Below are positions 1-64,000 of a DNA stretch of 64,000 nucleotides, piece after piece; within the stretch, counting starts at the first letter, position 1; the number at the start of each line of letters is the position of its first letter. The translations under genes and the position numbers were made by a program. The stretch covers positions 96,001 through 160,000 of the IMG/VR virus record IMGVR_UViG_3300028591_000072; one strand, given 5' to 3'. Origin of the DNA: a virus (lineage: Duplodnaviria; Caudoviricetes). The notes under the pieces are model-generated. The model saw only the letters and a program-made list of their open reading frames with translations, was not told where the DNA came from and did not search any database.

Positions 1-1
1 A

Positions 2-334
2 AACAAAATAGGGAACATGATGTATCTTTCATTAAAGTCAGAGCAAGAAGGGTTTGCAAATGGCCTATATGCCTACATGATGGATAAGCCATTACCATAT
101 TCAGATGATTTGCTTATTGAAAGTGAAACATGGAAAAAATTCCAATTATTAAAGCAACTTGTTTCTGAACTTGAAACTAATGAAAGCCTTAAAAAAAAGT
201 TTAGTGTTTATTTTGAAAATTTTGGAGTCACAATAAACGATTTGAAGCAATCAATAAAGAATTTTTCTTCAAGAATAGGAAAAGTGATAATTAAAGTGAA
301 AAACGATAAAATAAAACAAGGATGGAGATTTTAA
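2..334 (+). CDS. 5'-truncated hypothetical protein; C-terminus resembles the zincin-like protein at 11323-12219
   Basis: The frame is open from the window edge. MMYLSLKSEQEGFANGLY aligns by eye with LLYYSNRNEISAFVNGTF of 11323-12219. Confidence 0.5.
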   Translation, partial: NKIGNMMYLSLKSEQEGFANGLYAYMMDKPLPYSDDLLIESETWKKFQLLKQLVSELETNESLKKKFSVYFENFGVTINDLKQSIKNFSSRIGKVIIKVKNDKIKQGWRF

Positions 335-347
335 TTCGCATTTGATA

Positions 348-358
348 AACTATTTATA
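348..358 (+). promoter_or_regulatory. Putative late promoter AACTATTTATA
   Basis: One of 22 copies of the motif; it ends 4 nt before the ATG at 363. Confidence 0.7.
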
Positions 359-362
359 ATAT

Positions 363-1298
363 ATGGGAAAAAGAAAAACAACGGAAGAATTTATAGAAGA
401 AGCCAGAAAAATTCATGGTGAAAAATTTGATTATTCAAAAGTTAATTATGTTAATAACAAAACAAAAGTTTGTATAATTTACAATAACATTGAATATTTT
501 ATTACACCAAAAGACCATTTAAAAGGTGAAGGATGTCCTTATTTGTCAAATAAACTAAGAAATAGCAAAAACACAAAAACGACTTCTGAATTTATAGAAA
601 AATCAATAAAAATACACGGAAATAAATATGATTATTCCGAATCTATATATGTTAATCATTTAACGCCATTAAAAATTATTTGCAAAAAGCACGGAAAATT
701 CACACAAAAACCATCTGACCATTTAAGTGGGTGTGGATGCCCAATTTGTTGTGGAAGTTCCAAACTAACGACAAGTGAGTTTATTGAAAGAGCAAAGATA
801 GTACATGAAAATAAAAATTTTGATTATTCTAAAGTTGAATATGTGAACAGTAACACAAAGGTTTGTATAATATGCCCTGAGCATGGCGAATTTTGGCAAA
901 CTCCACATGATTTTATTAGGGGTGTTATTGGATGTAAAAAATGCAACGAAAAAAAGTTAGAAAAAGATATAGAATTTGAATTGCAAAATAATGATATTAA
1001 ATATGAAAGAGAAAAACATTTTAAATGGCTTGGAAAGAAAAGTTTAGATTTTTATTTGCCAGATTATAATATTGCTATCGAATGCCAAGGAGTACAGCAT
1101 TTTGAGCCTGTTGAATTTTTTGGTGGAGAAGAATCCTTTAAAAAACAGATTAAAAATGATTTTGAAAAATACAAGATTTGTGAAACACATAATATTAAAA
1201 TAATATATTACTCATCCATTATAAAAGAGCAAAAAGAATATTTTCGGCCATTAATAAATAATAAAAACGAAATTATTGAACTAATAAAAAAAATATGA
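363..1298 (+). CDS. Putative homing endonuclease: DUF723-like zinc repeats plus Vsr/DUF559-like nuclease
   Basis: Three YDYSKV.Y.N...KVCIIC..HG.F.Q.P..H..G.GC repeats and a C-terminal DFYLPDYNIAIECQGVQH motif. Confidence 0.8.
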   Translation: MGKRKTTEEFIEEARKIHGEKFDYSKVNYVNNKTKVCIIYNNIEYFITPKDHLKGEGCPYLSNKLRNSKNTKTTSEFIEKSIKIHGNKYDYSESIYVNHLTPLKIICKKHGKFTQKPSDHLSGCGCPICCGSSKLTTSEFIERAKIVHENKNFDYSKVEYVNSNTKVCIICPEHGEFWQTPHDFIRGVIGCKKCNEKKLEKDIEFELQNNDIKYEREKHFKWLGKKSLDFYLPDYNIAIECQGVQHFEPVEFFGGEESFKKQIKNDFEKYKICETHNIKIIYYSSIIKEQKEYFRPLINNKNEIIELIKKI

Positions 1299-2443
1299 TT
1301 AAAGTAACAAAAGATATTGATGCTTTGTTTAAATTGGTTCGTTCAGCGATGGGAGCCCCTGTTCGTTCTGTTGAACTTACTGATGAACAATTATGTGATT
1401 TATTGGAAATAGCCATGCAAGATTATTCTTCTGCCGTACAAAACGAAATAATCGCCAACCAGTGGCTTGGTTTTTATGGTAAAAACGTTACCAACGCAAA
1501 AGAACTTATGTATGGTTTTATGGTAAGAAGTCTTGATTTAACAAAAGACTATGGCGCTTGGTTTTCGAAACAAGTTGGTCTTCAGACAATAAAAAGTGGT
1601 GATTATTGGGAACTTAAAAAGGATTTCGTTACAATTGAATCAGGAAAACAGGTTTATGTAATACCATCAGGAAGAACAATTAACAAAGTCATGTATGTAA
1701 ATCCTCCTATGACAGATACTGCATTATTTGCAAACTATATGGGTGGAGGAGTTGGTTTTATGCCAGGACTTGGACAAGTTGGTGCAGGATATGGATATGG
1801 CGGAGGACTTGGTGGATTCTATACAACACAAGCAATGGATGTTGCTTATATGGCCGCAGATTTGAATTTTAAGAGCAGATTATTTAGGGGTGACCTTACA
1901 TATAAGGTAACAGCAGGTCCTGACGGTACACATTTATTGCATTTAATGTCAACCCCTGGAAGTAAATTGTCATTTGGATTCGCAGGTGCAGGTGTAAATG
2001 GCGGAATTGGGCTTATCGGGTGTGAGGTTTGGTACACATATTACGACACTTCAAATGGAGATGAAGATGAATGTATGTTATATCACGCAGATGACGTTAT
2101 TTTAAGTCCTGACCAAGTTCCTATGGAAAATATGCAATATGAATTCCTTAACGAACCAGCAAAAGTCATAGTTCGTCAATTATTAATTGCAAAGGCAAAG
2201 CAAACTTTGGGACTCATAAGAGGTAAATTCTCAGGAAAAGTTAACATTCCTCAGGCAGAGATGACAATGGATTACCAAATGTTAATTCAACAAGGTAAAG
2301 AGGAATATGATGCCGCAATGGAAGCATTAATGAAACGTCTTGAAAGAATGAGGCCTGTTAATATGATGAAAGAACAAGCCGAATTAATGGAAAATAATGT
2401 AAAATTACAGCAATATACCCCATTGGGAATATATGTAATATAA
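1295..2443 (+). CDS. Neck protein (T4 gp13-like)
   Basis: N-terminal MGAPVRSVELTDEQL and C-terminal AKAKQTLGLIRGKFSG...GKEE motifs are typical of gp13-like neck proteins. Confidence 0.75.
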   Translation: MIKVTKDIDALFKLVRSAMGAPVRSVELTDEQLCDLLEIAMQDYSSAVQNEIIANQWLGFYGKNVTNAKELMYGFMVRSLDLTKDYGAWFSKQVGLQTIKSGDYWELKKDFVTIESGKQVYVIPSGRTINKVMYVNPPMTDTALFANYMGGGVGFMPGLGQVGAGYGYGGGLGGFYTTQAMDVAYMAADLNFKSRLFRGDLTYKVTAGPDGTHLLHLMSTPGSKLSFGFAGAGVNGGIGLIGCEVWYTYYDTSNGDEDECMLYHADDVILSPDQVPMENMQYEFLNEPAKVIVRQLLIAKAKQTLGLIRGKFSGKVNIPQAEMTMDYQMLIQQGKEEYDAAMEALMKRLERMRPVNMMKEQAELMENNVKLQQYTPLGIYVI

Positions 2444-2458
2444 CAATCAGAAACAGAA

Positions 2459-3385
2459 ATGAAATTAGATTTTAATGACATAAAATATTTGGTTAACGAA
2501 TGTGTTAAGAAAATCATATCTGAAAGAATTAGCGATAAAACATATCATTTTACGTCTTTTTCTTCTTGCATAAATATTCTTAAAAACAATGAGTTTAAAT
2601 TGACATTATCTTCAAATTCATCAGATGCGTATGACAATAAACGCTTATTCTATTTATCAACACAACGAGGTAGAAGCAAAGACATTGGATATGCAGGACA
2701 TTTGGGAAGTTGTATACGAATTGAAATAAATGGCAACGAAATATCACAAAAATATAATGGTAAGCCTATAGATTATTGGGGAACGATGGGAAAACAAGCA
2801 TATTACAAGCCAGAAAACGATTCAACATTTGGAAAAGGATTTACAAAGTCAAAAAAAACGCACCATAATTTCGAAATGGAAGACAGGATTTTCTCATATA
2901 CTCCAACAATTGAAAACGCATCTAAATATATTTCAAGAATTGATGTTTATTTGAGCGGACAAAGAAAAGATTTAGCCGAGAAAGAAAAAGATGATGCAAT
3001 TACAATTTTAGTACTATCAAAAAGAAATTCAATACCAGTTTTTGTATACACTGACATCAAAGATTTTAATTTTATGACAGATAATACCATAAATTCAGAA
3101 CTTGAGCAACTTTATAAAAATGATTTTCAAAGCAAGACAGAAGTTGGATTCGAAGATTATGATAGAATTAAAATATGGAGAGAAATGAAAAAAAAAGGAA
3201 CATTTGTTAATATCTTAGAACAATTGATGAATGTTTATACATTAGGTAAAATATACACCAAAAATAATGAAATATATAAAACGGTTTCATCACTATTTAA
3301 ACAATTTGGATTAGAAAAATATAAAAATGATTTAATTAAGGGAACTATATACCTGATGGCACAAAGTCAGTCTGATAAAGGCTGA
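2459..3385 (+). CDS. Putative ADP-ribosyltransferase-fold virion protein with shared leader; C-terminus cut by IS insertion
   Basis: Leader IKYLVNECVKKIISE; YHFTS...YLSTQR...EMEDRI pattern. The last ~14 codons are read from the IS inverted repeat starting at 3340. Confidence 0.5.
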   Translation: MKLDFNDIKYLVNECVKKIISERISDKTYHFTSFSSCINILKNNEFKLTLSSNSSDAYDNKRLFYLSTQRGRSKDIGYAGHLGSCIRIEINGNEISQKYNGKPIDYWGTMGKQAYYKPENDSTFGKGFTKSKKTHHNFEMEDRIFSYTPTIENASKYISRIDVYLSGQRKDLAEKEKDDAITILVLSKRNSIPVFVYTDIKDFNFMTDNTINSELEQLYKNDFQSKTEVGFEDYDRIKIWREMKKKGTFVNILEQLMNVYTLGKIYTKNNEIYKTVSSLFKQFGLEKYKNDLIKGTIYLMAQSQSDKG

Positions 3386-3392
3386 CTTTTTT
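3363..3392. terminator. Bidirectional intrinsic terminator (AAAGTCAG family)
   Basis: AAAGTCAGTC-TGATAAA-GGCTGACTTTTTT; the same stem occurs at 28381 and 36323. Confidence 0.75.
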
Positions 3393-3393
3393 G

Positions 3394-3777
3394 CTACGAA
3401 GCAAACTTTATCCCATTACCTTGTGAGAAATTGTAAAATGCTTCAATAAAGTAATCATAATCTTCTTCGGAAATGTTATTGGTTTCTTTAAGCATATTCA
3501 GCACCTCTACATCACCTATTTTTGTTACATCACCTATTGTTATAAATCCTCCAATTGCTGCAAAAGACAAAACCACAGACATCTTTTTTCTGTATGAAAT
3601 CGTATTATCTGTAATAAAGTCTGTAATATTCCACCATTTAGATGGCTTGCTGTTATTATCTTTTGCAATGATTATAGCATTTTTTGCAAAATGTTCCATC
3701 ACTTCAATTAAAAGGTTGCTTTCGCAATAAGTCGTTAGTTCATGTGCTGAACTTGGTGTAATGTATAGTATATCCAT
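3394..3777 (-). CDS. Hypothetical passenger protein
   Basis: ORF of 127 aa from the ATG at 3777. The track start at 3795 lies inside a TATCTTTGCA promoter box. Confidence 0.65.
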   Translation of the reverse strand: MDILYITPSSAHELTTYCESNLLIEVMEHFAKNAIIIAKDNNSKPSKWWNITDFITDNTISYRKKMSVVLSFAAIGGFITIGDVTKIGDVEVLNMLKETNNISEEDYDYFIEAFYNFSQGNGIKFAS

Positions 3778-3790
3778 ATCAACTTTTTCT

Positions 3791-3800
3791 TGCAAAGATA
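3791..3800 (-). promoter_or_regulatory. Bacteroidota-type -7 promoter box TATCTTTGCA
   Basis: Matches TAnnTTTG, 13 nt upstream of the ATG at 3777, back-to-back with the late motif at 3800-3808. Confidence 0.55.
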
Positions 3801-3825
3801 CTATTTATTTGAAAAATAGATATAA

Positions 3826-4110
3826 ATGAAGAAAGAATTTGAAGATATTATCAAGGAAAGTGTTAGAAGCGTTCTTTACGAAATGGATATTGTTCCTACA
3901 AACAAACATGGAGAAACAAATCTTGTAAAAAAGCAATCAATTAATGCATGGATAATGATATATCGCTTAATGGATAATATAAAAGTTGTAATGGATAATC
4001 AATATAAGTCAAAGAACGGTAACATTACAAACAAAGATGTAGATGGAATTATAGACTATTTATACAACAGTCTTCAAAATGTAACAAAGAACACGATTGG
4101 AGAAAAATAA
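3826..4110 (+). CDS. Hypothetical protein with shared leader (IS passenger)
   Basis: MKKEFEDIIKESVRSVLYE; late motif at 3800-3808. Confidence 0.75.
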   Translation: MKKEFEDIIKESVRSVLYEMDIVPTNKHGETNLVKKQSINAWIMIYRLMDNIKVVMDNQYKSKNGNITNKDVDGIIDYLYNSLQNVTKNTIGEK

Positions 4111-4135
4111 CCAAGAAATAAAAGAGAATAGAAAT

Positions 4136-4441
4136 ATGAACAAGAAACAAAGAATTAGAATAAACGAGAACCAATTAAGGCAAATCGTTAGCGAATCCGT
4201 GAAAAGAATTTTAAGAGAAAACGATGATTTCACACCACATGGATATATGACGAAATCAAATCTTGGAGGAACCGAAGTACAAATTAGCAATGATGGTTCT
4301 GCGGCAAGATTTAGAAACAATTACGGAACGCCAGACAAACCGACTGATTGGCTCGAAATTGAATTTGACGAAGAAGGCGTTGCTTATGTTACTTTACCAA
4401 ATGGTAGCCAAGAAAGGTTAGACAATTATATGAGATATTAA
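4136..4441 (+). CDS. Hypothetical protein with shared leader (IS passenger)
   Basis: MNKKQRIRINENQLRQIVSESVKRILRE. Start placed at 4136 by similarity to the N-terminus of 27838. Confidence 0.75.
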   Translation: MNKKQRIRINENQLRQIVSESVKRILRENDDFTPHGYMTKSNLGGTEVQISNDGSAARFRNNYGTPDKPTDWLEIEFDEEGVAYVTLPNGSQERLDNYMRY

Positions 4442-5373
4442 GCAGTACACTTAACAACTTTCACATCCTCGAATGTAACGACATTCAAGGCGTGTTCCAT
4501 AAGGGCAGCGAACCTTTCGCCGCCCTTCTTTTTTCTATTGTTGTAGCGAAAAACCGCCTCGTCAATGTAACGCTGGATATAGTAGCGTGAAACAAAGTGG
4601 TATGTGCCATAAACCATACGCTTGAATTGTCCCCAAAAGCCCTCAATCGTGTTGGTGTACTTGCGTCCCACGGCAAACTCCTTTTGGCTGTGGTTGACAA
4701 TCTCCCTGACATACCCGTTGTCATTCAGGTTGCAGTAAATGTTGGTTTCGTCAGTATAAACCACCGAACCAACCTTAATATGGCTCTTGATAATAGGCAT
4801 AAGCGTTGCGCTCCTTGTATCCTCAACCTTGATGGCAAACACATTGCCTTCCCTTTGTGCCATACCGAATACGGGTGTCTTTGTCTTGGTGCTTCTGCCT
4901 TGCGTACCCTCAACCTTCTTGCTTTCGTGCTTGTTGGTTTCCCTACCACCAACATAGGTTTCGTCAATCTCAACCTCGTCCTCAAGGATTGGTGCTGATT
5001 GGGTAAAGGTGGTGCGAATCTTGTGGAGCATAAACCAAGCGGTTTTTTGTGTCACACCCAAGTCAATGGCTGCTTGCTTGGATGAAACGCCCTTGGAGTG
5101 GGTTGACATAAGGAAAATGGCTCCAAACCACTTGTATAGGGGTAATTTGGTGTCTTGGAAGATGGTTTCCTGAAGGATTGAGAATGATGAGCCACACTCA
5201 CGGCACTTGAAGCGTCCGTCACCACGGCGATATGGGTGCATGCCACCGCAATACGGGCAAGCAACAAGTCCGTCAGGGTAGATTTGTTCCTCAATGAACT
5301 TTAGGCAGGTGGCTTTGTCCCGGAAATGGCGGAAGATTTGAGGAAGGGAGTTGAAATGGGCAAGGTTAATCAT
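4438..5373 (-). CDS. IS1595-family (ISXO2-like) DDE transposase
   Basis: Zinc ribbon CPYC...CREC, VEIDETYVGG, VYTDE, TNTIEGFW and RYIDE..FRYNNR; visibly more GC-rich than the phage backbone. Confidence 0.93.
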   Translation of the reverse strand: MINLAHFNSLPQIFRHFRDKATCLKFIEEQIYPDGLVACPYCGGMHPYRRGDGRFKCRECGSSFSILQETIFQDTKLPLYKWFGAIFLMSTHSKGVSSKQAAIDLGVTQKTAWFMLHKIRTTFTQSAPILEDEVEIDETYVGGRETNKHESKKVEGTQGRSTKTKTPVFGMAQREGNVFAIKVEDTRSATLMPIIKSHIKVGSVVYTDETNIYCNLNDNGYVREIVNHSQKEFAVGRKYTNTIEGFWGQFKRMVYGTYHFVSRYYIQRYIDEAVFRYNNRKKKGGERFAALMEHALNVVTFEDVKVVKCTA

Positions 5374-5603
5374 AGCAATTCAGGTTGGTTACACTTATTT
5401 ATAGTGTAGAATATACAATTTTTCAACCTGAAAAACCAGTTTTTTAACTGAAAATCAGAAATTTCTTCCTAATTTTGTGCCATCATGTACATAGTTCCCA
5501 AAAATTTAAGACGTGACAAAGCTTCGCAACGATAAGCGTTTAGAATGCTGAAATTAAGTGGCTTGTTTTTCTTTTTTATTCTAAATAATTTCATAATTCA
5601 ATT

Positions 5604-5822
5604 TTAATTTGTTGAGCAAGTTACAACCCAATCACCATAATTTGGCGGCATTGGATAAGTTCTTGTTGGCTTAAAAATGTTTGGCTCTAACTGGTCATAA
5701 TAAGGAAATGTTTGTTGTTTCTTATCGTTTAAATCACTAAAATCTTTCATTGCAAGCATTTCTGCAAGTGTTCTTTTGTCACATTGCATGTATCTTTCTA
5801 CTTTTTCTTCAAATGTTTCCAT
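5604..5822 (-). CDS. Hypothetical protein
   Basis: 72-aa ORF preceded by TTGACT-N17-TATTAT (5867-5839). Confidence 0.65.
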   Translation of the reverse strand: METFEEKVERYMQCDKRTLAEMLAMKDFSDLNDKKQQTFPYYDQLEPNIFKPTRTYPMPPNYGDWVVTCSTN

Positions 5823-5947
5823 AATTAATATGTTTTATATAATATACAAAAAAATATTTAAAGTCAAAAACTATTTATACATAGTGTATTATGTTCACTT
5901 TAAACATAATAATATTATATTATTAAATAACAATTAAATTAATTAGC

Positions 5948-8900
5948 ATGGCAAATAACAATCAAACTATATTTCAAAGATTAACTGATGTATTTAGGGG
6001 TTCAAATAGCAATTCAGTTCCTAAAGCAGTACAAACGTCAAAAAGTTTTGATGAAAGGAACGAAGTGCTTTTTTCGACAAATGACAGGGCTGAATATGAA
6101 AGAAAATTAGAAACATTTAAACAGCAAAAATATTTAGCATATCAATGGAAAAGGGCAGGCGCTGACAATTCCATGGAAAGTTTGGCCGGATATAATGCCG
6201 TTAAATTAATGTATCGTGACGTTGACCTTATGGATGGGACTTGTGAAATTGGAAGTGCTCTTGATATTATATCAGAAGAGGCTTGTTTGGATGGTGATAC
6301 ACAAATAAAATTATTAAACGGAAAAGTTTTTACAATCAAAGAATTGTATAATATGCGTTGTAAAGATTTTTGGGTTTATTCTGTTGACGAAAATGGAATT
6401 TGTATGCCATCGCACGTTGATAGTGTTATTTATAAGGGTAAAAAAAACATTATAGAAATAACGCTTGACGATGATACTGTGATAAAAATTACGCCAGACC
6501 ATAAATTAATGTTGTCAAATTGTGAATGGAAAGAGGCATCTGATTTGGTTGAAGGTGATTCTTTAATGTCAATATATGACTCAAAGGATAATTTAGGATA
6601 TGAACAAATCATATCTTCTACCGAGTATAAAAAAAGGCCAACACATCGTGTTGTTGCTGAAAACGTTTTAATTGATGAAAAAACGATTTTATTGGAAAAA
6701 AACACAAATAACCAAAAAATAGTTATTCATCATAACACATTTAATAAATCGAACAATGACCCATCTGCATTGACATATATGTATTGGGATGAACATCAAA
6801 AATTACACACAGATTTAAATAAAAAAAGATGGGAAAATAAAGAATGGGCTGATAAGATGAAAAAAATATTTTCAAAAACAGCCAAAAAAACATGGAAAGA
6901 ACAAAGAAATAATTTCATAGAAAAATTTAAAATCGCTCAAAAAAAACGTATTGAAAAAATGAGCGAAGAAGAACGTATTAAATATTTCGGGAGAAAAGGG
7001 AAAAATAATGGTATGTTTGGTATACATAGATATGGCAAAAGCAATCCAAACTATAATAAAACAGTAAGCAGAATAAATAATATAAATGAAAAAGAATACA
7101 TTGATACAATTTTAAATAACGGTGGAAGGAAAGAATTAAAAAATAAGTTTAATTTGACAAAAAATGACGTTATTGAATATAATAGGTATTTATGTAAAAA
7201 ATACAAAATAAATAATATTTTTAATTTAAAATTTAACGATGAAATCTTTACGAAAATTAAAGAAATGATTATAAATAACCCATCTTTAACTCTATCTGAA
7301 ATTTCAAAAAATATTAACATATCAAAAAACACAATTAGCACAATATTAAAAAAACACGATACATCATTTAAAGATATACAAATAAAAAGTGACGTTTGGA
7401 AATATTATAAAGTTGACGAAAAAGAATATATTAATACGATTGCTTATTTAGACACTTATAATTTTAATGAAAAGTTATCAAATAAATTTAATTTAACAAA
7501 AAAACAGATTTCAAGGTTAAATAAAGAAATATTAAAAAAATACGATTTAAAAAGAATTGACCATTTAAAATATGTATTTAACGAAAATTATAAAATTTCA
7601 AAAATTAAGAAACTTATTTCCTATGGAAAAAATAAAAGTGAAATCTTAAAAGAATTATCATTATCAAATTTTCATCTTTTACAAATATGTAAAGAGAACG
7701 GATATAAAGATTATCAAGATTTAAAAAAATCATTATATAACCACAGAATTAAATCAATAAGAAAAATAGAAGAAGAAAGCGATGTATTTGATTTATTGAA
7801 TTCATCAACAAACAATTGTTTTGCAATAAAATGTAACAATGGACATATAATATCGCATAATTGCCCAATTAATTCTGAAGGATTAATGATTAACATATAT
7901 TCAAAGTCAAAAAGAACAAAGTCAATACTAGAAGATTTATTTGTAAACAGGTTACACATTTATACTGAGTTACCAATGATTGCCCGTCACGTAACAAAAT
8001 ACGGAAATACATTTATGCTTTTGAATATAGACAAGTCAAATGGCGTAATGGGGTGGATGATGATGCCTGTTTATGAGGTTGATAGGGAAGAAAACGGATA
8101 TGGGTCAACATACACACAAACAGTTCCACGTCAAACAACTGACATAAAACCTGACGAAATAAGGTTTGTATGGAAAGGGCACAACGGAGATAATGCTTAT
8201 TTCAATTGGCAAGTGGCACATTTTAGATTGCTAAACGATTCGTTTTTCCTACCTTATGGCGTATCAATGCTTCATAAAGCACGTAGAGCGTGGAGAATGT
8301 GGTCAATGATGGAAGATGCAATGCTTATTTGGAGATTAGATAAGGCAATTGAAAGACGTGTTTATAAAGTATATGTTGGCGCAATTGACGATGCTGACGT
8401 TCCTGCATACATAAACGAAATTGCAAATAATTTTAAAAGAACACAAATAATAGACCCAGTTACGGGTCAGGTTGATTTAAGAAAAAACTTTTTAGACGTT
8501 TCAAGCGACTATTTCATTCCTGTAAGAAGAGAGGATGCCCCAAATCCAATTGAAACATTACAGGCGGCAAACAGCCAAGTTCAAATGGAGGACATTGAAT
8601 ACATGCAAAATAAAATTTTTGCAGCAATGAGAGTTCCAAAAACTTTTTTAAATTTCCAAGAAGCGCAAGGTAAAGGCCAGAATCTTTCATTTATGGATGT
8701 CAGGTTTGCAAGAATGATTGTAAGAATACAACAATTTTTGTTAATGGAACTTAACAAAATAGCAATGATACATCTATACTTAATGGGGCTTTCAGATGAA
8801 ATAGGAAACTTTTCATTAACTCTAAACAGCCCATCAACAGTAATAGAAGGACAAGAACTTGAAGATTTACAAAAACGTCTAACAGCAATGCAAACAGCGC

Positions 8901-9637
8901 TTGCTGACCCAGGAACCGGTATTCCAATGATGTCAATGCATAGAGCACTTAAAAAGATAATGAAAATGAGTGACGAAGAAATAAGGGACATGTTCAATGA
9001 AATCCGTTTGGAAAAAGCAATGGCTGCTGAATTAGCTGCAACGCCTAACATAATAAAACATTCAGGAATGTTTGACGTAACAGATAGAATATATGGGGAC
9101 TATGCGGCAATGCATGGAGGTGGAACGCAGCAACAACAAGATAGCGAAAATGACGGAATGGGCGGCGGAGGAGGTGGCCCAATTGGCGGTGGTTTAGGCG
9201 GCGGAGATTTTGACATTGGAGAACCAGGTTCTGATACAGAAGGTGAACTTGGAGGCGAAGAAGGAGAAACCGACATGGAAAGTGCGCCAAATGCCGACAA
9301 CGGAACGCCATTAAATGAGCAAAAATTAAATACGACAAAATCATTTACAAAAAAATATTTTGAAAACATTAACGAAAACAAGTCACAATTAAAAAAAGCG
9401 CCAACTTCTTATTTTGACTTATATATGAATCTAATATCAGAAAGTCAAAAAGAAGAAGATGAAGTTGATGATGTTATTGATTACGACATTAAAAATAAAA
9501 CTTTACAAGAAAACATTAAAAGCATTTGCGATAAAATAGATTCTCTTATTGATGAGGATGAAATAGCACGTGAAAATTTAATAAATGAGGCCATATCCGA
9601 TTTAAATACGATTTCAGGTGAAACACTTAATGAATAA
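5948..9637 (+). CDS. Portal protein (T4 gp20-like) containing an intein
   Basis: Motifs ALDIISEEA, VAHFRL, GVSMLHKARR, MEDAMLIWR...ERRVYKVYVG, DYFIPVR and DIEYMQNKIFAAMRVPK; late motif at 5869-5879. Confidence 0.92.
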   Translation: MANNNQTIFQRLTDVFRGSNSNSVPKAVQTSKSFDERNEVLFSTNDRAEYERKLETFKQQKYLAYQWKRAGADNSMESLAGYNAVKLMYRDVDLMDGTCEIGSALDIISEEACLDGDTQIKLLNGKVFTIKELYNMRCKDFWVYSVDENGICMPSHVDSVIYKGKKNIIEITLDDDTVIKITPDHKLMLSNCEWKEASDLVEGDSLMSIYDSKDNLGYEQIISSTEYKKRPTHRVVAENVLIDEKTILLEKNTNNQKIVIHHNTFNKSNNDPSALTYMYWDEHQKLHTDLNKKRWENKEWADKMKKIFSKTAKKTWKEQRNNFIEKFKIAQKKRIEKMSEEERIKYFGRKGKNNGMFGIHRYGKSNPNYNKTVSRINNINEKEYIDTILNNGGRKELKNKFNLTKNDVIEYNRYLCKKYKINNIFNLKFNDEIFTKIKEMIINNPSLTLSEISKNINISKNTISTILKKHDTSFKDIQIKSDVWKYYKVDEKEYINTIAYLDTYNFNEKLSNKFNLTKKQISRLNKEILKKYDLKRIDHLKYVFNENYKISKIKKLISYGKNKSEILKELSLSNFHLLQICKENGYKDYQDLKKSLYNHRIKSIRKIEEESDVFDLLNSSTNNCFAIKCNNGHIISHNCPINSEGLMINIYSKSKRTKSILEDLFVNRLHIYTELPMIARHVTKYGNTFMLLNIDKSNGVMGWMMMPVYEVDREENGYGSTYTQTVPRQTTDIKPDEIRFVWKGHNGDNAYFNWQVAHFRLLNDSFFLPYGVSMLHKARRAWRMWSMMEDAMLIWRLDKAIERRVYKVYVGAIDDADVPAYINEIANNFKRTQIIDPVTGQVDLRKNFLDVSSDYFIPVRREDAPNPIETLQAANSQVQMEDIEYMQNKIFAAMRVPKTFLNFQEAQGKGQNLSFMDVRFARMIVRIQQFLLMELNKIAMIHLYLMGLSDEIGNFSLTLNSPSTVIEGQELEDLQKRLTAMQTALADPGTGIPMMSMHRALKKIMKMSDEEIRDMFNEIRLEKAMAAELAATPNIIKHSGMFDVTDRIYGDYAAMHGGGTQQQQDSENDGMGGGGGGPIGGGLGGGDFDIGEPGSDTEGELGGEEGETDMESAPNADNGTPLNEQKLNTTKSFTKKYFENINENKSQLKKAPTSYFDLYMNLISESQKEEDEVDDVIDYDIKNKTLQENIKSICDKIDSLIDEDEIARENLINEAISDLNTISGETLNE
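6284..7861 (+). mobile_element. Intein (526 aa) with HNH endonuclease inside the portal gene
   Basis: Begins CLDGDTQI (C113), has block B ITPDH, ends VFDL...ISHN/C (C639). Internal HRVVAE...IHHNTFNKSNNDPSAL HNH motif and NUMOD3-like GKNNGMFG/GKSNPNY. Confidence 0.92.
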
Positions 9638-9666
9638 TAAACTATTTATAAAGAAAAAAGTTTAAA

Positions 9667-10578
9667 ATGGAAAATGCAATAAATTCTTTCAAGACAATAA
9701 AAGAAGTAGAAAATTATAAAAACGAAATAATTAAAGAGTGTAATGAAAGAATCAATTTTATAAAAATGATTCAAAAGGCAGATTATCTGTCAAATAGCCA
9801 ATTTGGGTACATAAAAGAATGTTTTGAGTCAATTTCTCCTGAATTATTTACGTCAAAAGGCGGAAAAAAAATATTAAACAAATATACATCTGTAATAAAA
9901 GAAAGCAATAATCTTTCAACAATGCATAGTATATGCGAAGCAATAAGAAAATCAGGAAAAGGAACGGATTCTTCGTTTGTTATTAATAAAATATTAGAAA
10001 GCAACAGTTCAAATATAGACAGGTCAACCTTGAAAAATGAAATAAAGTCATTAGGAATGATTTTGGCTGAAGGCTATTTGTATCTTGGAGAAAAAGCAAA
10101 TAATTTATTACCAAAAGAAAACAAGAAACTATATTCTGCAATTGGATATATTACAGAGAATAAGAGCAATTTGAAAAATATATCAGAATATACAAATGCA
10201 ATTGAAGTAATCAAGGAAAACATAGAAAACAAAGAAAAGGAAACAAACGTTTTTGAATCAAGAAATTTGGATGACTTAGCAAATGAATTGTTGGAAGAAT
10301 TCAACAAAAAATATTCAGAAACATTAAACGAAGAAGAAGCAAAGGTACTAAAGGAAATAGCTTCAAGCGAAAATCGTGAAGAAATATTTGAGAAATACAA
10401 GTCATTGTGTGCCGAATCAATTTTAGTCGCAAAGAAGTCATTTGAAGAAAAAGGTGATGAAAATTCAAGCAAAAGATTATCTTCAGTTCTCGAACAAGTG
10501 AATGGAAAAAAATATTCATTGGATACCGTTGGAGAAGATATTTGCAATTTAATAGAACTTTCAAATATTTTTGAATGA
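9667..10578 (+). CDS. Hypothetical head-associated protein
   Basis: Helical Glu/Lys-rich ORF directly after the portal; late motif at 9640-9650. Confidence 0.6.
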   Translation: MENAINSFKTIKEVENYKNEIIKECNERINFIKMIQKADYLSNSQFGYIKECFESISPELFTSKGGKKILNKYTSVIKESNNLSTMHSICEAIRKSGKGTDSSFVINKILESNSSNIDRSTLKNEIKSLGMILAEGYLYLGEKANNLLPKENKKLYSAIGYITENKSNLKNISEYTNAIEVIKENIENKEKETNVFESRNLDDLANELLEEFNKKYSETLNEEEAKVLKEIASSENREEIFEKYKSLCAESILVAKKSFEEKGDENSSKRLSSVLEQVNGKKYSLDTVGEDICNLIELSNIFE

Positions 10579-11303
10579 TGAAAAAGGTTGTTATTACAGA
10601 AGAGCAATTAAGTCATCTTGTCATGCAAGAACAATATGAAATTTTTCTTGCGCAACAGCTCAACGAATCATTGGATTTTAATTCCATAAAGAAAAAGATA
10701 AAAAGGGCGTTATTGGCCGGCGCAACGGCAGCAGCAATACTTGGTGCAGTTGCAAGGATGAACATTAACGACAATCAAAAATTAGAATTGGAACAAATGG
10801 TTGAATTGTTTTCAGACAGCATACAGCATACAGACACAATACATGAACAAAAAGTCCAAGCATGTAAAGAATATATGGAATGGGCAATGAAAAACCAAGG
10901 ATATTCTTTGGAAACAACGCAATTAACGCCAGAAGCGTTGGTTACTGCATGTGAAGAAAATAATTTTAGTTTACCATTTACCATGGCAATAGCAAACTTG
11001 GAATCTTGTTTCGGACAAACTCCAAGGTCAAAAAGGACAAACAGCGTGTTTTCTGTTGGCTCTTATGACAACGGAAAAAACGTATGCACATATTCAACCC
11101 CAGATGAAAGTATTGCTCCTTTTATTAACCTGATAAAGACAGATTATCTTCAAGATGGAGAAAAAACTATTGGGGATTTGCTGAAAACAAACGGGTTTGT
11201 AAACATGAATGGACATAGATATGCTTCGAACAAAAAATATGAGGGTCAGGTACAAAGCATAATGAACAGAATCGTTAAAATGTATCCTATACTTAATTCA
11301 TAA
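10575..11303 (+). CDS. Glucosaminidase/lysozyme-like protein with shared leader
   Basis: AIANLESCFG...NSVFSV...RYASNKKY (GH73-like); leader MKKVVITEEQLSHLVMQE...LNES. Confidence 0.7.
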   Translation: MMKKVVITEEQLSHLVMQEQYEIFLAQQLNESLDFNSIKKKIKRALLAGATAAAILGAVARMNINDNQKLELEQMVELFSDSIQHTDTIHEQKVQACKEYMEWAMKNQGYSLETTQLTPEALVTACEENNFSLPFTMAIANLESCFGQTPRSKRTNSVFSVGSYDNGKNVCTYSTPDESIAPFINLIKTDYLQDGEKTIGDLLKTNGFVNMNGHRYASNKKYEGQVQSIMNRIVKMYPILNS

Positions 11304-11308
11304 GAGCA

Positions 11309-11339
11309 AAAAATGGCGGTGCTTAAACATCGCCATTTT
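11309..11339. terminator. Bidirectional terminator between convergent genes
   Basis: AAAATGGCGGTG-CTTAAA-CATCGCCATTTT. Confidence 0.7.
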
Positions 11340-12219
11340 CTTTTTCAATATCACCATTCAAATATCGTCTAAGAATCATTTTTATTTTTGCATCTTTAAT
11401 TTTTTCTTCTTTTTCTTTAATTTTTGCTGTATATAACGCATATGCTTTTCCAATTTTATCAATTAAATATTGATATGACCTTTTTGTTATCATTTTTAAT
11501 GTTGGAAGAACACGCTCTATGTCACAATGTAAGATGTCATGACCAACTAACCAATACGCTGCAATAAAAAAATATGAATTGTTCATATCATATTTTGATA
11601 ATGTTTTTTGTGAATTTTTCAATAATGTGTATAAGTCATTTATTTCGTTATCTTGTATAAATTCAATATAATTTTCATATTTTTTATTTTTTTTCATTGC
11701 AGAAGAAAATGTCCCGTTAACAAATGCACTTATTTCATTTCTGTTACTATAATATAAAAGTTCACAAATTGTGCTAATAACAGGGTTTCTATTTCGTATT
11801 CCTTGATATATGGCATCATAAACGTCCGTATGTATTGTTCTGCCGGCGTTTTTGCATTCCCAATAATGACTGCATTCATGCATTATAGTGTCACTAACAT
11901 CGAATGTATTCATAACTCCACCAATGAAATAAAGTCCTAAATATATTGTGTTTGTCTCATATGAATATCCATCATAACGCCCAGTTTCATTTATCCAAGT
12001 TAATGCATCTTCGGGTTTATTAAATTCTTTATAGACAAAATCAACATTAACATCAGATAGTTCTGTTTTTACATTGAAAATTTTTTCTGTTATGCCATTA
12101 TTCAAATAGTCATACACTTTTTTTTCAATTAAATCAGATAGTTTAACTACTTCATCGGCGATTCCTAACTCTTCATTAATCGCATTTTCTATTTGTTCTT
12201 CAAGTATTTTGTTTCTCAT
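11323..12219 (-). CDS. Zincin-like metallopeptidase-fold protein with leader-like N-terminus
   Basis: TIMHECSHYWE (HExxH) with a downstream NEISAF; N-terminal ILEEQIENAINEELG. Confidence 0.55.
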   Translation of the reverse strand: MRNKILEEQIENAINEELGIADEVVKLSDLIEKKVYDYLNNGITEKIFNVKTELSDVNVDFVYKEFNKPEDALTWINETGRYDGYSYETNTIYLGLYFIGGVMNTFDVSDTIMHECSHYWECKNAGRTIHTDVYDAIYQGIRNRNPVISTICELLYYSNRNEISAFVNGTFSSAMKKNKKYENYIEFIQDNEINDLYTLLKNSQKTLSKYDMNNSYFFIAAYWLVGHDILHCDIERVLPTLKMITKRSYQYLIDKIGKAYALYTAKIKEKEEKIKDAKIKMILRRYLNGDIEKENGDV

Positions 12220-12875
12220 CTTAAATTGTTTATATATTTATCCAAACCATTAAAATTGAATTGAACCAATATGTCGGTGAATTCACAACTATTCAACTCA
12301 TTTTCAAATGATTTACCGGTTCTATTATCAAAGTACCACAATTCTTTAAAATAAACACTTAACGGCATTATTGAAGGTATCATTTGACTATCACCATCTA
12401 TAAGTATTTTTCTTTGTGATTGTGTGTTTTTATTTATTAATCTTGAACAAGCATGCCCATGCTTATAAAGCTTATGGTATTCCGTTGGTGTTGCGCTTCC
12501 GTTTTTATTCACCAAATCAGAATACAAACAATCTTCAACATGTTCGTTTTTGGTGTATTCAAACACCTCGTAATGTATTTCTTCATTCGGAAACGGCATT
12601 GTTATATCATAGCCCATATAATTGTTTTCTACAAGATGGAAGTCACGTTCAATATTAAGCCCAAACTTAAAAATTTCATTAAGTTTTGGAAGCAATATTT
12701 CTCTGTGATATTCTGTCGTATAATGATGTCCATTTTCATTCCATTTACGATAAAAGTATTTTTCATCGACTATCGGGAAATCAATGATTCCATCAACTTT
12801 GTAATCCAAATACCTATTGACATTTGGAAGACGAATGAAAACAGCCTTATCCTTTATTTTATCAAAATAACTCAT
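12216..12875 (-). CDS. Hypothetical protein, possibly SGNH/DHHW-like
   Basis: KILIDGDSQ...YFKELWYFDNR resembles the C-terminal GDS block of AlgX/DHHW-like proteins. Confidence 0.4.
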   Translation of the reverse strand: MSYFDKIKDKAVFIRLPNVNRYLDYKVDGIIDFPIVDEKYFYRKWNENGHHYTTEYHREILLPKLNEIFKFGLNIERDFHLVENNYMGYDITMPFPNEEIHYEVFEYTKNEHVEDCLYSDLVNKNGSATPTEYHKLYKHGHACSRLINKNTQSQRKILIDGDSQMIPSIMPLSVYFKELWYFDNRTGKSFENELNSCEFTDILVQFNFNGLDKYINNLR

Positions 12876-13267
12876 TATTTCACAAATATTCTTAATTCTT
12901 CTTCAACAGGAACAATTAAATTGCCCTCCGGATACTCAATTCCATCGCCACAAGTTAAATCTCCGTTAAATTTTATTTCAAACCACCCATTGAAAACGCC
13001 TTTTTTAGCAACGTCCTTTTCAGTCCATTTATATTGAAGTATGTATTTTTCATCACAACCCCCGTCATTTGCAAGAACAATGTTTGCCTTTGCCTTGGCA
13101 ACTTTTAATAAACCGGTTTCTTCATCTTTCATACTAAAAGTCACAACGCTGTCTTGTAACGCATCATTAATCAATGATTTTTGGAAATCATATCTTCCAT
13201 CATTTATCAATTCCATCTCTAAAAAAGGCAAAATTGAGTATTGCCTAACATAGAATTCCTGAGCCAT
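12875..13267 (-). CDS. BppU-like baseplate upper domain protein
   Basis: VTFSMKD...YILQYKW...G.F.GWFEIKF...LIVP pattern; late motif at 13282-13292. Confidence 0.5.
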   Translation of the reverse strand: MAQEFYVRQYSILPFLEMELINDGRYDFQKSLINDALQDSVVTFSMKDEETGLLKVAKAKANIVLANDGGCDEKYILQYKWTEKDVAKKGVFNGWFEIKFNGDLTCGDGIEYPEGNLIVPVEEELRIFVK

Positions 13268-13291
13268 AATTTAATTTTTTCTATAAATAGT

Positions 13292-13738
13292 TCATTTTCT
13301 TGATTTATAGTATTCAAAACCATTCTCAGTAATATACTTCTTTATGCCAGGTATTATTTTCGATACACATTCTTCATTGATTTTTTTTGTCAAATCAACA
13401 AATTTTCCACAGGTCTTTATTTCGTCTGTCAGTTTCACAAATACCTGCATTTCAAAGTATGATTTTTTATTTATCGCAACCCTACCATCTGCAATGTCGG
13501 AAACAAATATAAAGCCATTCTTACACATTCCGCTTTCTTGTATAACATCCTCAATAAGAGATTTTGTTTTTTTCTCAATCCTTGATATATACGGCTTGTA
13601 AGTTTCCTTTTCTTCCTTTGGAGAAATATAAGAACCCAATTCAATATAAACAACATCAGGATTCTTTTTATCCATTGTTCCAATCTTTATCTTAAAGTCA
13701 TTGTCCTGAAATTTCGATTCACTTTTTATCTTCTTCAT
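13292..13738 (-). CDS. Hypothetical protein
   Basis: 148-aa ORF with TTGACT-N16-TATATT upstream (13781-13754). Confidence 0.7.
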   Translation of the reverse strand: MKKIKSESKFQDNDFKIKIGTMDKKNPDVVYIELGSYISPKEEKETYKPYISRIEKKTKSLIEDVIQESGMCKNGFIFVSDIADGRVAINKKSYFEMQVFVKLTDEIKTCGKFVDLTKKINEECVSKIIPGIKKYITENGFEYYKSRK

Positions 13739-13786
13739 TTTAGTCTTTTAAAAAATATAATATTTTTTAAAAAAAAGTCAAATCGC

Positions 13787-13900
13787 AAAAAAATAGGAGT
13801 CCTTGCGCACGGGCTCCTTTTATGGCTAACCTTGTGACCTCCATTGGAGATTTGGGCAGTGCCAGTATTTCAATCAATTAACATATTTCCCAATCTTTGT
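13787..13900 (-). ncRNA. Candidate late-expressed small RNA (~110 nt)
   Basis: Late motif at 13906-13915, a GC-enriched structured body, and an AGGAGCCC/GGACTCCT hairpin plus T run. No credible ORF. Confidence 0.45.
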
Positions 13901-14002
13901 TTATCATAAATAGTTTGAATAATGTTATTTTTTGTAATTTTACTCCAAAAATAGAACTATTTATAACAAATAAATGATTATCAAAAACAAAAAAAATATA
14001 TT

Positions 14003-15805
14003 ATGGCACTAAAAGTATGGTTACCTTTAAATAAAGATTTGAGAAGTGTTGGATTAAGCAAGGTTACTGTTATTAATAACGGTGCTACGTTAGATAATAA
14101 TGGTATTATTGGTAAATGCTATAACTTTTCTTTTGGAAATTATATTGGATTAGATGCAAAAAATGTAAATAATCATAAATATTCACCAATTTCTATTGCA
14201 TTATGGGTTTATCAAACAAAAAACTATTCAACAAGAAGAAGTGTTTTTGGGTGTTGGGAAGATGGAGGAGGAGGATTCTATGTTGAAAGCCAAAAAATGG
14301 GATTTAACCTTTATATTGGTGGAGAATATCAATCTTGTGAAATGCCATCAACATTGTCTATAAACACATGGCATCATATTTGTGGAACTTACGATGAAAA
14401 AGTTATGAGATTGTATATAGATGGTGTAGAAGTTAAAAAAATATCTGTTTCAGGAAAAATAACATATCATTCCACTTGTCCTTGGGAAATTTGTGGAAAT
14501 CCAAGAGCCACTGATTTTGCAATCGGAGATTTTGAAGGTAAATTCAACGACATTCGCATATACGACCATTGTATATCTGAAAGTGATGTTAAAAGATTAT
14601 ATCAGCAAAAACTATTTGAACTAATTCCATATAGTGGAGCCAAAGATGTGTTGTTTGACAGAAGTGGATTAATTAATATGCCATTAGTAAATAATGGCGC
14701 TGAGTTCAATGTTAATTACTTACATTTTGACGGAACAAATGACCAATTAAGACCAAAAGTCACAAATGACGGATTTAACATTTCAGGTGGAACTTTATCA
14801 ATATGGTTTTCACCAACAGAAAAACCAAATAAAAACAGATTAATATACACAGATGAAAAATCGCACATGTCTATTGGGTTTAGTTCAACAGGAAATTCAT
14901 TAATTGTAAGATGTGGTACTAGTAACGGAAACACAAACACTTTTTCAACTACAGGAATTTCTTGGGGTGAATTAAACAATGTAGTTGTCACATACAATAA
15001 TACAATGCCGCAAATTTGTTTAATAAATGGAATTGTTCCTTCTGTTTATAATACATCAACAGGATTTACAGAAACGACAGGAAAAGGTCTTACAATAGGA
15101 GGAAGACAATATAACACAACTTCAAGATTTGATGGTAAAATATATAAAGTTGCTGTTTATAATAGGCAATTTACACAAGATGAAGCTGTAGAATTGTATA
15201 ATTCTGAACGAGGAATGTTTTTGCCTGATGATTATATACAATTGGAATATATTGAGGGAACAGGTTCCCAGTGGATTGATAGTGGAGTAAAAGCAAATCA
15301 AGACACAGTAGTTGAAATTGAATTTGAAATAACTGGAAATGCTACTGGATATGGCGCAGTATTTGGTGCAAGAACAAATAGTTCAAGTAATAGTTTTCTT
15401 GCATGGACAAAATGTGGAAACGGAAAAATTGGAGTGCAAATTGGAAATTCAGGAAGTAAAAACTGTAACACATCACAAGCTTTAAATGTTGTATACAAAC
15501 TAAAAGTATCAAATGGTAACATAACAGTTAATGGAGATTCTGCTAATTTTACTCCTGTTTCAGATTTCGAAACGCCATTAAATGTAAGAATATTTAATAT
15601 AGCAAATGGAAACACAAGTTCATCAGGAACAGGTAATAGAATTTTAATAGGAAAAGTATATTCATTTAAATTATATGAATCTGATATTATAATTAGAAAT
15701 ATGATTCCATCAAAACGCAAATCTGATAACGTAATAGGAATGTATGATATGGTATCAAGACAATTCTTCACAAATTCAGGTAGTGGTTCGTTTACAGGAG
15801 CATAA
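14003..15805 (+). CDS. Tandem LamG/concanavalin A-like domain virion protein (fibre/receptor-binding candidate)
   Basis: NTWHHICGTYD...LYIDG...FEGKFNDIRIYD; paralog of 42949-44796; late motif at 13955-13965. Confidence 0.8.
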   Translation: MALKVWLPLNKDLRSVGLSKVTVINNGATLDNNGIIGKCYNFSFGNYIGLDAKNVNNHKYSPISIALWVYQTKNYSTRRSVFGCWEDGGGGFYVESQKMGFNLYIGGEYQSCEMPSTLSINTWHHICGTYDEKVMRLYIDGVEVKKISVSGKITYHSTCPWEICGNPRATDFAIGDFEGKFNDIRIYDHCISESDVKRLYQQKLFELIPYSGAKDVLFDRSGLINMPLVNNGAEFNVNYLHFDGTNDQLRPKVTNDGFNISGGTLSIWFSPTEKPNKNRLIYTDEKSHMSIGFSSTGNSLIVRCGTSNGNTNTFSTTGISWGELNNVVVTYNNTMPQICLINGIVPSVYNTSTGFTETTGKGLTIGGRQYNTTSRFDGKIYKVAVYNRQFTQDEAVELYNSERGMFLPDDYIQLEYIEGTGSQWIDSGVKANQDTVVEIEFEITGNATGYGAVFGARTNSSSNSFLAWTKCGNGKIGVQIGNSGSKNCNTSQALNVVYKLKVSNGNITVNGDSANFTPVSDFETPLNVRIFNIANGNTSSSGTGNRILIGKVYSFKLYESDIIIRNMIPSKRKSDNVIGMYDMVSRQFFTNSGSGSFTGA

Positions 15806-15846
15806 TAAAGCATAAAATACTATTTATAACAAAGAAGTTAAACAAA

Positions 15847-17514
15847 ATGATTAGACATTTTTTCTTAGATAAAACAAATACAATACTTGAAAATTCTCTT
15901 CAAAATTTGGGCCTTAATCCAATTATGAGTGTTGGATACGGACAATTTTTAATGAGAGGATTGTTACATTTTGATATTAATGAAATCAAGGAACTTATTA
16001 ATAATAAAACGTTTGCCGACCCAAGTAAATTAAAATTTACGTTAAAAATGACAAATTGTTTTTCAGTTGATACAGTACCTTATGACAAGCCGATACACAT
16101 ATCCCCTGATTTCTTGTTTGAAAGGGCAAGTTCATTTGATTTAATGCTTTTCAAGCTACCCATGAACTTTGATGCAGGACGTGGGTTTGATTATACTGAA
16201 GATTTCTACATTCAGCAAAAATTGGTATATGCTGAAGATGGGTCGAATTGGTATTTTGCAAACAAGTTTATTCCATGGAAATATGAAAGGGAAAAATTTT
16301 ATCTTGATTCCACAAAACCATTAAATATCAATAAAAAAAGATACTACGACAGGCAAAGGTCTGATGAGATATCAAGAGAGATATTTAAGATAGCAAGTGG
16401 ATTTTCGAATAGCGATGAAAGCATAGATGATTGGAAAACAGTAAAAAACGACTTACAGGAATTAGTTAAGTCATATTCATTGAACAACGAGGCGTTGCAT
16501 GGAGGCGTTTATTCAAATGAAACGTTGCAGCAAGAATATGAAAAATACATTAATGGCGAAGATTCAATAATAATAGGGACCCAGCATTTTGATTTTGGAA
16601 GTGAAAACCTATCAATTGATATAACAAAATACGTTCTTGACGAATTATCTGATGAATTTGACCAAACTTTGGAAGAGGACGAAAGAAAGCATATAGAAAA
16701 TTTCGGACTATGCTTGGCTTTTATTCCTTGCGATGAAAAAATAGGCTCATATTTGAAAGAATATTATGTCGGATTCTTTACAGACAACACAAACACTTTT
16801 TTCCATCCATATGTTGAATGCATTTATGACGAATATATAATGGATGATAGAGAATCTTTTACACTTGGCAAAGAAAATAATCTATATCTTTATGTTTTTG
16901 ATGATGGAATACCAACAAATCTTGATAGAATCCCGTCTTGTTCGATAAACGATGAGGACATACCAGTAAAACAAGCCACAAAAGGGGTGTATAAAGCCAC
17001 TGTGAGCAATTTAAACCAAAAATTGGAGAGAGGTGCCATTTACTACGATAAATGGTCTAAAATATATTTAAATGGCATTAAAAACGATGATGTTGAATTG
17101 GAGTTTTCAACAAGGCCATTGTCAAATAAGTTAATAATAAGTGAAAAGTCTTATTCAAAAAACGCTTTAGTACCATCTTTGTCAGGGATAAACGACAATG
17201 AAAGGCTAAAACGTGGTCAAGAGCGTGAAGTGTTGGTAGATTTTAGGGAAAAGTTCTCAACAGATAAAAGGCAACTAATTTCAAATGGAGAATATAGAAT
17301 TTATGTTTATGACGGAAATAGGCAATTGGAAGTAATACCATATACAAAGATAGAAAAAGGATTTTTAGATAACTATTTTAAGATTTATACAAACGACTTT
17401 ATACCAAACAAGTACCATGTAGATATAAAAGTATCTGATGGAAGGGAGATAAGATTTTTTGAAAATGTATTGTCCTTTGAAATAATAAGTGACATTACTG
17501 AACGTTATGAGTGA
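15847..17514 (+). CDS. Putative virion structural protein
   Basis: 555-aa ORF with late motif at 15819-15828. Confidence 0.6.
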   Translation: MIRHFFLDKTNTILENSLQNLGLNPIMSVGYGQFLMRGLLHFDINEIKELINNKTFADPSKLKFTLKMTNCFSVDTVPYDKPIHISPDFLFERASSFDLMLFKLPMNFDAGRGFDYTEDFYIQQKLVYAEDGSNWYFANKFIPWKYEREKFYLDSTKPLNINKKRYYDRQRSDEISREIFKIASGFSNSDESIDDWKTVKNDLQELVKSYSLNNEALHGGVYSNETLQQEYEKYINGEDSIIIGTQHFDFGSENLSIDITKYVLDELSDEFDQTLEEDERKHIENFGLCLAFIPCDEKIGSYLKEYYVGFFTDNTNTFFHPYVECIYDEYIMDDRESFTLGKENNLYLYVFDDGIPTNLDRIPSCSINDEDIPVKQATKGVYKATVSNLNQKLERGAIYYDKWSKIYLNGIKNDDVELEFSTRPLSNKLIISEKSYSKNALVPSLSGINDNERLKRGQEREVLVDFREKFSTDKRQLISNGEYRIYVYDGNRQLEVIPYTKIEKGFLDNYFKIYTNDFIPNKYHVDIKVSDGREIRFFENVLSFEIISDITERYE

Positions 17515-17537
17515 ACTACCCACAAACTAAAGTTATC

Positions 17538-18461
17538 TTAATTAATTCTAACACTATCTGAAAGCAATTCCCCACCGTCAAGTAAAATTGCTTTTTTTTC
17601 AGTTAAATCTTTAACCATTTCAGTTGTCACCGGCTCCTTCATTGGGAATGGGTGTTTATGGCTTAAAAACGCATTAATGAATATTTGTAATATTTCAACT
17701 AGTTTTTCTCCGTATGGAAGTTTATATGCTTCATCAATGGCATATTTTAATGTCTTGTCAGATATCAAATCTTCTTGGTCAATTGAAGGCAATTTAAACT
17801 TATTTTCTTTTGACTGTGTAGATAATATATTTATTTTATCAGCAACTAATGTTACTGTACTATTTACTTGCTTAATTTGTGCTGATTTTCCGTTTTTAAC
17901 ATTTTTATCAACATCTGATTGTTTTATTAATCCACCAGGGTGATATTTTACTTTAACAAACGCAGGGTCGTTTGTGTTAAATTTAATATTATAAGGATTT
18001 TCTTCATCTGATATTTTTACTCCTGATTTAATTCTAACATCATCATCAGTTACTTGAATATCTGAATTTTTTCTTCCACGAACACAAATATCAGAATTAT
18101 TTGGAAGAACGCCATTACATTTTTTTTCACCGCTTGGCGATTTTGTCGCTTCAAATTCACGTCCACGCATAAAAGTTGGAGCATATGTTGATTCATCGTA
18201 CCAAATTTTATCATCTTGTGAAATCACGGGGCCAATGTAATATCTTTGACTATAACCTTTATCATCAACAGCAAGAAATACCAAAACGCCTTCGCCCGGC
18301 TTTGGCTTAACATGGAACATTTTAGGTAATAATGGAAATGCTGTTTGTTCAATAGAGCCATTTCCATTATCTTCAGGCTCAAGTCTTACTGTAATCAAAT
18401 CACTATCAGTTGAATCTTCTACATCAATAACCCTACAATATCTAACGCCTTGGACACTCAT
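17538..18461 (-). CDS. Baseplate central spike (gp5/gpV-like)
   Basis: N-terminal OB-fold pattern (VIDVED...AFPLLP...PKPGEGVLV...YYIGP) and C-terminal HKH apex motif. Confidence 0.65.
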   Translation of the reverse strand: MSVQGVRYCRVIDVEDSTDSDLITVRLEPEDNGNGSIEQTAFPLLPKMFHVKPKPGEGVLVFLAVDDKGYSQRYYIGPVISQDDKIWYDESTYAPTFMRGREFEATKSPSGEKKCNGVLPNNSDICVRGRKNSDIQVTDDDVRIKSGVKISDEENPYNIKFNTNDPAFVKVKYHPGGLIKQSDVDKNVKNGKSAQIKQVNSTVTLVADKINILSTQSKENKFKLPSIDQEDLISDKTLKYAIDEAYKLPYGEKLVEILQIFINAFLSHKHPFPMKEPVTTEMVKDLTEKKAILLDGGELLSDSVRIN

Positions 18462-18463
18462 AA

Positions 18464-18646
18464 TTAAAATATATTTTTCCTACTGTTTATTTCTCTATTT
18501 GCATCATTAAATTTTCTTTGTATGTTTTCGATTTCTTCACAAAGTCGTATAAGTTCATTTTTTTTTGAATCAAATTCATTTTGTAATGTTTCAATACACA
18601 ATTTAAGTTCTGAATTTGACATATTGTTATAATCTGTTCTATCCAT
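18464..18646 (-). CDS. Small coiled-coil protein
   Basis: 60-aa heptad-like ORF in a tight operon. Confidence 0.6.
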   Translation of the reverse strand: MDRTDYNNMSNSELKLCIETLQNEFDSKKNELIRLCEEIENIQRKFNDANREINSRKNIF

Positions 18647-18657
18647 TGAAAAAAAAA

Positions 18658-19050
18658 TTATTGCATTATTCCATTTGCGACAGAATCCTTTAAATTAGTT
18701 CCAACAACGACTATAGGACCCCCAGCATTTCCACCGTTTGCTTGAATTAATAAACTATTTGCAGGAACAGCAACTTGAACAGTTGCATCATGCTTAATTG
18801 CCTCAACAATACTCTTTACAATATTGTGCGTATATGCATTTATCAAGTTTTCAGTACCATCTTCATTTTCTCCTGTTGGTATTCCAAGCGCTTTATTATT
18901 TTGTATTATTTGAGAAGTTATTTTGTACGCAGAAAGTCCCGTTCTGACCAAAGAAGTGCATTTAAGCAACATCGGAGGAAGTATATTTGCAGGAACTTTT
19001 ACGCCATCCATTGTTTTTGATATTGATTCAACTATATTAGATATGTTCAT
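18658..19050 (-). CDS. Hypothetical (probable baseplate-region) protein
   Basis: 130-aa ORF in the same late operon. Confidence 0.6.
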   Translation of the reverse strand: MNISNIVESISKTMDGVKVPANILPPMLLKCTSLVRTGLSAYKITSQIIQNNKALGIPTGENEDGTENLINAYTHNIVKSIVEAIKHDATVQVAVPANSLLIQANGGNAGGPIVVVGTNLKDSVANGIMQ

Positions 19051-19073
19051 TTCGTATTTTTTTTAACATGTTA

Positions 19074-21701
19074 TTAACATTCTGAACTATTTTCAGGTAT
19101 AATTTGTTCATTTACAATATCAGCATATTCAACATCTTCTATATATCCAATTGGCTTCGTTTGTACAATCCCAACTATATTTTGCATGCATTTTAGTGCA
19201 TCTAATAATATAATTGTCCAATCGGTTATTCGTTCAAGATATGTCATTATTTCATATTTTTTAATCAATGGTAAAACAACTTCTGTAAAAAAGTCAAGAA
19301 GAATTTCAATTATCTTATCTTTCACAAAAAGAACTATTGATTTAACCAATCCGAGAACCTTATTAATCAATAAATTTATTATTTTTCCAAAATCCTGCCC
19401 AAACGCATCATCAATATTAACTAATCCAAATAATTGGAAATTAATCATCATTAAAAGCATAACTTGCGGCGTAAAAATAGATTCAACTATTGGCATCACA
19501 ATTGCCCATATGAACCTTTCAAGCATATTTGAATCGAAACCATATTCAAAGCCCCATCCTTTATTTTCAGGTTCAGTTCCCGGAATCATCATTATGTCAT
19601 TTACAAGTCTTGTTACATTTTTAACTGTACCTTGCGTTTCTGAATCTGAATTTATATTGTCCAATTTGTCAAAATAATCTTGTAAATTATGTTGTCTCCC
19701 TTTATATACTTCGCCATTATATTCACTAGCGGTGTATCTGCTTAATACCATTTCATTAAGAAGGTCGTTGAAATCTTCATTTGAAAACGATTTCCAACAA
19801 TCCTCAACCTCCATGTCATTTGCGGTTATGATTGAATAAATTGCCTTCCCTAAGGCTGCTTCTATTTTTTTCTTAGTTATGCTAAACTTGAAACTTGATG
19901 CTGATTCAATAGTAAACCCTAAAAGGTGTTCAACAAACCTAACCAATAGCAATCTTGGATTTAAAATTTGTATATTTTTAAGATATTCCCAATCATATTT
20001 ATATACACTTGCGTTAAAGTATTTAAAATTGTTTGATTCATCTTGATTATATTCTCCATTTATAATATCATCTCTTTTTTTAGGCAAAAAATATCTTTGT
20101 GATGGTATTCTGACCAAAATTGTTGAATTGTTATATTTTTCAATTTGAATAATTGGATATATTGCATTTGAATTTTCATCTAATTGGAATTTAAATGAAT
20201 TGCCTTCTTGTGATTTTGACGAATACCATCTATTCCAATCTTCTCCGTTAATACGTTCTATTCCGTTTTTTCTTGCAGATATTCTACTATCCCACATCAA
20301 GTGGTTTTCTTCTATTTGATTTGTTTTATTTCCTCTGTTTATGCAATACCATATGAAAGCATTCATGTCATATGCCCTATAAAGTAATGTTGGTGAAATT
20401 CCTTCATAGCAAACAATTAAATCAGGACTATTTTCATCAATAACAGACCTATCAGGAACATAAGTGTATCTTACGGCTTCTGTTGTTTTTTCTTTTTTTG
20501 AATCAACAGTAACATATGACAAAAATCTTTCTTCATGTTCAACAAGTGCAGTTACTTCTGTTGGTTCTGTTGCTATTTTTTCAATTTCATAAAGTTCATC
20601 ACTTCTATCCGTTCCAAATATCATGTTTGGAATCGGTGAGCCTCCATCTGATTTCCACGAAGTTGGGCCATTTCCAGTATTTGATAAATAAATCCAAATT
20701 TTTTCTCCATTTTTTGTTCCGTATTCAAATCCTTTGTTGAATCCATTTATTTTTATTGAATAAATAACAGAGGAAGAATTATTTGGCCCAGTTGAATTAA
20801 CATATATAAAATCATTAACAAATTCATTTTCATTGTTTATTTTTTCTGTATATGTTCTCCCTTTATATATTATTAGTTTTTTTGTACATATTGAATCAGA
20901 ACCACCAGGTAGATATATAGTCGTTATTTCAATATCAAAAGGCGCTGTAGTGTGAAAATTTGAAGCATCAAGTATTGCATAACTAACCATGCTTCTTAAA
21001 TTCGATTTTTCGTAAATGAATTTTATTTGATAAACATCACAATATTTCAGACCGCTATCAATGTATTTGTCGCCAGGATTAACCTCTATTCGCTCAGGCG
21101 TTTTATATGTGTTTGTTATTAGTGTTTTTTTGTAGTAAACATCATGTCCATCAACAGAATAATATAGTCTCCCATCTCTTGTTGCAGGAGAAATTGAAAG
21201 CATTCCTATCATGTCAATCGTTGACATAGGTATTTTCAATTTATAATTATAGTCATTAGAATTATTTTCAATTGTAATGTTTTTAACGGTAGAAGACATA
21301 AGTCCTTGTATTGATGTGTTAAGGTCAAATACCTTATTTGGGAGTATTGGAATTGCGGAGCATGTATAAACACTCGAAAACAAAGCCATTAAAATGGACT
21401 TTATTGAAAATTCAAGCGTACTCATGAATTCATTTTGTTCAAATGTAAAGTCTTGCCTGTTTATATAATCATAAAGCCCGTTTATTGTCATTCCCGGTTT
21501 TCCTTCAACGCCAAATATCTTACTTATAATATATTGTATTATCTGGCTATCGCTTATACCACAACATCTTATTATATCCATAACAAAATCAAATGCAGAC
21601 TCATAAGTTTTTCCATCTTTATCGAAAATACCCATGGGAAAGTTTTCGACCATTGTTTTTATCATTCCAATGTTACTTATAACTCTGTCAGTCTGATTCA
21701 T
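19074..21701 (-). CDS. Large hypothetical virion protein
   Basis: 875-aa ORF in the late operon with a hydrophobic helical C-terminal third. Confidence 0.6.
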   Translation of the reverse strand: MNQTDRVISNIGMIKTMVENFPMGIFDKDGKTYESAFDFVMDIIRCCGISDSQIIQYIISKIFGVEGKPGMTINGLYDYINRQDFTFEQNEFMSTLEFSIKSILMALFSSVYTCSAIPILPNKVFDLNTSIQGLMSSTVKNITIENNSNDYNYKLKIPMSTIDMIGMLSISPATRDGRLYYSVDGHDVYYKKTLITNTYKTPERIEVNPGDKYIDSGLKYCDVYQIKFIYEKSNLRSMVSYAILDASNFHTTAPFDIEITTIYLPGGSDSICTKKLIIYKGRTYTEKINNENEFVNDFIYVNSTGPNNSSSVIYSIKINGFNKGFEYGTKNGEKIWIYLSNTGNGPTSWKSDGGSPIPNMIFGTDRSDELYEIEKIATEPTEVTALVEHEERFLSYVTVDSKKEKTTEAVRYTYVPDRSVIDENSPDLIVCYEGISPTLLYRAYDMNAFIWYCINRGNKTNQIEENHLMWDSRISARKNGIERINGEDWNRWYSSKSQEGNSFKFQLDENSNAIYPIIQIEKYNNSTILVRIPSQRYFLPKKRDDIINGEYNQDESNNFKYFNASVYKYDWEYLKNIQILNPRLLLVRFVEHLLGFTIESASSFKFSITKKKIEAALGKAIYSIITANDMEVEDCWKSFSNEDFNDLLNEMVLSRYTASEYNGEVYKGRQHNLQDYFDKLDNINSDSETQGTVKNVTRLVNDIMMIPGTEPENKGWGFEYGFDSNMLERFIWAIVMPIVESIFTPQVMLLMMINFQLFGLVNIDDAFGQDFGKIINLLINKVLGLVKSIVLFVKDKIIEILLDFFTEVVLPLIKKYEIMTYLERITDWTIILLDALKCMQNIVGIVQTKPIGYIEDVEYADIVNEQIIPENSSEC

Positions 21702-21707
21702 GTTTAT

Positions 21708-22112
21708 TTAGTTTTTTTTAAGGTCATATGTTATTGTACCACAGTCATTTTCGGCTATCATGCTTTTTATTTCATCTAAATTAAGAGACGTTCTTTTTTT
21801 AAAGTTTTTATCATTAACTGTTGCGTTTGCATCACCGTTATGTTTCATTATTTCTCCCATGAATTTTGCAACTTCAAACTTTGCTGAGATTGCCTTTGCC
21901 TTATCACCCATGAAATCATGAATTGCCTTTGCATATGTTGCTTTTGCATCAATACTAAATCCATCAGCGCCAAGATTTGTTGAATTGACCAATTTGTTTA
22001 TTTCGTTTTGTATTTCAGCAATTTGTTTACATGCTTGGTCATATATTTCTTGTAATAATTCTTCTATTTTTTCAGCAGAATTAAGTCTTACTTTATATCT
22101 TTTTGTTTCCAT
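21708..22112 (-). CDS. Hypothetical protein
   Basis: 134-aa ORF with late motif at 22130-22139. Confidence 0.65.
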   Translation of the reverse strand: METKRYKVRLNSAEKIEELLQEIYDQACKQIAEIQNEINKLVNSTNLGADGFSIDAKATYAKAIHDFMGDKAKAISAKFEVAKFMGEIMKHNGDANATVNDKNFKKRTSLNLDEIKSMIAENDCGTITYDLKKN

Positions 22113-22159
22113 AACTTTTAATATATAAAATAAATAGTTTTATATAATTTTCGTATCGT

Positions 22160-23056
22160 TTATTTGATTTCTTTTTCTTTCAAAAAATAATACACATTCT
22201 TAAAGTTACGCATATTATCTCTCAATTCCTTAGTTGTCATCATTGTATCTTCTCTCAAATAATAAAGTATTGATGATTTTTGTAGTTTCTTGCTACCTTC
22301 ATTCGGTAACACACTTTCCCAATTCTTAAACAATGTCACCAAAGACTTCCCAACCTTTACTTCGTTGTCTGTTAATCCATTAGTTTCACGCTCATTAATC
22401 ATTTTTTCTATCTCTTTTGTTATATTTATAACCAAGTTCTCAGCGTGAGTTGAAAAGCTTTCTTCATTTGTAGAAAATCTTTCATCGTTGTTAATATCTT
22501 CATATATATCTTCATAAGAAGAATTTCTTAATTTTTTCTTTGTATATTGAGAGCATTTATACATTAAATAATTTCTGCAAACAGTACCGCAGTATGAATA
22601 TGCTTTATATTTATGCAATACTTTTTTAAAATTATTTTTTACAAAATTTGAATCTTCATCTTCAAAATCAACATGAATAAATTCAGGGTCGATTTCTTCT
22701 GCACCTTTTACTTTTTCTCTGAATTCACTTTCTGTCATTTCAATAAAATCAATTCCTTCAGTATTTCCCGTGTATTCATCATAGCAATAAATTTCAGGCT
22801 TGAAATGATTTATTTTTGTAAGCAAATACGAGATTGTGTCGCTGAAATTCTGTTCAAATTCTTCATCAGGAACAAACAATTTGTATCTTCTTATGATTGA
22901 TTCTATCATTTTCGTCAATGCTGGATACAAAATACTATTAAATATTTTATTTTTTTCAAAGGTGTTTGTCTCGTTAATATATTTTACTATAGCTTCTTCT
23001 TCATTTTCATAAAAATAGCCTTTTCTTTCTTTTGGTTTTCTTCCTCGTTTCGCCAT
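22160..23056 (-). CDS. Phage RNA polymerase sigma factor (gp55-like late sigma)
   Basis: Region-2-like KMIESIIRRY...DTISYLLTKINHFKP...KAYSYCGTVCRNYL. Confidence 0.6.
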   Translation of the reverse strand: MAKRGRKPKERKGYFYENEEEAIVKYINETNTFEKNKIFNSILYPALTKMIESIIRRYKLFVPDEEFEQNFSDTISYLLTKINHFKPEIYCYDEYTGNTEGIDFIEMTESEFREKVKGAEEIDPEFIHVDFEDEDSNFVKNNFKKVLHKYKAYSYCGTVCRNYLMYKCSQYTKKKLRNSSYEDIYEDINNDERFSTNEESFSTHAENLVINITKEIEKMINERETNGLTDNEVKVGKSLVTLFKNWESVLPNEGSKKLQKSSILYYLREDTMMTTKELRDNMRNFKNVYYFLKEKEIK

Positions 23057-23160
23057 TTCTGCTAAAGTTCTTTAAAAAAACTAAGCAAAACATCAATTCT
23101 ACATTTAAAATGCACTTTCTTAATCATACCCATAAAAATGGTCTTACCGATGATGTTTTA

Positions 23161-23185
23161 AAATGGGGCATGTAACGCCCCATTT
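23161..23185 (-). terminator. Hairpin/terminator
   Basis: AAATGGGGC-ATGTAAC-GCCCCATTT downstream of the glycosyltransferase operon. Confidence 0.65.
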
Positions 23186-23203
23186 AATTTGCATCGTTAA
23201 ATA

Positions 23204-23962
23204 TTATTCTTCATATACTTTATTTCTATCTTTTTTGAAAAAATATTCTTTTTTTGCCAAATCTATCCACCAATCAGCCTCTTTTTCTGACATCGTTTCA
23301 ATATATTCACCCGTTAAACTGTCTTTTCTTCCAGTAAAATGATAATATCCAACCTTTGGAATCACAAATATTTTTTTGTTCTCATGTAATGACCTTAATA
23401 GGTATTCGAACCAAAACACAAGTTTCATTGATTCTTTAAGTTTACCAATAGAAACAAAATCATTTGTCTTAAACACAGCGCCAGAGGCGTTAAAACTTAA
23501 ATAATTTTGTAAAGATTCAATATCAACAAACCCAATTTCATCTGAAAATGAAGAAGCCCAAAAAGCCTCATTTGAATAACCGATTATTTCATTTGAATCA
23601 AAATCAATAACTTCTGTTAGTGGCAAAAATACAGAAATGTTTTTATCATCGCATTCAATATATTTTTCAACATTATTGAACCAAATTTTATTATAAAAAT
23701 CATCATATTCAAGAACAGAAAAATATTTAGTAGTAACTTTATCAATTGCAACATTTACATTATGCTGATATGACGATTCATTATTCATTTTTATCACATC
23801 AACATTATCAAATTTGTTTTCGTCTTTCTCTAAAAATTTAGAAATATCTTTTCCTATTAATATTATTTTATTTTCACCACAACTTTTAATTGCACGATTT
23901 AATTGCTCATCAATTTTTTCGCTATATTCTTTAATTGGTATAATAATAGTTAATTCTTTCAT
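23204..23962 (-). CDS. Glycosyltransferase family 2-like (GT-A)
   Basis: LTIIIP start and TTKYFSVLEYDDFY motif. Confidence 0.75.
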   Translation of the reverse strand: MKELTIIIPIKEYSEKIDEQLNRAIKSCGENKIILIGKDISKFLEKDENKFDNVDVIKMNNESSYQHNVNVAIDKVTTKYFSVLEYDDFYNKIWFNNVEKYIECDDKNISVFLPLTEVIDFDSNEIIGYSNEAFWASSFSDEIGFVDIESLQNYLSFNASGAVFKTNDFVSIGKLKESMKLVFWFEYLLRSLHENKKIFVIPKVGYYHFTGRKDSLTGEYIETMSEKEADWWIDLAKKEYFFKKDRNKVYEE

Positions 23963-25068
23963 TATTCATCCTTTGTTTTAAATACATTATTTTCAATATC
24001 AACTAACACTTCATTGAAATCTTGCAATCTTTTATCAAATATTTTATGCACATAAGAATCTATTATTTCATTTTCTTGGTTTTCCTCTGAAAACATTTCG
24101 TCAAATTTTGATTGATTTTCATATACATCCAAAGGAACCGAATCAAGTGTCCAGCTTCTAATAACTGATGAAAGAATTTTTGGCAAATCTTCAATATCAT
24201 CAAACCAAAGAACAGAATCTGTTAGATTTCCGTTTTCATCTATCATCCAATCAGAAGGATGTGTTGGAGATTTTGCTAAAACAAGATTTCCGCATCTTAA
24301 GGATTCCAATAAATCATAACCGAATTTAGTATCATCATCAATCCAAATTGTAATTGCAGATTCCCTTAATGCTTCACAAAATGTTTCTTGTGGCAAACCA
24401 CGTAAATCCCTAAATGAAATCCATTGATAAATTGGATTTTCCCAATAAAACGGTTTAACAATGTTATTGAATTTAGACTGGTCTTTAGACAGAATATTTA
24501 CAACAAGTTTTCTTGGGCAAGTGTTGTTTCTGAACATTTTTTTAATTGACGGTGAAACAATATGACATCTTAATGATGGAAAATATTCTTTTAATTTCTT
24601 CATTTGATTATTTGTAGTTACAATTGCATCGCTAATTCCAAGCGTTTCCATTGTCTGTGTTGGTGGTATAAATTCGCAAATATTATCATAATTTTGAACA
24701 ATTACAACTCTTTTACATGGCAACTTTTTCGTTTGTATCATTACATTTGCAAAAATTTCAGGAATAAACAAGAAATCACTTGGAGATATCTCAACATTTT
24801 CCTTTTCTATGTTATAATGTGGTAATTGCCCATACTCTTCCCCAAGCCATCCGCTAACGCCTGTGAATTCTTTCTCTTGATGCAACATTGCAACATTATA
24901 TCCATGCTTTTTTAACACAAGAGCTGTTTGGTATATGTATTCCAATGCGCCTGACGGATTTCCCTTTGTGTCAAGAACGAAAAAGAATACATTGAACTTT
25001 TTGTTTTCTATTTTTGAAATGCTATCAGTAACTATTTTTAGCATTTCATTTTTTGTCATTTCTGCCAT
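23962..25068 (-). CDS. Glycosyltransferase (GT-B-like)
   Basis: PSGALEYIY...GYNV, FLFIPE and FGYDLLESLRCG. Confidence 0.65.
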   Translation of the reverse strand: MAEMTKNEMLKIVTDSISKIENKKFNVFFFVLDTKGNPSGALEYIYQTALVLKKHGYNVAMLHQEKEFTGVSGWLGEEYGQLPHYNIEKENVEISPSDFLFIPEIFANVMIQTKKLPCKRVVIVQNYDNICEFIPPTQTMETLGISDAIVTTNNQMKKLKEYFPSLRCHIVSPSIKKMFRNNTCPRKLVVNILSKDQSKFNNIVKPFYWENPIYQWISFRDLRGLPQETFCEALRESAITIWIDDDTKFGYDLLESLRCGNLVLAKSPTHPSDWMIDENGNLTDSVLWFDDIEDLPKILSSVIRSWTLDSVPLDVYENQSKFDEMFSEENQENEIIDSYVHKIFDKRLQDFNEVLVDIENNVFKTKDE

Positions 25069-25088
25069 TATTATTTTATTTTAATTTA

Positions 25089-25451
25089 TTATTCTACTTC
25101 TATTAAAATTCCCCAATTAATCAAAGTATTAATAGTTAAGCAAGTACCAAAATCCATTGTGAAAGATTCTTCATCTTGATTGTTTTCAAGAAGTGCAATA
25201 ACCAAAACTTTAACAACATCATAAATAATCATGTCATTCTGTTGATTTCCATATATTTTTGTTTCATGCTCAACTTTATTTGATATTACTAATTCGCCAT
25301 TATCATCAGGCTCATATGCTTGTGAAATTTCAACTTCTTTATTTAATCCATCTTTTGATGAAGTTAGACAAACATCTTTTAACTTTTCAAGATTTAATGC
25401 ATATTTTTTTCCACAAAAACCATAATATTTATCATTTATACTCATTTTCAT
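25089..25451 (-). CDS. Hypothetical protein
   Basis: 120-aa ORF in operon. Confidence 0.65.
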   Translation of the reverse strand: MKMSINDKYYGFCGKKYALNLEKLKDVCLTSSKDGLNKEVEISQAYEPDDNGELVISNKVEHETKIYGNQQNDMIIYDVVKVLVIALLENNQDEESFTMDFGTCLTINTLINWGILIEVE

Positions 25452-26055
25452 ATTTTTCTATAATTTTTTTAATGTTATCTTGGCTTGTCAAAAAAGAACT
25501 TAAACTTGGATATTCAAAATCCGATTTATTATTTTTGTTATAATCCGTTTTTATTTTTATTGAAATTTTTGGACTCTCACAATCCGGTTTACAATCTAAT
25601 AAATCGGGATTTGCCGTGATAAGAACATCGCACCTATCCCAAATTGTAATTGAATCTTTTGGAAAATACACTTCTCTTATTTTAGTTCCCAATTTAGACA
25701 AGAAAAAATATGTATTTCCAATTGACAGCCCATACTCCATCGGAGAAACAAACATCACATCTATTTCATCGTTTTCATCAATATCTTTTATTGTTTTTTC
25801 GGTCCATTCATTTAATTCTGTTTCCAATCTTCTTGAGCAAACACCGCATTTTCCAAACAATTCGAATGCATAATCATTATACATAAAATTGTAATATGCG
25901 TTTTCGCTGTTAAAAGGAAAAACAGCATCTAATTTGTTTGTCCAAAATTCAAAATCATCCAAATCAAATTCATGATTGTACCTTTCAACATAATATTTCA
26001 AAAAATTATTTGAAAAATCCCGTACAACATCGTTTATATCTATTGCAATTTTCAT
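25432..26055 (-). CDS. HAD-superfamily 5'(3')-deoxyribonucleotidase-like protein
   Basis: MKIAIDINDVVRD N-terminal HAD motif; YNKN near the C-terminus. Confidence 0.65.
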   Translation of the reverse strand: MKIAIDINDVVRDFSNNFLKYYVERYNHEFDLDDFEFWTNKLDAVFPFNSENAYYNFMYNDYAFELFGKCGVCSRRLETELNEWTEKTIKDIDENDEIDVMFVSPMEYGLSIGNTYFFLSKLGTKIREVYFPKDSITIWDRCDVLITANPDLLDCKPDCESPKISIKIKTDYNKNNKSDFEYPSLSSFLTSQDNIKKIIEKYENEYK

Positions 26056-27059
26056 ATTTTAATTATTGTGTTTTCTAAATTTATTTCTTTTCCATTTATT
26101 TTTTCTTCACGTCTTTCCAAAATGCTACGGCCATACATTAAATCAATAGTGCTTTTTTTTGCTTCTAACTTATTGTATTTTTCTTCCATTTCTTCTGTCA
26201 TATACTTATCAACAACTGATTTGCCATCTGAAACAATGTTACAGTCGAATGTAAATACAAAACTACCATCAAATACGTTTATTTCAACAAGTTTAATGTC
26301 ATCGTACTTAAACAAGCACATATCATCTGAATTCCACGCTTTGTCAGAATACCATTCAATTGTTTCAAACTCAAACAAGTCTGAACGATAATTTTTAGTT
26401 TCAAACATATCATAAAGATTTGAAATAAGTATTGCGTCAATTTTTCCAAACTGGCTTGCTGTTGTTGGTAAATAAAAATCAACAAACGCTCTGCCAATAT
26501 CATTTTTTTGCCTGACAACAATTTTTGTGACAAATTTGTCTATTTCAATCCTTGGAACAAACCCTCCACGATTTACGGTTAATGTCGTATCATAATCATA
26601 TATTCCATTTGGGACATAAACATTTCCTATTGATGTTTCTTTTCCAAAAACCTTATTATCTTGGATTGTTCGTATATGAGTGTCTTCTGTTTCATAAACG
26701 GGTGGATGCTTCATGAAATCAACATATGTTTTTTTCATAATATGTTCTGTATTTGAAAAGATTGGGTTTCCGTCTTCGTCAAATGTCATTGTTATTGTTG
26801 ACGGGTCATATTTATCAGCTTCTTTTATTATTCTATAATGCTTTTCACGAAGTTCCTCAACTTCTTTTGTAACCTTTTCCTCAAGCAAATCATTCATAAC
26901 GCCAGATTTTGGCATATTTTGATGTACACCATTGTCCGTGTTTCCACCATTTTGCCCAAACATCATCTTATTGGCAGATTCCATGCCATAAAACAATGAA
27001 ATCCAAAACAATTTAATTGTAATTAAGATTTTTTCTAATATTTTTTTAAAATTACCCAT
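26052..27059 (-). CDS. Hypothetical protein
   Basis: 335-aa ORF with a hydrophobic N-terminus. Confidence 0.65.
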   Translation of the reverse strand: MGNFKKILEKILITIKLFWISLFYGMESANKMMFGQNGGNTDNGVHQNMPKSGVMNDLLEEKVTKEVEELREKHYRIIKEADKYDPSTITMTFDEDGNPIFSNTEHIMKKTYVDFMKHPPVYETEDTHIRTIQDNKVFGKETSIGNVYVPNGIYDYDTTLTVNRGGFVPRIEIDKFVTKIVVRQKNDIGRAFVDFYLPTTASQFGKIDAILISNLYDMFETKNYRSDLFEFETIEWYSDKAWNSDDMCLFKYDDIKLVEINVFDGSFVFTFDCNIVSDGKSVVDKYMTEEMEEKYNKLEAKKSTIDLMYGRSILERREEKINGKEINLENTIIKI

Positions 27060-27279
27060 TTACAGAATCAATTAAACCATTTAGTATTTTTTCCATTTCA
27101 TCAACAACCTTACCCCTAAAATCATTGTATTTTTTAAATAAAGCATATTGGTCGTTGTTAATGATTGAACCATCATAATTTTTTGATACACTTTCATATT
27201 TCACGCAAATAATTCTTAATGCCTTTTCCAATTCTAATAGAGATGACAATGTATAATCACGTAAATTTTCTTTTTCCAT
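27052..27279 (-). CDS. Hypothetical protein
   Basis: First gene after the TTGACT promoter at 27322-27294. Confidence 0.6.
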   Translation of the reverse strand: MEKENLRDYTLSSLLELEKALRIICVKYESVSKNYDGSIINNDQYALFKKYNDFRGKVVDEMEKILNGLIDSVNG

Positions 27280-27366
27280 GCCTTTTTATCTTAAAAATAA
27301 TAAATTTCAAATCCAAAGTCAAATATTTTCACGAACATAAAACTATTTATCAAAAAAAAAAGAAAT

Positions 27367-27801
27367 ATGCGTTATATAACGGAAAAACAATTGAACAAAA
27401 TCATAACAGAAAGCACAATTAAGGTGTTAAAGGAATATTCAGAAAATGAAGGTGTTGCCGGAGCAATTGGTGCAGGACTTGGATGGCTTGCAAATAAAGC
27501 AAGGAATGGTGTTAATAACTTTAGCCAAAACTTCCAACAGCAATATAATGGAAACACTCAACAACAACAAGGAACAGTACAAACAGGGACTCCAACAATT
27601 GAACAATTGGCACAATATTTACAAAATTTAAATATGCGTATTTCAAATTTGGAATCTAATATGACAAATGCATCAAATAATGCACAACAATCCGCAACAG
27701 CTACTGCGAATCCAGCACGAAAAAGGACAAAAAAAAGTACAACTACCAACCAACAGCCGCCTACAGCACCAACCACTCAGGCAAAAACAACACAGCAATA
27801 A
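27367..27801 (+). CDS. Gln/Thr-rich protein with shared leader
   Basis: MRYITEKQLNKIITESTIKVLKEYSE; late motif at 27341-27350. Confidence 0.75.
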   Translation: MRYITEKQLNKIITESTIKVLKEYSENEGVAGAIGAGLGWLANKARNGVNNFSQNFQQQYNGNTQQQQGTVQTGTPTIEQLAQYLQNLNMRISNLESNMTNASNNAQQSATATANPARKRTKKSTTTNQQPPTAPTTQAKTTQQ

Positions 27802-27837
27802 ACGCTTAAAATAATTTATAATAACACAACATAAAAA

Positions 27838-28359
27838 ATGAACAAGAAACAAGTTATAAGAATAAGTGAACAACAACTAAGGCAAATAGTTTCCGAATGC
27901 ACAAAAAAAATATTATCGGAAAATGAATCCAATGAAGAAGACATGGAAGAAGGCTTCTTTGGAAATATGAAGGATAAACTTGGTGCAGTAAAGGACACAT
28001 TCAAAAAGGGTGGAAATTACGATGCCCATTTTAATAATCGCCAATTACAAAGAGCAAGGGGAGACATTGAAAGTCTTAAAGGAAAATACGGTGTACAAAA
28101 CGGTCAAAACGGAGCACAATACGTAAAGCAAAATTCACAAGCGGCAATAGACCAAATTAATGCAAAATATGACCAAAAAATCCAAGCATTAGAACAGCAA
28201 AGGCAATCAGAAATTGCTAAAACAACAGGCAAAACACAAAAACAATGGGATAAATACCAATCAAAGAAAGGTGCTCTTGACCAAACAAGAAATCAAGCAT
28301 ATCAAGGAAGACGTACAGCAATGAACGCAAATCCATATGCTGATTTTGCTGAAGAATAA
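27838..28359 (+). CDS. Gln/Lys-rich helical protein with shared leader
   Basis: MNKKQVIRISEQQLRQIVSECTKKILSE. Confidence 0.75.
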   Translation: MNKKQVIRISEQQLRQIVSECTKKILSENESNEEDMEEGFFGNMKDKLGAVKDTFKKGGNYDAHFNNRQLQRARGDIESLKGKYGVQNGQNGAQYVKQNSQAAIDQINAKYDQKIQALEQQRQSEIAKTTGKTQKQWDKYQSKKGALDQTRNQAYQGRRTAMNANPYADFAEE

Positions 28360-28380
28360 AAAACTAAAAACATTAAAATA

Positions 28381-28413
28381 AAAAAGTCAGCCTTATTTAG
28401 ACTGACTTTTTTT
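28381..28413. terminator. Bidirectional terminator (AAAGTCAG family)
   Basis: AAAAAGTCAGCC-TTATTT-AGACTGACTTTTTTT between convergent genes. Confidence 0.75.
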
Positions 28414-28653
28414 CTTTATGTTCAAATCATATCCTTTTGATGGCCAACCCATATAGCAGTCAAGAGCGACACTAACAATTAGCCATAGAACCATAGCCCA
28501 AGAAAGGAAACTTAGTAGAACATCTTCAATAATTTCTTGTTTTGAAATATATTCAATTTCTTTATCATAAAGATAAAAATACTCATATGCAAATATTCCA
28601 ATTTCAGATATAAGTACACCAATTATATACCATAAGATGATTGAAAAAAACAT
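28393..28653 (-). CDS. Small membrane protein
   Basis: Two hydrophobic segments. Confidence 0.6.
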   Translation of the reverse strand: MFFSIILWYIIGVLISEIGIFAYEYFYLYDKEIEYISKQEIIEDVLLSFLSWAMVLWLIVSVALDCYMGWPSKGYDLNIKKKSQSK

Positions 28654-28683
28654 TGTTATTTTATTTTAAATTAAACATACGAA

Positions 28684-29130
28684 TTAATTAATTCCTGTGT
28701 GCCCGAATCCGCCATCACCACGTTCTGTTTCATCTAATTCTTTAACTTCCGCAAAAATAGCACATTCAACTTTTTTGAATAGCATTTGAGCGATTCTGTC
28801 ACCATTTTTAACAACAAAATCCTCATTTGAAAGATTAACCAAAAGAACACAAATTTCTCCAGTATAATCACTGTCGCATACGCCAGGGGTGTTAATTACA
28901 GTTATTCCCTTTTTAATTGCCAAGCCACTTCTTGGTCTTACAGAGCCCTCATATCCTTCAGGAATTTGCATATATAAACCAGTATGAATCGTTTTTCTTT
29001 CCATTGGCTTTATAAGAATATCTTCTTCAGTAAATGCCCTTAAATCAACGCCAGCAGAACCTGTTGTTTCGTATGACGGATTTGGATTATTTGATTTGTT
29101 GATAAGTTTTACTTTAATCATATTTACCAT
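28684..29130 (-). CDS. dut: Trimeric dUTPase
   Basis: All five motifs: AGVDL, RPRSGLA, GVCDSDYTGEI, GDRIAQM and RGDGGFGHTG. Confidence 0.97.
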   Translation of the reverse strand: MVNMIKVKLINKSNNPNPSYETTGSAGVDLRAFTEEDILIKPMERKTIHTGLYMQIPEGYEGSVRPRSGLAIKKGITVINTPGVCDSDYTGEICVLLVNLSNEDFVVKNGDRIAQMLFKKVECAIFAEVKELDETERGDGGFGHTGIN

Positions 29131-29294
29131 GTTTTTAAATTATTATATCTTCCACCACTCCAATCTTTTCCTTCTTCATTATTCCAAGGAGCAAGAGGGT
29201 CATCTTTTGTCTCTGTTGCATTCCATGGTGCAAATGGGTTATATGCCTCAGTTCCATTATTCCACGGAGCAAATGGGTCACTATTCCTTCTCAT
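29124..29294 (-). CDS. 56-aa peptide with three (D/N)P(F/L)APWN repeats (not in the ORF track)
   Basis: MRRNSDPFAPWNNGTEAYNPFAPWNATETKDDPLAPWNNEEGKDWSGGRYNNLKTW; its start and stop overlap both neighbouring genes. Confidence 0.8.
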   Translation of the reverse strand: MRRNSDPFAPWNNGTEAYNPFAPWNATETKDDPLAPWNNEEGKDWSGGRYNNLKTW

Positions 29295-29884
29295 TATTTA
29301 GCGTTTTTAATCTTATTATATCTTTCCTTTTCAATAGCGTAAGCAAGTTCGTTTGCTTGTCTAATAACAGTTGTATAAATTGAAAGGAATGGTTTCTTTG
29401 ATGCCTCAACATCCTCGTCAAGACAAGTTATTGCCTCAAATTCAATTGGTGTAAGTTTAACTCCATTGTTAAGAGCCTCAAGAGCGCTTCTTTCCCCACC
29501 TTTAAGGCATCCTTCAACACCTTTTGCAAACTTAAACATAAGTCCACGATTTTTGATTTCCCAATCGTTGTCATTTTCAACGTATACAAGTCTTTTTGAC
29601 AGATGCATAATTGAAATCGCTTTCAATAATGTATCTTCGTCAATTTCAAACGTTCCTGAAATCATTTTGGCGACTCTTTGGGCCAATGCCATAACCATAT
29701 TAATATGAATAATAAGAGCGCCTTTATAAGCAGTACCCATTTCTTCACTAACAGCACACGGAGAAGACAATAATTCAGTCTTCAGTTTTTCCATGTCATA
29801 GTTTTTAGTTAATCCAAGTTTTTCAAATACTCCGTAAAATTTTACCCACTCAGTGTAGGCTTGTTCCTGTGTCAATGTTTTCAT
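29294..29884 (-). CDS. HD-domain-like protein (degenerate)
   Basis: AYKGALIIH...ISIMHLSK...GERS...QANELA resembles YhaM-like HD hydrolases, but the HD dyad is absent. Confidence 0.5.
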   Translation of the reverse strand: MKTLTQEQAYTEWVKFYGVFEKLGLTKNYDMEKLKTELLSSPCAVSEEMGTAYKGALIIHINMVMALAQRVAKMISGTFEIDEDTLLKAISIMHLSKRLVYVENDNDWEIKNRGLMFKFAKGVEGCLKGGERSALEALNNGVKLTPIEFEAITCLDEDVEASKKPFLSIYTTVIRQANELAYAIEKERYNKIKNAK

Positions 29885-29892
29885 AATTAAAA

Positions 29893-30066
29893 TTATTTTT
29901 TATTAAATTTTTCCATTAAGTCAAAAATGATAATAAAAGTTGATAAAACAACTGATATTATACCAAGAATCACAAAAATTGCAGAAAGCCCAATGTTAAC
30001 TGCTAGAATAAGCATACAAACTGCAATAATTAAATCTAAGATTGCTGAAATTAAATTAGTTTTCAT
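29893..30066 (-). CDS. Small membrane protein
   Basis: MKTNLISAILDLIIAVCMLIL... has two hydrophobic helices; the internal ATG is the more plausible start. Confidence 0.5.
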   Translation of the reverse strand: MKTNLISAILDLIIAVCMLILAVNIGLSAIFVILGIISVVLSTFIIIFDLMEKFNKK

Positions 30067-30173
30067 TTTATATGTTTTCTTTGCTTTAAACATACAAAAA
30101 CTTCCAGAAAAAAACAAAAAAAAACCTCGAAGATTTCTCAATCAACGAGGCAAAAACTAAAAACACTATGACA

Positions 30174-31406
30174 TTATTTTCTAATAATAGATTTGTACCA
30201 TTCGGCACGTACCTTAGTTACATTTTTTATATCATATTTATCCTTTACGGTTTCGTACATATTATCTGTCATTAACTTTATATATTCAGGGTGCTCAACT
30301 ATTTTTTTGATTGCTTGTCCCCAAGCTTTGTGCTTCTTTTCTGGTTCAATCAAAATACAATTCCCTTCGTAGTCAATCTCGCCACCTTTTTTGAATATTG
30401 ACTTGCTTCCAATTGTATATGGACCAAAATTAGTTGCTATTACAGCAGTTCTTGTAAATCCGCCTTCAATGAATTTCAATTCAGATTTTACTTCATTGAA
30501 TGAATTACAATCCAACGGTGCAAAAATGACATCAAGATTTCTGTAATGCTCGGCAAAATTCTTTACATCTTTTGTCCATTCACGTCTATAATGCTCTTGG
30601 TTAACAGTTGGCCACTGAACATTTTTTAGGAATTTAAGCAAAAAATCCTTATATGCATTACTACAAATATTATAATTGTCTGTTACAATTTTTTCATAGG
30701 TATACCAAACAGATTCAGTTGGCTTTATCGGCCTTTGGCCTTGAATACTTCCATCTGGGTTAATCATTGTCATTGTGCCCCTAAGGTCATATCCACAAAG
30801 AACAATTTGTATTTTTTCCAAAATTTCTTTAGGAATTGCATTAACAACGCCCTTAAATTGTTCCATATCCTTTTCATGTGATGAACCCATCACGAACCCA
30901 AATCTTATTTTATCAGATTCATTTTTTATTGGTTGGTATTGGTCTTCTTCAGGGTCAATCGCATTTGGAAAAACAAATACGTTTTTATTGTATTTTTTAA
31001 TCTTATTTGCAAATATTTCAGTAGTTGTTGTTATATAATCAGCACGTTTTAAACTCTCAATTATCTTTTCAGCAACATGCATTGATTTATTTTGTGCATA
31101 AAGAGGGTGATTAGGACCAACTTCCCAATTATCGTCAATATCAATAATACTAACAATATTATGTATCTTAAAATAATCAAGAGCAGCCCAAAAAGGTTCC
31201 ATCCTACTAAATAATCCCTTATGAACATGAACAATATCAAAATCATCAAAATAAGATAAATTAATCCAATCTGGCTGATAATTTATTTCTACATCAAACT
31301 CATCTCCATATAATTTGTCCAAATTTGTATGAGGGCTTACTGAACGGTATAATCCAACGCCAAAAGTATCACTTGGAATAACAAGTACTTTTATTTTTTT
31401 ATCCAT
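30174..31406 (-). CDS. Glycosyltransferase (GT-B)
   Basis: GVGLYRS..PH, DIDDNW, VFPNAID and APL...FNEVKSELKFIEGG. Confidence 0.8.
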   Translation of the reverse strand: MDKKIKVLVIPSDTFGVGLYRSVSPHTNLDKLYGDEFDVEINYQPDWINLSYFDDFDIVHVHKGLFSRMEPFWAALDYFKIHNIVSIIDIDDNWEVGPNHPLYAQNKSMHVAEKIIESLKRADYITTTTEIFANKIKKYNKNVFVFPNAIDPEEDQYQPIKNESDKIRFGFVMGSSHEKDMEQFKGVVNAIPKEILEKIQIVLCGYDLRGTMTMINPDGSIQGQRPIKPTESVWYTYEKIVTDNYNICSNAYKDFLLKFLKNVQWPTVNQEHYRREWTKDVKNFAEHYRNLDVIFAPLDCNSFNEVKSELKFIEGGFTRTAVIATNFGPYTIGSKSIFKKGGEIDYEGNCILIEPEKKHKAWGQAIKKIVEHPEYIKLMTDNMYETVKDKYDIKNVTKVRAEWYKSIIRK

Positions 31407-31431
31407 TTTTTTCTGTTTGTTTTGTTATTAA

Positions 31432-32127
31432 TTAAGACAATAAATCATTAACATTTAAATTATTTTCATTCGCATATTCTTTTGTTATGTTTTTGCAATT
31501 TTCGCTTAATGTTGAAGTAAAAGCCAAATCTTTTGCCTCTCCAGTTAATGTTGAACATCTATAACTTGTAACAGATGCATTTATTAGGTCATAATTTGAC
31601 ATATAACTTGCTTTTGAAGAATACATTTTGTTTGCAAATCCAAGTGAATTTGCATCTTTTGCGTCTCTTACATCGCTTCCCATGTAAACAAAAGTCCAAT
31701 TATATTCATCTTCCATTTCTTTAATCATTTCCTTTACTTTTGAAGCGCTGTATTCTCTTGATGAATTTTCCTCACCGTCAGTCATTACAACAACGACATT
31801 TTTTTCAGGCCTTTCATCTTCATCTATATCGTTAATCCAATTCTTGATATTGTTTATTGCTGTTCCAACAGCATCAAATAACGCCGTACAACCGCCAGGT
31901 CTATAGTCATCATCAATATAATCAACTTCTCTAACATCAATTCCACGATACACTTCTGTTACATTGCTATTGAATTTATAATATGAAATAGAACAACTTC
32001 CGTCTTTATTTTCACGCTGTTCGTCAATTACACGTTTAAAACCGCCTATTACATCTGTTTCTATTCCTGTCATACTTCCTGACTCATCTATTACAAAAAC
32101 AATATTTACAAAACCGTTTTTACTCAT
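31432..32127 (-). CDS. von Willebrand factor A domain protein
   Basis: MIDAS motif DESGSM, TALFDA and MTDGEEN. Confidence 0.9.
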   Translation of the reverse strand: MSKNGFVNIVFVIDESGSMTGIETDVIGGFKRVIDEQRENKDGSCSISYYKFNSNVTEVYRGIDVREVDYIDDDYRPGGCTALFDAVGTAINNIKNWINDIDEDERPEKNVVVVMTDGEENSSREYSASKVKEMIKEMEDEYNWTFVYMGSDVRDAKDANSLGFANKMYSSKASYMSNYDLINASVTSYRCSTLTGEAKDLAFTSTLSENCKNITKEYANENNLNVNDLLS

Positions 32128-33277
32128 TTTCTTTTATTATTTTTAGTAAATTATTTTTATCCGTTATAACATCATAAGGAAAATCAATTATAAAATTTGA
32201 ATAATATAGAAGTTTAACATTGTTTTTATCACAAAGTTCTTTTTTTATTCTATCTCTTTCTTGTATTTGTTTTATTTTTTCTTCTGTATAAAAAGATTTT
32301 TTATTTCTAGAATGAAAAAAATGCTGAATTCCTTGACATTCTATTCCAATATTATACTTAGGAATAAAAAAGTCAATAGATTGTTTTCCAAGCCAATCAA
32401 ATTTTTTCCATCTTTCATGCTCTATATTATTAAGTGTTAATAAATTTTCAATTTCTTTTTCTAATTTACTTTCTTTACAATTTGGGCAGCCATCATTATT
32501 TAAATGTCTATTTGGAGTTTGCCAAAATTCACCGTGTTCAGGACAAATTATACAAACTTTTGTATGATTATTTGTATATTCAACCTTTGAATAATCATAT
32601 TTTTCTCCGTGAACTTTTTTTGCGTCATTTATGAATTCTTCTATGTTTTTTGTCCTGTTTTTATTTTTCATATAATTTCCGCATTTTGGACATCCTTGTC
32701 CAAAAATATGCATATATGGTGCCTGAAAAAAATCTCCATGAATTTTACATGTAATACAAACTTTAGTATAATTATCTTTATATATTGTTTTAGAATAGTC
32801 ATATTTGTTATCATGAATTTCATTTGATTTTTTTATGAAATATTCATTATCATATATTTTTTTACCTTTTCTTTTATTAGAGCATTTTTTACATTCATGC
32901 CCACATAAATGATGTGAAGGTGTTTGCCAAAATTCGCCATGCTCAGGACAAATAATACAAACCTTTGTGTGGTTGTTTATATATTCAACTTTTGAATAAT
33001 CATATTTATTACCATAAAGTTCGATAGATTCTTTTATAAAGTCATCAGTTGTTTTTGATTTACATTTTGATTTTTTTTCATTAGAGCATTTTTTACATCC
33101 GTAGCCATTTAAATGTAAATTTGGTGTTTGCCAAAATTCTCCGTGTATTGGACATATTATGCAGACTTTAGTGTTCTTGTTTAAATACTTAACTTTTGAG
33201 TAATCATATTTATTGCCGTGTATATATTTTGATTTTTCAATAAATTCTTCTTTAGTTAATTTTTTCATAAAAGACAT
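32120..33277 (-). CDS. Putative homing endonuclease (four zinc repeats plus Vsr-like domain)
   Basis: YDYSK...KVCIICPEHGEFWQTP repeats and DFFIPKYNIGIECQGIQH; late motif at 33284-33293. Confidence 0.8.
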   Translation of the reverse strand: MSFMKKLTKEEFIEKSKYIHGNKYDYSKVKYLNKNTKVCIICPIHGEFWQTPNLHLNGYGCKKCSNEKKSKCKSKTTDDFIKESIELYGNKYDYSKVEYINNHTKVCIICPEHGEFWQTPSHHLCGHECKKCSNKRKGKKIYDNEYFIKKSNEIHDNKYDYSKTIYKDNYTKVCITCKIHGDFFQAPYMHIFGQGCPKCGNYMKNKNRTKNIEEFINDAKKVHGEKYDYSKVEYTNNHTKVCIICPEHGEFWQTPNRHLNNDGCPNCKESKLEKEIENLLTLNNIEHERWKKFDWLGKQSIDFFIPKYNIGIECQGIQHFFHSRNKKSFYTEEKIKQIQERDRIKKELCDKNNVKLLYYSNFIIDFPYDVITDKNNLLKIIKENE

Positions 33278-33422
33278 TTTATATATAAATAGTAAAAAAC
33301 ATAAAAAATTAGCAAAAACAAAATAAAAATAAATATGTTTTTGTGCTATATTTAATCATTTTTAATTGTTTTTATTTAAAACTTAAAATACAAACTATTT
33401 ATAAACGTATAATTGTAATTTT

Positions 33423-33794
33423 ATGAAAAAGGAATATACTGATTTTATATGTGCATTGCATGGCTATACAATAAGAGTCAAAGAAATACATTGGAATACC
33501 ACAAATAATTCTGAACATTTATTATGTGATGAAATAAATGATTGCATTTTTGAATGTGAAGACGAATTTACAGAATGTTGCATGGGAATTGAGGGAAAAC
33601 ATTTTCAAATTGGGAAATTATTACCAATATTACCAAATGCAGAAAGTCTTTTGCCAATGCTAAAAGAACTTGAAGAAGATGTTTTATCAATGAAAAAAAA
33701 GTGTAATGACACAACAGAAAGCGGACTTACGAATGTATTAGACGATATGATGCAAAATGTTAATAAATTCAAATATAGAGCAACCCAAAAATGA
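33423..33794 (+). CDS. Ferritin/Dps-like four-helix protein
   Basis: KEIHWNT...EHLLCDE...DEFTE...NVLDD...NKFKY; late motif at 33393-33403. Confidence 0.6.
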   Translation: MKKEYTDFICALHGYTIRVKEIHWNTTNNSEHLLCDEINDCIFECEDEFTECCMGIEGKHFQIGKLLPILPNAESLLPMLKELEEDVLSMKKKCNDTTESGLTNVLDDMMQNVNKFKYRATQK

Positions 33795-34435
33795 GCAAAA
33801 AAACAATAATATTAACAGATAAACAACTTGACGAAATTGCAAATGGTGTAAGTAGTTATTTGGATACGTTGGGAACAACTCCTGATATGCCAGAAGATTT
33901 TGCAAATCAGACAAGTTTGGGCTCTAATGGATACGGAGAAGCTTATACTGACCCTGAAACATCAGATGACTTTGGAAAGCGCCACTACCCTGAATATAGA
34001 TGGGCATTGGGTCCAAGGACATTTGGAAAAGGTCCGTCAAATATTCATGAAATGTCAAAAAAAGATTGGGAAAACAAATATATTTTAAATGAAGAAGAAA
34101 AAAACGGGCAGCATTTATCAAATATTAATTTCGGCAATTCAGACAAACAATATTCAGATGATGCGATGACACAATATCAATACAGAAAAAGAAAAGCAGC
34201 AAGACAAGCATTAAATGGTTCAACACCAGAGGAAAAAATGAAAGGTCTCCAATCATTACAAAGAATAAATAACAACAACGGAAAAAGTAGAGAAGTCGCT
34301 GAAAAACAATTTAATGCAGCGAAGGCTTCTGCAAGAGTTTTGCCAAAAAAGATAAAATCAGCGCCAAAAACAGGAATTGGAACAACACATGACAAAAAAT
34401 TAAAAAACGGAATAATAACAACAGCAAAAGAATAA
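33791..34435 (+). CDS. Hypothetical protein with shared-leader variant
   Basis: MSKKTIILTDKQLDEI. Confidence 0.65.
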   Translation: MSKKTIILTDKQLDEIANGVSSYLDTLGTTPDMPEDFANQTSLGSNGYGEAYTDPETSDDFGKRHYPEYRWALGPRTFGKGPSNIHEMSKKDWENKYILNEEEKNGQHLSNINFGNSDKQYSDDAMTQYQYRKRKAARQALNGSTPEEKMKGLQSLQRINNNNGKSREVAEKQFNAAKASARVLPKKIKSAPKTGIGTTHDKKLKNGIITTAKE

Positions 34436-34455
34436 AATCAAAAAACTAAAATATT

Positions 34456-34830
34456 ATGCAAACTTGTTTAGAAAAAAAGGGTATTGAATCAAGACAAAAT
34501 CTATTACCAAGAAATGATTATACAAGGGTTGAAGAATACTCACAAACACACCCTGATGCATTGGCAACAGGAGACCCACAAGGAAAAGGAACAGGACATG
34601 GCGGACACACACATTCAATTCCAGATTGTACAGCACCTTCAACAATAAACTATTCTAATTTTGATACAAACGGCGGAGGTGGCTCATACGACATAAACGG
34701 AAGAAATGGCGTTGGTGGTAGGATTTTTTGCCAAAACATTTCAATGTACAACGAAGCAAATAGTTATTGTAATGTTTCAATTGATACAACAGCAAATGTT
34801 GCTGACGGACAAATTGTTATTAAGGCATAA
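34456..34830 (+). CDS. Gly-rich hypothetical (probable structural) protein
   Basis: 124-aa ORF in the late operon. Confidence 0.6.
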   Translation: MQTCLEKKGIESRQNLLPRNDYTRVEEYSQTHPDALATGDPQGKGTGHGGHTHSIPDCTAPSTINYSNFDTNGGGGSYDINGRNGVGGRIFCQNISMYNEANSYCNVSIDTTANVADGQIVIKA

Positions 34831-35687
34831 TGAAAAAAAGACTAATACATATAAACGAGACCGTTTCATTATCTAAAAAAAGATTCGGAAAAGAAACTTG
34901 GCAATTAAGCAAAGAAGAAAAAATCCAATTTGCAATTGAAAATTGCCGTAGAATCCGAATTACTTATGACGATAAAAAAGGCGGGAAAGGTAAAAATACA
35001 AGATACCTTTTGCCATTGGTATATGGTATTACAAAAAACGGAAAAAGTGCAATTAGGGCCTTTCAGACTTATGGCTCAACAAAAAGAGGTGTTCCCAAAT
35101 ACAAACTTTTCCTAACAGACAACATAGGACAAGTTGATATCGGACGTGTAAAATATTATGATTATGAACAAGAATTATTAAGCACGGGATTTAACGATTC
35201 CGGAGATAAAGGATTCTCTGACATTTATTCGATAACCCCACTTGCAAGAAATTTCAATGTGGCAAATCTGTCAAATCAAAATCAACCAATAGATTCAAAC
35301 CCAGTTCAAAAATCAGATATTGATAAAGGAGAAAAGCCACAAGCAACGCCAACACATCAAACACGGCCAACGCAAACAATAAATGTTGCACAAAAAAATA
35401 TTGACAATTTAGGACAAAAAAGTTACTTTCAAAATAAAGTTGAGGCACCAGATACTGAGCCTGTTTCAAAAGGCGAAATCGAAAACGGGGAAAATATACC
35501 GCAGCCAACACAGGTAAGCCAATCACCAATTGATATTGGTGATGAAACGGAACCAGTAGAAAAATCAGATATCGAACCTCAAATTAATACAGATAATGTT
35601 TTATCTAAGTCTTATAAAGATATGATGGACAGAATGGATAATCTTTATAACGATGAAGATGAAGAAAATGATGAAGATAATTTATAA
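34830..35687 (+). CDS. WYL-like domain protein with a low-complexity tail
   Basis: AIENCRRIRITY...RYLLPLVYG...IRAFQ...YKLFLTDNI. Confidence 0.55.
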   Translation: MKKRLIHINETVSLSKKRFGKETWQLSKEEKIQFAIENCRRIRITYDDKKGGKGKNTRYLLPLVYGITKNGKSAIRAFQTYGSTKRGVPKYKLFLTDNIGQVDIGRVKYYDYEQELLSTGFNDSGDKGFSDIYSITPLARNFNVANLSNQNQPIDSNPVQKSDIDKGEKPQATPTHQTRPTQTINVAQKNIDNLGQKSYFQNKVEAPDTEPVSKGEIENGENIPQPTQVSQSPIDIGDETEPVEKSDIEPQINTDNVLSKSYKDMMDRMDNLYNDEDEENDEDNL

Positions 35688-35692
35688 TTAAA

Positions 35693-36301
35693 ATGGCAGT
35701 TTCAAAACAACAATTAGCACAAATTATAGGAAAAGCAAGGGATTTATGTAATCCTGAAGGTGACAGGCTTGTTGAATCATATAAAGGTGATGGCAATTTC
35801 GATAGAAATGACCCAGACCCATCTTCATATGACGATTATTCTCAATTTGATAGAATGTACCTTAATGAAGAAGAAGATTATCAGCCACAAAAAAGAAATG
35901 TTCAAACAAAAGACATTAGATATAATCAGCAAACGGCAGCAAATAGCAAAATGCCTGACAAAATCAAACAATCAATGCTTAATGAAGTCATAGATGTAAC
36001 TGCATTGGATAATCAGTCTGTTTTATCAGGAATGGATATACCTGGCGTAAACAGAAAACCGCAACAAAGCAGAAGGCCCGTTAATGAACAACAATATCAG
36101 ACACAAGGCGGAAACATTGACTATTCAATAATAAAAGCAATTGTAAATGAATGCTTGAATGATTATTTCTCAAGACAACCATTGAATGAAAGCGCATCAA
36201 TTAGCACAATTGGACTAAAGCCAGGCGTTATAAAAGTGGTTGATAGTAAAGGAAATGTATTTTCAGGTAAACTTGAAAAAATAGGAAATACAAAAAATTA
36301 A
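35693..36301 (+). CDS. Hypothetical protein with an internal leader-like segment
   Basis: IDYSIIKAIVNECLNDY...LNES. Confidence 0.6.
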   Translation: MAVSKQQLAQIIGKARDLCNPEGDRLVESYKGDGNFDRNDPDPSSYDDYSQFDRMYLNEEEDYQPQKRNVQTKDIRYNQQTAANSKMPDKIKQSMLNEVIDVTALDNQSVLSGMDIPGVNRKPQQSRRPVNEQQYQTQGGNIDYSIIKAIVNECLNDYFSRQPLNESASISTIGLKPGVIKVVDSKGNVFSGKLEKIGNTKN

Positions 36302-36322
36302 CGAAATAATGAATTTATAAAG

Positions 36323-36353
36323 AAAAGTCAGTCATAAACGGCTGACTTTTTTT
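36323..36353 (+). terminator. Terminator (AAAGTCAG family)
   Basis: AAAAGTCAGTC-ATAAAC-GGCTGACTTTTTTT. Confidence 0.75.
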
Positions 36354-36390
36354 GTTTATAGCAAACTATTTATAAAGAAAAGTTTTAGAA

Positions 36391-36966
36391 ATGAGTAAAA
36401 AACAAATTATTAAAATAAACGAAAGTCAATTAAAACAAGTTGTCACTGAAATTGTGAAAAAAATGTTGAAAGAAGAAACTTCAGACAGTTGGCAACATCA
36501 AGACTTTGATTTTAGAAACGCATGTGAAAGGCTTTGTGGAGAAATTGAATTAGGTAATTACGATAATAGAATAACAGATGCCGAATGGGTTGAAGACATG
36601 GAAAATAAATACGAAAATGATAATAATGGCACAGTTGGTAATATACGTAAGGCTATAAATGATAGATTATCCATAATTGCAAATGATTCATCAGGCAAAA
36701 GCCAGTATATGAGCAATGAAATAGCAAAAAGAATAGTATCTGAATCAATGAAAAATGTATTGAAAGAAGAACAAGAAAATACATATGAAACATTAATAGA
36801 AATTATGAATAAACTTGATATGATTATGCATAGCGGATTTATACCATTTTCTTCGCCAAGTCCTTCATCAACAGAAAAAAAAGTTGCTGATTCAATAAGG
36901 CAAGCAAATGAATTATTAAAACAAGCCGCCATTGGTTGTAAACAATTAGGATATGGGATTAATTAA
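36391..36966 (+). CDS. Protein with two copies of the shared leader
   Basis: MSKKQIIKINESQLKQVVTEIVKKMLKEE and internal IAKRIVSESMKNVLKEE; late motif at 36364-36374. Confidence 0.75.
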   Translation: MSKKQIIKINESQLKQVVTEIVKKMLKEETSDSWQHQDFDFRNACERLCGEIELGNYDNRITDAEWVEDMENKYENDNNGTVGNIRKAINDRLSIIANDSSGKSQYMSNEIAKRIVSESMKNVLKEEQENTYETLIEIMNKLDMIMHSGFIPFSSPSPSSTEKKVADSIRQANELLKQAAIGCKQLGYGIN

Positions 36967-36969
36967 ATA

Positions 36970-37001
36970 AAAAAAAGTCGGTCAAATGGCCGACTTTTTT
37001 T
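36970..37001. terminator. Bidirectional terminator
   Basis: AAAAAAGTCGGTCA-AA-TGGCCGACTTTTTT between convergent genes. Confidence 0.75.
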
Positions 37002-38535
37002 ATGCCTCAGTTTCTACTTCATTTTCAAATTCAAGAGCGTTTATTTTCTCTTCTTTTGCATCCAAAACATCAAGTATTGTACCGATTACAATGTCTTTAT
37101 ATTCTTTTGACATAAATTTGCCTGTCAATGGGTCCACATCAACAATTTCAAGCATTGCTTTTGGCATGTCTCCATCTTCAAAATCCTCAAGTTCTTCAAG
37201 AGTCATATTGAAAACAATTTCAGCAAACCTTGCTTTCACCTTGTCAATTCCAAGTTGTCTTTCACGTTTCATTCTTTCAATGTAATCGTTTTTGATTTGT
37301 TCCCAATCCATTTCACAGTAATCCAAATACGGTGGTTCCCATTCAGGATGCGACATCCAAAACTTAATTTCCCTATCATCAAGAGTCATAAGTTGTTCAT
37401 ATGTGTCTTGGTCTGATTCTTTATTTGGGAAGCCATTGCATAATTCACATTGGTCATATGTGAAATATTGTCTGTCATCAGGATTTGTAATTAAAATTTT
37501 ATTTCTAATTTCAGGCCTGAAGCAAACCAAAAGAGGCGTAATTCTTTTATTGAATTGGTCAATATACTTTTGTACATTATATTCTTCGCCCTCTTTACAC
37601 ATTATATCTTCTTCTGAATCAACAATTTCTCTTGGTACCAATTTGCAATTAAGTATGACCTCATCTTCGATTATAACATCTGAATGATGTCTTTTTACAT
37701 AATCGTTGAATGACAAAGCACGTTCTTTTGGCGCTAACTTTCCATCAACATTGTTTTTTTTCCATTCTTTTTCCAATGCAACCCTGTAATCGGTTTTTTC
37801 TCCAAATAATCCGTCTACTTTATAATAATGGGTTACTTTTTTTGCATCGGTTTGTGATTTTGTCTTACCGATATTGATATAATAAATGGTTTCTCCCATA
37901 CTGACATCAAGATTCTCTCTCAATGCAAGTTCCATCCATGCTTGTCTTGATTTAGGCCTACCTGCTTTTGTTATTGTTTTGCAATCTTCAATATATTCAT
38001 CCAATGATTTTTTAATTTTTCCTTTTGAAGCAATCATTTTCAATGGAATTTGATAATTGTAAATTTTTTCGATATAGTCATAATATGCTTCAATAAAGTC
38101 TTGGCCTTTTTTGCTCAAAAGAAGTCTTATACCTTTTTCCAAGAATTTTGAAATATATTCAGGCATTTTTTTGGATTTAATTGTGTTACCAACCATTTTA
38201 ACATCCTTCGGAAATTCTTCATCAGGGAAATAGTCTGCATAGTTCTTTCTACTAAAGTTAATTGTTGCATCAACTATTTCGTCAATTCCAAGACCCATTT
38301 TATTAACGCAATTAGGACCATAATGAAAATCTTTCATAAACATATCATTAAACTCAGCAACATCAGCTTTAAATCCAGTATATTCTGCACCCGGTTTAGT
38401 TTCTCTTGAAAGACCTAAACTAACATATGGGTTATTTTTTGAATATCTATATTCACTTTTTTCAACATTTAGCCCAAAATACTTTGGTAAAGTAAGGGTC
38501 TTATCTTTTACTTTTATATTATAAAATTTACTCAT
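37000..38535 (-). CDS. Family B DNA polymerase, C-terminal subunit (late palm/thumb)
   Basis: ADVAEFND...GLGIDE...SRKNYA...KMVGNTIKSKK...YNVQKYIDQFNKRI. Confidence 0.8.
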   Translation of the reverse strand: MSKFYNIKVKDKTLTLPKYFGLNVEKSEYRYSKNNPYVSLGLSRETKPGAEYTGFKADVAEFNDMFMKDFHYGPNCVNKMGLGIDEIVDATINFSRKNYADYFPDEEFPKDVKMVGNTIKSKKMPEYISKFLEKGIRLLLSKKGQDFIEAYYDYIEKIYNYQIPLKMIASKGKIKKSLDEYIEDCKTITKAGRPKSRQAWMELALRENLDVSMGETIYYINIGKTKSQTDAKKVTHYYKVDGLFGEKTDYRVALEKEWKKNNVDGKLAPKERALSFNDYVKRHHSDVIIEDEVILNCKLVPREIVDSEEDIMCKEGEEYNVQKYIDQFNKRITPLLVCFRPEIRNKILITNPDDRQYFTYDQCELCNGFPNKESDQDTYEQLMTLDDREIKFWMSHPEWEPPYLDYCEMDWEQIKNDYIERMKRERQLGIDKVKARFAEIVFNMTLEELEDFEDGDMPKAMLEIVDVDPLTGKFMSKEYKDIVIGTILDVLDAKEEKINALEFENEVETEA

Positions 38536-40000
38536 TTTTCCAAATATATTTAATTAATCCGCAATCCCATATTTTTATAAAACCAAGTTTGTCACAAATT
38601 TCTTTTTCTGTTAATGTGGTATCTATTTTATATTTTTTATATAAAATATTTTTTCTAAATCCAAATTTATGAAATCTTTTTTGCTCTCCACCTTTTATGT
38701 ATTTATAATCTGGCGGTGTGTACTTTTCAAAATTAAAACCAATTTTTGTATAAAAATTTCCAATTAAGTCATTAGACCATCTTCTATCAGCAAATGACTT
38801 TACTTCTTTTGGATTATATTTTTTAATAAAATAAGAAAAAAGTTTTCCTCCTACTCCACAACAAATTTTTGATGTATCCGTCGCATATCTGTTTAATTCC
38901 CATTTGTCACCATTCTTTTTTTCTTTTTTAAAAGTCATTACTCCAATTAATTCTCCTTTGTAAAAACATCCTAAATATACACTTGATTTTACTTCTCCTT
39001 GAATGTGAAATGAGTTTAAGAATTGCTTTGATTCACTATATGTTATATCTTTTACATTGCAATTTCTTGCATAAATTTTATCATTTGTTGTTTTGTTTAA
39101 AATATGAGAAATCTTATTTAACACTATTTCTTTTTTATAAAGATATTCATCTTCAAATATTTGAATTAGTCTTATACCATTATTTTTACACATTTCTGTT
39201 TTTTCCAAATGATAATTTTTATTTTTTATACATTTTTCAGAATGCCAAAAAAGTCCATTATATTCAATTCCTATTTTATATTTTGGAATGTAGATATCTA
39301 TTTCAAATGGCTTAATAGATTCTCTATCATTTTTTATAACATTATCTTTTCCTATTAATGAAACAATGTATTCGTAAATTTCATTTTCTGGCTTTGAAAT
39401 TTTAGAAAAGCAAGAAGGACATCCTCCTTGTGGCGATGTTAAATGGTCACACGCAATTTTTTCAAACTCAGTACCACAATCATTACATTTTATTGTAATT
39501 TTAGAATGGCTATTTTCATATTCTTTTTCAATATATGGAAATGAATATTTTTCGCCAAATCTATTTGTTGATTCTTTTATAAAATGTGAAAAATCATTTT
39601 TTCTATATTCTGAAGCATATTTTTTTCCACACAACGGGCATCCTTGTCCTCTTAAATGATTATTAGCTGCTTGTTCAAAATCGCCATGAATTTTACAAGT
39701 AATAATAACTTTACTTCTTTTATTTACATATTTAGTTTTTGAATAATCGTACCTGTTACCGTGAACACTTATTGCTTTTTCAATAAAAGATTCAGAATCT
39801 CTCTTTTTTAACCCAACACATGAAGGGCATCCATTTCCATTAAGATGTGAGTACGGCTTTTGCCAAAACTCGCCATGCTTAGGACATATTATACAGACTT
39901 TTGTTTGTGAATTAACATAATAAGCCTTAGAATAATCATATTTATTTCCGTGTATTAATTTTGCTTTTTCAATAAAAATTTCAGTATTATATTTTTCCAT
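38528..40000 (-). CDS. Putative homing endonuclease (zinc repeats, Vsr-like domain, GNAT-like C-terminus) splitting the DNA polymerase
   Basis: EIDIYIP..KIGIEYNGLFWHS; FLN.FHIQG...WELNRYA...SFADRRWS...IWDCG; own late motif at 40028-40037. Confidence 0.8.
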   Translation of the reverse strand: MEKYNTEIFIEKAKLIHGNKYDYSKAYYVNSQTKVCIICPKHGEFWQKPYSHLNGNGCPSCVGLKKRDSESFIEKAISVHGNRYDYSKTKYVNKRSKVIITCKIHGDFEQAANNHLRGQGCPLCGKKYASEYRKNDFSHFIKESTNRFGEKYSFPYIEKEYENSHSKITIKCNDCGTEFEKIACDHLTSPQGGCPSCFSKISKPENEIYEYIVSLIGKDNVIKNDRESIKPFEIDIYIPKYKIGIEYNGLFWHSEKCIKNKNYHLEKTEMCKNNGIRLIQIFEDEYLYKKEIVLNKISHILNKTTNDKIYARNCNVKDITYSESKQFLNSFHIQGEVKSSVYLGCFYKGELIGVMTFKKEKKNGDKWELNRYATDTSKICCGVGGKLFSYFIKKYNPKEVKSFADRRWSNDLIGNFYTKIGFNFEKYTPPDYKYIKGGEQKRFHKFGFRKNILYKKYKIDTTLTEKEICDKLGFIKIWDCGLIKYIWKNE

Positions 40001-40036
40001 ATGCTTGTTTATAATCCATTTTTATTAATAAATAGT

Positions 40037-42295
40037 TCATACTTCACAAAAATTAATTTCTTTTACGGAAATCCATTCATTATCTATTAATACATCAATA
40101 TTGTCATTTATTTTTTTCATTAATTCATTTATAGGAACAAATAATATATTTTCAGAATTTTTTTCTCTTATGCATAATTTAGTATCTTCACTAAATTTAG
40201 TATTTTCTCCTTCATATCTTGGAACAACATATTCAGTAATAACCGGTTCAATCTTGTTTTCTGGAATTGGCAATTTAAAGTTGAATCCATCTGTATCTCC
40301 AACAATTGGTTGATATCCAAGTTTTGTAAACCAATAAATCATTAGTCTAAGTGCCATTCTGCCTGTACATGTTATTCTTTCAGCACTATCAATTGAACCC
40401 CATGGAAATAAATTAGTTGCAGAGTATGACCCGAACATTGAGTTACCAAAAATTTTCAATGGTAATTGTTTTTTATCATTTGCTGATTCTTCTTGTGCCG
40501 CATTCAACATTTTTCTGTTAAGTTCATCTTTTAACTGTAAATCAGAGCAAGATTCTATTTCTTTTTTATATTTATCTTTTTCTTTGGCAGCTTTTTTCTT
40601 TAATCCTTTATATTTTTCACGTTGAGTTAAAACATGCTCTAAAAAATGAAGCATAGAATTTAACAAATCCTTTTCATTTGTAATACCCCATGTAAGCATG
40701 ATTGATGGATAAAGCGAATTATAGTCAAATTTTGCTACATTATCAACAAATCCTACTTTTAGGAGGCGGGAAAGACCTCCTGTAAATGTTTTTCTTTCAG
40801 AAAATTGAGGAATTGCCAAGTTATTTTCATAACTCCAAGCAAGCATAATTGATTTCCACTGGCCAGCAGTACCCATTGTACAGCACTTGTCAAATGGAAC
40901 AGGAATCATTTTACAAATAAGGAAGTTTGGGGTGTTGTAACGATGTTCAACCATGTCACATTCCCACAAGTCATCAAGCAAATACTTTTGTCCTATATAT
41001 TTTCCGTCAACAACTTTATATCCATCCAAAAGTTTGTTCTTTGTGTAAAGAACAAAAGTTGGGTTGTCTTTTCCTTTTTTCAATAATAGTTCTTCACTTT
41101 CACAAGTATGATTTTCGTCATATATATACCAATCGCCTGTTTCATCGTTAATTGCGAATTTTCTATTTTTATCGTTGTAAATATCTGAAATTTTGTCACC
41201 TGGTATATAAACACGGTCTTCTTTAATCAAATCTGAATATTTACTAACATATTTCAAGTTTGAGAAAAGCATATTTGAATCCAATGCTTGTGCTCTTCTT
41301 ACAGCATGCAATGAATCAGTTACAATAATATTTGGTACGATTGTTTTATTGAATTTTTCAATTTCTCCACCCAATTTAAGAATTGATTCACGTTCATCTT
41401 TTCTAATTGATTCTCCATTGAAAAATTTCTTTGATAGTTCTTCAAGAGAAGTTCCAAGTCTTTCACAAGCGCCAATAATTAACTGCCAGTCAAATGCTTC
41501 TCCATTATGTGCACTAATTACATCGGGCCTAAAAGTATAAATTATTTTTAAGAATGTTATAATACCATTTAATTCTGAAATATTTTTTTCCTCTTCAGTA
41601 TTACCCTCAACATTAATTAATTTTTCAAATTTAATATATTCCCCTTTATATTTTACAGGGCGATTAAATCTTATACCAAACTGTTCTATTCTATCTTTTT
41701 TTGTATTAAGACCTGTTGACTCTAAGTCGAATATAAGTCTTAGAATATCATTATAATCCTCATACCCCTTAAAGAACCTCTTTCCTGTTGAAATCATGAA
41801 TTGCTCTTTGGGAGTAACAGTTAAATACTGTTTTTCTTCTTTTTGTTGGGTTCCACCTTTGTCATCTTTCTTTTTTCTACTCGAAACAGGATTTCCTGCT
41901 TTTTTGAAAAAATCCAAAAAGTCGGAATAACTCATCGGTACTGTTGCATAGAACAAATATGTGTATCCATTCTTAATTTCTTCAACAACTTCACCGTCCG
42001 AATTAGTTACATCAAGTGCCTTAACCCATATTCTATATTTTTTTAGAAGATATCTTACTTTTTGCTTATCGCCATTGCATAGCCTTTTACAAGCATTTTC
42101 AGTTGCCCACAAAAACGGCATAAATGGCTCTTGAGAAACACATTTGTCATCGTTTTCGTTTCTGTAAAATACTGTTATGAAATTATTTTGGTATTTATAG
42201 TCAAGGTTTACAATTCTTTCTTGTTCGTCTCTACCATTTAAAAATGTACTGATTACTTCAGGAGTAATCTCTTTTTTAATAAAATTTTGTCCCAT
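40037..42295 (-). CDS. Family B DNA polymerase, N-terminal subunit (exonuclease plus motifs A-C)
   Basis: Exonuclease motifs DLESTG, HNGEAFDW and YLLDD; polymerase motifs FDYNSLYPSIM, KIFGNSMFG and VGDTDG. Confidence 0.93.
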   Translation of the reverse strand: MGQNFIKKEITPEVISTFLNGRDEQERIVNLDYKYQNNFITVFYRNENDDKCVSQEPFMPFLWATENACKRLCNGDKQKVRYLLKKYRIWVKALDVTNSDGEVVEEIKNGYTYLFYATVPMSYSDFLDFFKKAGNPVSSRKKKDDKGGTQQKEEKQYLTVTPKEQFMISTGKRFFKGYEDYNDILRLIFDLESTGLNTKKDRIEQFGIRFNRPVKYKGEYIKFEKLINVEGNTEEEKNISELNGIITFLKIIYTFRPDVISAHNGEAFDWQLIIGACERLGTSLEELSKKFFNGESIRKDERESILKLGGEIEKFNKTIVPNIIVTDSLHAVRRAQALDSNMLFSNLKYVSKYSDLIKEDRVYIPGDKISDIYNDKNRKFAINDETGDWYIYDENHTCESEELLLKKGKDNPTFVLYTKNKLLDGYKVVDGKYIGQKYLLDDLWECDMVEHRYNTPNFLICKMIPVPFDKCCTMGTAGQWKSIMLAWSYENNLAIPQFSERKTFTGGLSRLLKVGFVDNVAKFDYNSLYPSIMLTWGITNEKDLLNSMLHFLEHVLTQREKYKGLKKKAAKEKDKYKKEIESCSDLQLKDELNRKMLNAAQEESANDKKQLPLKIFGNSMFGSYSATNLFPWGSIDSAERITCTGRMALRLMIYWFTKLGYQPIVGDTDGFNFKLPIPENKIEPVITEYVVPRYEGENTKFSEDTKLCIREKNSENILFVPINELMKKINDNIDVLIDNEWISVKEINFCEV

Positions 42296-42346
42296 TTAAA
42301 ATAGCCAAATCCCTTGGCATGCTTATTCGCTGTTATTTTTATACTA

Positions 42347-42862
42347 TTATAGTACATTAATAATATAGTCCCTTACTCTTCCAAGGACTTTTCCTAAAAG
42401 ATTTTGCCCTTTCCATTTATTTTCATCGTCTATAATTGGGTTATTCCATTCAATACCGCAACCCCATATAAAATCATATTTAGAACCTTCGACAAATGTT
42501 TTATCCAATAAATCTTCTCTTGTAATCAATCGTGCCAAATATTCATTTTGGCAAAATTTTGCAAGTACAACATTATACATTATGTCTTCGCAAACCTCAG
42601 ACCATTGTTCTGAATTAAAATTTTTTACTTGTCTACCTAATTTCTTTGCTTCTTTTGGAGTTTTTGCCTTTAAAATAAGGTCTGCAATCTCTTTATCCTT
42701 AAAATACAAAGCCTTTTCATACATATACGCTTGTTCAGAAGATTTAAACTCAATGCCTAAATATGTTAACTTGCATTCATGAAAGTTTGAGAATTCAGAA
42801 CCCCAAAACGCAATGTGATTGTCATAAACAATAAATCCGTTTCTATCAAAATTTTGTATCAT
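42347..42862 (-). CDS. NADAR (YbiA-like) family protein
   Basis: FSNFH, SSEQAYMYEKA, KKLGRQV, AKF.QN, VEGS.YD.IWGCG and GQNLLGK. Confidence 0.92.
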   Translation of the reverse strand: MIQNFDRNGFIVYDNHIAFWGSEFSNFHECKLTYLGIEFKSSEQAYMYEKALYFKDKEIADLILKAKTPKEAKKLGRQVKNFNSEQWSEVCEDIMYNVVLAKFCQNEYLARLITREDLLDKTFVEGSKYDFIWGCGIEWNNPIIDDENKWKGQNLLGKVLGRVRDYIINVL

Positions 42863-42948
42863 AATTTAAATTTTCATTTTTATAAAATATACATTTTTTT
42901 TTGTTATTAACAAAATATTTAAACTATTTATCATTAAAATAGATTTTT

Positions 42949-44796
42949 ATGGCATTACAAGTTTGGCTACCATTCACTAAAAATTATGACACAAATCAGG
43001 GGCTTAGCAATGATAAATTTTCATCTACTGCAACAAATGTAAATATCTTATCTGATATGCAATCACCTTTGCATAAAGGTTGCTTGTCTGTTAAAAATGG
43101 AAGTTCTGGAATAAAAATACCTGCTTCATTATTGAACAACTTAGAAGAAGCCAGTGTTGCAATGTGGGTATATCCTTCTGTTGGAGGTTCTTCATATGGT
43201 GAATATTTTTGTGCTACTCATAGTGGCTATTTTAATTTCTCTTGGTATAACAATAAAATATACTTAGGAACTACAAAAACAGGATTTGGGCAATCTGCAC
43301 CACGTGCCAAACAACTTCCTGCTTCAGCACAAGCAACAGCAAGAACATGGCAACATATATGTCTTACATTTAACAGGGGAGAATATAAAGCTTATTCAAA
43401 TGGGAATTTATGCCTTTCAGGAAATACAGGATATTCAGATGATAGTTTAGGAAATTCATATACTTCATTTTATATTGGAGGATTTAGTTCAACATATCAA
43501 TTTTCAGGAATGGTATCCGATTTCAGGTTTTATGACAACGCCATAACAGATTATGATGTAAAAAGGCTATATCAACAAAAAATATACGAATTGGTCCCAT
43601 ATGATGGATTTAATAATGTATTGTTCGATAGAAGTGGTATTATTAATATGCCAATTGAAAAAAATCATACAGCAAAGTTTGTTAACAATGCATTGTATTT
43701 TAACGGAAATTCAAAATTAAGGCCAAAAAACGGTAATATTGGGTTTACAATGGATAATGGAACATTGTCTGTTTGGTTTACTATAGAAACATCTTCCACT
43801 AATTTTCAAATAATTTACATAGACTCAGTTTCAAAATTTGCAATTGGTATCGTTAAATCATCCAATACAATTATAACAACATGTAATGGAACTGGTAATA
43901 AAACAAAATTCACAGGAGCAAGCATTAAATATGATGGCTCAATAAATAACATAATTGTTTCATATAATACAGGTAAAACCCCACAATTCATGTTGATAAA
44001 CGGAGTTAGTGTTGGAACTAATGGAAGTGATGTTTGGACAGAAACAAGTGGCTTGACAATTGGAAATAGGATGTACAATTCTGCACAGTCAGGATTTAAA
44101 GGAAATTTGTTTAAAGTTAGTGTTTACAACAAACAATTTACACGAGATGAAGCAATGGAATTATATAATTTAGAAAAAGAAATGTTCTTACCTGTTGAAT
44201 ATGCATTTTGCAAAAATATATCATCAACAGAAAATGGGATAAATGAATATATTGATACCGGAATTATTCCAAATGAACATATTAAAATAGAAACTGAATT
44301 TAAAATTAGCGCAAATGCACACAGAAATTTTTTTGGATGTTATTCTGAAGAAGGAATTCCGCCAAAAGTATTTTATAAAAATTTTTATTTAAGTTCAGCA
44401 GCTGGAACAAAAATGCCATCTTTTTATTTTTCATATGGAAATATTGAAACTATAAATTTATTAAATAGGCCAATAAACACTGTTACTAGATTTATAATAG
44501 ATTTTAAAAACGGCATTATTATGGATAATGACTCTATCTATAATATAAATACAACAAGTATTGGAAATGTCCTTCCTTCATCAACAATTAAAATATTTAC
44601 AAATAGTGATGATAAGTTAATAAATCAAAATCAAATAGCATTTAAATATTTTAAAATATATGATAATGATGTTTTAATAATGAATCTTATTCCAGCAAAA
44701 AGAAAAGAAGATAATTTGTTTGGAATGTATGATATGATAACAAAGGAATTTTTTTACGGTTCAGGCACGTTTATAGAAGAAGACTCAATTCTTTAA
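42949..44796 (+). CDS. Tandem LamG domain virion protein (paralog of 14003-15805)
   Basis: MALQVWLP start; shares DVKRLYQQK..ELVPY...VLFDRSG.INMP with the first copy; late motif at 42922-42931. Confidence 0.8.
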   Translation: MALQVWLPFTKNYDTNQGLSNDKFSSTATNVNILSDMQSPLHKGCLSVKNGSSGIKIPASLLNNLEEASVAMWVYPSVGGSSYGEYFCATHSGYFNFSWYNNKIYLGTTKTGFGQSAPRAKQLPASAQATARTWQHICLTFNRGEYKAYSNGNLCLSGNTGYSDDSLGNSYTSFYIGGFSSTYQFSGMVSDFRFYDNAITDYDVKRLYQQKIYELVPYDGFNNVLFDRSGIINMPIEKNHTAKFVNNALYFNGNSKLRPKNGNIGFTMDNGTLSVWFTIETSSTNFQIIYIDSVSKFAIGIVKSSNTIITTCNGTGNKTKFTGASIKYDGSINNIIVSYNTGKTPQFMLINGVSVGTNGSDVWTETSGLTIGNRMYNSAQSGFKGNLFKVSVYNKQFTRDEAMELYNLEKEMFLPVEYAFCKNISSTENGINEYIDTGIIPNEHIKIETEFKISANAHRNFFGCYSEEGIPPKVFYKNFYLSSAAGTKMPSFYFSYGNIETINLLNRPINTVTRFIIDFKNGIIMDNDSIYNINTTSIGNVLPSSTIKIFTNSDDKLINQNQIAFKYFKIYDNDVLIMNLIPAKRKEDNLFGMYDMITKEFFYGSGTFIEEDSIL

Positions 44797-44820
44797 TTAT
44801 AAAGAATATTTAAAAAAATA

Positions 44821-45216
44821 TCACTTAAATTTTGCATTAATTATTGACAAAATATTTGATACTGTTTCTAAATTGTCTCCAAAATGTAAGACACAACGGC
44901 TTTTCGGGTATTCGTCCATTAAATCAATGTTGACCCATGACAACGCTAATATTCCATAAGTTGCATATTCCATTGAATAGCAACTTGTTTCTTCTGCTGT
45001 TGTAAAAGGTAAGTCTGTTATTACTTGTTTAACAACGGAATATGTTGTTGAATCAGGCGTAATATCTCCATTACTGCTTGGATTATCAACGTCCCATGAC
45101 GGACCCCACACATATTCAGGCGTTTCGCTGAAGAAAAAGTCATAGACATAGGTTCCGTCTGTATTTTTTCCCAAATATTTTACATAAATCAATTTTAAAT
45201 TATCTTCTTTTTCCAT
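44821..45216 (-). CDS. Hypothetical protein (paralog of 45378-45857)
   Basis: Shared YV.Y.G...DG.Y.Y.F.F...VWG...C.SM...GI...FG pattern. Confidence 0.7.
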   Translation of the reverse strand: MEKEDNLKLIYVKYLGKNTDGTYVYDFFFSETPEYVWGPSWDVDNPSSNGDITPDSTTYSVVKQVITDLPFTTAEETSCYSMEYATYGILALSWVNIDLMDEYPKSRCVLHFGDNLETVSNILSIINAKFK

Positions 45217-45217
45217 T

Positions 45218-45391
45218 TTAAATCAATTTATAAAATTTTGTTATTAATTTGTATCTATAAAGGCTTCTTTTAATCATTCTTTTGCCATGAACATAAGGTC
45301 TTACCTCTTTAAACATAAAATTGTCAAATGATTCCCCCACATAATGTGAATTTCCGTGTTCAACTTTTCCAATTAAATTATATATAGTCAT
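45218..45391 (-). CDS. 57-aa hypothetical protein (not in the ORF track)
   Basis: MTIYNLIGKVEHGNSHYVGES... fills the gap between two co-directional genes almost exactly. Confidence 0.55.
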   Translation of the reverse strand: MTIYNLIGKVEHGNSHYVGESFDNFMFKEVRPYVHGKRMIKRSLYRYKLITKFYKLI

Positions 45392-45857
45392 CGTTTTCTC
45401 CGTTTATTAAATCAATATTATCAATCAAATCATCAATTGCGCTTTCATCGCCTTTTTTAACATCTTCAATGTCATATGGTTCAATGTTAATTGATTGAAG
45501 AACATTTTTTATTGTTTCAAAATTTTCACCAAACTTAAAAAAAAGCGGTGCATCATTATACTCAATGCAATTTTCTGAAATTTCAGAAAAAATCAACGGT
45601 ATTATCCCATCTATACAATCTTGCATTGAAAAGCAATAGTTTTTCTTTGCCAATTGCATTTCTATTTGGAAATTTACCTTACAACTTTTCGATAATGAAT
45701 TTATATCAGGCTGCAAATCGGGAACTATTCCAGCCGGTGTTACATTAAAGTATTCACCCCACACACTATCAGCATCCACAGTAAAATCAAACCTATAAAT
45801 ATATTTTCCATCTATTGTTCTTCCAATATAATCAACAAACGCTAAATATTCTTCCAT
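45378..45857 (-). CDS. Hypothetical protein (paralog of 44821-45216)
   Basis: Same pattern as 44821-45216. Confidence 0.7.
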   Translation of the reverse strand: MEEYLAFVDYIGRTIDGKYIYRFDFTVDADSVWGEYFNVTPAGIVPDLQPDINSLSKSCKVNFQIEMQLAKKNYCFSMQDCIDGIIPLIFSEISENCIEYNDAPLFFKFGENFETIKNVLQSINIEPYDIEDVKKGDESAIDDLIDNIDLINGENDDYI

Positions 45858-45876
45858 GATAATTTACTTTATTATG

Positions 45877-46146
45877 TTATTTAAAATTCATAACACCAAT
45901 TTCCCAATATTTATATTTCACTATATTTGTATCAAAAAATTCACCACCTATTACTGGTATTATCGTTTGTCTTATAATACAGAAAGTTCTATCGCCCCTA
46001 TAATAATATTTTGTTATGTAGTCTGATGATGATAAAACAGCCATTGGTGTATATTCTTTTTCTTTTTTCAATTTAAATACAGTTTTTAAAAAACCTTTTA
46101 TAGAAAAATATGTTTTAACTAATTCTTTTTTAATATTTTTTTTCAT
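45877..46146 (-). CDS. Hypothetical protein
   Basis: 89-aa ORF overlapping the helicase stop. Confidence 0.55.
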   Translation of the reverse strand: MKKNIKKELVKTYFSIKGFLKTVFKLKKEKEYTPMAVLSSSDYITKYYYRGDRTFCIIRQTIIPVIGGEFFDTNIVKYKYWEIGVMNFK

Positions 46147-48178
46147 CTTCTTTTTTAATTACTTGATTTATTGATAATTCTTTTTTCATAACAGTATTCC
46201 AAATTTTTTCATATTGTGTTCCTCTAAAGAATTGGTAATATATATCACAATCTTTTGTTTGTCCTATTCTATGGATTCTATCTTCAAACTGCCTTTCGTC
46301 TGAAGGTACATATGTAATATTATTAAAAACTAAAATATGTGAACAAATTAAAGTTATACCAACAGATGCCGCCTGTACATTTCCAATAAACACTAATTTT
46401 TCAGGATTATTAATAAATGCATTTTTAGCTTCATCTTTTTGTTTTAATGACATTTTCCCGTTATATATGACACATTTATCCCCATAATAATCTCGTAATG
46501 TATAAAGTTCTTCATCGTAACAAGTTGCTATTACAACTTTATCTCCGTTTTTTATAAATTTATCAACTAATTTTATTGTATTTGGAACCATTTGGTTTGA
46601 GCAATATTTTCTATAAACAGCACCCTCAAGCAAATCTTTATTTATTTCCTTTGTTGGGTCTAATTCGAGTTGTGCAGCCTCATATTCTTCCCAAAGACGT
46701 GCATATTCAAACTCTTGCTTCATATCGAAATCATAGAATAGTTCGTGAACTGTCTTATTTGGCAATCCTTCTGCAATATCTTCTTTTGTACGTCTCAAAT
46801 ATATGTGTGATACTTTAAGTTTTAACTCTTCAAGATTCGTTGGGTCTTTTAAAATTGTGATTTTCCTTGCATTTGCATTAATGTATTCCTTTAACTCATC
46901 TTTTTCCTTAGATGTAAGTTCTCCCCAACATGTCGGCGCAACTTTTCCTGCATTTCCATACTCACGTTTTTTCTTTTCAAAGAAAAACTTGGACCATTTT
47001 TCTTTCTCACCCTTAGCAGGTATCTTCATGGCACCACAAAATCTATCCATGTAATAATTCCAATCAAGAGTAATGTCTTCATTGAGAAGTTTTAACAAAC
47101 AATAAAAATTTGACGGATTATTGGTGATAGGTGTACCTGTTGCAAGGTATATACTATTTGGATTACCTCTCTTAATTAGGTCATTTATAATTTTAAATCT
47201 ATCAGAATTTGAATTTGAAAGCCGATGTGCCTCATCTATGATTAACAATGTTTTTCTATTCGTGACATATTGAAGCATAGGGCTATTTTCATATGCTATC
47301 TTGATATTTTCTGCACTTCTTGTCTTTGGTATTTTATAAAATTCATCAAGAATGTCAAAATTTACAATAACAAACCTGTTATCTTTCCATTTTCCAATTT
47401 CTTTTGCCTCTTCGAGTAATTGTTCACGTTTTAGACCTGAGTTTCCTACTTTATACCCAAGTAATTTCTCTAATTCAGGCTTTGTTTTGTCATTAACACC
47501 ATCAATTATACTTATATCTCGTTCATTTGCATACCAAAGCAATTCGTCACGCCAATTTGTTTTCAAAGAAGCGGGACAAATAATCAAAACAGAATCAAAA
47601 TTACCTTCTATTGCAGCAACTGCTAATGAACACGTTTTACCCAAGCCCATTCCGTCTGCCAAAATGCACTTTTTCCTATGTAAAAGGAATTGAACTGCTT
47701 CCTTTTGGTGAGGTTTAAGTATCCTGTTCGGGTCTTTTGACATTGATAAGTTGTCATAACGGTCAAAATCCACTTGAACAGAGTGATAATCTCCAATCAA
47801 GAAGTTTCCAAGTACCGCTTTCTTTGGTAGAAAAATCTCCATCGTTTCCATGTTTTGCCTATATTTAATAGTGCAATGGAAAGCAATTGATGTTTCCCCA
47901 AAATATGTGTAAATTCTTATCTTTTGAGGAACAAATTCTAATTCATAGTCATTTTTTAGTTTTTCACCATACCAATCAGCGACAGAAACGTTCTTGTTTA
48001 TCTGAATTGGCGAAAAATCATGGTTTTTCTTTATATACTCGACTACATAGTCACTAAGTAAATCTGTTTTTCTGCATAAAACGATGTCTCTTTTAAGCCT
48101 CAAAAGATATGGGTTTGGCCCATTATAGTTGTTTAGTATGTCTATTGCTTCATTTTTTCCTTTTATCGTGTTAAACAT
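46130..48178 (-). CDS. SNF2-family helicase/ATPase
   Basis: ILADGMGLGKT, IICPAS, DEAH, LATGTP, LRRTK and QFEDRIHRIGQ. Confidence 0.93.
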   Translation of the reverse strand: MFNTIKGKNEAIDILNNYNGPNPYLLRLKRDIVLCRKTDLLSDYVVEYIKKNHDFSPIQINKNVSVADWYGEKLKNDYELEFVPQKIRIYTYFGETSIAFHCTIKYRQNMETMEIFLPKKAVLGNFLIGDYHSVQVDFDRYDNLSMSKDPNRILKPHQKEAVQFLLHRKKCILADGMGLGKTCSLAVAAIEGNFDSVLIICPASLKTNWRDELLWYANERDISIIDGVNDKTKPELEKLLGYKVGNSGLKREQLLEEAKEIGKWKDNRFVIVNFDILDEFYKIPKTRSAENIKIAYENSPMLQYVTNRKTLLIIDEAHRLSNSNSDRFKIINDLIKRGNPNSIYLATGTPITNNPSNFYCLLKLLNEDITLDWNYYMDRFCGAMKIPAKGEKEKWSKFFFEKKKREYGNAGKVAPTCWGELTSKEKDELKEYINANARKITILKDPTNLEELKLKVSHIYLRRTKEDIAEGLPNKTVHELFYDFDMKQEFEYARLWEEYEAAQLELDPTKEINKDLLEGAVYRKYCSNQMVPNTIKLVDKFIKNGDKVVIATCYDEELYTLRDYYGDKCVIYNGKMSLKQKDEAKNAFINNPEKLVFIGNVQAASVGITLICSHILVFNNITYVPSDERQFEDRIHRIGQTKDCDIYYQFFRGTQYEKIWNTVMKKELSINQVIKKEDEKKY

Positions 48179-48232
48179 TAAATTTTATATAATTTCTAAA
48201 TATTATTTACAAAAACTTTTTTTAAAAAACAA

Positions 48233-48327
48233 ATACTAGTGCTATAAGAACTAGTTTTTTTATAATATATTAATTATATTATTAATTTAATAATTATTTA
48301 ATAAATTATTTCTAGAAGCACTAGTAT
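48233..48327. repeat. 11-bp inverted repeat flanking a pure A/T core; candidate origin
   Basis: ATACTAGTGCT (48233-48243) and AGCACTAGTAT (48317-48327); 48255-48311 contains only A and T. Confidence 0.6.
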
Positions 48328-48393
48328 ACCACACGCACGAGAAACATTTTTTTATTATGATTTTACTATTTATCTTTAAAGAATTAAAAATAA

Positions 48394-48939
48394 ATGGCAC
48401 TTGAATTTAATCAAACAAAAAATACGAACAAAGTACCTGTAACAAGGAACAATAAGTTCTTTGGAATGGAGGATTTTGATTTGGAAGTAGGTTTTGCCAC
48501 TGAATATTTGGAACAAGATGCAAATCAGGAGATAATTCTTTATCAAGTTGATTATGAAAAGACAAAAGTTAACGACACGTATAATGAGGCTTCAAAAGAT
48601 GCCATAAGATTCAAAACTCCTATTGTTCTTCCGGTGATTTACGAGATAAGTGACGCTGAAACTAAGGCATATAACAACAAAATTCAAACAGGTTATTATG
48701 CCAAAACAGGAAAACTTACTTTTAGTGTACTTTTATCAACGCTTGAAGAAAATCATTGTGATATTTCAAGAGGCGATTACATTGGGATACAAATAGACAC
48801 AGAACATCGTGAATATTTCACGGTAGTTGACGATGGAAGGGTAAATATGACTTCAAATAAGTTTACATTGTTCGGAAAAAAACCTTATGCTAGACAAATT
48901 ATTGCAGTTTCTATAGATTCTAATGAGTTTAATGGGTAA
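48394..48939 (+). CDS. Neck/head-closure protein (gp14-like)
   Basis: Lies before the tail terminator and sheath; IILYQVD...YNE...RGDYI pattern; late motif at 48365-48373. Confidence 0.55.
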   Translation: MALEFNQTKNTNKVPVTRNNKFFGMEDFDLEVGFATEYLEQDANQEIILYQVDYEKTKVNDTYNEASKDAIRFKTPIVLPVIYEISDAETKAYNNKIQTGYYAKTGKLTFSVLLSTLEENHCDISRGDYIGIQIDTEHREYFTVVDDGRVNMTSNKFTLFGKKPYARQIIAVSIDSNEFNG

Positions 48940-49022
48940 TGCACAGTGTATAGTTCTATTTATACGATAGAAAATTCATTCAAAAGTAAAAAGAAGTTAT
49001 TAAAAAAAATATTTTCATTTAA

Positions 49023-50183
49023 ATGAGTAGAAATTATAAAAATATTATAAAACTTAAACGAAATATTGTTGGTAAAGAAAGACGTGAAAATTTGGTGAAA
49101 GAAGTTCTCCAAGATAACACTCCGTTGCCAAAACCTTTGGAATATGAAGATATAGACAAGGAATTTGAAAGATGGGTTTCCGAAGATTTGGACATTTCAT
49201 TCGAGGAACAAAAATTACCAACTTATTTAATGCTTTCAAACCAAAGATTTTCAGAATATCTTCAATCATGGCAAAATGTTGATGATAAAAAGAACTTAAT
49301 TCTCAATTTTAAGGCAATAACAAGGGAAAATAATCCAAAATTGGGTAGTATAGTTGGTGATACAAGGAATATTCCTGGCAATATTGATTTTTTGATGAAG
49401 AGAGTTCATGCTGTTGATAAAAGCGGGCATAGATATTTCATTGATTATAGAGTTAAACAGCCAATTTCAATTGATTTTATATATACTGTATCAATTTTCA
49501 CAAACAAATATCAATTATTGAATGAATTCAATATGATGATGAATGAAAAATTTAAGGCAATTGATTGTTACATAAGGCCAAACGGACATTTTATTCCAAT
49601 GAAGTTGACAGATATATCAGACGAGTCTGAATATAACATTGATGACAGGCGTTATTATTCACAATCGTATTTAATAACTGTTATGGCTTATATAATGCCT
49701 AAGGATAGTTTTAGGGTTGTCGAACAGCCAATGCTTGTTCTTGAATGCTTTGATGGCGAAACAAAACCAAAAACAATTATAGAAAGCATTGAGTGCGATA
49801 ATGAAAATAATCCTTATGAATATGAGCCAATAGATGTAATAACAACAATACCAAGAGATAAAAACGGCCATAGTTTCAGAATGGATTGTGATTCTGAAAT
49901 AACATCAATAATACTGAAAAACACGAGATATTTTAGGCTGCTAATAAATGGAAAAGAGTATTCGTGGGTGGATTCTAATGGAAACAATCAAACATTAGAC
50001 TATTATTTACAGAACATTGAAAGTTCTTGCTATGATGATGTTGATATAATATTGGATATACCAATAAAAATTAGCATGAACGACCTTATAAAAATTGATT
50101 CTGTTTCAAGATATAAGGCTTTTGAAGATTCTGTAATAAAATTCAAAGGGAAAGATTTCACAAGTGTGATTGAAAAAGAATAA
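49023..50183 (+). CDS. Tail terminator/sheath stabiliser (gp15-like)
   Basis: P.SIDFIYTVSIFT...LNEF pattern, directly upstream of the sheath gene. Confidence 0.55.
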   Translation: MSRNYKNIIKLKRNIVGKERRENLVKEVLQDNTPLPKPLEYEDIDKEFERWVSEDLDISFEEQKLPTYLMLSNQRFSEYLQSWQNVDDKKNLILNFKAITRENNPKLGSIVGDTRNIPGNIDFLMKRVHAVDKSGHRYFIDYRVKQPISIDFIYTVSIFTNKYQLLNEFNMMMNEKFKAIDCYIRPNGHFIPMKLTDISDESEYNIDDRRYYSQSYLITVMAYIMPKDSFRVVEQPMLVLECFDGETKPKTIIESIECDNENNPYEYEPIDVITTIPRDKNGHSFRMDCDSEITSIILKNTRYFRLLINGKEYSWVDSNGNNQTLDYYLQNIESSCYDDVDIILDIPIKISMNDLIKIDSVSRYKAFEDSVIKFKGKDFTSVIEKE

Positions 50184-50281
50184 TATTGAATATAAAGATT
50201 ATTTTTAATAAATGTAATTTGTTTTTTGGTTTTTTAGTGCTATTTATAAAGAAAATAATAAAGTAAAAAAAATAAAACAAT

Positions 50282-53050
50282 ATGATAAGTGATGCAAGAG
50301 GCAGACATGTTTCACCTGGTGTCTATACTGAAGAAAAAGATGTAACTTATTCAGTTAATAGTCTTGGGATTACAAGTCTTGGACTTGTTGGAGAAACATT
50401 ATATGGTCCTGCTTTTGAAAACATTGAAATAACAGATTGGAATGATTTTGTTGATTACTTTGGAGGAACATCATCTGAAAAATTCAGAAAAACAGGCTTG
50501 CCAAAGTACGAGCTTCCATATATTGCAAAAAGTTACTTGACGAAATCAAAGAGGCTTAACGTTGTAAGGGTTCTTGGATTATCAGGATATGATGCAGGAA
50601 AAGCATGGGTTGTTAAAGTTAAAACTACAAAAGGAGAAGTAAAACCATTGATTGTTTTAAGAAGTAAAATGTCATATAATGTTCCTGGAGATGGTGGTAT
50701 ATGTGCGCCAAATAATGACAACGCTGAGGAATTAGTTACCGGAATAACTATTAGTGATTACAAACCAGCTTTTTATTCTTCAAAATGTCACACAAGTGAA
50801 GCAGTAAAAGTAATTGATTCGTATAAAAAGTTGTGTATTACTGCAAACTTGAAGAATGGGGGAACTGAAATATATAATGTTACATTAGACCCAAGGGATA
50901 GTGATTATATATATAAAGTAATTAGTTCAAGCCCTGAAAATGGTAAAAGTTCAATATATGTTGAGGCTGTTTTTGAAGAAGGTATGAGATATGACAGTAA
51001 TGTTGATACAGAAAAACCTGAAATACAGAAAGAAATAACAGTACTTGATTCAGAAACATATAGTGATTATAAGAGCCAATATAGATGCGCACAAACTCCT
51101 TGGCTTGTATCAGAAGCATATGCTTCACAAGAATCAAACGGAGAAGATGCTGCATGTGGATTAAAGATTACCCTTAGAAGGTTATTTAAATTATTAACGA
51201 TTTCCGATGGTAATGCATCAAATTATCAAGTTAAGGTTTCAATTGAAAGGATAAATCCTTATGATGGTACATTTGATGTTGTTGTTAGAGATTTCAACGA
51301 TAATGATACTTATCCTATTATACTTGAAAAATTCTCAAGATGTACAATGACAAAGGGAGATTCTTCGTATATTGGATATAAGATTGGTACAAGTGATGGA
51401 TTGTTTGCAACAAAGTCAAAGTATATCACAGTTATGTTTGCTGATGATAATGAAGACTATAGTGGAAGCGTTCCTTGTGGATTTTTAGGGTATCCTTGCC
51501 CTGATTATGATATTTCAGTTCCTGATATAACATATAATACTGTTTTTGACCCAAAAATAAAAGCAAAGAAACAATATTTTGGCCTTTCAAGCGTTGATAC
51601 TGATTTCTTGTCTTTCAAAGGAACCAAGTTGTATAATGATGAACTTGGAGGAAAAGCAAAGTCAGAACAATGTGCCGATGATGACAGTTGCTGCTATGTA
51701 CTTGATGCTAAATATACAAAAGGATTCCATATGGATTCAATATTTGAAAAAATAGAATCTGATGAAGAATCAGGAAGCAATGACATAGTTTTAGTTGATG
51801 GAGAAGAATATAATGATGGATTTATATGTGTTTCTGGAAAGAAGGTTACAGCATATGACTATGCTCCTAGAATTACAGCAGAAAGAGCACCTGATAAAGA
51901 AGAATATGCACCAAGGGTTATGAATGCTGGCTATATGAATGACACAATTTATAAAGACCCTGCTGTTCGTAAGTTTACTGTTTGTTTCTATGGAGGTTTT
52001 GATGGATGGGATGTTCATAGAGGATATAGAACTACATTAAATGAATTTAATGCAAATGTATACGGACAAAGCAATATATATGGCCCGGTTTGTAATTGGG
52101 ATTATTATAAGATTCCTCAAAATATGAACAACACAAGCGACTATTATGCATTCTTGGCTGGATATCAAGTGTTTTCAAATCCTCAAGATGTAGAAATAAA
52201 CTTGTTTGCTACTCCTGGAATTGATTGGATGAACAGTTCGCTTTTAACGCAGGACGCAATTCATATGATAGAAGACCCTGAAGACGGTAGGGGCGGAGAT
52301 GCTTTATATATAATGAACGCACCATATTGTGACTACAGACCTGTTGTTACTACAGCAGAAGGATACGGTATATCACCAATTTTTGATGTTGAAGAACTTT
52401 CTTCGTTGTTTGATGAAACTGAAATCAATTCTTCATATGCTTGTACATATTTCCCATGGATTTTGTATAAAGACACCGTTAGAAATGAATATTTGTATTT
52501 GCCTCCGACAAAAGATGTTGTTAGAAACATTGCTGACACAGACAACACATTATTCCCATGGTATACGCCAGCCGGTATTTCTCGTGGAACCGTTGTATGT
52601 GAAAAAGCCGCAATAAAGACAACTTTAGTTGATGAGGATGTATTATATAATAATAGAATTAATCCAATCAAGACATTCGGAAAAGATGGTGTTAAAGTTT
52701 GGGGTAATAAGACTGCTTATGAAATTGATAGCCCTCTTAACAGAATCAATGTAAGAAGACTTATGATTAGAGTTAAGAAACTTGTCACTTCAGCGTCAAA
52801 ACACTTGATATTTGAACAATATGACGATGCTCTTGAAAAACAATTTAGAGGTTTGATTGAACCAATTCTTGCAGAAGTAAAATCAAATAGAGGTATATTT
52901 GATTATAGGGTCGTTACTGAAGTAACTCCTGAAACAAGAGACCAACACATTCTTCCATGTAAGATTATGATTAAGCCAACACCTGCTTTGGAATACGTAT
53001 CAATATCATTTGTTGTATATCCGGAGTCGGTTCAATTTGAAAATGACTGA
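50282..53050 (+). CDS. Tail sheath protein (gp18-like)
   Basis: HVSPGVYTEEKD, GETLYGPAF, PWYTPAGISRG, INPI, VWGNKT and LNRINVRRL. Confidence 0.95.
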   Translation: MISDARGRHVSPGVYTEEKDVTYSVNSLGITSLGLVGETLYGPAFENIEITDWNDFVDYFGGTSSEKFRKTGLPKYELPYIAKSYLTKSKRLNVVRVLGLSGYDAGKAWVVKVKTTKGEVKPLIVLRSKMSYNVPGDGGICAPNNDNAEELVTGITISDYKPAFYSSKCHTSEAVKVIDSYKKLCITANLKNGGTEIYNVTLDPRDSDYIYKVISSSPENGKSSIYVEAVFEEGMRYDSNVDTEKPEIQKEITVLDSETYSDYKSQYRCAQTPWLVSEAYASQESNGEDAACGLKITLRRLFKLLTISDGNASNYQVKVSIERINPYDGTFDVVVRDFNDNDTYPIILEKFSRCTMTKGDSSYIGYKIGTSDGLFATKSKYITVMFADDNEDYSGSVPCGFLGYPCPDYDISVPDITYNTVFDPKIKAKKQYFGLSSVDTDFLSFKGTKLYNDELGGKAKSEQCADDDSCCYVLDAKYTKGFHMDSIFEKIESDEESGSNDIVLVDGEEYNDGFICVSGKKVTAYDYAPRITAERAPDKEEYAPRVMNAGYMNDTIYKDPAVRKFTVCFYGGFDGWDVHRGYRTTLNEFNANVYGQSNIYGPVCNWDYYKIPQNMNNTSDYYAFLAGYQVFSNPQDVEINLFATPGIDWMNSSLLTQDAIHMIEDPEDGRGGDALYIMNAPYCDYRPVVTTAEGYGISPIFDVEELSSLFDETEINSSYACTYFPWILYKDTVRNEYLYLPPTKDVVRNIADTDNTLFPWYTPAGISRGTVVCEKAAIKTTLVDEDVLYNNRINPIKTFGKDGVKVWGNKTAYEIDSPLNRINVRRLMIRVKKLVTSASKHLIFEQYDDALEKQFRGLIEPILAEVKSNRGIFDYRVVTEVTPETRDQHILPCKIMIKPTPALEYVSISFVVYPESVQFEND

Positions 53051-53066
53051 TTAACAGTATTTTAAT

Positions 53067-53094
53067 AAAGCCAATGGATTTCATTGGCTTTTTT
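53067..53094 (+). terminator. Terminator after the sheath gene
   Basis: AAAGCCAATG-GATTT-CATTGGCTTTTTT. Confidence 0.75.
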
Positions 53095-53161
53095 GTAATT
53101 TTTTTTTCATTAAAAAAAACTTTTTCAGGATTTTCACTATTTATTAAAAAAAAAGTTATAT

Positions 53162-54144
53162 ATGAAAAAAAAATAAATGATTTTATAGAAAAAGCAAACT
53201 TTGTTCATAAAAATAAATATGATTATTCAAAAGTTAAATATAATAATTGTAAAGAAAAAGTATGCATTATATGTTCAGAACATGGTGAATTTTGGCAAAC
53301 GCCAGATGGACATATACAAGGAAGAGGGTGCCCTGTTTGTCGTTATATAAATTCATCAAAAAATAATGCATTAACAAAAGAAAGTTTTATAAAAAAAGCA
53401 AAAAAAATTCATGGTGATAAGTATGACTATTCAAAAGTTGAATATGTTAATAATAGAACGAAAGTTTGTATAATTTGTCACGAAAAAGATGAATTTGGTA
53501 ATGAACATGGTGAATTTTGGCAAGACCCAACAGGACATATTGATAAGAAAGCAGGATGCCCAAGATGTTCAAAAAATCACAAATATACAACTGAAGAATT
53601 TTTAAATAAATTACCACTATGGTTGAAAGAAAAATATGATTTTTCAAAATTTTCATATGTTAGAACACATGACAAATCAATATTAATATGTCGTGAGCAT
53701 GGCGAATTTTTAATATCACCACACAATATAATTAAAGGGGTTGGATGTCCTGGATGTAGTGAAAGTAAACTTGAAAGGCAAATTAGACTTTTTTTAAAAG
53801 AAAAAAATATTGTGTTTATATCGGAATATAAACATAATAAAAATTTTGGAAAACAGGCGATAGATTTTTATTTACCTGATTATAATATTGCAATAGAGTG
53901 TCAAGGAATACAGCATTTTATGCCAACTGATTTTGCCGGAAAAGGAAATGAATGGGCTGAAAATGAATATGAACATATTATAGAACTTGATTTGAATAAA
54001 CAAATATTATGTAAAGAAAATAATATTAGTCTTTTGTATTTTACAACAAATGAAAATAAACAATTAGTGACTGAATCAAGAAATATGCATTTTAATGGTT
54101 ATTATATTTTTACTGATGTTGAAGAATTAAATAACTATTTATGA
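53162..54144 (+). CDS. Putative homing endonuclease whose natural start is out of frame across an A9 run
   Basis: Three zinc repeats plus DFYLPDYNIAIECQGIQH. The ATG at 53162 follows the late motif (53136-53144) but reads ATG AAA AAA AAA TAA. Confidence 0.65.
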
Positions 54145-54157
54145 AAAAATAAATGTT

Positions 54158-54490
54158 ATGAAAAGAATTTTTACTTTTTTGCTAATGGTGTTTTTATTGT
54201 TTTCGTGCAAAACACATCAGAATGTTGGTGAAATAACATTTGGAGCACCAATAATGATTAATCTATATGAAATGACAATAACGCAACACCAACTTGATTC
54301 CATATGCGAAGTGGATATGATTCCGACATATGACAAGTGGATAAAAACAAGTTTCATTGACTATGAAACAGATTCTGTTTTCACGAAAAGACTTTATTTG
54401 AAATCATATTCAGATGAAAATGAAGTGATATATATTCTTCTTGGTGAAAGAGAGCCATATAAAATAACAAAAAGAATTGCTGAACAATGA
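54158..54490 (+). CDS. Putative lipoprotein
   Basis: MKRIFTFLLMVFLLFSC lipobox; late motif at 54133-54142. Confidence 0.75.
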   Translation: MKRIFTFLLMVFLLFSCKTHQNVGEITFGAPIMINLYEMTITQHQLDSICEVDMIPTYDKWIKTSFIDYETDSVFTKRLYLKSYSDENEVIYILLGEREPYKITKRIAEQ

Positions 54491-55116
54491 AAAACATAGA
54501 TAATTTGGGGTTTGTTCCTTCAATAATAAACGGCACTGAAATTTTGTTTGAGTGCCCGAAAGATGCAGATTTGCCTGAAAAATATTCTTATGTGAATGTA
54601 TTGCCACAAGTGATAAATCAAGGAAAACTATCAATATGTGTACCTTGCTCAATGTCTGCATACTTGAATTGGAAAGCAAATTTGAATACATTAACAAATA
54701 ACGATAATGCGATTGTTTTGTTTGATATTTACAATAGCCGTGAAAACAAGGGAGACGGAATGACATTCAAGGCGGCTTTTAAATATTTAAGGCATAATGG
54801 CGTTGATTCTGCAATTGGAATTTTAAAAATCGGGCATTATGGAAAAATAAACAAAATAGATGATTTGAAATTTGCAATAGTTTCAAATGGGCCTTGTTTT
54901 GGTGCTTTGCCTGTATATGGCAACCATTGCGATTTTTGGAACAAGAAAGTTGGTACTACATTGCACGGATACCACGCAATATCAATTGTTGGATATGATT
55001 CAGAAGGATTTATAATAAGAAATTCTTGGGGAAAGGAATTTTGTGAAAATGGATATACAAAGATAAGTTATGAAAATTTTGAAAAATTACTTGAAATTTG
55101 GACTGTAATTGATTAG
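54487..55116 (+). CDS. Papain-like C1 cysteine peptidase
   Basis: NQGKLSICVPC, YHAISIVGYD and IRNSWG. Confidence 0.88.
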   Translation: MKNIDNLGFVPSIINGTEILFECPKDADLPEKYSYVNVLPQVINQGKLSICVPCSMSAYLNWKANLNTLTNNDNAIVLFDIYNSRENKGDGMTFKAAFKYLRHNGVDSAIGILKIGHYGKINKIDDLKFAIVSNGPCFGALPVYGNHCDFWNKKVGTTLHGYHAISIVGYDSEGFIIRNSWGKEFCENGYTKISYENFEKLLEIWTVID

Positions 55117-55132
55117 ATTTTTTTAAAAAAAA

Positions 55133-56074
55133 ATGAATGTTTTAGTTACTGGTGCTGAAGGACAACTCGGAAGATGCATTGTTGATATATTTAGAAAGTT
55201 TGATGCTGAAAATAAATATGTATTTATGCCAAGAGACCTGTTTGATTTGACAAATAAAGGACAAATGGCTGAACAATTTGAAAGATTTAAGCCTGATATT
55301 GTTGTAAATTGTGCTGCATATACAAATGTAGAAAAAGCGGAAGAAAATTCAATTGATACAATTGGTGTAAATTATCTTGGGGTTGGAGATTTAGTAAAAC
55401 TATGTGAAACTTATGGTGTATATTTAATTCATATTTCAACTGATTATGTTTTTAATGGAAAATCAAGTAAGCCATACAAAGAAGACTCAAATGTAAATCC
55501 ATTAAATGTTTATGGCGCTTCTAAACTAGGTGGAGACAATTTTGTTGTTGGATACAACAGAGGAATTGTTTTAAGGACTTCATGGCTTTATTCTGAATAT
55601 GGCCACAATTTTTATAGGACAATGATTGAAAGAATACGTGAGCAAAAAGAAACAAATGTAGTTAATGACCAAATAGGAACGCCAACATATGCAAAAGATT
55701 TGGCTTTGTTTATAGTAAGAGATTTAATTGCTTCAAATAAATACAAAGAAGTTAAAGGAATTTATAATTTTTCAAATAACGGAATTGCGTCATGGTATGA
55801 TTTTGCTTCAATGATAGAAACATTCTATCAAAATTTCGGTCCATATGAGCCAATGATAAAAGACCCTGTTGATATTAAATTTGAAGTTAGCCAGTATCAA
55901 AAGAAATACATAATTCCAATCACAACAAAGAAATACAAGACAAAAGCCAAAAGGCCGATGTATTCAGTTCTTGACAAAACGAAAGTTGAAAATGAATTTG
56001 GAATTAAGATTCCACATTGGTCTGAGTCACTTTTGCAATGTATGATTGATGATGGGAAAATTAAAAGAAACTAA
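55133..56074 (+). CDS. rfbD: dTDP-4-dehydrorhamnose reductase
   Basis: VTGAEGQLG, NCAAYTNVEKAE, HISTDYVF, YGASK, LRTSWLYS and DQIGTPT. Confidence 0.95.
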   Translation: MNVLVTGAEGQLGRCIVDIFRKFDAENKYVFMPRDLFDLTNKGQMAEQFERFKPDIVVNCAAYTNVEKAEENSIDTIGVNYLGVGDLVKLCETYGVYLIHISTDYVFNGKSSKPYKEDSNVNPLNVYGASKLGGDNFVVGYNRGIVLRTSWLYSEYGHNFYRTMIERIREQKETNVVNDQIGTPTYAKDLALFIVRDLIASNKYKEVKGIYNFSNNGIASWYDFASMIETFYQNFGPYEPMIKDPVDIKFEVSQYQKKYIIPITTKKYKTKAKRPMYSVLDKTKVENEFGIKIPHWSESLLQCMIDDGKIKRN

Positions 56075-56076
56075 TA

Positions 56077-56868
56077 GTGAAAAAGATTTTGTTTTTTTAT
56101 TTTTATACATTTCATAATTTTTTAGAAAACATTGCTATTAAGATGCATTTATGGTATCTTAATAAATATAGCCACATATTTGATAAAGCAATTTTTGTAA
56201 TTTCATTAAAAGAAAATGATGAAGAATTAATTATAGATACAAAAATTAATATTTTAAAAAATCTTCATGTAAATGATGTTGAATTTAAAGTAATTAAAGA
56301 TAATGATTTACATGAATCTGGCGCTTTCAAAACAGAGGTGATTGATAAACTTGATAGCATTGATGGACTTGTTTTTTGTGCACATACAAAAGGCATTAGT
56401 AATTTTGGTAAATATAATGAAGAATCAATAAAATTATGGATTAGTAGCCTTTGGTATTATAATTTAGAACATGTTTATGATGTTGTTAATGAACTTGTTT
56501 ATCATGAAAGAAAAGCATTATATGGGGCGTATCTACTAGACGATAGAATAGATAAAATTGTAAAATTCAACAAAAATAATTGTTGGTATGCAGGTAATTT
56601 TTATTGGATTAATGCCGGAAAATTGAAATATGACATTGATAATATCAACAACAGTATGCTTACACGATGTTATTCTAAATATTTTTTTGAAAAGTTTCCT
56701 GGAGAAGTTTATAATATTGAAAAACTTGGTAGTTTTGAAAATAAGTCAGTAAGAACAAGTAAATTTCATACTTATTTTTGTAAAATTGAAGATGTTGTAA
56801 ATTATTTTGGAGATAATGAAAAGTTTAAAGAACAATTTTATTTTATGAAAAATGAATTATGTATATAA
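56077..56868 (+). CDS. Hypothetical glycan-modifying protein (HTKG motif)
   Basis: CAHTKG...YAGNFYW..A; lies between rfbD and a methyltransferase. Confidence 0.45.
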   Translation: MKKILFFYFYTFHNFLENIAIKMHLWYLNKYSHIFDKAIFVISLKENDEELIIDTKINILKNLHVNDVEFKVIKDNDLHESGAFKTEVIDKLDSIDGLVFCAHTKGISNFGKYNEESIKLWISSLWYYNLEHVYDVVNELVYHERKALYGAYLLDDRIDKIVKFNKNNCWYAGNFYWINAGKLKYDIDNINNSMLTRCYSKYFFEKFPGEVYNIEKLGSFENKSVRTSKFHTYFCKIEDVVNYFGDNEKFKEQFYFMKNELCI

Positions 56869-56896
56869 TAAAAATAAAAAAAAATAATTAATTATT

Positions 56897-57562
56897 ATGT
56901 TATGCAGAACTGATATTATAAATAATTTAATAGAAAAAAATGGATTTAAAACATATTTGGAAATTGGGCTTGATAATCCATTTAATAATTTTGTGGAAAT
57001 TAATTGTTTAACAAAACATAGTGTTGACCCTTTTATTGTACGTGATAATAGTTTTGATTTTATTGATTGTGGAAAAAGTAAAGATGACTTAGAAGAAGAA
57101 ATAAAAAGGGCACTTCCATATCTTACATTTAGGACAACATCTGATGATTTTTTTGAAAAAACAAGTTTAAAGTATGATATAATTTTTATTGATGGATTAC
57201 ACACAGAAAGGCAATGCGGTAAGGATATTATAAATGGGCTGAAACATCTTAATGAAGGTGGTTATATAATTGTTCATGATTGTCTTCCTTCACAAGAAGT
57301 TTCACAAATCATACCAAGAAAAGTCATTGAATGGAACGGTGATGTTTGGAAATGCATTCCTGAATTGAATAAACAATTTATAGGCTATGATGTAGTTGAT
57401 TGTGATTTTGGATGCGGTGTCATAAAGTATACTCCTGATTGGAAATATTTACATTATCTTGACAAATCAATATATGAATGGAATGATTTTGAAAAAAACA
57501 GGGATAAATTGATGCATGTAATAAGCGAACAAGAATTTTTGGAAAAATATATTTATAATTAA
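56897..57562 (+). CDS. Class I SAM-dependent methyltransferase (Methyltransf_24-like)
   Basis: YLEIG, TSDDFF, DIIFIDGLH and GGYIIVHDC. Confidence 0.85.
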   Translation: MLCRTDIINNLIEKNGFKTYLEIGLDNPFNNFVEINCLTKHSVDPFIVRDNSFDFIDCGKSKDDLEEEIKRALPYLTFRTTSDDFFEKTSLKYDIIFIDGLHTERQCGKDIINGLKHLNEGGYIIVHDCLPSQEVSQIIPRKVIEWNGDVWKCIPELNKQFIGYDVVDCDFGCGVIKYTPDWKYLHYLDKSIYEWNDFEKNRDKLMHVISEQEFLEKYIYN

Positions 57563-57582
57563 AAGTAAAAAAAAGGCTGAAA

Positions 57583-59247
57583 TTAACATTCAGCCTTTTT
57601 CCATATATATCTGATTAAGCCACAGTCGTATATCTTTTCATACCCAAGTTGTTTCGTCATTTCTGATTCTGTCATTGATAACGGTAATCCATATTTATGG
57701 TTTAGCGTTTTTTTTCTAAAGCCAAACTTATGCTGCCTTTTGATTCCATCGGAAGGGTTGAAGTATTTGTAATCCGGCGCTGTATATCCGTCAAATACAA
57801 ATCCAAGCTTTGTATAGACATTTGATTCTTCGTTTATTGTCCATCTTCTGTCTGCAAAGGATTTAATAACGTCAGGACCGTATTCCCTTACGAAATATTT
57901 GAACAGTTTACCACCAACACCTTGGCAAATGTAATTGTAATCACTTGCAAATCTAACCAATTCCCATCTATTGCTTTCTTTTGTTTCTTTTTTGAACGAC
58001 ATTACGGCTATTAGCGAATTGTTAAAAAATGCACCAATGTTAATTGTAGAAGGACCATATCCTTGTATGTGGTATTTGTTAAGGAAACTTTTAGCCAAGC
58101 CATTGTCAATTTCCTTTATTTCACATTTTCTTCCCATTATTTTTGGAAGGTTTTCGCTAACACCAACCAAATGCTTTATCTTGTTTAGTACAATATCCTT
58201 GCTGTTTACGTATTCATCTTCGAAAATCTGGATTAGTTTTACCCCCTTTTCTTTACAAGCATTTAGTTTTTTTAAATGGTTGTTTTTTTCTATGTTTGAA
58301 TGCCAAAAAAGTCCATTATATTCAATCCCAATTTTTAATGACGGAACATAAATATCTATTTCTTTTGGAAGAATTAGTTTTCTTTCGCTTTGTATTACAT
58401 TTTCTTTTCCAATTAATGATGTAACATAATCAAAAATTTCAGATTCTGCTTTTGATATATGATGAACACACTTTGGGCATCCGTTTCCGTCAAGATGCCT
58501 CCATGGAGCTTGCCAAAATTCGCCGTGTTTTGGGCATATTATGCAAACTTTGTTTTTTCCCGTAACATATTCAGTTTTTGAATAATCATATTTGTTATTA
58601 TGTATTTTGTTTGATTTTTCAATGAAATCTTCGGTTGTTAATCTTTTTGACAAACCAAGTTCTTCATGGGAACATTTTTTACAAGATGAACCTTTAAGAT
58701 GCAAATATGGCAATTGATAAAATTCTCCATGTTTAGGGCAAATTATACAAACTTTTGTAAGCATATCAACGTATTCTGTTTTTGAATAGTCATATTTACA
58801 ATTATGCACTTTATTTGCCTCTTGTACAAAAGTTTCCGTTGTGTATTTTTTATTCTTATGGATTGATTTTGAACATATAGGACAACCTTTTCCTTTTAAA
58901 TGGTTATGTGGGTCTTGAAAAAATTCGCCGTGTTCTGGGCATATTATACAAACTTTTGTGTGGCTATTAACATATTCAACTTTTGAGTAGTCATATCTAT
59001 TTCCATGTATTTGTTTTGCTTTTTTAATGAACGAGCTATTAGAACTCTTCATTGTTTTTGAACAGAATGGGCATCCTTGTCCAATTAAATGTTTATCTGG
59101 CCTTTGAGAAAATTTTCCATGTTTTTTACAAATTATTGTTATGTTAGTTTTATTGTTTGTATAAGATACTTTTGAATAGTCATATCTATCTCCATGTATT
59201 TGTTTTGCTTTTTCTATAAAAGTTTTTGTTGTATTTTTTTTACTCAT
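57583..59247 (-). CDS. Putative homing endonuclease (four zinc repeats, Vsr-like domain, GNAT-like C-terminus)
   Basis: Paralog of 38528-40000; IGIEYNGLFWHS and SFADRRW...IYDCG. Confidence 0.8.
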   Translation of the reverse strand: MSKKNTTKTFIEKAKQIHGDRYDYSKVSYTNNKTNITIICKKHGKFSQRPDKHLIGQGCPFCSKTMKSSNSSFIKKAKQIHGNRYDYSKVEYVNSHTKVCIICPEHGEFFQDPHNHLKGKGCPICSKSIHKNKKYTTETFVQEANKVHNCKYDYSKTEYVDMLTKVCIICPKHGEFYQLPYLHLKGSSCKKCSHEELGLSKRLTTEDFIEKSNKIHNNKYDYSKTEYVTGKNKVCIICPKHGEFWQAPWRHLDGNGCPKCVHHISKAESEIFDYVTSLIGKENVIQSERKLILPKEIDIYVPSLKIGIEYNGLFWHSNIEKNNHLKKLNACKEKGVKLIQIFEDEYVNSKDIVLNKIKHLVGVSENLPKIMGRKCEIKEIDNGLAKSFLNKYHIQGYGPSTINIGAFFNNSLIAVMSFKKETKESNRWELVRFASDYNYICQGVGGKLFKYFVREYGPDVIKSFADRRWTINEESNVYTKLGFVFDGYTAPDYKYFNPSDGIKRQHKFGFRKKTLNHKYGLPLSMTESEMTKQLGYEKIYDCGLIRYIWKKAEC

Positions 59248-59268
59248 TAATTTTTTTGTTTATTATAT

Positions 59269-59297
59269 ATTATATAAATAAATATTCAAAAAGTCAA
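59269..59297 (-). promoter_or_regulatory. Sigma70-like promoter TTGACT-N17-TATAAT
   Basis: Near-consensus promoter 21 nt upstream of the ATG at 59247. Confidence 0.65.
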
Positions 59298-59428
59298 AAA
59301 ATAGGACCATAATGTGTCTTTTATTTTTTAAAAAAATAAGCCATAAAAGGTCTGTTAATATGAACAAAATAAAAAAAAAGCAGCAAAAGATGCTGCTTTA
59401 AAATAATTTGTAATTTGTTGATTATTAA

Positions 59429-59923
59429 TTAATAGCACAATATACAATAATCAGGCCTCAATGTCGCAGAAATTGTTGCCAATCCATCTTCTGAATAATT
59501 AAGGTCACCAAATTCAACATTTGTTAAAAAGCACCCTTTTAAAATCCACTTCTGAACAACAGCGCCTGTTGGGTCTAACATCTCAAGTTCCACATCGCGT
59601 TTATATCCTGCTGCATATCCTTGTCTACCTGTTATACTTTCTGAGCCAAGTCTGACCCATTCCATAATTGCTTGTGTGGTTGAAGGACCAATTGCATCAC
59701 GGAATGTCAATTGCATTTCCTGCCAAGTGTATCTACCCAAAACCCAAGTTGAAGTGTTAAGGAATTGGATTTCAGTTGCGTTTTGGTTTATTGAAGGGCG
59801 TTTTCCTGATTCTACTGTCCATTCTTGTATGCCTAAATCTGCTGGGAACCTGAATATAAATCTATTTTTCCTTAGTGGTTCATAGACATTAGGCATTTTT
59901 AAAAGTAAATCACTCATTATCAA
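59429..59923 (-). CDS. Tail tube protein (gp19-like)
   Basis: YEPLRKNRF...GRYTW..MQLTFRD...EW...GYKRDVELEMLDPTG.VVQKW.LKGCF...LRPD. Confidence 0.88.
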   Translation of the reverse strand: MIMSDLLLKMPNVYEPLRKNRFIFRFPADLGIQEWTVESGKRPSINQNATEIQFLNTSTWVLGRYTWQEMQLTFRDAIGPSTTQAIMEWVRLGSESITGRQGYAAGYKRDVELEMLDPTGAVVQKWILKGCFLTNVEFGDLNYSEDGLATISATLRPDYCILCY

Positions 59924-59957
59924 TTAATTAATTAACTTTATTATTTTTTACGTTAGT

Positions 59958-60356
59958 TTATATTCTTTGGCTCCCACCATTTATTTGTTGTGGATTGCCT
60001 TGCATATTTCCTTGATTTGGATTGCTAAATGCTGTTTGTTGTTCTGGCTTTTTATCACATATTTGCCAAATTTTCTTTAAAAGTTGATATCTTTCATCAT
60101 CTGGGTTATCTGCTAATTGAGCCATACCCCTAAGTGATTTTTTCCTAATATCGTCAACAAATTGCATCACATCCATTCCTTTTTCTTCCGGTTCTTCTTG
60201 ATGTTCTGGCTCATCTACCATGTCATTGTCCATGAGTTCATCATCTTCTTCATATGGCTGTTCCCCAAAATTAATTGCCTCGTTTATTGATTTAGGCATT
60301 TTTGAAGAGATTTTTTTCATTTGTTGAATATTTTCTTTAATTGTTTTCTTTTTCAT
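59958..60356 (-). CDS. Acidic hypothetical protein, possibly a processed head protein
   Basis: IKE/INE sites near the N-terminus; late motif at 60378-60387. Confidence 0.6.
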   Translation of the reverse strand: MKKKTIKENIQQMKKISSKMPKSINEAINFGEQPYEEDDELMDNDMVDEPEHQEEPEEKGMDVMQFVDDIRKKSLRGMAQLADNPDDERYQLLKKIWQICDKKPEQQTAFSNPNQGNMQGNPQQINGGSQRI

Positions 60357-60404
60357 AACAATATTAATATTTTCATTTATAAATAGTCTAATTTTAAAAA
60401 ATTA

Positions 60405-60433
60405 TTGACTAACATATTAGTATAATGTATATT
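60405..60433 (+). promoter_or_regulatory. Sigma70-like promoter TTGACT-N17-TATATT
   Basis: 13 nt upstream of the ATG at 60447, divergent from a late motif. Confidence 0.6.
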
Positions 60434-60446
60434 TAATAAAAAAATA

Positions 60447-60794
60447 ATGGGCGTAGTGTATTTGCTTGGCGATAGTGGAAAAGAAGGTGAGTATAAAATT
60501 GGTGTTACGACAGGTAAAATAGAAAACAGAATAAAAAAACTCCAAACTGGTAATTCAGGGAAAATATACTTGATAAACAGTTATAATACAGACCATCCGT
60601 TTATTATGGAAAAAATGCTTCATACCAAGTATTTTGCAGATAGGTCACTTGGGGAATGGTTCGAACTGCCTTTTGATGAGGTCGTTAAGTTTTCAGAAAC
60701 TTGTGAAAAAATGCAAAATACAATAAATGCGCTTAAAGAAAATTATTTTTTCAAAAAAAAGTATAACAAAAAAAACGATAACTTATATGAGTGA
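60447..60794 (+). CDS. GIY-YIG (T5orf172/MUG113-like) domain protein
   Basis: GVVYL...YKIGVT...RIKKLQTGN...EKMLH...GEWF. Confidence 0.85.
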   Translation: MGVVYLLGDSGKEGEYKIGVTTGKIENRIKKLQTGNSGKIYLINSYNTDHPFIMEKMLHTKYFADRSLGEWFELPFDEVVKFSETCEKMQNTINALKENYFFKKKYNKKNDNLYE

Positions 60795-61275
60795 TAATGT
60801 GTTTTATGTTCCTAAACGCTTAAAATCTTACGATTCATTTAAATTGTTTGAAAATGAATTTTATGGATATCCTGAACGAAATGAGTATAATGAATTTGAG
60901 AAACTTAAATCATCGATTAAAAGAAAATATCATAGAATATCTTCTGCTTTATGGGTTGTTGAGTTTATTGATATTCCTTCTGAACTAATAAAGAGTGTAG
61001 AGTTTTTATCAGAATATAAATTGGCTGTTACATTTTATGAATCCGAAGAATTTTGTGTTGAAAAATATTTTCAGACAAATTTCGACATTATAAAAGATAA
61101 AAAAATTATTATTAAATATTTAAATAAAGAAGAGTATGCTATAAGAACGGATTCTTATACTATTTCTAAATTGTGTAGTATTGATAAAAAGCCGTTAAGT
61201 AATGAAATAGAAGATATAAAAGTGAAGATAACATTGGAGTGTAAAAATCATGACATCTCAACCTGTAAGGAATAA
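60787..61275 (+). CDS. Hypothetical protein
   Basis: The ATG at 60787 (MSDNVF) overlaps the upstream stop. Confidence 0.6.
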   Translation: MSDNVFYVPKRLKSYDSFKLFENEFYGYPERNEYNEFEKLKSSIKRKYHRISSALWVVEFIDIPSELIKSVEFLSEYKLAVTFYESEEFCVEKYFQTNFDIIKDKKIIIKYLNKEEYAIRTDSYTISKLCSIDKKPLSNEIEDIKVKITLECKNHDISTCKE

Positions 61276-61765
61276 TATTGTACAGCAGAAGAAAAAAAAG
61301 AAAAATACAAAGGTAAAGCCAACTAAAAGAGAATTTATAAGAAAGGCTGCTGAACGAAGCAAGAAAATGCACAAAGAATATGGCACTTCAAAACTTGAGG
61401 AAAAATTTGCCAAAGAGTTTTTGGATAAACTTGGTGTTAAATACAAATACCAATATTTGGCGGAAGATATAAAAAGATATTATGATTTTTATTTACCTGA
61501 ACAAAGGGTTCTTATAGAAGTTGATGGGGATTTTTATCACGGATATGGAAAACTTTATGAAGAAATGTCACCAATGCAGAAAAAAAATAAAAGAATTGAT
61601 GAAATAAAGAACAAATGGGCTGATTTAAATTCAATTCCGTTATTAAGATTTTGGGAACATGATATAAATAAAAACCCACAAAAAGTCATGAAAGAATTAA
61701 AAAGTTGGATAAATAAATATACAGAAAAGATGATAATTGACGAAAATAAAAAGAAAAGACATTAA
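61250..61765 (+). CDS. Vsr/DUF559-like endonuclease
   Basis: YDFYLP...LIEVDGDFYHG...D..KN..A...LLRFWEHDI. Confidence 0.8.
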   Translation: MTSQPVRNNIVQQKKKKKNTKVKPTKREFIRKAAERSKKMHKEYGTSKLEEKFAKEFLDKLGVKYKYQYLAEDIKRYYDFYLPEQRVLIEVDGDFYHGYGKLYEEMSPMQKKNKRIDEIKNKWADLNSIPLLRFWEHDINKNPQKVMKELKSWINKYTEKMIIDENKKKRH

Positions 61766-61769
61766 TGGT

Positions 61770-63062
61770 ATGGCAGAAGATAATGGTTATACAAAAGAAA
61801 AAATTTTGAAACAGTTGAAATATTCTTTTGACATGTATGAAAACACAAAAAAGTCAACAGAAAAAAGAATGAAAGAGGCTCTTACAAAAGATGGAACAAA
61901 AAAGTATACGCAAAGTGACATTGATAAGGAAATAGAATTAATAAATGAAGCACAGGATGATGTTATAAGACAATATGTTGAATGTGGCGGGAATGAAGAA
62001 GATTTAAAGAAAACTGGCAGAAAGAAATCAGTAAATAAATCGACAGAACAATCAACAATTGTTGATATGATGAATAAAATGGATGAAGACAGGAAAAAAG
62101 AACTGGAAAAAGCCGTTAGCGCAACAGCAACAAAGTTAGAACAGGAATATATTCCAACAAAGGGAAATTACAATCCTGAGGCTGCATTCGATGTGATTCC
62201 TTTACCATCAAAGGGTGAAGGATATAAAGATAAAATTTCAAAAGCATCAGTTGCATATCTTACTGCATATGATGAAAACATGATTGTTTCTCCAAATCTT
62301 TATAGGGATAATCTTATTTTGGATTATATTTTGCAAGAGAAACTTTTAAGCCAAGAAATTGAGCCAATGGATTTACTTGAAGGTGATAGGGAGGCGATTA
62401 TTTTGTTTTTAAGGGCGAGTGGTTATGGAAATGAATATCCTATTAGTGCAACTGATGATGTTACAGGAAAAGAATTTGAAACTGTTGTTGACCTTTCAAA
62501 ATTAAAATATAAGGAATTTAACTTGAAAGGAGATGCAAACGGATGGTTTGATTTTGAATTGCCTGTTTGTAAAAAAATAGTAAAATTCAGATTTCCAACA
62601 CATAGGGATATTGTTTTGCTTGATAAAATGCAGAAATCAGAAGACCCTAAACTTAGATTGGAAGCAATAAAAAAATGTGTTGATACACTTGATTCATTTA
62701 TTGAATCTGATAATGAGGTTAGTAAAGAAGATAAAATAAACATAAGAAAATCAATAAGAACAATTGAAAAGTGGGCTGATGAAATGGATTCTGAAGAGGC
62801 AATAAGATTTAATCATACACTTACAAATAGAATGAATTTATTAATAATGGCAATTGACGGAATTACTGATAAAAAATATATTTCTGATTTTATTATGAAA
62901 ATGAATGTTAGGGATTCTTCTGCATTAAGAAAATATATGCAAAAAAATGAGCCTGGAGTTGATTATAATATTGAAATTAAAAGGCCTGAGAGTCTTGGAG
63001 GTGGCTCATTCACAACCTTTCTGCAACTTGACCAATTTCTTTTTCTTAATATCCCCGAATGA
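61770..63062 (+). CDS. Baseplate hub/tail assembly chaperone (gp26-like)
   Basis: IPLPSKG.GY...YLTAYDE...DLLEGDR.AI..FLR..GYG.EY...DL; directly upstream of the tape measure gene. Confidence 0.75.
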   Translation: MAEDNGYTKEKILKQLKYSFDMYENTKKSTEKRMKEALTKDGTKKYTQSDIDKEIELINEAQDDVIRQYVECGGNEEDLKKTGRKKSVNKSTEQSTIVDMMNKMDEDRKKELEKAVSATATKLEQEYIPTKGNYNPEAAFDVIPLPSKGEGYKDKISKASVAYLTAYDENMIVSPNLYRDNLILDYILQEKLLSQEIEPMDLLEGDREAIILFLRASGYGNEYPISATDDVTGKEFETVVDLSKLKYKEFNLKGDANGWFDFELPVCKKIVKFRFPTHRDIVLLDKMQKSEDPKLRLEAIKKCVDTLDSFIESDNEVSKEDKINIRKSIRTIEKWADEMDSEEAIRFNHTLTNRMNLLIMAIDGITDKKYISDFIMKMNVRDSSALRKYMQKNEPGVDYNIEIKRPESLGGGSFTTFLQLDQFLFLNIPE

Positions 63063-63303
63063 GTATTCTAAAAACCTTCTTGAAGAAGAATGGGGATGCT
63101 TTAAGCATATAGGCATGTCTTGGGATATGATTATGCACTTGCCTATACAAGACAGAAGGTCGTTGATACGTAAACATAACATTGAACAAGAAGCCGAAAA
63201 CAAAGCTATTGAAGGATATGAAAAGAGTGATATAAGAACATACGAAGGCGAATCAATTAATACGTTTGCAAAACTTGAACAAGAACAAAATAAAAAGCGG
63301 TAA
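63034..63303 (+). CDS. Frameshift extension of the tail chaperone, or a gp51-like small gene
   Basis: The +1 frame reads EYSKNLLEEEWGCFKHIGMSWDMIMHLPIQDRR. There is no ATG near the upstream stop; the in-frame ATG at 62947 lies deep inside the upstream gene. Confidence 0.6.
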   Translation, partial: NFFFLISPNEYSKNLLEEEWGCFKHIGMSWDMIMHLPIQDRRSLIRKHNIEQEAENKAIEGYEKSDIRTYEGESINTFAKLEQEQNKKR

Positions 63304-63317
63304 AAACCGCTTTTTTT
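63292..63317 (+). terminator. Terminator
   Basis: AAAAAGCGGT-AAA-ACCGCTTTTTTT. Confidence 0.7.
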
Positions 63318-63368
63318 GTTTTTTAGAAATTAATTTACACCTATTTATATTTGAAAAATACTATTTGA

Positions 63369-64000
63369 ATGGACTATAACGAGATAGAATTGCTGAGAAA
63401 TATACAAAAAGACGTACATTACATTGCATATGGTGATGGAAACGGTGATGGATTCGGCGATGGAAACGGCGATGGAAGTAATGCTGGCTCAGGAAATGGA
63501 ACTGCTAAAGGTGGATTTCTACAAAAAATTGGTAGAATAAATAGTGCACTTGACCATACAAAATACCTACTTAAAGGAATGTATAATGATGTTAAGTACA
63601 TGGTAGAGCCATGGGCTGCGGTTGATAATGCTGCTTCAAAGTATGCAAAGACAATTGCAATGACAGAGGCTGGCATGAAACGCCTTAGAAAGACCACTAT
63701 TGATAATGTTGTTAGTGCAAAAATTGGTATAAATTATAATGTATCTCCTGAAGACCTTATTGAGTTTCAGTCAAAATATAATCAAATTGTTGGTCGTGCA
63801 CTTAGAATAGACAATACACAACAAGAAAGCCTTGCAGCAATGCATGCTGTCATGGATGGACGTGAAATTGAACTTGCTGCCGCTTTTGAAAATTTCGGAG
63901 TTAGTCTTAATGGAGTTGCGGACCATGCTGGAAAAATGTTTGCAGATGCTTCTAAGCAAGGGCTATCGTTTGAAAAATATTCTGATAATGTTGCAAAAAA
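63369..64000 (+). CDS. Tape measure protein, 3'-truncated by the window end
   Basis: Open frame MDYNEIELLRNIQKD... to the window end; Ala-rich and helical; follows the chaperone; late motif at 63341-63349. Confidence 0.7.
   Translation, partial: MDYNEIELLRNIQKDVHYIAYGDGNGDGFGDGNGDGSNAGSGNGTAKGGFLQKIGRINSALDHTKYLLKGMYNDVKYMVEPWAAVDNAASKYAKTIAMTEAGMKRLRKTTIDNVVSAKIGINYNVSPEDLIEFQSKYNQIVGRALRIDNTQQESLAAMHAVMDGREIELAAAFENFGVSLNGVADHAGKMFADASKQGLSFEKYSDNVAK

Follow-up and report, generated by a model that had tools for sequence, protein, structure and literature searches.

The window, a stretch of 64,000 nucleotides, comes from the genome of an uncultured 302-kb T4-like jumbo phage and contains a T4 gp20-type portal gene and a series of open reading frames (ORFs) that share a leader motif of about 27 residues, with the consensus KKQTIKLNESQLRKIVAESVKKVLKE. 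The features are as follows.

2459..2524, + strand: shortened leader, 22 aa, ending IISE22, of ORF 2459-3385 (15.6 bits, E 2e-4)
3826..3882, + strand: variant with the second half of the leader only, MKKEFEDIIKESVRSVLYE, of ORF 3826-4110 (14.3 bits, E 5e-4)
4136..4219, + strand: full leader, 28 aa, MNKKQRIRINENQLRQIVSESVKRILRE, of ORF 4136-4441 (HMM 54-64 bits)
5948..9637, + strand: T4 gp20-type portal gene with an HNH-containing insertion (phrog_213, 2.8e-48, and an HNH match)
10575..10667, + strand: possible diverged leader of the glucosaminidase ORF 10575-11303 (HMM 1.7 bits, not statistically supported)
12169..12219, - strand: N terminus of the HExxH protein, ORF 11323-12219 (no HMM match)
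27367..27435, + strand: short-headed leader, 23 aa, MRYITEKQLNKIITESTIKVLKE, of ORF 27367-27801 (HMM 29-41 bits)
27838..27921, + strand: full leader, 28 aa, of ORF 27838-28359 (HMM 44-64 bits)
33791..33835, + strand: leader-like N terminus, first half only, MSKKTIILTDKQLDE, of ORF 33791-34435 (3.6 bits, not statistically supported)
36116..36166, + strand: internal segment IDYSIIKAIVNECLNDY of ORF 35693-36301, like the second half of the leader (no HMM match, not statistically supported)
36391..36474, + strand: full leader, 28 aa, of ORF 36391-36966 (HMM 41-55 bits)
36715..36768, + strand: internal half-leader NEIAKRIVSESMKNVLKE, between domains A and B of ORF 36391-36966 (iE 3e-4 to 4e-3)

The HMM scan proposed in the first-pass annotation identified eight strong and four weaker copies of the leader in the 302-kb genome. 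Within the first 45 residues of the 347 predicted genes, 12 genes scored at least 10 bits, compared to none in 20 shuffled genome-equivalents. The four ORFs that had been described as opening with a common motif (4136, 27367, 27838, and 36391) all matched the profile, and the internal copy reported in ORF 36391 was recovered as a half-copy at residues 113 to 127 (iE 3e-4). Four strong copies lie beyond the window, at genome positions 39519, 41121, 52508, and 54654; the copy at 39519 and that at 4136 also have 33 nt in common upstream of the ATG. Among the shorter or variant forms that had been listed, those at 2459 and 3826 were supported by the profile, whereas those at 10575 and 33791 and the segments in ORFs 11323 and 35693 were not. 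Despite their nonsignificant leader scores, the segments at 10575, 11323, 33791, and 35693 are conserved in orthologues.

In ORF 4136-4441, the leader (sites INE11, VSE20, and LRE28) is followed by an acidic domain of 73 aa, and the same cargo stands behind a leader in a full-length homologue, P0123. This homologue reproduces the layout of ORFs 3826 and 4136 within one ORF, consisting of a half-leader, a spacer, a full leader, and the 4136-homologous cargo. The leader of ORF 27367-27801, with h-x-E sites at residues 6, 15, and 23, precedes a cargo that is Gly/Ala-rich at first and continues as a low-complexity region rich in Q/N/T. The cargo of ORF 27838-28359, which has orthologues at 59-84% identity, is basic, elongated, and all-helical; in the AF2 model, residues 1-10 are extended and are followed by a helix (11-28), a break (29-32), and then long helices. 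The leader and domain A of ORF 36391 are retained in its relatives P0215, P0065, and P0216, whose second modules are different, and domain B directly follows an N-terminal leader in an 89-aa ORF adjoining the protease gene of a related phage (G020). In the orthologues of ORF 2459 the leaders are clearer and E22 is invariant. The possible leader of ORF 10575 is followed by a Gly/Ala-rich hydrophobic segment, and its orthologue in G007 opens with MKIILNEQQFNRLVTEEVMISVLNES, which is recognizably leader-like. The G007 orthologue of ORF 33791 retains MRKTLIITEKQLDE at 37% overall identity, the internal segment of ORF 35693 is conserved in orthologues from G007 and G014, and the N terminus of the HExxH protein contains two h-x-E sites 9 residues apart, in a leader match that was not significant.

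Across 240 copies (149 cluster representatives), positions 9, 18, and 26 of the leader are Glu in 100%, 97%, and 98%, respectively, with a single Asp in about 690 such positions. The P3 residue is L/I, V/I, and L at the three sites, L24 being 91% conserved, and S/N/A predominate at P1' of the first and second sites. With L, I, or V two residues ahead of each Glu, the leader amounts to three tandem cleavage motifs of the T4 gp21 type (L/I-x-E). Conservation ceases directly after E26, the third and final Glu, and in the predicted models the leader helix stands apart from the cargo fold and a break directly follows the last Glu. The three Glu residues do not share one helix face, being placed at 180, 0, and 80 degrees when calculated at 100 degrees per residue. 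The leader begins with an extended segment (KKQTIKL) that is followed by a basic amphipathic helix with a net charge of +2 to +6; it is not hydrophobic and is thus not a signal peptide. Identity among copies was 0.645, 0.71, and 0.475 at the first, second, and third codon positions, and different codons were used at 42% of the identical residues. Synonymous sites therefore vary freely, indicating that selection acts on the leader peptide and not on the RNA or DNA.

As the first-pass annotation had stated, the sequences behind the leader are unrelated, comprising a PF01832 match, an ADP-ribosyltransferase (ART) fold, the HExxH protein, and low-complexity or helical proteins. Among relatives, modules are swapped at the leaders, and 237 cargo segments (149 cluster representatives) fell into 181 BLAST families. 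The cargo of ORF 2459-3385 is modeled as an ART-superfamily fold (AF2, mean pLDDT 75.8), with a helix at residues 5-17 and then the domain. The model aligned with yeast Tpt1 (7yw4) at a VIA Z of 11.5 and an rmsd of 2.5 over 114 residues and with DarT at a VIA Z of 8-9 over residues about 19-206; the top Foldseek rows were nearly all ART-fold proteins, at E values of 3.6e-3 or weaker. H30, T68, and R70 are invariant in the orthologues, S67 is nearly so (block S67-T68-x-R70), and there is a run E139-x-E141-D-R; these conserved residues are compatible with a candidate triad of the H-Y-E or R-S-E type. ORF 10575-11303 matched PF01832 (mannosyl-glycoprotein endo-beta-N-acetylglucosaminidase) over residues 123-233 with 31.4 bits against a cutoff of 30.2 (E 3.5e-7) and also matched a PHROG endolysin family (1.5e-6). 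The HExxH protein has a homologue (E 4e-8, HExxH motif aligned) in the head gene module of a relative (G015), where it has leader ORFs on one side and the scaffold gene on the other; an N-terminal pattern is common to both proteins. The (L/I)-x-E motif occurred in cargo at an observed/expected ratio of 0.93 (CI 0.80-1.05), compared to 1.14 (1.08-1.20) in the phage's other proteins, a modest depletion between sets drawn from different genomes; control versions of the motif ending in D, Q, or K were not depleted. The depletion suggests that the cargo has to survive the protease.

The genome encodes a Peptidase_S77 protease of the gp21 type (PF03420, 61 bits) and a Gp23 major capsid protein (MCP) (PF07068, 208 bits), and the portal gene matched T4-like portals in tblastn searches. 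In the MCP alignment, the LTE65|A66 site of T4 gp23 corresponds to LSE|A here and to IYE|A in a relative, with E65/A66 invariant. Leader ORFs (2459-4441) lie just upstream of the portal gene, and the glucosaminidase ORF is found about 0.9 kb downstream. The protease gene is directly flanked by leader ORFs in four relatives (G001, G015, G020, and contig L007), and a combined test of leader-to-protease proximity gave p = 0.005; in the present genome, 19 kb separate the protease gene from the closest strong leader. The homologue of ORF 27838 immediately follows the protease gene in G001 and lies 3 kb from it in G013. In G015, two ORFs with N-terminal leaders lie downstream of the protease gene and two with C-terminal leaders lie upstream, at the place that genes 67/68 have in T4. 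The leaders are basic, and the scaffold has a strongly acidic net charge of -60. A sequence that had been described as a late motif, ACTATTTAT, is overrepresented (21 sites against 1.85 expected) and occurs upstream of the MCP gene, the portal gene, and several leader genes. Since other genes follow it as well, among them one beside the PolB fragments and one for an HNH nuclease, it is not a specific mark of late genes; the motif and its placement ahead of several leader genes are real, but the late-gene specificity did not hold.

In public data, the leader profile matched 3,156 protein clusters, with up to 25 copies per genome. The leader had been proposed as an N-terminal tag, which it is in many proteins but not exclusively, since 110 of the 240 copies in relatives are internal and 15 are C-terminal; the motif is thus more than a simple N-terminal propeptide. 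S77 was found in five of six near-complete motif-bearing records, and the partial records that lacked S77 also lacked Gp23. One record, G019 (73 kb, 41% GC, CheckV 92%), has a leader protein but no S77, Gp23, or T4-type head genes. A pattern search of 185,579 prokaryote species genomes matched just 10 stretches and none in isolate genomes: nine were labeled as metagenome-assembled genome (MAG) contigs of rumen/gut Bacteroidales or Prevotella, one of them 286 kb long and containing S77, and the tenth was a binned Anaerotignum contig. The motif was confined to phage-like contigs.

It had been suggested that the tag docks diverse effectors on the prohead core and is cleaved at its terminal L-x-E and that the cargo is then injected with the DNA. 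In a form of this idea to which we give slightly better than even credence, the leader would be a portable prohead core targeting and processing leader that is cut off by the protease. Through the extended segment and the basic amphipathic helix, the tagged protein would attach to the very acidic scaffold/core during prohead assembly. The S77 protease would then cut behind at least one of the three (L/I/V)-x-E sites, and the final cut, after L-x-E26, would release the cargo within the head. Copies at internal or C-terminal positions may serve as additional docking/cutting junctions in multimodule proteins. The indirect evidence favors the T4 analogy for the function of the leader; docking, cleavage, presence in the virion, and injection with the DNA are steps that we only infer.

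The same sites could instead mark proteins for destruction. The tagged proteins would then be disposable parts of the prohead core or scaffold, and the motif would serve both as assembly helix and as multi-cut degron for S77, so that the proteins are shredded and leave the head before DNA packaging, with no injection. Cutting at the three sites of each leader and in further copies, spaced at about 100 residues, would yield small pieces, as is the case for T4 core proteins, which are likewise fragmented and expelled. Leader ORFs also occupy the places of T4 core genes 67, 68, and 22, and several cargos are scaffold-like in having low complexity or long helices. However, enzyme folds are present among the cargos (the ART fold and, on a weaker leader variant, the glucosaminidase), the depletion of (L/I)-x-E suggests a need to survive the protease, and 181 unrelated families far exceed the diversity that scaffolding needs, making this fate unlikely.

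It is also possible, with still lower probability, that the motif is a general strand-plus-helix module for oligomerization or DNA binding, like the first half of a ribbon-helix-helix (RHH) domain of the RelB/CopG type, and that its carriers are regulators or antitoxin-like paralogues with no capsid role. RHH N termini resemble the leader pattern KK-x-h-x-L-x-E-x-x-L by eye. The putative antitoxin family PF25734 (RelB_like_antitoxin), which has an RHH-like start, likewise has a short strand and then a helix with the pattern h-x-L-x-E-x-x-L, as does the ORF 27838 model in its extended residues 1-10 and subsequent helix, and the occurrence of the tag in G019 without T4-type head genes points in the same direction. 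Matches to PF25734 were weak: they were found in 4 of the 149 representatives (best E 1.2e-5) and in ORF 36391 (E 0.01-0.05, profile positions 2-25), and the best score in the present genome was 14.4 bits, under the curated Pfam cutoff of 27. A conserved second helix is not apparent, since leader conservation stops at E26, and the models show a break after the first helix. Also against such a module are the internal and C-terminal copies, the presence of as many as 25 copies in a genome, and the three near-invariant Glu residues, which are almost never replaced by Asp and do not share a helix face. The motif is tied to S77 jumbo phages, often adjoining the protease gene, in a context of phage head genes and not toxin-antitoxin pairs, and is absent from isolate prokaryote genomes. 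A site for another enzyme or machine (modification, secretion, or intracellular localization) or a 5'-end translation or recombination feature, for which the upstream identity between the copies at 4136 and 39519 could be cited, is very improbable given the freely varying synonymous sites, the lack of hydrophobicity expected of a signal peptide, and, in the contexts read, conserved neighbors that are only protease, scaffold, and MCP.

The targeting and processing reading has counterparts in two known systems. In phiKZ and SPN3US, propeptides of head and inner-body proteins are removed by the S77-related proteases gp175/gp245, which cut after S/A/G-x-E (PMC9026906, PMC5694885, PMC10052503). These are also jumbo phages with many head-internal proteins, a protease that cuts after Glu, and several redundant cut sites in propeptide regions. 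In contrast to the leader, their propeptides have no single recognizable common tag and P3 is small rather than L/I/V, and the present phage has an MCP and portal of the T4 type, not of the phiKZ type.

The other system is T4, where gp21 cuts after L/I-X-E, P1 Asp prevents processing (PMC9026906), and the capsid-targeting sequence (CTS) and propeptides of IPI, IPII, IPIII, and Alt are removed by gp21 (Mullaney and Black 1996; PMC9026906, PMC3012670). Like the CTS, the leader is an N-terminal tag that is common to unrelated proteins and ends in L/I-x-E, and the present phage has a gp21-type S77, a Gp23 MCP with a matching cleavage site, and an acidic scaffold. An ADP-ribosyltransferase fold is common to Alt and one leader cargo (ORF 2459), and the propeptides at both ends of Alt match the N- and C-terminal leader copies found here. 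The leader HMM gave only trivial matches of less than 3 bits in a comparison that covered T4 gp67, gp68, gp21, gp22, gp23, and gp24, and by eye the leader and the CTS have only the h-x-E ending in common. The leader would therefore be an analogue and not a member of the CTS sequence family. Packaging is proven by experiment in T4 and is a proposal here. We lean toward regarding the leader as a longer functional analogue of the CTS in a clade of uncultured rumen/gut T4-superfamily jumbo phages. The CTS is 10 residues long (MKTYQEFIAE), has one cut site, and occurs in a handful of proteins, whereas the leader spans about 27 residues with three tandem motifs, is often repeated inside proteins, and extends to thousands of protein clusters.

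The shared N-terminal leader that the first-pass annotation described on ORFs 4136, 27367, 27838 and 36391 is plainly visible in the translations of the named ORFs, and an HMM of these four core leaders, run against all stop-to-stop frames of the genome, recovered all four with E values from 1e-11 to 1e-18. The same search detected four further copies outside the window, at genome positions 39519, 41121, 52508 and 54654, as well as the reported internal copy within ORF 36391, which proved to be a half-copy. A broader HMM, comprising 233 copies from public proteins and scanned over the first 45 residues of the 347 predicted genes, identified 12 genes scoring at least 10 bits, compared with none in 20 shuffled genome-equivalents. 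The shorter or variant leaders that had been proposed fared unevenly: ORFs 2459 (15.6 bits) and 3826 (14.3 bits) are members by this N-terminal scan, whereas ORFs 10575 (1.7 bits) and 33791 (3.6 bits) scored far lower, and the leader HMM scans returned no score for ORF 11323 or the internal segment of ORF 35693. These last four are plausible candidates for diverged forms of the leader; the orthologue of 10575 in the related record G007 has a recognizable leader at its start, the 33791 and 35693 segments are kept in their orthologues, and the HExxH protein 11323 shares an N-terminal pattern with a homologue. Orthologues of ORF 2459 carry clear leaders ending in an invariant Glu. Conservation of the leader acts at the peptide level, since third codon positions are less identical (47.5%) than first (64.5%) and second (71%) positions.

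The leader consensus is KKQTIKLNESQLRKIVAESVKKVLKE. Across the 240 copies found in the best 149 proteins of a profile search of public proteins, the Glu residues at positions 9, 18 and 26 are 100%, 97% and 98% conserved, with Asp occurring once in about 690 positions. The residue two before each Glu is L or I (53 and 41%), V or I (69 and 30%) and L (91%), respectively, the residue after the first and second Glu is chiefly S, N or A, and conservation is absent beyond E26. All seven full-length N-terminal leaders of this genome (the strong copies minus that of genome 39519, which is internal to its ORF) contain three to four hydrophobic-x-Glu (h-x-E) candidate protease sites within residues 6 to 34. 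The T4 prohead protease gp21 cleaves after L/I-X-E and is blocked by Asp at P1, and giant-phage propeptides contain redundant cut sites (PMC9026906). Calculated at 100 degrees per residue, the three Glu face different directions, so that a single binding face does not explain all three. The leaders are basic (net +2 to +6), and in AlphaFold models of two tagged proteins the leader forms a separate helix: in ORF 27838, residues 1 to 10 are extended and a helix at 11 to 28 is followed by a break after the last Glu, and in ORF 2459 a helix at 5 to 17 lies outside the cargo domain.

The IMG/VR viral record (302,581 bp, linear, 82% complete by CheckV, 32% G+C), of which the window covers bases 96,001-160,000, is a member of the T4 superfamily. 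No close GenBank phage was found at the DNA level, and the closest portal relatives are uncultured huge phages. Its head genes are as follows.

Head genes of the record
Window 5948-9637: portal, gp20-type, profile match
Genome 79516-81339 (L006:3516-5339): prohead protease, Peptidase_S77 (S77), gp21-type
Genome 83.2-85.2 kb: Gp23-type major capsid protein (MCP)
Between the protease and capsid genes: scaffold-like gene, acidic, 568 aa

The scaffold is strongly acidic (net -60, pI 4.4); a complex prediction for the scaffold (568 aa) with a leader (34 aa) gave a score of 0.01, which is evidence in neither direction. Three head-module sequences look leader-like by eye, namely the scaffold's N-terminal helix (MKSLLSEAVKTALRES), an acidic protein resembling a core component (MDSIVESVVKSILKED) and ORF p157 (KRIILTRKQLNEVLKEE); they scored below 4 bits with the HMM and were not counted. 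The portal ORF, at 1,229 aa, is about twice the size of T4 gp20, with the portal match at residues 724 to 1026 and an HNH endonuclease match at 212 to 300; the extra sequence may represent an intein or else a homing nuclease fused to the portal. The S77 gene forms a 607-aa ORF whose conserved ...AIGE/LNHP... segment is split by about 310 residues. This insert, inspected by eye, has a Cys at its start, ...TKN then Cys at its end and LAGLIDADG-like blocks, and it looks like an intein within the head protease. Protease frames of 600 to 611 aa in the related records G001, G013 and G015 suggest the same insert, and the gene is uninterrupted (229 to 250 aa) in G020, G002 and others. One relative's insert-free copy is the 229-aa ORF L072:3511-4200, on the minus strand.

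Several observations link the leader to this head machinery. The MCP retains the T4 cleavage site: the counterpart of T4 gp23 LTE65|A66 in the alignment is LSE|A in this phage and IYE|A in a relative, the E and A being invariant. S77 was present in 10 of the 15 motif-bearing IMG/VR records, plus G000, G001 and G002, and in 5 of the 6 motif-bearing records that are at least 90% complete; the partial motif-bearing records without S77 also lacked Gp23, so the head module is simply missing from them. Leader ORFs also border the protease gene directly in several relatives. In G001, its downstream neighbor is a 179-aa homologue of ORF 27838. In G015, the downstream side has two ORFs that begin with leaders and the upstream side two whose leaders are C-terminal, the latter pair occupying the position that genes 67 and 68 have in T4; next come the HExxH homologue and the scaffold gene. 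The protease neighbor in G020 consists of a leader and domain B of ORF 36391, and both protease-flanking genes of contig L007 have internal leaders. A combined test of leader-to-protease distance gave p = 0.005, with genomes taken as independent and three of them driving the result. Within the window, the portal gene is closely preceded by ORFs 2459 to 4441 and is followed, after about 0.9 kb and one intervening ORF, by the glucosaminidase ORF. As counter-evidence, record G019 (73 kb, 41% G+C, CheckV 92%) had no match to S77 or Gp23 and encodes one protein with a near-consensus leader (MKRITRLTESDLRRIVKESVKKVLKE), located among small accessory genes and a resolvase-like gene (L073, G019:52001-66000); this could reflect horizontal transfer of a tagged gene or over-estimated completeness.

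The cargo, i.e., the portion of each protein outside the leader, is diverse. The ART-like cargo noted earlier is borne out in ORF 2459, whose structural model has an ADP-ribosyltransferase-superfamily fold (Z 11.5 to Tpt1 and 8 to 9 to DarT) that begins right after the leader and recalls T4 Alt. At 308 aa, the protein of ORF 2459-3385 is shorter than most orthologues (356 to 390 aa) and lacks a C-terminal block, about 55 residues long (…ESC.LL.NT.N.PIRKLN…NFDDL), that is conserved among them. ORF 10575-11303 encodes a predicted glucosaminidase. About 45 residues from its start lies a weakly hydrophobic segment rich in Gly and Ala (ALLAGATAAAILGAVA), which the G007 orthologue also has. The segment could be an endolysin anchor of the signal-arrest-release type, and the protein could thus also be a signal-anchored endolysin; comparable Gly/Ala-rich stretches lie behind the leaders of ORF 27367 and of the protease-adjacent ORF in G001. 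ORFs 27367 and 27838 encode low-complexity or long-helix proteins. The ORF ending at window 334 (genome 95528-96334; window 17-334) begins with MNDDEIKKIIKEELGVSNEV, which resembles the N-termini of the HExxH protein (11323-12219, minus strand; …INEELGIADEV) and its G015 homologue, and such starts may form a second shared N-terminal family, smaller than that of the leader.

Searched against 1.84 billion cluster representatives, the leader profile returned 3,156 clusters at E ≤1e-3 and 120 at E ≤1e-10. The 240 copies in the best 149 proteins comprised 115 N-terminal, 110 internal and 15 C-terminal instances, so placed that 115 of the 149 proteins have the motif at their start, and consecutive copies have a median spacing of 100 residues. 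The 237 nonleader segments formed 181 BLAST families (151 of them singletons), almost none recognized by Pfam, in agreement with the earlier impression that the sequences behind the leader are unrelated. Leaders are also the points at which modules are shuffled. The layout of ORF 36391 is leader, domain A, half-leader and domain B; its relatives keep the leader and domain A with a different second module or none, and domain B is found directly behind an N-terminal leader in another phage (G020).

Among 50,697 GenBank phage records, megablast and tblastn found no match to the region, ORF 27838 or a 34-aa leader, a result whose meaning is limited by the shortness of the query and by BLAST's low-complexity filter. 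The leader HMM, when run on the nearest portal relatives, had no match in Flavobacterium phage immuto, Microcystis phage Mel-JY01 or LR756511 and weak matches only (E 1.5e-3 to 9e-3) in LR756508. The contigs of public proteins P0008, P0030, P0014 and P0041 are too short for informative gene context. A degenerate DNA pattern of the motif hit just 10 stretches in 185,579 prokaryote species genomes, nine in contigs labeled as rumen or gut Bacteroidales or Prevotella MAGs and one in a binned Anaerotignum contig. Of the nine, CACYXI010000001.1 (286,648 bp; L080/L083; contig 1 of rumen "Bacteroidales" MAG RUG12352) carries the motif twice; given its length of 286 kb and its S77 prohead protease, this contig is most likely the genome of a jumbo phage that was binned with bacterial sequences. 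The MAG matches point weakly to the host.

The "late motif" upstream of many tagged genes, the 9-mer ACTATTTAT, is over-represented, with 21 sites in the window against 1.85 expected (for example, at window 349, 3800, 5870, 9641, 13956, 27342, 33394, 36365, 40028 on the minus strand and 42923). On either strand, nearly all sites are followed by a start codon 20 to 50 nt downstream. Its use as a timing marker did not hold up: the 9-mer precedes the MCP gene (outside the window) and the portal gene, and also a gene beside PolB fragments and an HNH nuclease gene, and it is probably the general promoter element of the phage. Leader genes 4136 and genome 39519 have in common the 33 nt upstream of the ATG (GAAAATAACCAAGAAATAAAAGAGAATAGAAAT; window 4097-4136 and L005:2486-2518, i.e., genome 39486-39518), which are open in the leader's frame (NNQEIKENRN) and contain stops in the other two. 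This peptide is a linker within fused ORFs of other phages (e.g., in public proteins P0039, P0053 and P0059), and at genome 38895-39926 it joins a 208-aa upstream domain to the leader in a single 343-aa ORF. All that separates ORFs 3826-4110 and 4136-4441 is a change of frame in a run of A (GAAAAATAA at window 4102-4110; GAAAATAAC at the paralogous site), where one A fewer would give a single ORF with a half-leader, spacer, full leader and cargo. Public protein P0123 has this same layout and is 60% identical across the 4136 part. The break may stem from an error in sequencing, from a genuine frameshift or from slippage.

The leader is judged, with slightly better than even confidence, to be a prohead targeting-and-cleavage tag. 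Cargo contained (L/I)-x-E at an observed/expected ratio of 0.93 (95% CI, 0.80 to 1.05), compared with 1.14 (1.08 to 1.20) in the other proteins of the phage, a modest depletion measured between sets from different genomes, and the (L/I)-x-D, -Q and -K controls showed no depletion in cargo. Such depletion is what would be expected of proteins that have to survive an L/I-x-E protease. It therefore bears on the closer rival, under which the tagged proteins are disposable core components that are shredded rather than delivered as effectors: for at least some proteins, both the cut-site depletion and the enzyme cargos argue against it. The leader as a ribbon-helix-helix-like oligomerization module remains a rival, to which a match to the RelB-like antitoxin family PF25734 lends weight, although the match is weak and under the family cut-off, the second helix is missing, and up to 25 copies per genome and the head-gene context are at odds with it. 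A chance or compositional artifact is ruled out by the shuffle controls and the 120 clusters at E ≤1e-10.

Beyond tagging as such, it is possible, though we consider it rather unlikely, that an abundant clade of rumen and gut jumbo phages, probably with Prevotella or other Bacteroidales as hosts, uses the leader as a portable 27-residue "triple-cut" label. The label, at N-termini, between modules and at C-termini, would load hundreds of unrelated cargo families, enzymes among them, into the capsid; the protease would free the cargo at defined junctions, and the freed cargo would accompany the DNA on delivery. In that case, sequence alone would suffice to predict the injected proteome of these phages, and foreign proteins could be loaded by means of the tag.

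Should the tag work as a targeting-and-cleavage leader, the proteins that these phages carry into Bacteroidales cells, among them an ART-fold enzyme and perhaps a glucosaminidase, could be read from genomes; proteins of two or three modules would be accounted for as polyproteins cut by the protease; and phages of this host group would offer a natural handle by which foreign proteins could be packaged. The tag had no significant Pfam or PHROG match and is thus useful as an annotation marker, and a full-text search found no publication containing any of four leader peptides.

To our knowledge, capsid-targeting tags are proven in T4 and its close relatives only, where the few internal proteins that they load act against host defenses. 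Reviews suggest that the capsid targeting sequence lets T4-like phages load varied proteins. The principle of a shared capsid tag is thus already known from T4. A point against the T4 analogy is that the leader is not similar in sequence to the T4 head proteins compared. More than 3,000 protein clusters in uncultured rumen and gut jumbo phages are headed by a different and much longer tag than that of T4. The novelty lies in the tag, with its approximately 27 residues, three tandem cut-site motifs and repeats within proteins, and in its scale.

Follow-up and report, generated by a model that had tools for sequence, protein, structure and literature searches.

What is the ~2.2-kb segment at positions 3340–5499 of this giant rumen phage, and do the genes inside it travel with it? 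The window analysed here (64,000 nucleotides) comes from a 302-kb phage record that is 82% complete, and the segment is a real IS1595-family element. Transporter insertion sequences (tIS) are insertion sequences that move passenger genes between their own inverted repeats. Taken as a whole, the evidence makes it probable that 3340–5499 is an IS1595-family tIS of a rumen Bacteroidales jumbo phage, and that this tIS is one that shuttles between jumbo phages and their hosts. According to the TnCentral preprint (10.1101/2021.05.26.445724), only the IS1595 and IS66 families include tIS. Our search of the literature for tIS in jumbo phages found no description of one. Virulent phage genomes are generally considered to contain few insertion sequences.

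The ends and the transposase of the element are as follows.

3340–3370, plus strand: distal (left) terminal inverted repeat, recognised by the repeat match; this end plus the adjoining hairpin is 94.5% identical in L089/L174.
4438–5373, minus strand: IS1595-family transposase, 311 aa, intact, recognised by profile matches, conserved residues and close relatives.
5374–5468, minus strand: region upstream of the transposase, with 94% nucleotide identity to L090 and L089 that reaches the repeat.
5469–5499, minus strand: proximal (right) terminal inverted repeat, recognised by the repeat match.

The two 31-nt arms are 87% complementary (27 of 31 positions matched). Their 26-nt core, matched at 24 of 26 positions, is found within the window only at these two ends, and none of 100 shuffled sequences matched the repeat pair. 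These repeats enclose a passenger segment of ~1.07 kb (3366–4437; GC 0.314, or 31%) beside a transposase of markedly higher GC (0.473, or 47%), as the preliminary description had claimed; GC of the whole phage is 0.322. That description had also called the element a passenger-carrying IS1595 member, which is upheld by the profile matches and by three ORFs inside the repeats. In Pfam, the transposase matches PF12762 (the DDE_Tnp_IS1595 domain) with 151 bits against a cut-off of 27, and PF12760 (the N-terminal zinc ribbon, CxxC...CxxC) with 35.8 bits; in NCBIfam, it matches NF033547 with 202 bits against a cut-off of 75. Zinc-ribbon residues C39, C42, C57 and C60 are invariant in the transposase alignment, and D137, D208, N241 and E244 lie within conserved motifs, residue roles being assigned by motif only; in one relative, L241, the first of the acidic positions is N. 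The protein is 91–98% identical to the transposases of L009, L089 and L090. It is the only copy in the 302-kb record, and no transposase fragments were found elsewhere in that record. A search of the GenBank phage collection with positions 2400–6400 of the window returned no match. We also considered whether the 26-nt repeat, with its TGGCAC-like stretch, is a phage regulatory site; this is ruled out by the same ends bounding duplication-flanked bacterial elements.

Between the distal repeat and the transposase lie the following features.

3366–3392, plus strand: intrinsic-terminator-like hairpin and T-run just inside the distal repeat (−19.6 kcal/mol, z −5.3).
3394–3777, minus strand: p133, a passenger gene encoding 127 aa (start ATG at 3777), which forms a conserved divergent pair with p94; recognised by homologues.
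3778–3825, no strand assigned: divergent promoter region, with a Bacteroidetes-type −7 box for p133 and ACTATTTAT for p94.
3826–4110, plus strand: p94, a passenger gene encoding 94 aa, whose N-terminal helix is leader-like; predicted to be the partner of p133, placed by homologues and a complex model.
4136–4441, plus strand: passenger gene p101, with a strict leader (~4136–4222) followed by a variable payload, placed by the leader family.

The hairpin was not listed by a simple terminator scan, and the values above come from direct folding. It had been described as a phage-family terminator; as a local phage terminator it does not hold, the hairpin being part of the element's distal end and shared with L089. 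Similar hairpins follow the distal end in L222, L226 and L235. A host-type box ahead of a passenger ORF had been described as well, and it is indeed present on the minus strand at 3791–3800, ~14 nt before the p133 ATG. On the plus strand, ACTATTTAT occupies 3800–3808, 26 nt before the p94 ATG. Across the genome this motif occurs 57 times against 16.6 expected, and 31 of these occurrences stand 20–34 nt before an ORF start. The layout of this promoter region recurs in bacterial copies, and in L250 and L248, copies that are chromosomal or of unclear context, the 94-aa gene likewise has the late-type motif ahead of it. The earlier picture of a late motif driving two leader-tagged genes needs amendment: the motif is there and the gene at 4136 has a strict leader, but the gene at 3826 is only leader-like.

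How such a unit moves is seen best in its relatives. Perfect 8-bp target duplications flank 36 of the 62 inverted-repeat pairs found in all, and the 36 duplication-flanked relatives carry 0.4–2.8 kb of DNA beyond the transposase, which shows that such units can move whole. For example, L009 (2801 bp), whose neighbours on a bacterial contig are TsaD and WYL genes, sits within a perfect 8-bp duplication. Perfect 8-bp duplications also flank L090 (1485 bp) and L091 (2333 bp), and L238 (2099 bp) and L248 (2493 bp) have 8-bp duplications too. Leader-tagged cargo is present in L089, L090, L091, L223, L226, L227, L230 and L248; 33 more distant elements whose duplications are proven have none. No two copies share the payload that follows the leader. 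These copies supply what the preliminary description had proposed to look for, namely the same repeats elsewhere with ~8-bp duplications and varying leader-tagged cargo. A recurrent layout is also evident, in which a leader-tagged gene abuts the transposase stop and is followed by a divergent pair encoding 94 and 127 aa. All three genes are arranged in this way in L248 and L251, and again in L245 and L257, which are without the transposase. In the window, the p101 stop codon overlaps that of the transposase by 4 nt, and the p94–p133 module DNA is 77.7% identical to the module inside L238. Three passenger ORFs lie inside the repeats here, and relatives that are flanked by duplications at other sites contain the same module. 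Among the window copy, L089, L090 and L009, similarity ends at the transposase stop codon and restarts at the distal repeat. All copies have AT-rich passengers irrespective of the DNA that hosts them, so this composition is a family property and gives no sign of local capture.

The window copy itself differs from these relatives at its borders, where the 8-bp flanks, which read as given in the preliminary description, match at only three of eight positions and no target duplication is found. The flanks are as follows.

2459–3339, plus strand: left flank, an ORF of 308 aa that runs in its own coding sequence to the repeat and ends there; truncated, relatives having ~363 aa, by homology to L187.
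5500–5594, minus strand: right flank, ~31 codons from the start of a gene that the repeat interrupts and that is 110 aa long in relatives, by homology to L187.

On the left, homology to the 363-aa L187 protein ends at residue 294 (base 3340), and the relative runs 66 residues further. On the right, 25 of 33 residues are identical to the start of L187 7853–8185(−), and DNA homology with L187 starts at 5497. The duplication is missing because both flanking genes are cut exactly at the repeats. The missing 3′ parts of these genes were sought elsewhere in the 302-kb record and were not found; the sequence adjoining the element therefore points to deletion, or to recombination between copies, after insertion. 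This agrees with the later rearrangement suggested in the preliminary description. An inversion or translocation inside the recorded 302 kb was rejected in favour of deletion, since the 3′ parts are nowhere in the record. When the flanks of the window copy were paired by eye with those of the solo repeats, no 8-mers matched.

The missing duplication also invites another reading, that the segment is an accidental composite, in which a plain IS of ~1.1 kb (transposase plus right repeat) happens to have an unrelated solo repeat 1.07 kb away, with never-mobilised resident phage genes in between. The phage genome does hold three solo repeats (38708, 71860 and 90764), and the intervening DNA has phage-like GC. 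However, no repeat remnant lies beside the transposase stop, and the left repeat cuts a gene, so that the DNA on its right is not that gene's continuation. Moreover, both the p94–p133 module and the three-gene order are found inside duplication-flanked elements, bounded by inverted repeats, in other genomes. Relatives with the genes at 3826 and 4136 at this locus and no IS had been named beforehand as the counter-case; the relatives at this adaptor–portal locus are without p133, p94 and the p101 payload. Because the locus relatives are without the passenger DNA and the layout recurs in bacterial elements, this DNA is not local phage DNA. The accidental composite is thus already largely refuted, and we regard it as very improbable. 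That the window copy would itself have transposed as a unit we infer solely from its relatives.

What the passengers do is a separate question. The cargo proteins matched no family in Pfam, PHROGs, NCBIfam or PADLOC, and p133, although confidently modelled by AlphaFold2 (pLDDT 95.6), matched no fold (best Foldseek E-value 0.07; VIA Z ≤4.3; atlas TM <0.4); every functional statement about the cargo is therefore an inference. Tautomerase and GST-like fold hits for p133 were weak and are not trusted. Homologues of p133 form 37 clusters at 54–89% identity, and adjoin IS1595 transposases in L238, L241, L248 and L251. Homologues of p94 (55–64% identical) are found in L238, L241, L248 and L245; its own structure model is of low confidence (pLDDT 66). 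The p94–p133 complex model scored 0.77 and the best control 0.00. Individual runs scored 0.00, 0.77 and 0.82, with run agreement of at least 0% and partner pLDDT of at least 51; the mark used for such scores is reached by 58 of 80 solved complexes and by 2 of 110 mismatched pairs. The two proteins are thus predicted to form a complex. It could be that they constitute a two-component conflict module, be it for addiction, defence or counter-defence, by which the element is kept in its carrier, with the leader-tagged gene as a cooperating polymorphic effector. The predicted binding, the conservation of the divergent pair across transposase lineages only 45–51% identical, and a hypervariable payload behind a constant N-terminus would all fit, as would the defence-type genes (SduA_C, AAA_15/DUF3226, DO-GTPase) that adjoin some copies. 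However, PADLOC, Pfam and NCBIfam return no match for the pair, p133 is without a toxin-like fold, and a defence-island neighbourhood is common to any mobile element. We consider such a module distinctly unlikely.

We turn next to the leader of p101. Strict leaders of ~29 residues are found on at least 8 genes elsewhere in this phage, with unrelated C-terminal parts, and they end in a hydrophobic-x-E motif. The payload domain of p101 is also found at the C-terminus of a 375-aa protein in the same phage, and p101 homologues without an IS are found in phage-like contexts. The phage encodes a T4 gp21-type prohead protease (PF03420, 61.2 bits; genome positions 80761–81243). In T4, the internal proteins (IPI–III, Alt) bear capsid-targeting sequences, which are removed by the gp21 prohead protease. 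The present leader resembles these in being a short N-terminal tag on unrelated proteins, with a hydrophobic-x-E end and a gp21-family protease in the phage. It differs in its length (~29 residues versus ~10 in T4), and in occurring also internally and on bacterial chromosome genes. We would guess, above other options, that the leader serves as a capsid-targeting and cleavage tag and that the element would spread tagged effector genes; the passengers may then be virion cargo. Should the tag indeed bring proteins into capsids, the element would act as a carrier of injected effectors. Since this tag can be studied on small transposon-borne genes, the element offers an approach to the function of the leader motif, which is widespread in these phages.

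A stronger form of this idea is that the element is phage-specialised and moves injected-effector cassettes among jumbo phages, its passengers being packaged in virions and its chromosomal copies being dead-end escapes. In this form, the cargo would be expressed from a late promoter, directed to the capsid by the leader and relieved of it by the prohead protease. Leader-tagged cargo in at least seven phage-borne relatives and the other leader genes of this phage point this way, as do the resemblance of the leader ends to T4 cleavage sites, the presence of ACTATTTAT ahead of p94 and many other phage genes, and cargo that is AT-rich even in bacterial copies. Against it, chromosomal copies are intact, with duplications, varied insertion sites and diverse payloads, which suggests activity in bacteria; transposase GC across copies is bacterial-like (0.41–0.58); and p94 and p133 look like a self-contained pair. 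The same tags on chromosomal copies fit poorly with a purely virion-directed role. We therefore think this stronger form unlikely. Of the phage-adapted element in the preliminary description, the passenger-carrying IS stands, but the cargo is not phage-specific, the pair and the leader genes being found in duplication-flanked chromosomal elements. More speculatively, if the leader were a true capsid-loading tag and the late-type promoter were active only during infection, proteins from chromosomal copies would enter jumbo-phage particles. There, host-encoded proteins might sabotage the phage, as a defence from inside the virion, or reach the next cell, and payloads would spread between host and phage by swaps at the leader boundary. 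This extension is quite improbable.

We return to the tIS as the preferred reading. The intact zinc-ribbon/DDE transposase would act on the two 26–31-nt ends, and the whole unit would insert with an 8-bp target duplication, as judged from relatives. The passenger layout is that of a tIS clade of Bacteroidales chromosomes and their jumbo phages: a gene with a ~29-residue leader and hypervariable payload converging on the transposase stop, then the divergent p94/p133 pair with its predicted complex, then the hairpin and distal repeat. Payloads would be exchanged by recombination with breakpoints at the leader end. In line with this, L248 and L250 share 99.5% identity as far as about codon 22 of the leader gene, past which they are unrelated; their outer flanks differ too. 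This shows recombination at a defined module boundary. The window cargo is a mosaic, the nearest transposases belonging to elements without p94/p133. After insertion, adjacent phage DNA would have been lost by IS-mediated deletion or by recombination between two copies, leaving two cut flanking genes and no duplication.

Passenger-carrying IS1595 subgroups, such as ISNwi1+ and ISPna2+, were reportedly delineated by Siguier, Gagnevin and Chandler in 2009 (in ISfinder/TnPedia). Like IS1595 tIS, the present element has a single zinc-ribbon/DDE transposase, short terminal inverted repeats, an 8-bp AT-rich target duplication (here in relatives) and passengers lying between transposase and distal repeat. 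In the window element the ends read GGGAACTAT, and in relatives GGTAATTAT; they begin GGnAAyTAT, resembling the ISNwi1 end consensus (ggnnatTAT). Unlike those tIS, the present element is found both in host chromosomes and in a jumbo phage of lytic type, and its three passenger genes keep a fixed layout in which one carries a hypervariable payload behind the leader and the other two encode a conserved, predicted heterodimer.

Finally, the family includes autonomous, cassette-only and solo-end forms. Members of this active-looking family are spread through a group of rumen jumbo phages and through their Bacteroidales hosts, and provide a concrete path by which genes can pass between hosts and large phages. 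Non-autonomous IS derivatives are known as mobile insertion cassettes (MICs) and MITEs, an example being the IS231-derived MIC231 of Bacillus cereus. Comparable here are a 646-bp element in the same phage genome (64923–65568) and a 2045-bp cassette (L223/L225/L231), which have the same repeats, an 8-bp duplication and passenger ORFs but no transposase. They differ from those derivatives in coming from an IS1595 tIS, in sitting in phage genomes, and in having visible intermediates: L228 and L230 are internal-deletion forms that retain only the last ~30 transposase codons.

The element at 3340–5499 lies between a head-tail adaptor-like gene and a portal-like gene of a phage whose record comprises 302,581 bp (82% complete according to CheckV; GC 0.322). 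A T4 gp21-type prohead protease is among the other genes of this phage, and contigs with relatives of the phage's structural genes are as long as 393 kb. The features of the region are as follows.

1295–2443, head-tail adaptor-like gene (phrog_211)
3340–3370 and 5469–5499, inverted-repeat arms (31 nt, 87% complementary)
3394–3777, minus strand, passenger gene p133
3826–4110, plus strand, passenger gene p94
4136–4441, plus strand, leader-tagged passenger gene p101
4438–5373, minus strand, full-length IS1595-family transposase
5948–9637, portal-like gene

The 26-nt core of the repeats has no further site in the window, and none of 100 shuffles gave a match. Alignment of the transposase shows conservation of the zinc-ribbon cysteines and the acidic motifs. 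GC content is 0.45–0.49 over this gene, versus 0.31 in the 1.07 kb from the transposase to the left repeat; a strong hairpin plus T-run starts inside this repeat. The 48-nt region between 3777 and 3826 holds a Bacteroidetes-type -7 box that serves the minus-strand gene and, one base beyond it, ACTATTTAT, 26 nt upstream of p94. Genome-wide, ACTATTTAT occurs 57 times against 16.6 expected (a 3.4-fold enrichment), with more than half of the copies 20–34 nt upstream of an ORF start (ATG); those in the window include positions 349, 3800, 4055 and 5870. The motif also precedes the p94 homologue in a locus with bacterial flanks (L250), in L248 and in a phage-like contig (L245). The 8-bp flanks of the element do not match each other, and hence no target duplication is seen. 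All that the preliminary description reported here (repeats, transposase, GC step, hairpin, promoter motifs and unmatched flanks) is present in the sequence.

Relatives of the transposase were gathered from bacterial genomes and viral contigs. The closest are from an uncultured Bacteroidales contig, where TsaD and WYL/WCX genes adjoin (L009, 91% amino acid identity), from rumen-type viral contigs (L089/L174, 98%; L090, 97%) and from a 235-kb viral contig (L091, 55%), all of which have the same ends as the window element. Perfect 8-bp duplications flank the complete elements, those of L009 (2801 bp, CATATTTA), L090 (1485 bp, AAAAATTT) and L091 (2333 bp, TTTTAATT). An automated search of 160 loci found 62 inverted-repeat pairs, 36 of them with perfect duplications, and these 36 elements carry 0.4–2.8 kb of DNA beyond the transposase. 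Near relatives are similar from the proximal (right) repeat to the transposase stop codon, where the match breaks off to the base, to reappear only at the distal (left) repeat (plus the hairpin in L089). The duplications around passenger-bearing relatives, together with these limits of similarity, identify the window element as an IS1595 type that carries passengers, a transporter IS (tIS), which is a class already described (10.1101/2021.05.26.445724). The element is thus real and of a known family, whose members transpose together with their passengers. We infer that the window copy likewise arrived as one unit and that its transposase is active.

Why, then, is there no duplication at the window site? 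The left repeat truncates a 308-aa ORF at residue 294, and the homologue in a related locus, L187, goes on for 66 residues past this point. The right repeat truncates a minus-strand gene past about 31 codons (110 in the L187 homologue), and DNA homology to L187 begins at 5497 on this side. Positions 5500–5583 thus belong to the 5′ end of this gene and are not a decayed remnant of the left one. The missing 3′ parts of both genes were not found in the record, nor was a further transposase fragment. Two truncated genes whose 3′ parts are gone indicate that each junction is a genuine joint between element and target, and that the two lie at different target points. The DNA between these points has been lost, leaving the window copy flanked by a deletion, in line with the earlier suggestion of a later rearrangement. 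Junctions of this kind would be expected from an adjacent deletion mediated by the IS, and equally from recombination between two direct copies.

That the small genes are part of the element rather than local genes, as the preliminary description proposed, is borne out by 50 related loci, in which the adaptor-portal interval never holds p133, p94 or the p101 payload (the variable part behind the leader) and has various small genes instead. Homologues of p133 are numerous. Among eight distinct contexts inspected, an IS1595 transposase directly adjoins the module in five (the window, L238, L241–244, L248–250 and L251–253), the module lacks a transposase in two (L245, L257), and p133 stands alone in one (L254). 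The L238 element (2099 bp, duplication CTTCTTTA), with LigA/ThrRS on one side and sulfatase/IGPD genes on the other, has different repeats from the window and a transposase only 47% identical, and its 94-aa/127-aa module shares 77.7% DNA identity with window 4064–3388. In the L248 element (2493 bp, duplication TAAGCTCG) the order is exactly that of the window: transposase, convergent leader-tagged gene, p94 homologue, divergent p133 homologue. The three-gene set is also found in L257 and in chromosomal L251, adjoining fucose isomerase and FGGY kinase genes. The passenger layout is therefore conserved between phage and bacterial copies. Since p94 and p133 are missing from the nearest transposase relatives (L009, L089, L090), the cargo of the window element combines modules of different lineages into a mosaic. 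Passengers are AT-rich (GC 0.29–0.36) and the transposase GC-richer (0.41–0.49) in all copies, including those whose bacterial flanks have a GC of 0.43–0.49; the GC contrast first noticed in the window is a trait of the family.

The p94/p133 pair is predicted to form a complex, with a score of 0.77 versus 0.00 for the best control, where 58 of 80 solved complexes and 2 of 110 mismatched pairs attain the mark used. Individual runs scored 0.00, 0.77 and 0.82, with run-to-run agreement of at least 0% and a partner pLDDT of at least 51. The predicted interface lies in residues 36–89 of p94, where conservation is highest, and leaves the leader-like N-terminus of this protein free. p133 is modeled as an alpha/beta domain (pLDDT 95.6), for which fold searches gave no convincing match, and p94, with modest confidence, as a three-helix protein. 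The complex prediction supports the idea that p94 may bind p133.

The third passenger, p101, starts with a strict leader of about 29 residues. By iterated profile, this leader opens seven other genes of the phage genome and has one further internal occurrence. Leader-tagged cargo genes are found in L089, L090, L091, L226, L227, L230, L248 and a transposase-less cassette (L223), with a different payload in every case; varying leader-tagged cargo within copies that have 8-bp duplications (e.g., L090, L091 and L248) had been anticipated. Thirty-three more distant elements with proven duplications lack a leader-tagged gene. L248 and L250 share 99.5% identity over a stretch that starts at the distal repeat, spans both small genes and ends near codon 22 of the leader gene; past that point (L248, 3565; L250, 122) they are unrelated. 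Outside the element the two sequences cease to match precisely at the repeat, which implies one element at two sites. A third payload follows the same leader in L257. This and the break in identity mark the leader as a recombination boundary, at which payloads vary. The transposase and leader genes converge, and their stop codons share the same 4 nt (TTAA) at window 4438–4441, L089:1023–1026 and L248:3104–3107, in elements with transposases only 45% identical and unrelated payloads.

The p101 payload is phage-like: a 375-aa protein of the window phage has the same domain at its C-terminus, and homologues of the payload are also found in phage-type contexts without any IS. One can speculate that the leader serves as a tag for capsid targeting and cleavage, given that it ends in hydrophobic-x-E, that it is found on many unrelated phage proteins, and that the phage encodes a gp21-type protease. 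Chromosomal copies bear the same tag and promoter type, which argues against a purely phage-internal role. Alternatively, these copies could mean that host-made proteins are loaded into infecting jumbo phage particles, a scenario we regard as improbable.

Derivatives of the element are present within the phage group. The phage's own genome has seven repeat copies, including the window's pair. At genome positions 64923–65568 (L007:883–1528), a 646-bp element without a transposase is bounded by these repeats and flanked by the 8-bp duplication TTTTTATA; its single 186-aa ORF has a signal-peptide-like start and no Pfam match. Solo ends occur at 38708, 71860 and 90764. The first of these (genome 38708–39926; L004:1501–2719) is a distal repeat followed by an ORF that joins a homologue of the 240-aa L223 protein, in frame, to a leader gene, and looks like a decayed element whose cargo was retained by the phage. 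Scanning viral contigs for the exact pattern gave 14 more stretches, including a 2045-bp transposase-less cassette (duplication TTTATTTT) identical in three contigs. Also among them are forms with the repeat fused to the last ~30 transposase codons (L228:8624–8758 and L230:2842–2966), which resemble intermediates that arose by internal deletion and would lead to cassette-only elements. Many element ends have a terminator hairpin and T-run immediately outside them (genome 64923 and 90764; L223, L224, L227, L230), which points to preferential insertion at T-runs behind terminators or to the survival of harmless insertions.

While the IS1595-family tIS is a known kind, we found no description in the literature of a tIS clade common to jumbo phages and their hosts that combines a fixed passenger architecture, a leader-bounded hypervariable payload and cassette-only derivatives within phage genomes.

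Finally, the neighboring portal-like gene has an in-frame insert of ~1.58 kb (window 6286–7860) that is missing from the portal genes of relatives. The portal protein is 1229 aa in the window phage versus 710 aa in L187, and DNA homology between the two is confined to 5912–6285 and 7861–10000. The insert begins with Cys and ends with His-Asn followed by Cys, and so resembles an intein that has a homing-endonuclease-type middle.

Follow-up and report, generated by a model that had tools for sequence, protein, structure and literature searches.

In fractured genes, which are known mainly from phages, a free-standing homing endonuclease gene, in many cases Vsr-like, lies between the halves of a split intein (Dassa et al. 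2009, PMC2677866). The one intein-less case described there, an SbcD-like gene, has short inserted ends for which no intein similarity was reported. In Aeh1, both NrdA-a and NrdA-b carry tails that came with the mobE insertion, are absent from unsplit homologs and are oppositely charged (Crona et al. 2011, PMC3045599). These tails act in the dimerisation of heterodimers and are dispensable for the binding of the two halves; the authors put tails forward as a general antidote to fragmentation that works without splicing, and they speculated that those of Aeh1 are possibly the remnants of a degenerate intein (PMC3045599). PMC2677866 cites work by Petrov, Karam and co-workers on T4-like Aeromonas phages, which have a split gp43. 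A cassette that breaks an essential gene must offset its own damage, and two solutions are known, i.e., RNA or protein splicing and, in the one studied case of Aeh1 NrdA, tails of unknown origin. The polymerase locus described here, from a jumbo phage with a genome of at least 302 kb, connects the two: its gene halves lie around an endonuclease gene as in fractured genes, and the intein pieces at their ends have lost the residues needed for splicing.

Results

In the window (the whole 64,000-nt stretch of DNA analysed) a family B DNA polymerase is encoded by two minus-strand genes, the N-gene (40037-42295, 752 aa) and the C-gene (37000-38535, 511 aa), whose open reading frames and translations were checked. 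An intact homing-endonuclease gene (38528-40000, 490 aa) sits between them on the same strand. The last 76 residues of the N-protein are called the tail, and the first 26 residues of the C-gene product the head. The parts of the locus are:

40268..42295, minus strand: polymerase N-half proper, residues 1-676, with the exonuclease domain and the palm to just beyond motif C
40199..40267, minus strand: tail, part 1, a 23-residue linker (N-protein residues 677-699), absent from unsplit homologs
40040..40198, minus strand: tail, part 2, a HINT N-lobe relic (N-protein residues 700-752), from hhalign, the AF2 model and PDB chains
38528..40000, minus strand: free-standing homing endonuclease gene, 490 aa (phrog_559, phrog_3339)
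38458..38535, minus strand: head, C-gene residues 1-26, absent from unsplit homologs
37000..38457, minus strand: polymerase C-half proper, with the thumb and what remains of the palm; the stop codon is included

The N-gene stop codon (40037-40039) directly follows the tail, and the end of the endonuclease gene overlaps the start of the C-gene by 8 nt. The N-half, which matches Pfam DNA_pol_B and DNA_pol_B_exo1 as well as phrog_262, is collinear, with 96% identity, with residues 1-681 of an unsplit 1163-aa homolog, and the C-half, a match to phrog_1918 (DNA polymerase), is 94% identical to residues 677-1163 of that protein. No second polymerase B copy was found in the 302.6-kb genome record, which is about 82% complete. 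With tblastn against GenBank phages the N-half found only distant polymerases (21-29% identity) and the C-half had no match, so that neither half pointed to a close cultured relative of the phage group among them. An Rfam scan of 36500-42500 for a group I or group II intron, at E up to 1, returned noise only.

In the unsplit homologs (1163 aa, 96-97% identity) motif C is followed by Leu-Pro and a Tyr-Arg-Tyr segment without interruption. Because these proteins are continuous there, the tail (40040-40267) and the head (38458-38535) are insertions, as the first-pass annotation of this DNA had supposed for both segments. When the locus was compared by blastn with an unsplit locus (L010), the inserted DNA was found to span 38449-40267, in place of 15 nt, and the interval marked out in that annotation (38458-40267) was thus correct within 9 nt. 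The N-side insert that it had recognized is real and begins 23 residues ahead of the intein-like motif, with a conserved linker. Like an intein, the tail and head form an in-frame insertion missing from intein-less alleles. Estimated from base composition, a 76-codon extension would stay open by chance in AT-rich DNA with a probability of about 6e-4, and a tail with conserved core residues recurs in 10 lineages.

The tail was compared by hhalign with the N-fragment of a Ser1 split intein from related phages. With a profile of 10 tails, tail positions 24-70 aligned to intein positions 1-60 with a probability of 94.9% (E 4.4e-8); with 6 tails the value was 91.5%, and Lys700 stood opposite Ser1, so that the lysine first noted in place of Cys/Ser1 does occupy that position when a genuine intein is used as the reference. 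The Ser1-intein profile, in turn, had the tail as its sole match in the 302-kb genome (window 40082-40195, E 0.018). Folded alone by AF2, the tail has a pLDDT of 74 overall and of 75-86 in the HINT part, and confidence is low in the linker. When VIA-align compared this model with 48,161 PDB chains, inteins took each of the seven top places (Z 3.3-3.9), two of them being 5oxx (NeqN/NeqC) and 4lx3 (Npu DnaE), and in five of the seven 47-55 residues were aligned from intein residue -1/1 at an rmsd of 2.0-2.4 A. Singly, Z values of 3-4 are unremarkable, and the structural case lies in all seven best matches being inteins. The resemblance is limited to the N-lobe of ~53 residues; tail and head together supply about 79 HINT-like residues, which is probably short of what a full HINT fold needs.

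Other searches were negative. Foldseek gave no match of the tail model to the PDB at E <= 0.001, with inteins among the insignificant top rows; Pfam assigned no family to the tails of this phage and its relatives or to the head; and a PDB sequence search with the 6-tail profile found nothing relevant. A HMMER search of the tail profile against 1.84 billion representatives found no canonical inteins, its five matches being three polymerase fragments of the same family, a repeat protein (P0248) and a 3000-aa protein (P0245). A word-indexed search of the tail alignment against longer proteins brought back only the query's own members, and in a protein-atlas feature search the best named cluster, a viral group with Intein_splicing in 51% of its members, scored 0.79, below the level that counts. 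The 10 tails keep their length and a hydrophobic core with six invariant columns at only 25-42% identity. In the linker, which has no counterpart in inteins or unsplit polymerases, Pro at positions 8 and 16 and Val at position 15 are invariant, and Tyr13 almost is. Profile-profile alignment and predicted fold together establish an intein ancestry for the tail, as the first reading of the sequence had suspected.

The head is basic and has a beta-hairpin-like pattern, and at the junction a conserved Ser comes directly after it. This residue (Ser27, i.e., +1) is present in 10 of the 11 aligned heads, and the same position is variable in unsplit polymerases. By hhalign, the head matched the intein C-fragment over 20 columns with a probability of 7% (P 0.005), so that its homology to the C-terminal strands of inteins is weak and may be called suggestive. 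Of the description of the head as HINT-like strands without a terminal HN, the lack of a terminal Asn or Gln was borne out, and the intein similarity is weak. The first-pass annotation had also noted the lack of a TxxH motif at the start of the C-gene; this point needs correcting, since TxxH (block B) is normally part of the intein N fragment and not of the C fragment. No natural single chain with both a tail and a head was observed.

The residues of canonical splicing were then inspected in the whole family. At the equivalent of intein position 1 the 10 tails have K, N, E, D, I, V or A (Lys700 here), so that the tail is without block A, in which an intein begins with Cys or Ser (in rare cases Ala); the residue at the true insertion boundary is also variable (I, S, T, L, V). 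The block B Thr-x-x-His is absent from all 10 tails and 11 heads, and no His is present in the tail or the head of this phage. The tail stops near intein position 60, short of block B, which in the related intein occupies positions 84-87. A terminal Asn or Gln (block G) was found in none of the 11 heads, the head of this phage ending in Glu-Lys. The sole canonical splicing residue kept is the Ser at +1, where Ser, Thr or Cys is usual. The catalytic residues are absent from the segments. Since the residue-1 nucleophile, the block B Thr and His and the terminal Asn are gone, protein splicing would not be expected, and its loss, proposed earlier for this one phage, is well supported across the family. 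What remains is a splicing-dead split-intein relic: on the N side it retains the initial ~53 HINT residues, and on the C side a short piece of two strands.

Canonical inteins occur in the same genome and in relatives. The portal intein and the Clp-like ATPase split intein of this genome keep the canonical splicing residues. In sister phages (P0013, P0051, P0126 and others) the Ser1 split intein lies inside motif C of the same polymerase family, between Gly-Asp and Thr-Asp-Gly, 9 residues upstream of the site of the tail, and a contiguous LAGLIDADG form is present in P0154. In this split intein Ser1 and TxxH are retained, as is a Ser-Asn at the C-terminus with Thr after it, and its profile matches the solved inteins 9hth and 5o9j. 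Its first ~60 residues are homologous to the HINT part of the tail, and the same kind of endonuclease lies between its halves; unlike the relic, it has intact splicing residues, an N-fragment of ~190 aa and a different insertion site. In L009, P0244 and P0246 a 120-aa mini-gene consists of the intact C-fragment of this upstream intein, 9 extein residues and the tail, so that the canonical intein and the dead element coexist in one gene.

The endonuclease contains treble-clef/DUF723 repeats and a C-terminal domain besides a putative Vsr-like (EDxHD-type) nuclease core. It matches phrog_559 (E 2e-121) and phrog_3339 (E 3e-105); the Pfam matches to Vsr (E 0.0034) and MTES_1575 (E 0.0014) are weak and below the curated cut-offs, that to DUF4379 is also weak, and so is the PDB match to I-Bth0305I (3r3p, E 0.044). 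The dS values are 0.06-0.07 in the tail, endonuclease and head, as opposed to 0.56-0.74 in the polymerase cores, and identity to the unsplit allele falls to 0.77-0.88 beside the junction. Tail, endonuclease and head move as a single mobile cassette, and horizontal spread has taken the relic into ten or more phage lineages. The same split layout is present in the relatives L001, L004, L007, L008, L009 and L011. In some relatives (L005, L012) the break in the polymerase seems to lie a few residues further upstream, without any head, and L004 and L005 have an intron-sized interruption at another place in the same polymerase gene.

When compared with L011, dN/dS was 0.09 for the N-half, 0.06 for the C-half and 0.04 for the endonuclease, values that show strong purifying selection on both polymerase halves and mark them as functional. 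The tail changes at roughly twice the rate of the polymerase core (dN 0.46 versus 0.25, window versus L001) and has a dN/dS of about 0.6 between close relatives, from only 11 substitutions, so that the constraint on it is moderate. The head shows zero amino-acid changes where the cores differ by 6-11%. All 10 tails are acidic (net charge -5 to -15), and the 11 heads are basic or near neutral (+1 to +6). The predicted complex of tail and head scored 0.57, which is weak support, versus 0.01 for the best of 3 controls; the runs agreed in at least 76% of contacts, with a partner pLDDT of at least 53. Of 80 solved complexes 58 attained the mark used, as did 2 of 110 mismatched pairs, and scores that reach it and do not exceed 0.60 were obtained with only 7 of the 80 solved complexes and with both of those mismatched pairs.

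Discussion

We propose that a mobile cassette, whose ancestor would have been a split intein of the fractured-gene type, inserted just past motif C and brought with it a 76-codon tail with a stop codon, an endonuclease gene and a start codon with a 26-codon head, so that the polymerase would be made as two polypeptides. The acidic tail and the basic head may pair up as split-intein halves do, giving a small beta-rich module that would dock both halves at the break, and by this docking the invasion of the endonuclease cassette would become tolerable for the phage. From conservation, charge complementarity and the complex prediction we infer that tail and head bind each other and may thereby contribute to assembly. 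Taken as a whole, i.e., a cassette derived from a split intein, splicing lost, and the segments acting as a non-covalent clasp, this scheme appears to us slightly better than evenly probable.

The same segments could be the passive leftovers of a decayed intein that provide a stop and a start only, the halves joining through the native palm/thumb interface. The Aeh1 NrdA halves bind without their tails (PMC3045599), intein-less split family B polymerases were reported for T4-like phages, as cited in PMC2677866, and L005 and L012 seem broken near the same site without a head; the recent tail dN/dS of about 0.6 and the weak support from the complex prediction point the same way. Yet 76 and 26 open codons in AT-rich DNA are needless for a mere stop and start, the 10 tails keep their length and six invariant core columns at 25-42% identity, opposite charge is maintained between every tail and every head, and no amino-acid change is seen in the head while the cores show 6-11%, and we consider a passive relic unlikely, although it keeps appreciable weight. 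The tail could also have another function, such as recruiting a replisome protein, binding the cassette's endonuclease or regulating polymerase activity. The conserved 23-residue linker without an intein counterpart, an HINT N-lobe that folds alone with moderate AF2 confidence and a tail much larger than the head would agree with this, but no result indicates an alternative partner, and charge complementarity together with a tail-head score far above the controls points to the head as the partner; such a function seems improbable.

Splicing itself might persist in two forms. Non-canonical inteins exist (Ala1, class 3) and are a precedent for a split intein that is still active through the +1 Ser, which 10 of 11 heads share although unsplit polymerases vary there, and through a nucleophile not recognised as such. 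Against this, the tails show K, N, E, D, I, V or A where position 1 would be, there is neither His nor block B, the N fragment ending about 30 residues short of the latter, no terminal Asn or Gln is present for succinimide formation, and 23 residues separate the true insertion boundary from the HINT-like part downstream of it, so that atypical splicing is very improbable. Lower still we place removal at the RNA level, by which the 1.8-kb insert would be a self-splicing intron with an endonuclease ORF and a continuous polymerase would be translated. Endonucleases of this kind also occur within group I introns (PMC2677866), and L004 and L005 have their intron-sized interruption elsewhere in the gene, but in many lineages the protein sequence of tail and head is conserved and is in frame with the exons, and the endonuclease ORF overlaps the start of the C-gene.

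The kinds behind the locus are fractured genes and the tails brought by mobile elements; what is new is an intein relic without splicing residues, and no description of a non-splicing split-intein clasp in a phage polymerase was found in the literature. As in fractured genes, and as the first-pass annotation had noted, the same-strand order is a gene half with the intein N-piece, an endonuclease ORF, and the intein C-piece with the other half; the endonuclease may belong to the same Vsr-like/DUF723-type family, and the cassette acts as a mobile unit. Fractured genes, however, keep their splicing residues and are expected to trans-splice, whereas the relic is without residue 1, block B and the terminal Asn and its N-piece is shortened to the first ~53 HINT residues; gene halves around an endonuclease are present here, splicing-competent intein halves are not. 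The polymerase of Nanoarchaeum equitans (PolB) and cyanobacterial DnaE are likewise replicative polymerases in two genes with associating HINT fragments at their ends, but these fragments splice to give a continuous polymerase, and no endonuclease lies between the genes. The split gp43 is also a family B polymerase made as two gene products, once with a homing endonuclease gene between, and differs, as far as it is described in PMC2677866, in its break site, in a GIY-YIG endonuclease and in that no intein-like ends are reported.

Aeh1 NrdA is, like the polymerase, an essential enzyme broken by a free-standing homing endonuclease, and at both loci tails acquired with the element, with opposite charges, are found on both broken ends. 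The charge polarity in Aeh1 is reversed relative to that of the polymerase tail and head; no intein homology was shown for its tails, whereas the polymerase tail is demonstrably HINT-derived, and their function was shown biochemically, while that of the polymerase segments would follow from sequence and modelling. That the splicing-dead minimal split-HINT pair (~53+26 residues and a 23-residue linker) is a portable heterodimerisation module, the built-in antidote of the endonuclease element with which it travels and by which that element can break an essential polymerase and leave the phage alive, we judge a little less than evenly probable. If true, these would be the first assembly tails of a fragmented gene traceable to an intein, and the first case in which HINT association outlived HINT catalysis. 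A working clasp would mean that split-intein association is selectable on its own, and would provide both a route from fragmented genes to permanent multi-subunit enzymes and, for protein engineers, a heterodimerisation pair that is small and natural. The locus offers a concrete and easily tested system for what Crona et al. (2011) speculated about the tails of Aeh1.

Results

The polymerase locus of the window (37000-42295) was occupied by three collinear ORFs, all on the minus strand:
40037-42295, minus: family B polymerase N-protein, 752 aa, with the exonuclease and the palm up to motif C (Pfam DNA_pol_B, phrog_262)
38528-40000, minus: endonuclease, 490 aa (phrog_559, E 2e-121; phrog_3339; weak Vsr, MTES_1575 and treble-clef zinc-finger matches)
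37000-38535, minus: polymerase C-protein, 511 aa (phrog_1918), which matches phage polymerases in their distal portion

The endonuclease stop and the C-gene start overlapped by 8 nt. The source record (302.6 kb) carries tail sheath, baseplate and T4-like portal genes, and no second polymerase B copy was found in it. Two more phrog_559 endonucleases were present in the window (53074-54144, plus strand, and 57583-59247, minus strand), seemingly free-standing between genes and splitting none.

A database search returned many relatives. Among these are unsplit polymerases of 1163 aa, with which the first 90% of the N-half shares 96-97% identity. Downstream of motif C the unsplit proteins run from Leu-Pro directly into a Tyr-Arg-Tyr segment, whereas the N-protein of the window has 76 extra residues up to its stop (the tail) and the C-protein 26 extra residues at its start (the head). 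In a blastn comparison with an unsplit locus (L010), the window aligned down to 40268 and resumed at 38448, so that 38449-40267 is an insert replacing 15 nt; tail and head are thus insertions, as the first-pass annotation had supposed. The chance of a 76-codon open extension is ~6e-4 at this base composition. Within a few hundred bases of the junction, identity to the unsplit allele was only 0.77-0.88; farther out it was back at 0.93-1.00, as expected of co-conversion during homing.

With a second split phage (L011), dS was 0.74 and 0.56 for the two polymerase cores, and 0.07, 0.06 and 0.07 for the tail, endonuclease and head, which indicates that the last three moved together, and recently. 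The dN/dS values of the cores (0.09 and 0.06) place both polymerase halves under strong purifying selection. Hence, the cassette is mobile and its host gene is still functional. The same three-gene layout was found in six other loci (L001, L003, L004, L007, L008 and L009), the polymerases of which are only 58-68% identical. One of them (L004 6001-9333, P0123) carries a shorter variant of the break, with a 64-aa tail without the conserved linker, a 280-aa endonuclease, and a head of ~25 aa with Gly, not Ser, as the junction residue.

In many other relatives the polymerase is broken inside motif C, unlike at the window's site. The element found there is a genuine intein family: its N-part (~190 aa on the N-proteins) has Ser as its first residue and includes a Thr-x-x-His block, its C-part (34 aa at the start of the C-proteins) ends in Ser-Asn followed by Thr, its profile matches inteins of known structure (9hth; TFIIB mini-inteins 5o9i and 5o9j), and a contiguous form exists (P0154, Pfam Intein_splicing and LAGLIDADG). 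Further interruptions were seen in this polymerase family. In L012 (5369-5510), L005 (10403-10560) and P0191 the ORF of the C-fragment of the motif-C intein stops directly after Thr-Asp-Gly, the stop being carried by a 9-nt or 5-nt insertion and the rest of the polymerase being a separate ORF without a head; this is a candidate extra break or recoding site. A non-coding interruption of ~240-300 nt in the C-part of L005 (~10746-10990) and L004 (~9333-9640), between the Met-Gly-Leu-Gly-Ile and Asp-Glu-Val-Val segments where the window gene is continuous, is likely a small self-splicing intron. The N-half of P0076 ends upstream of motif C with another beta-rich tail, which points to a third independent break site.

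When tails of the window type were compared, profile against profile, with the N-fragment of the motif-C intein, the match rose from 91.5% for 6 tails to 94.9% (E 4.4e-8) for 10, tail residues 24-70 lying on intein residues 1-60. The Lys that the first-pass annotation had placed where an intein requires Cys or Ser (Lys700) was aligned to Ser1. Searched against all six reading frames of the complete 302-kb sequence, the motif-C intein profile gave the tail as its single match (E 0.018). Folded alone, the tail was predicted with moderate confidence (pLDDT 74; 75-86 for residues 21-76) as two beta-hairpins and a short helix. Foldseek gave no significant match with this model. An exhaustive VIA-align comparison with 48,161 PDB representatives ranked seven intein chains at the top (PolII, NrdJ-1, Npu DnaE twice, Prp8, NeqN/NeqC and VidaL) with Z-scores of 3.3-3.9. 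These are individually low; what carries weight is that inteins alone fill the top ranks and that the register agrees with the sequence alignment. In five of the seven, 47-55 residues were superposed (rmsd 2.0-2.4 A) from intein residue -1/1 onwards, and about twenty of the top fifty were inteins or hedgehog HINT domains. The 11 heads aligned shared a hairpin-like pattern and, in all but one, the junction Ser; the head lay on the intein C-fragment in the expected register with weak similarity (P 0.005, 20 columns). HINT similarity, proposed for both segments, therefore held for the tail and was weak for the head.

All splicing residues but the +1 Ser have been lost, as had been claimed. In the tails, the position-1 equivalent is occupied by K, N, E, D, I, V or A; the tail ends upstream of where block B would be; no histidine is present in the tail or head of the window; and a terminal Asn or Gln is absent from all 11 heads. 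With the three defining features tested (blocks A, B and G) lacking, tail and head do not qualify functionally as members of the intein family; the element derives from it and probably still uses its mode of association. That the tail is of intein ancestry and has lost splicing we regard as very likely.

This loss is specific to the cassette element and not a property of the phage group, since canonical and dead elements adjoin in one polymerase and canonical inteins occur in the same genome. In L009 (2727-3089), P0244 and P0246, 120-aa mini-genes encode the C-fragment of the motif-C intein, which is intact, then nine extein residues and a window-type tail, so that the polymerase of some relatives is built from three genes with one active and one dead intein element. 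In the T4-like portal protein of the window (1229 aa, 5948-9637, plus strand), residues ~122-638 form a canonical contiguous intein (Pfam Intein_splicing, E 6e-19), with Cys1, a Thr-Pro-Asp-His block, a terminal His-Asn, a +1 Cys and an internal HNH/HTH endonuclease region. Outside the window, the same genome has a second fractured gene at L013 (G000:C1:66000-72000; minus-strand ORFs 2754-4682, 1558-2709 and 450-1568), where an endonuclease gene interrupts a ClpB-like AAA+ ATPase in the second of its Walker A motifs. The intein of this ATPase is canonical and atypically split: the N-fragment has Cys as its first residue and is only ~31 aa, and the C-fragment is long, includes block B and has a terminal His-Asn followed by Thr.

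Discussion

The first-pass annotation had proposed that tail and head hold the polymerase halves together non-covalently. In favor of such a clasp, the tails (25-42% identity) are constant in length, with six positions invariant and four nearly so. All tails are acidic (-5 to -15) and all heads basic or slightly positive (+1 to +6), a pattern that recalls both the electrostatic capture reported for split inteins and the Aeh1 NrdA tails, which are also charged (PMC2677866, PMC3045599). The predicted complex of tail and head lent the proposal weak support, with a score of 0.57 against 0.01 for the best control. Of 80 solved complexes, 58 pass the mark for such predictions, as do 2 of 110 mismatches; at 0.60 or below it is passed by only 7 of those 80 together with both mismatches. 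Contact agreement between runs was at least 76% and partner pLDDT at least 53. Against a clasp, the tail is under only moderate constraint, the HINT-like residues do not suffice for a complete fold, and related phages seemingly tolerate a nearby break without a head. That tail and head are a passive relic contributing nothing to assembly is a reading with an appreciable, if minor, chance of being correct. The conserved 23-residue linker also has no explanation in a clasp, and some other function of the tail is conceivable, though improbable.

Atypical splicing by tail and head appears very unlikely. Removal of the insert as an intron at the RNA level is scarcely credible: no Rfam match was found, the ends of the insert show conservation at the protein-coding level, and the endonuclease and C-gene ORFs overlap. 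On balance we lean towards an intein relic that has lost splicing and has a role in polymerase assembly.

Our literature search, of partial coverage, returned no report demonstrating a splicing-dead intein relic of such kind, or one in a polymerase. In Aeh1 NrdA, element-borne tails that rescue a fragmented enzyme were shown by Crona et al. 2011 (PMC3045599), who explicitly speculated that such tails could be remnants of a degenerate intein. The fractured-gene arrangement itself was described by Dassa et al. 2009 (PMC2677866); the layout and probably the endonuclease type are the same here, but the intein in the polymerase of the window is non-functional.
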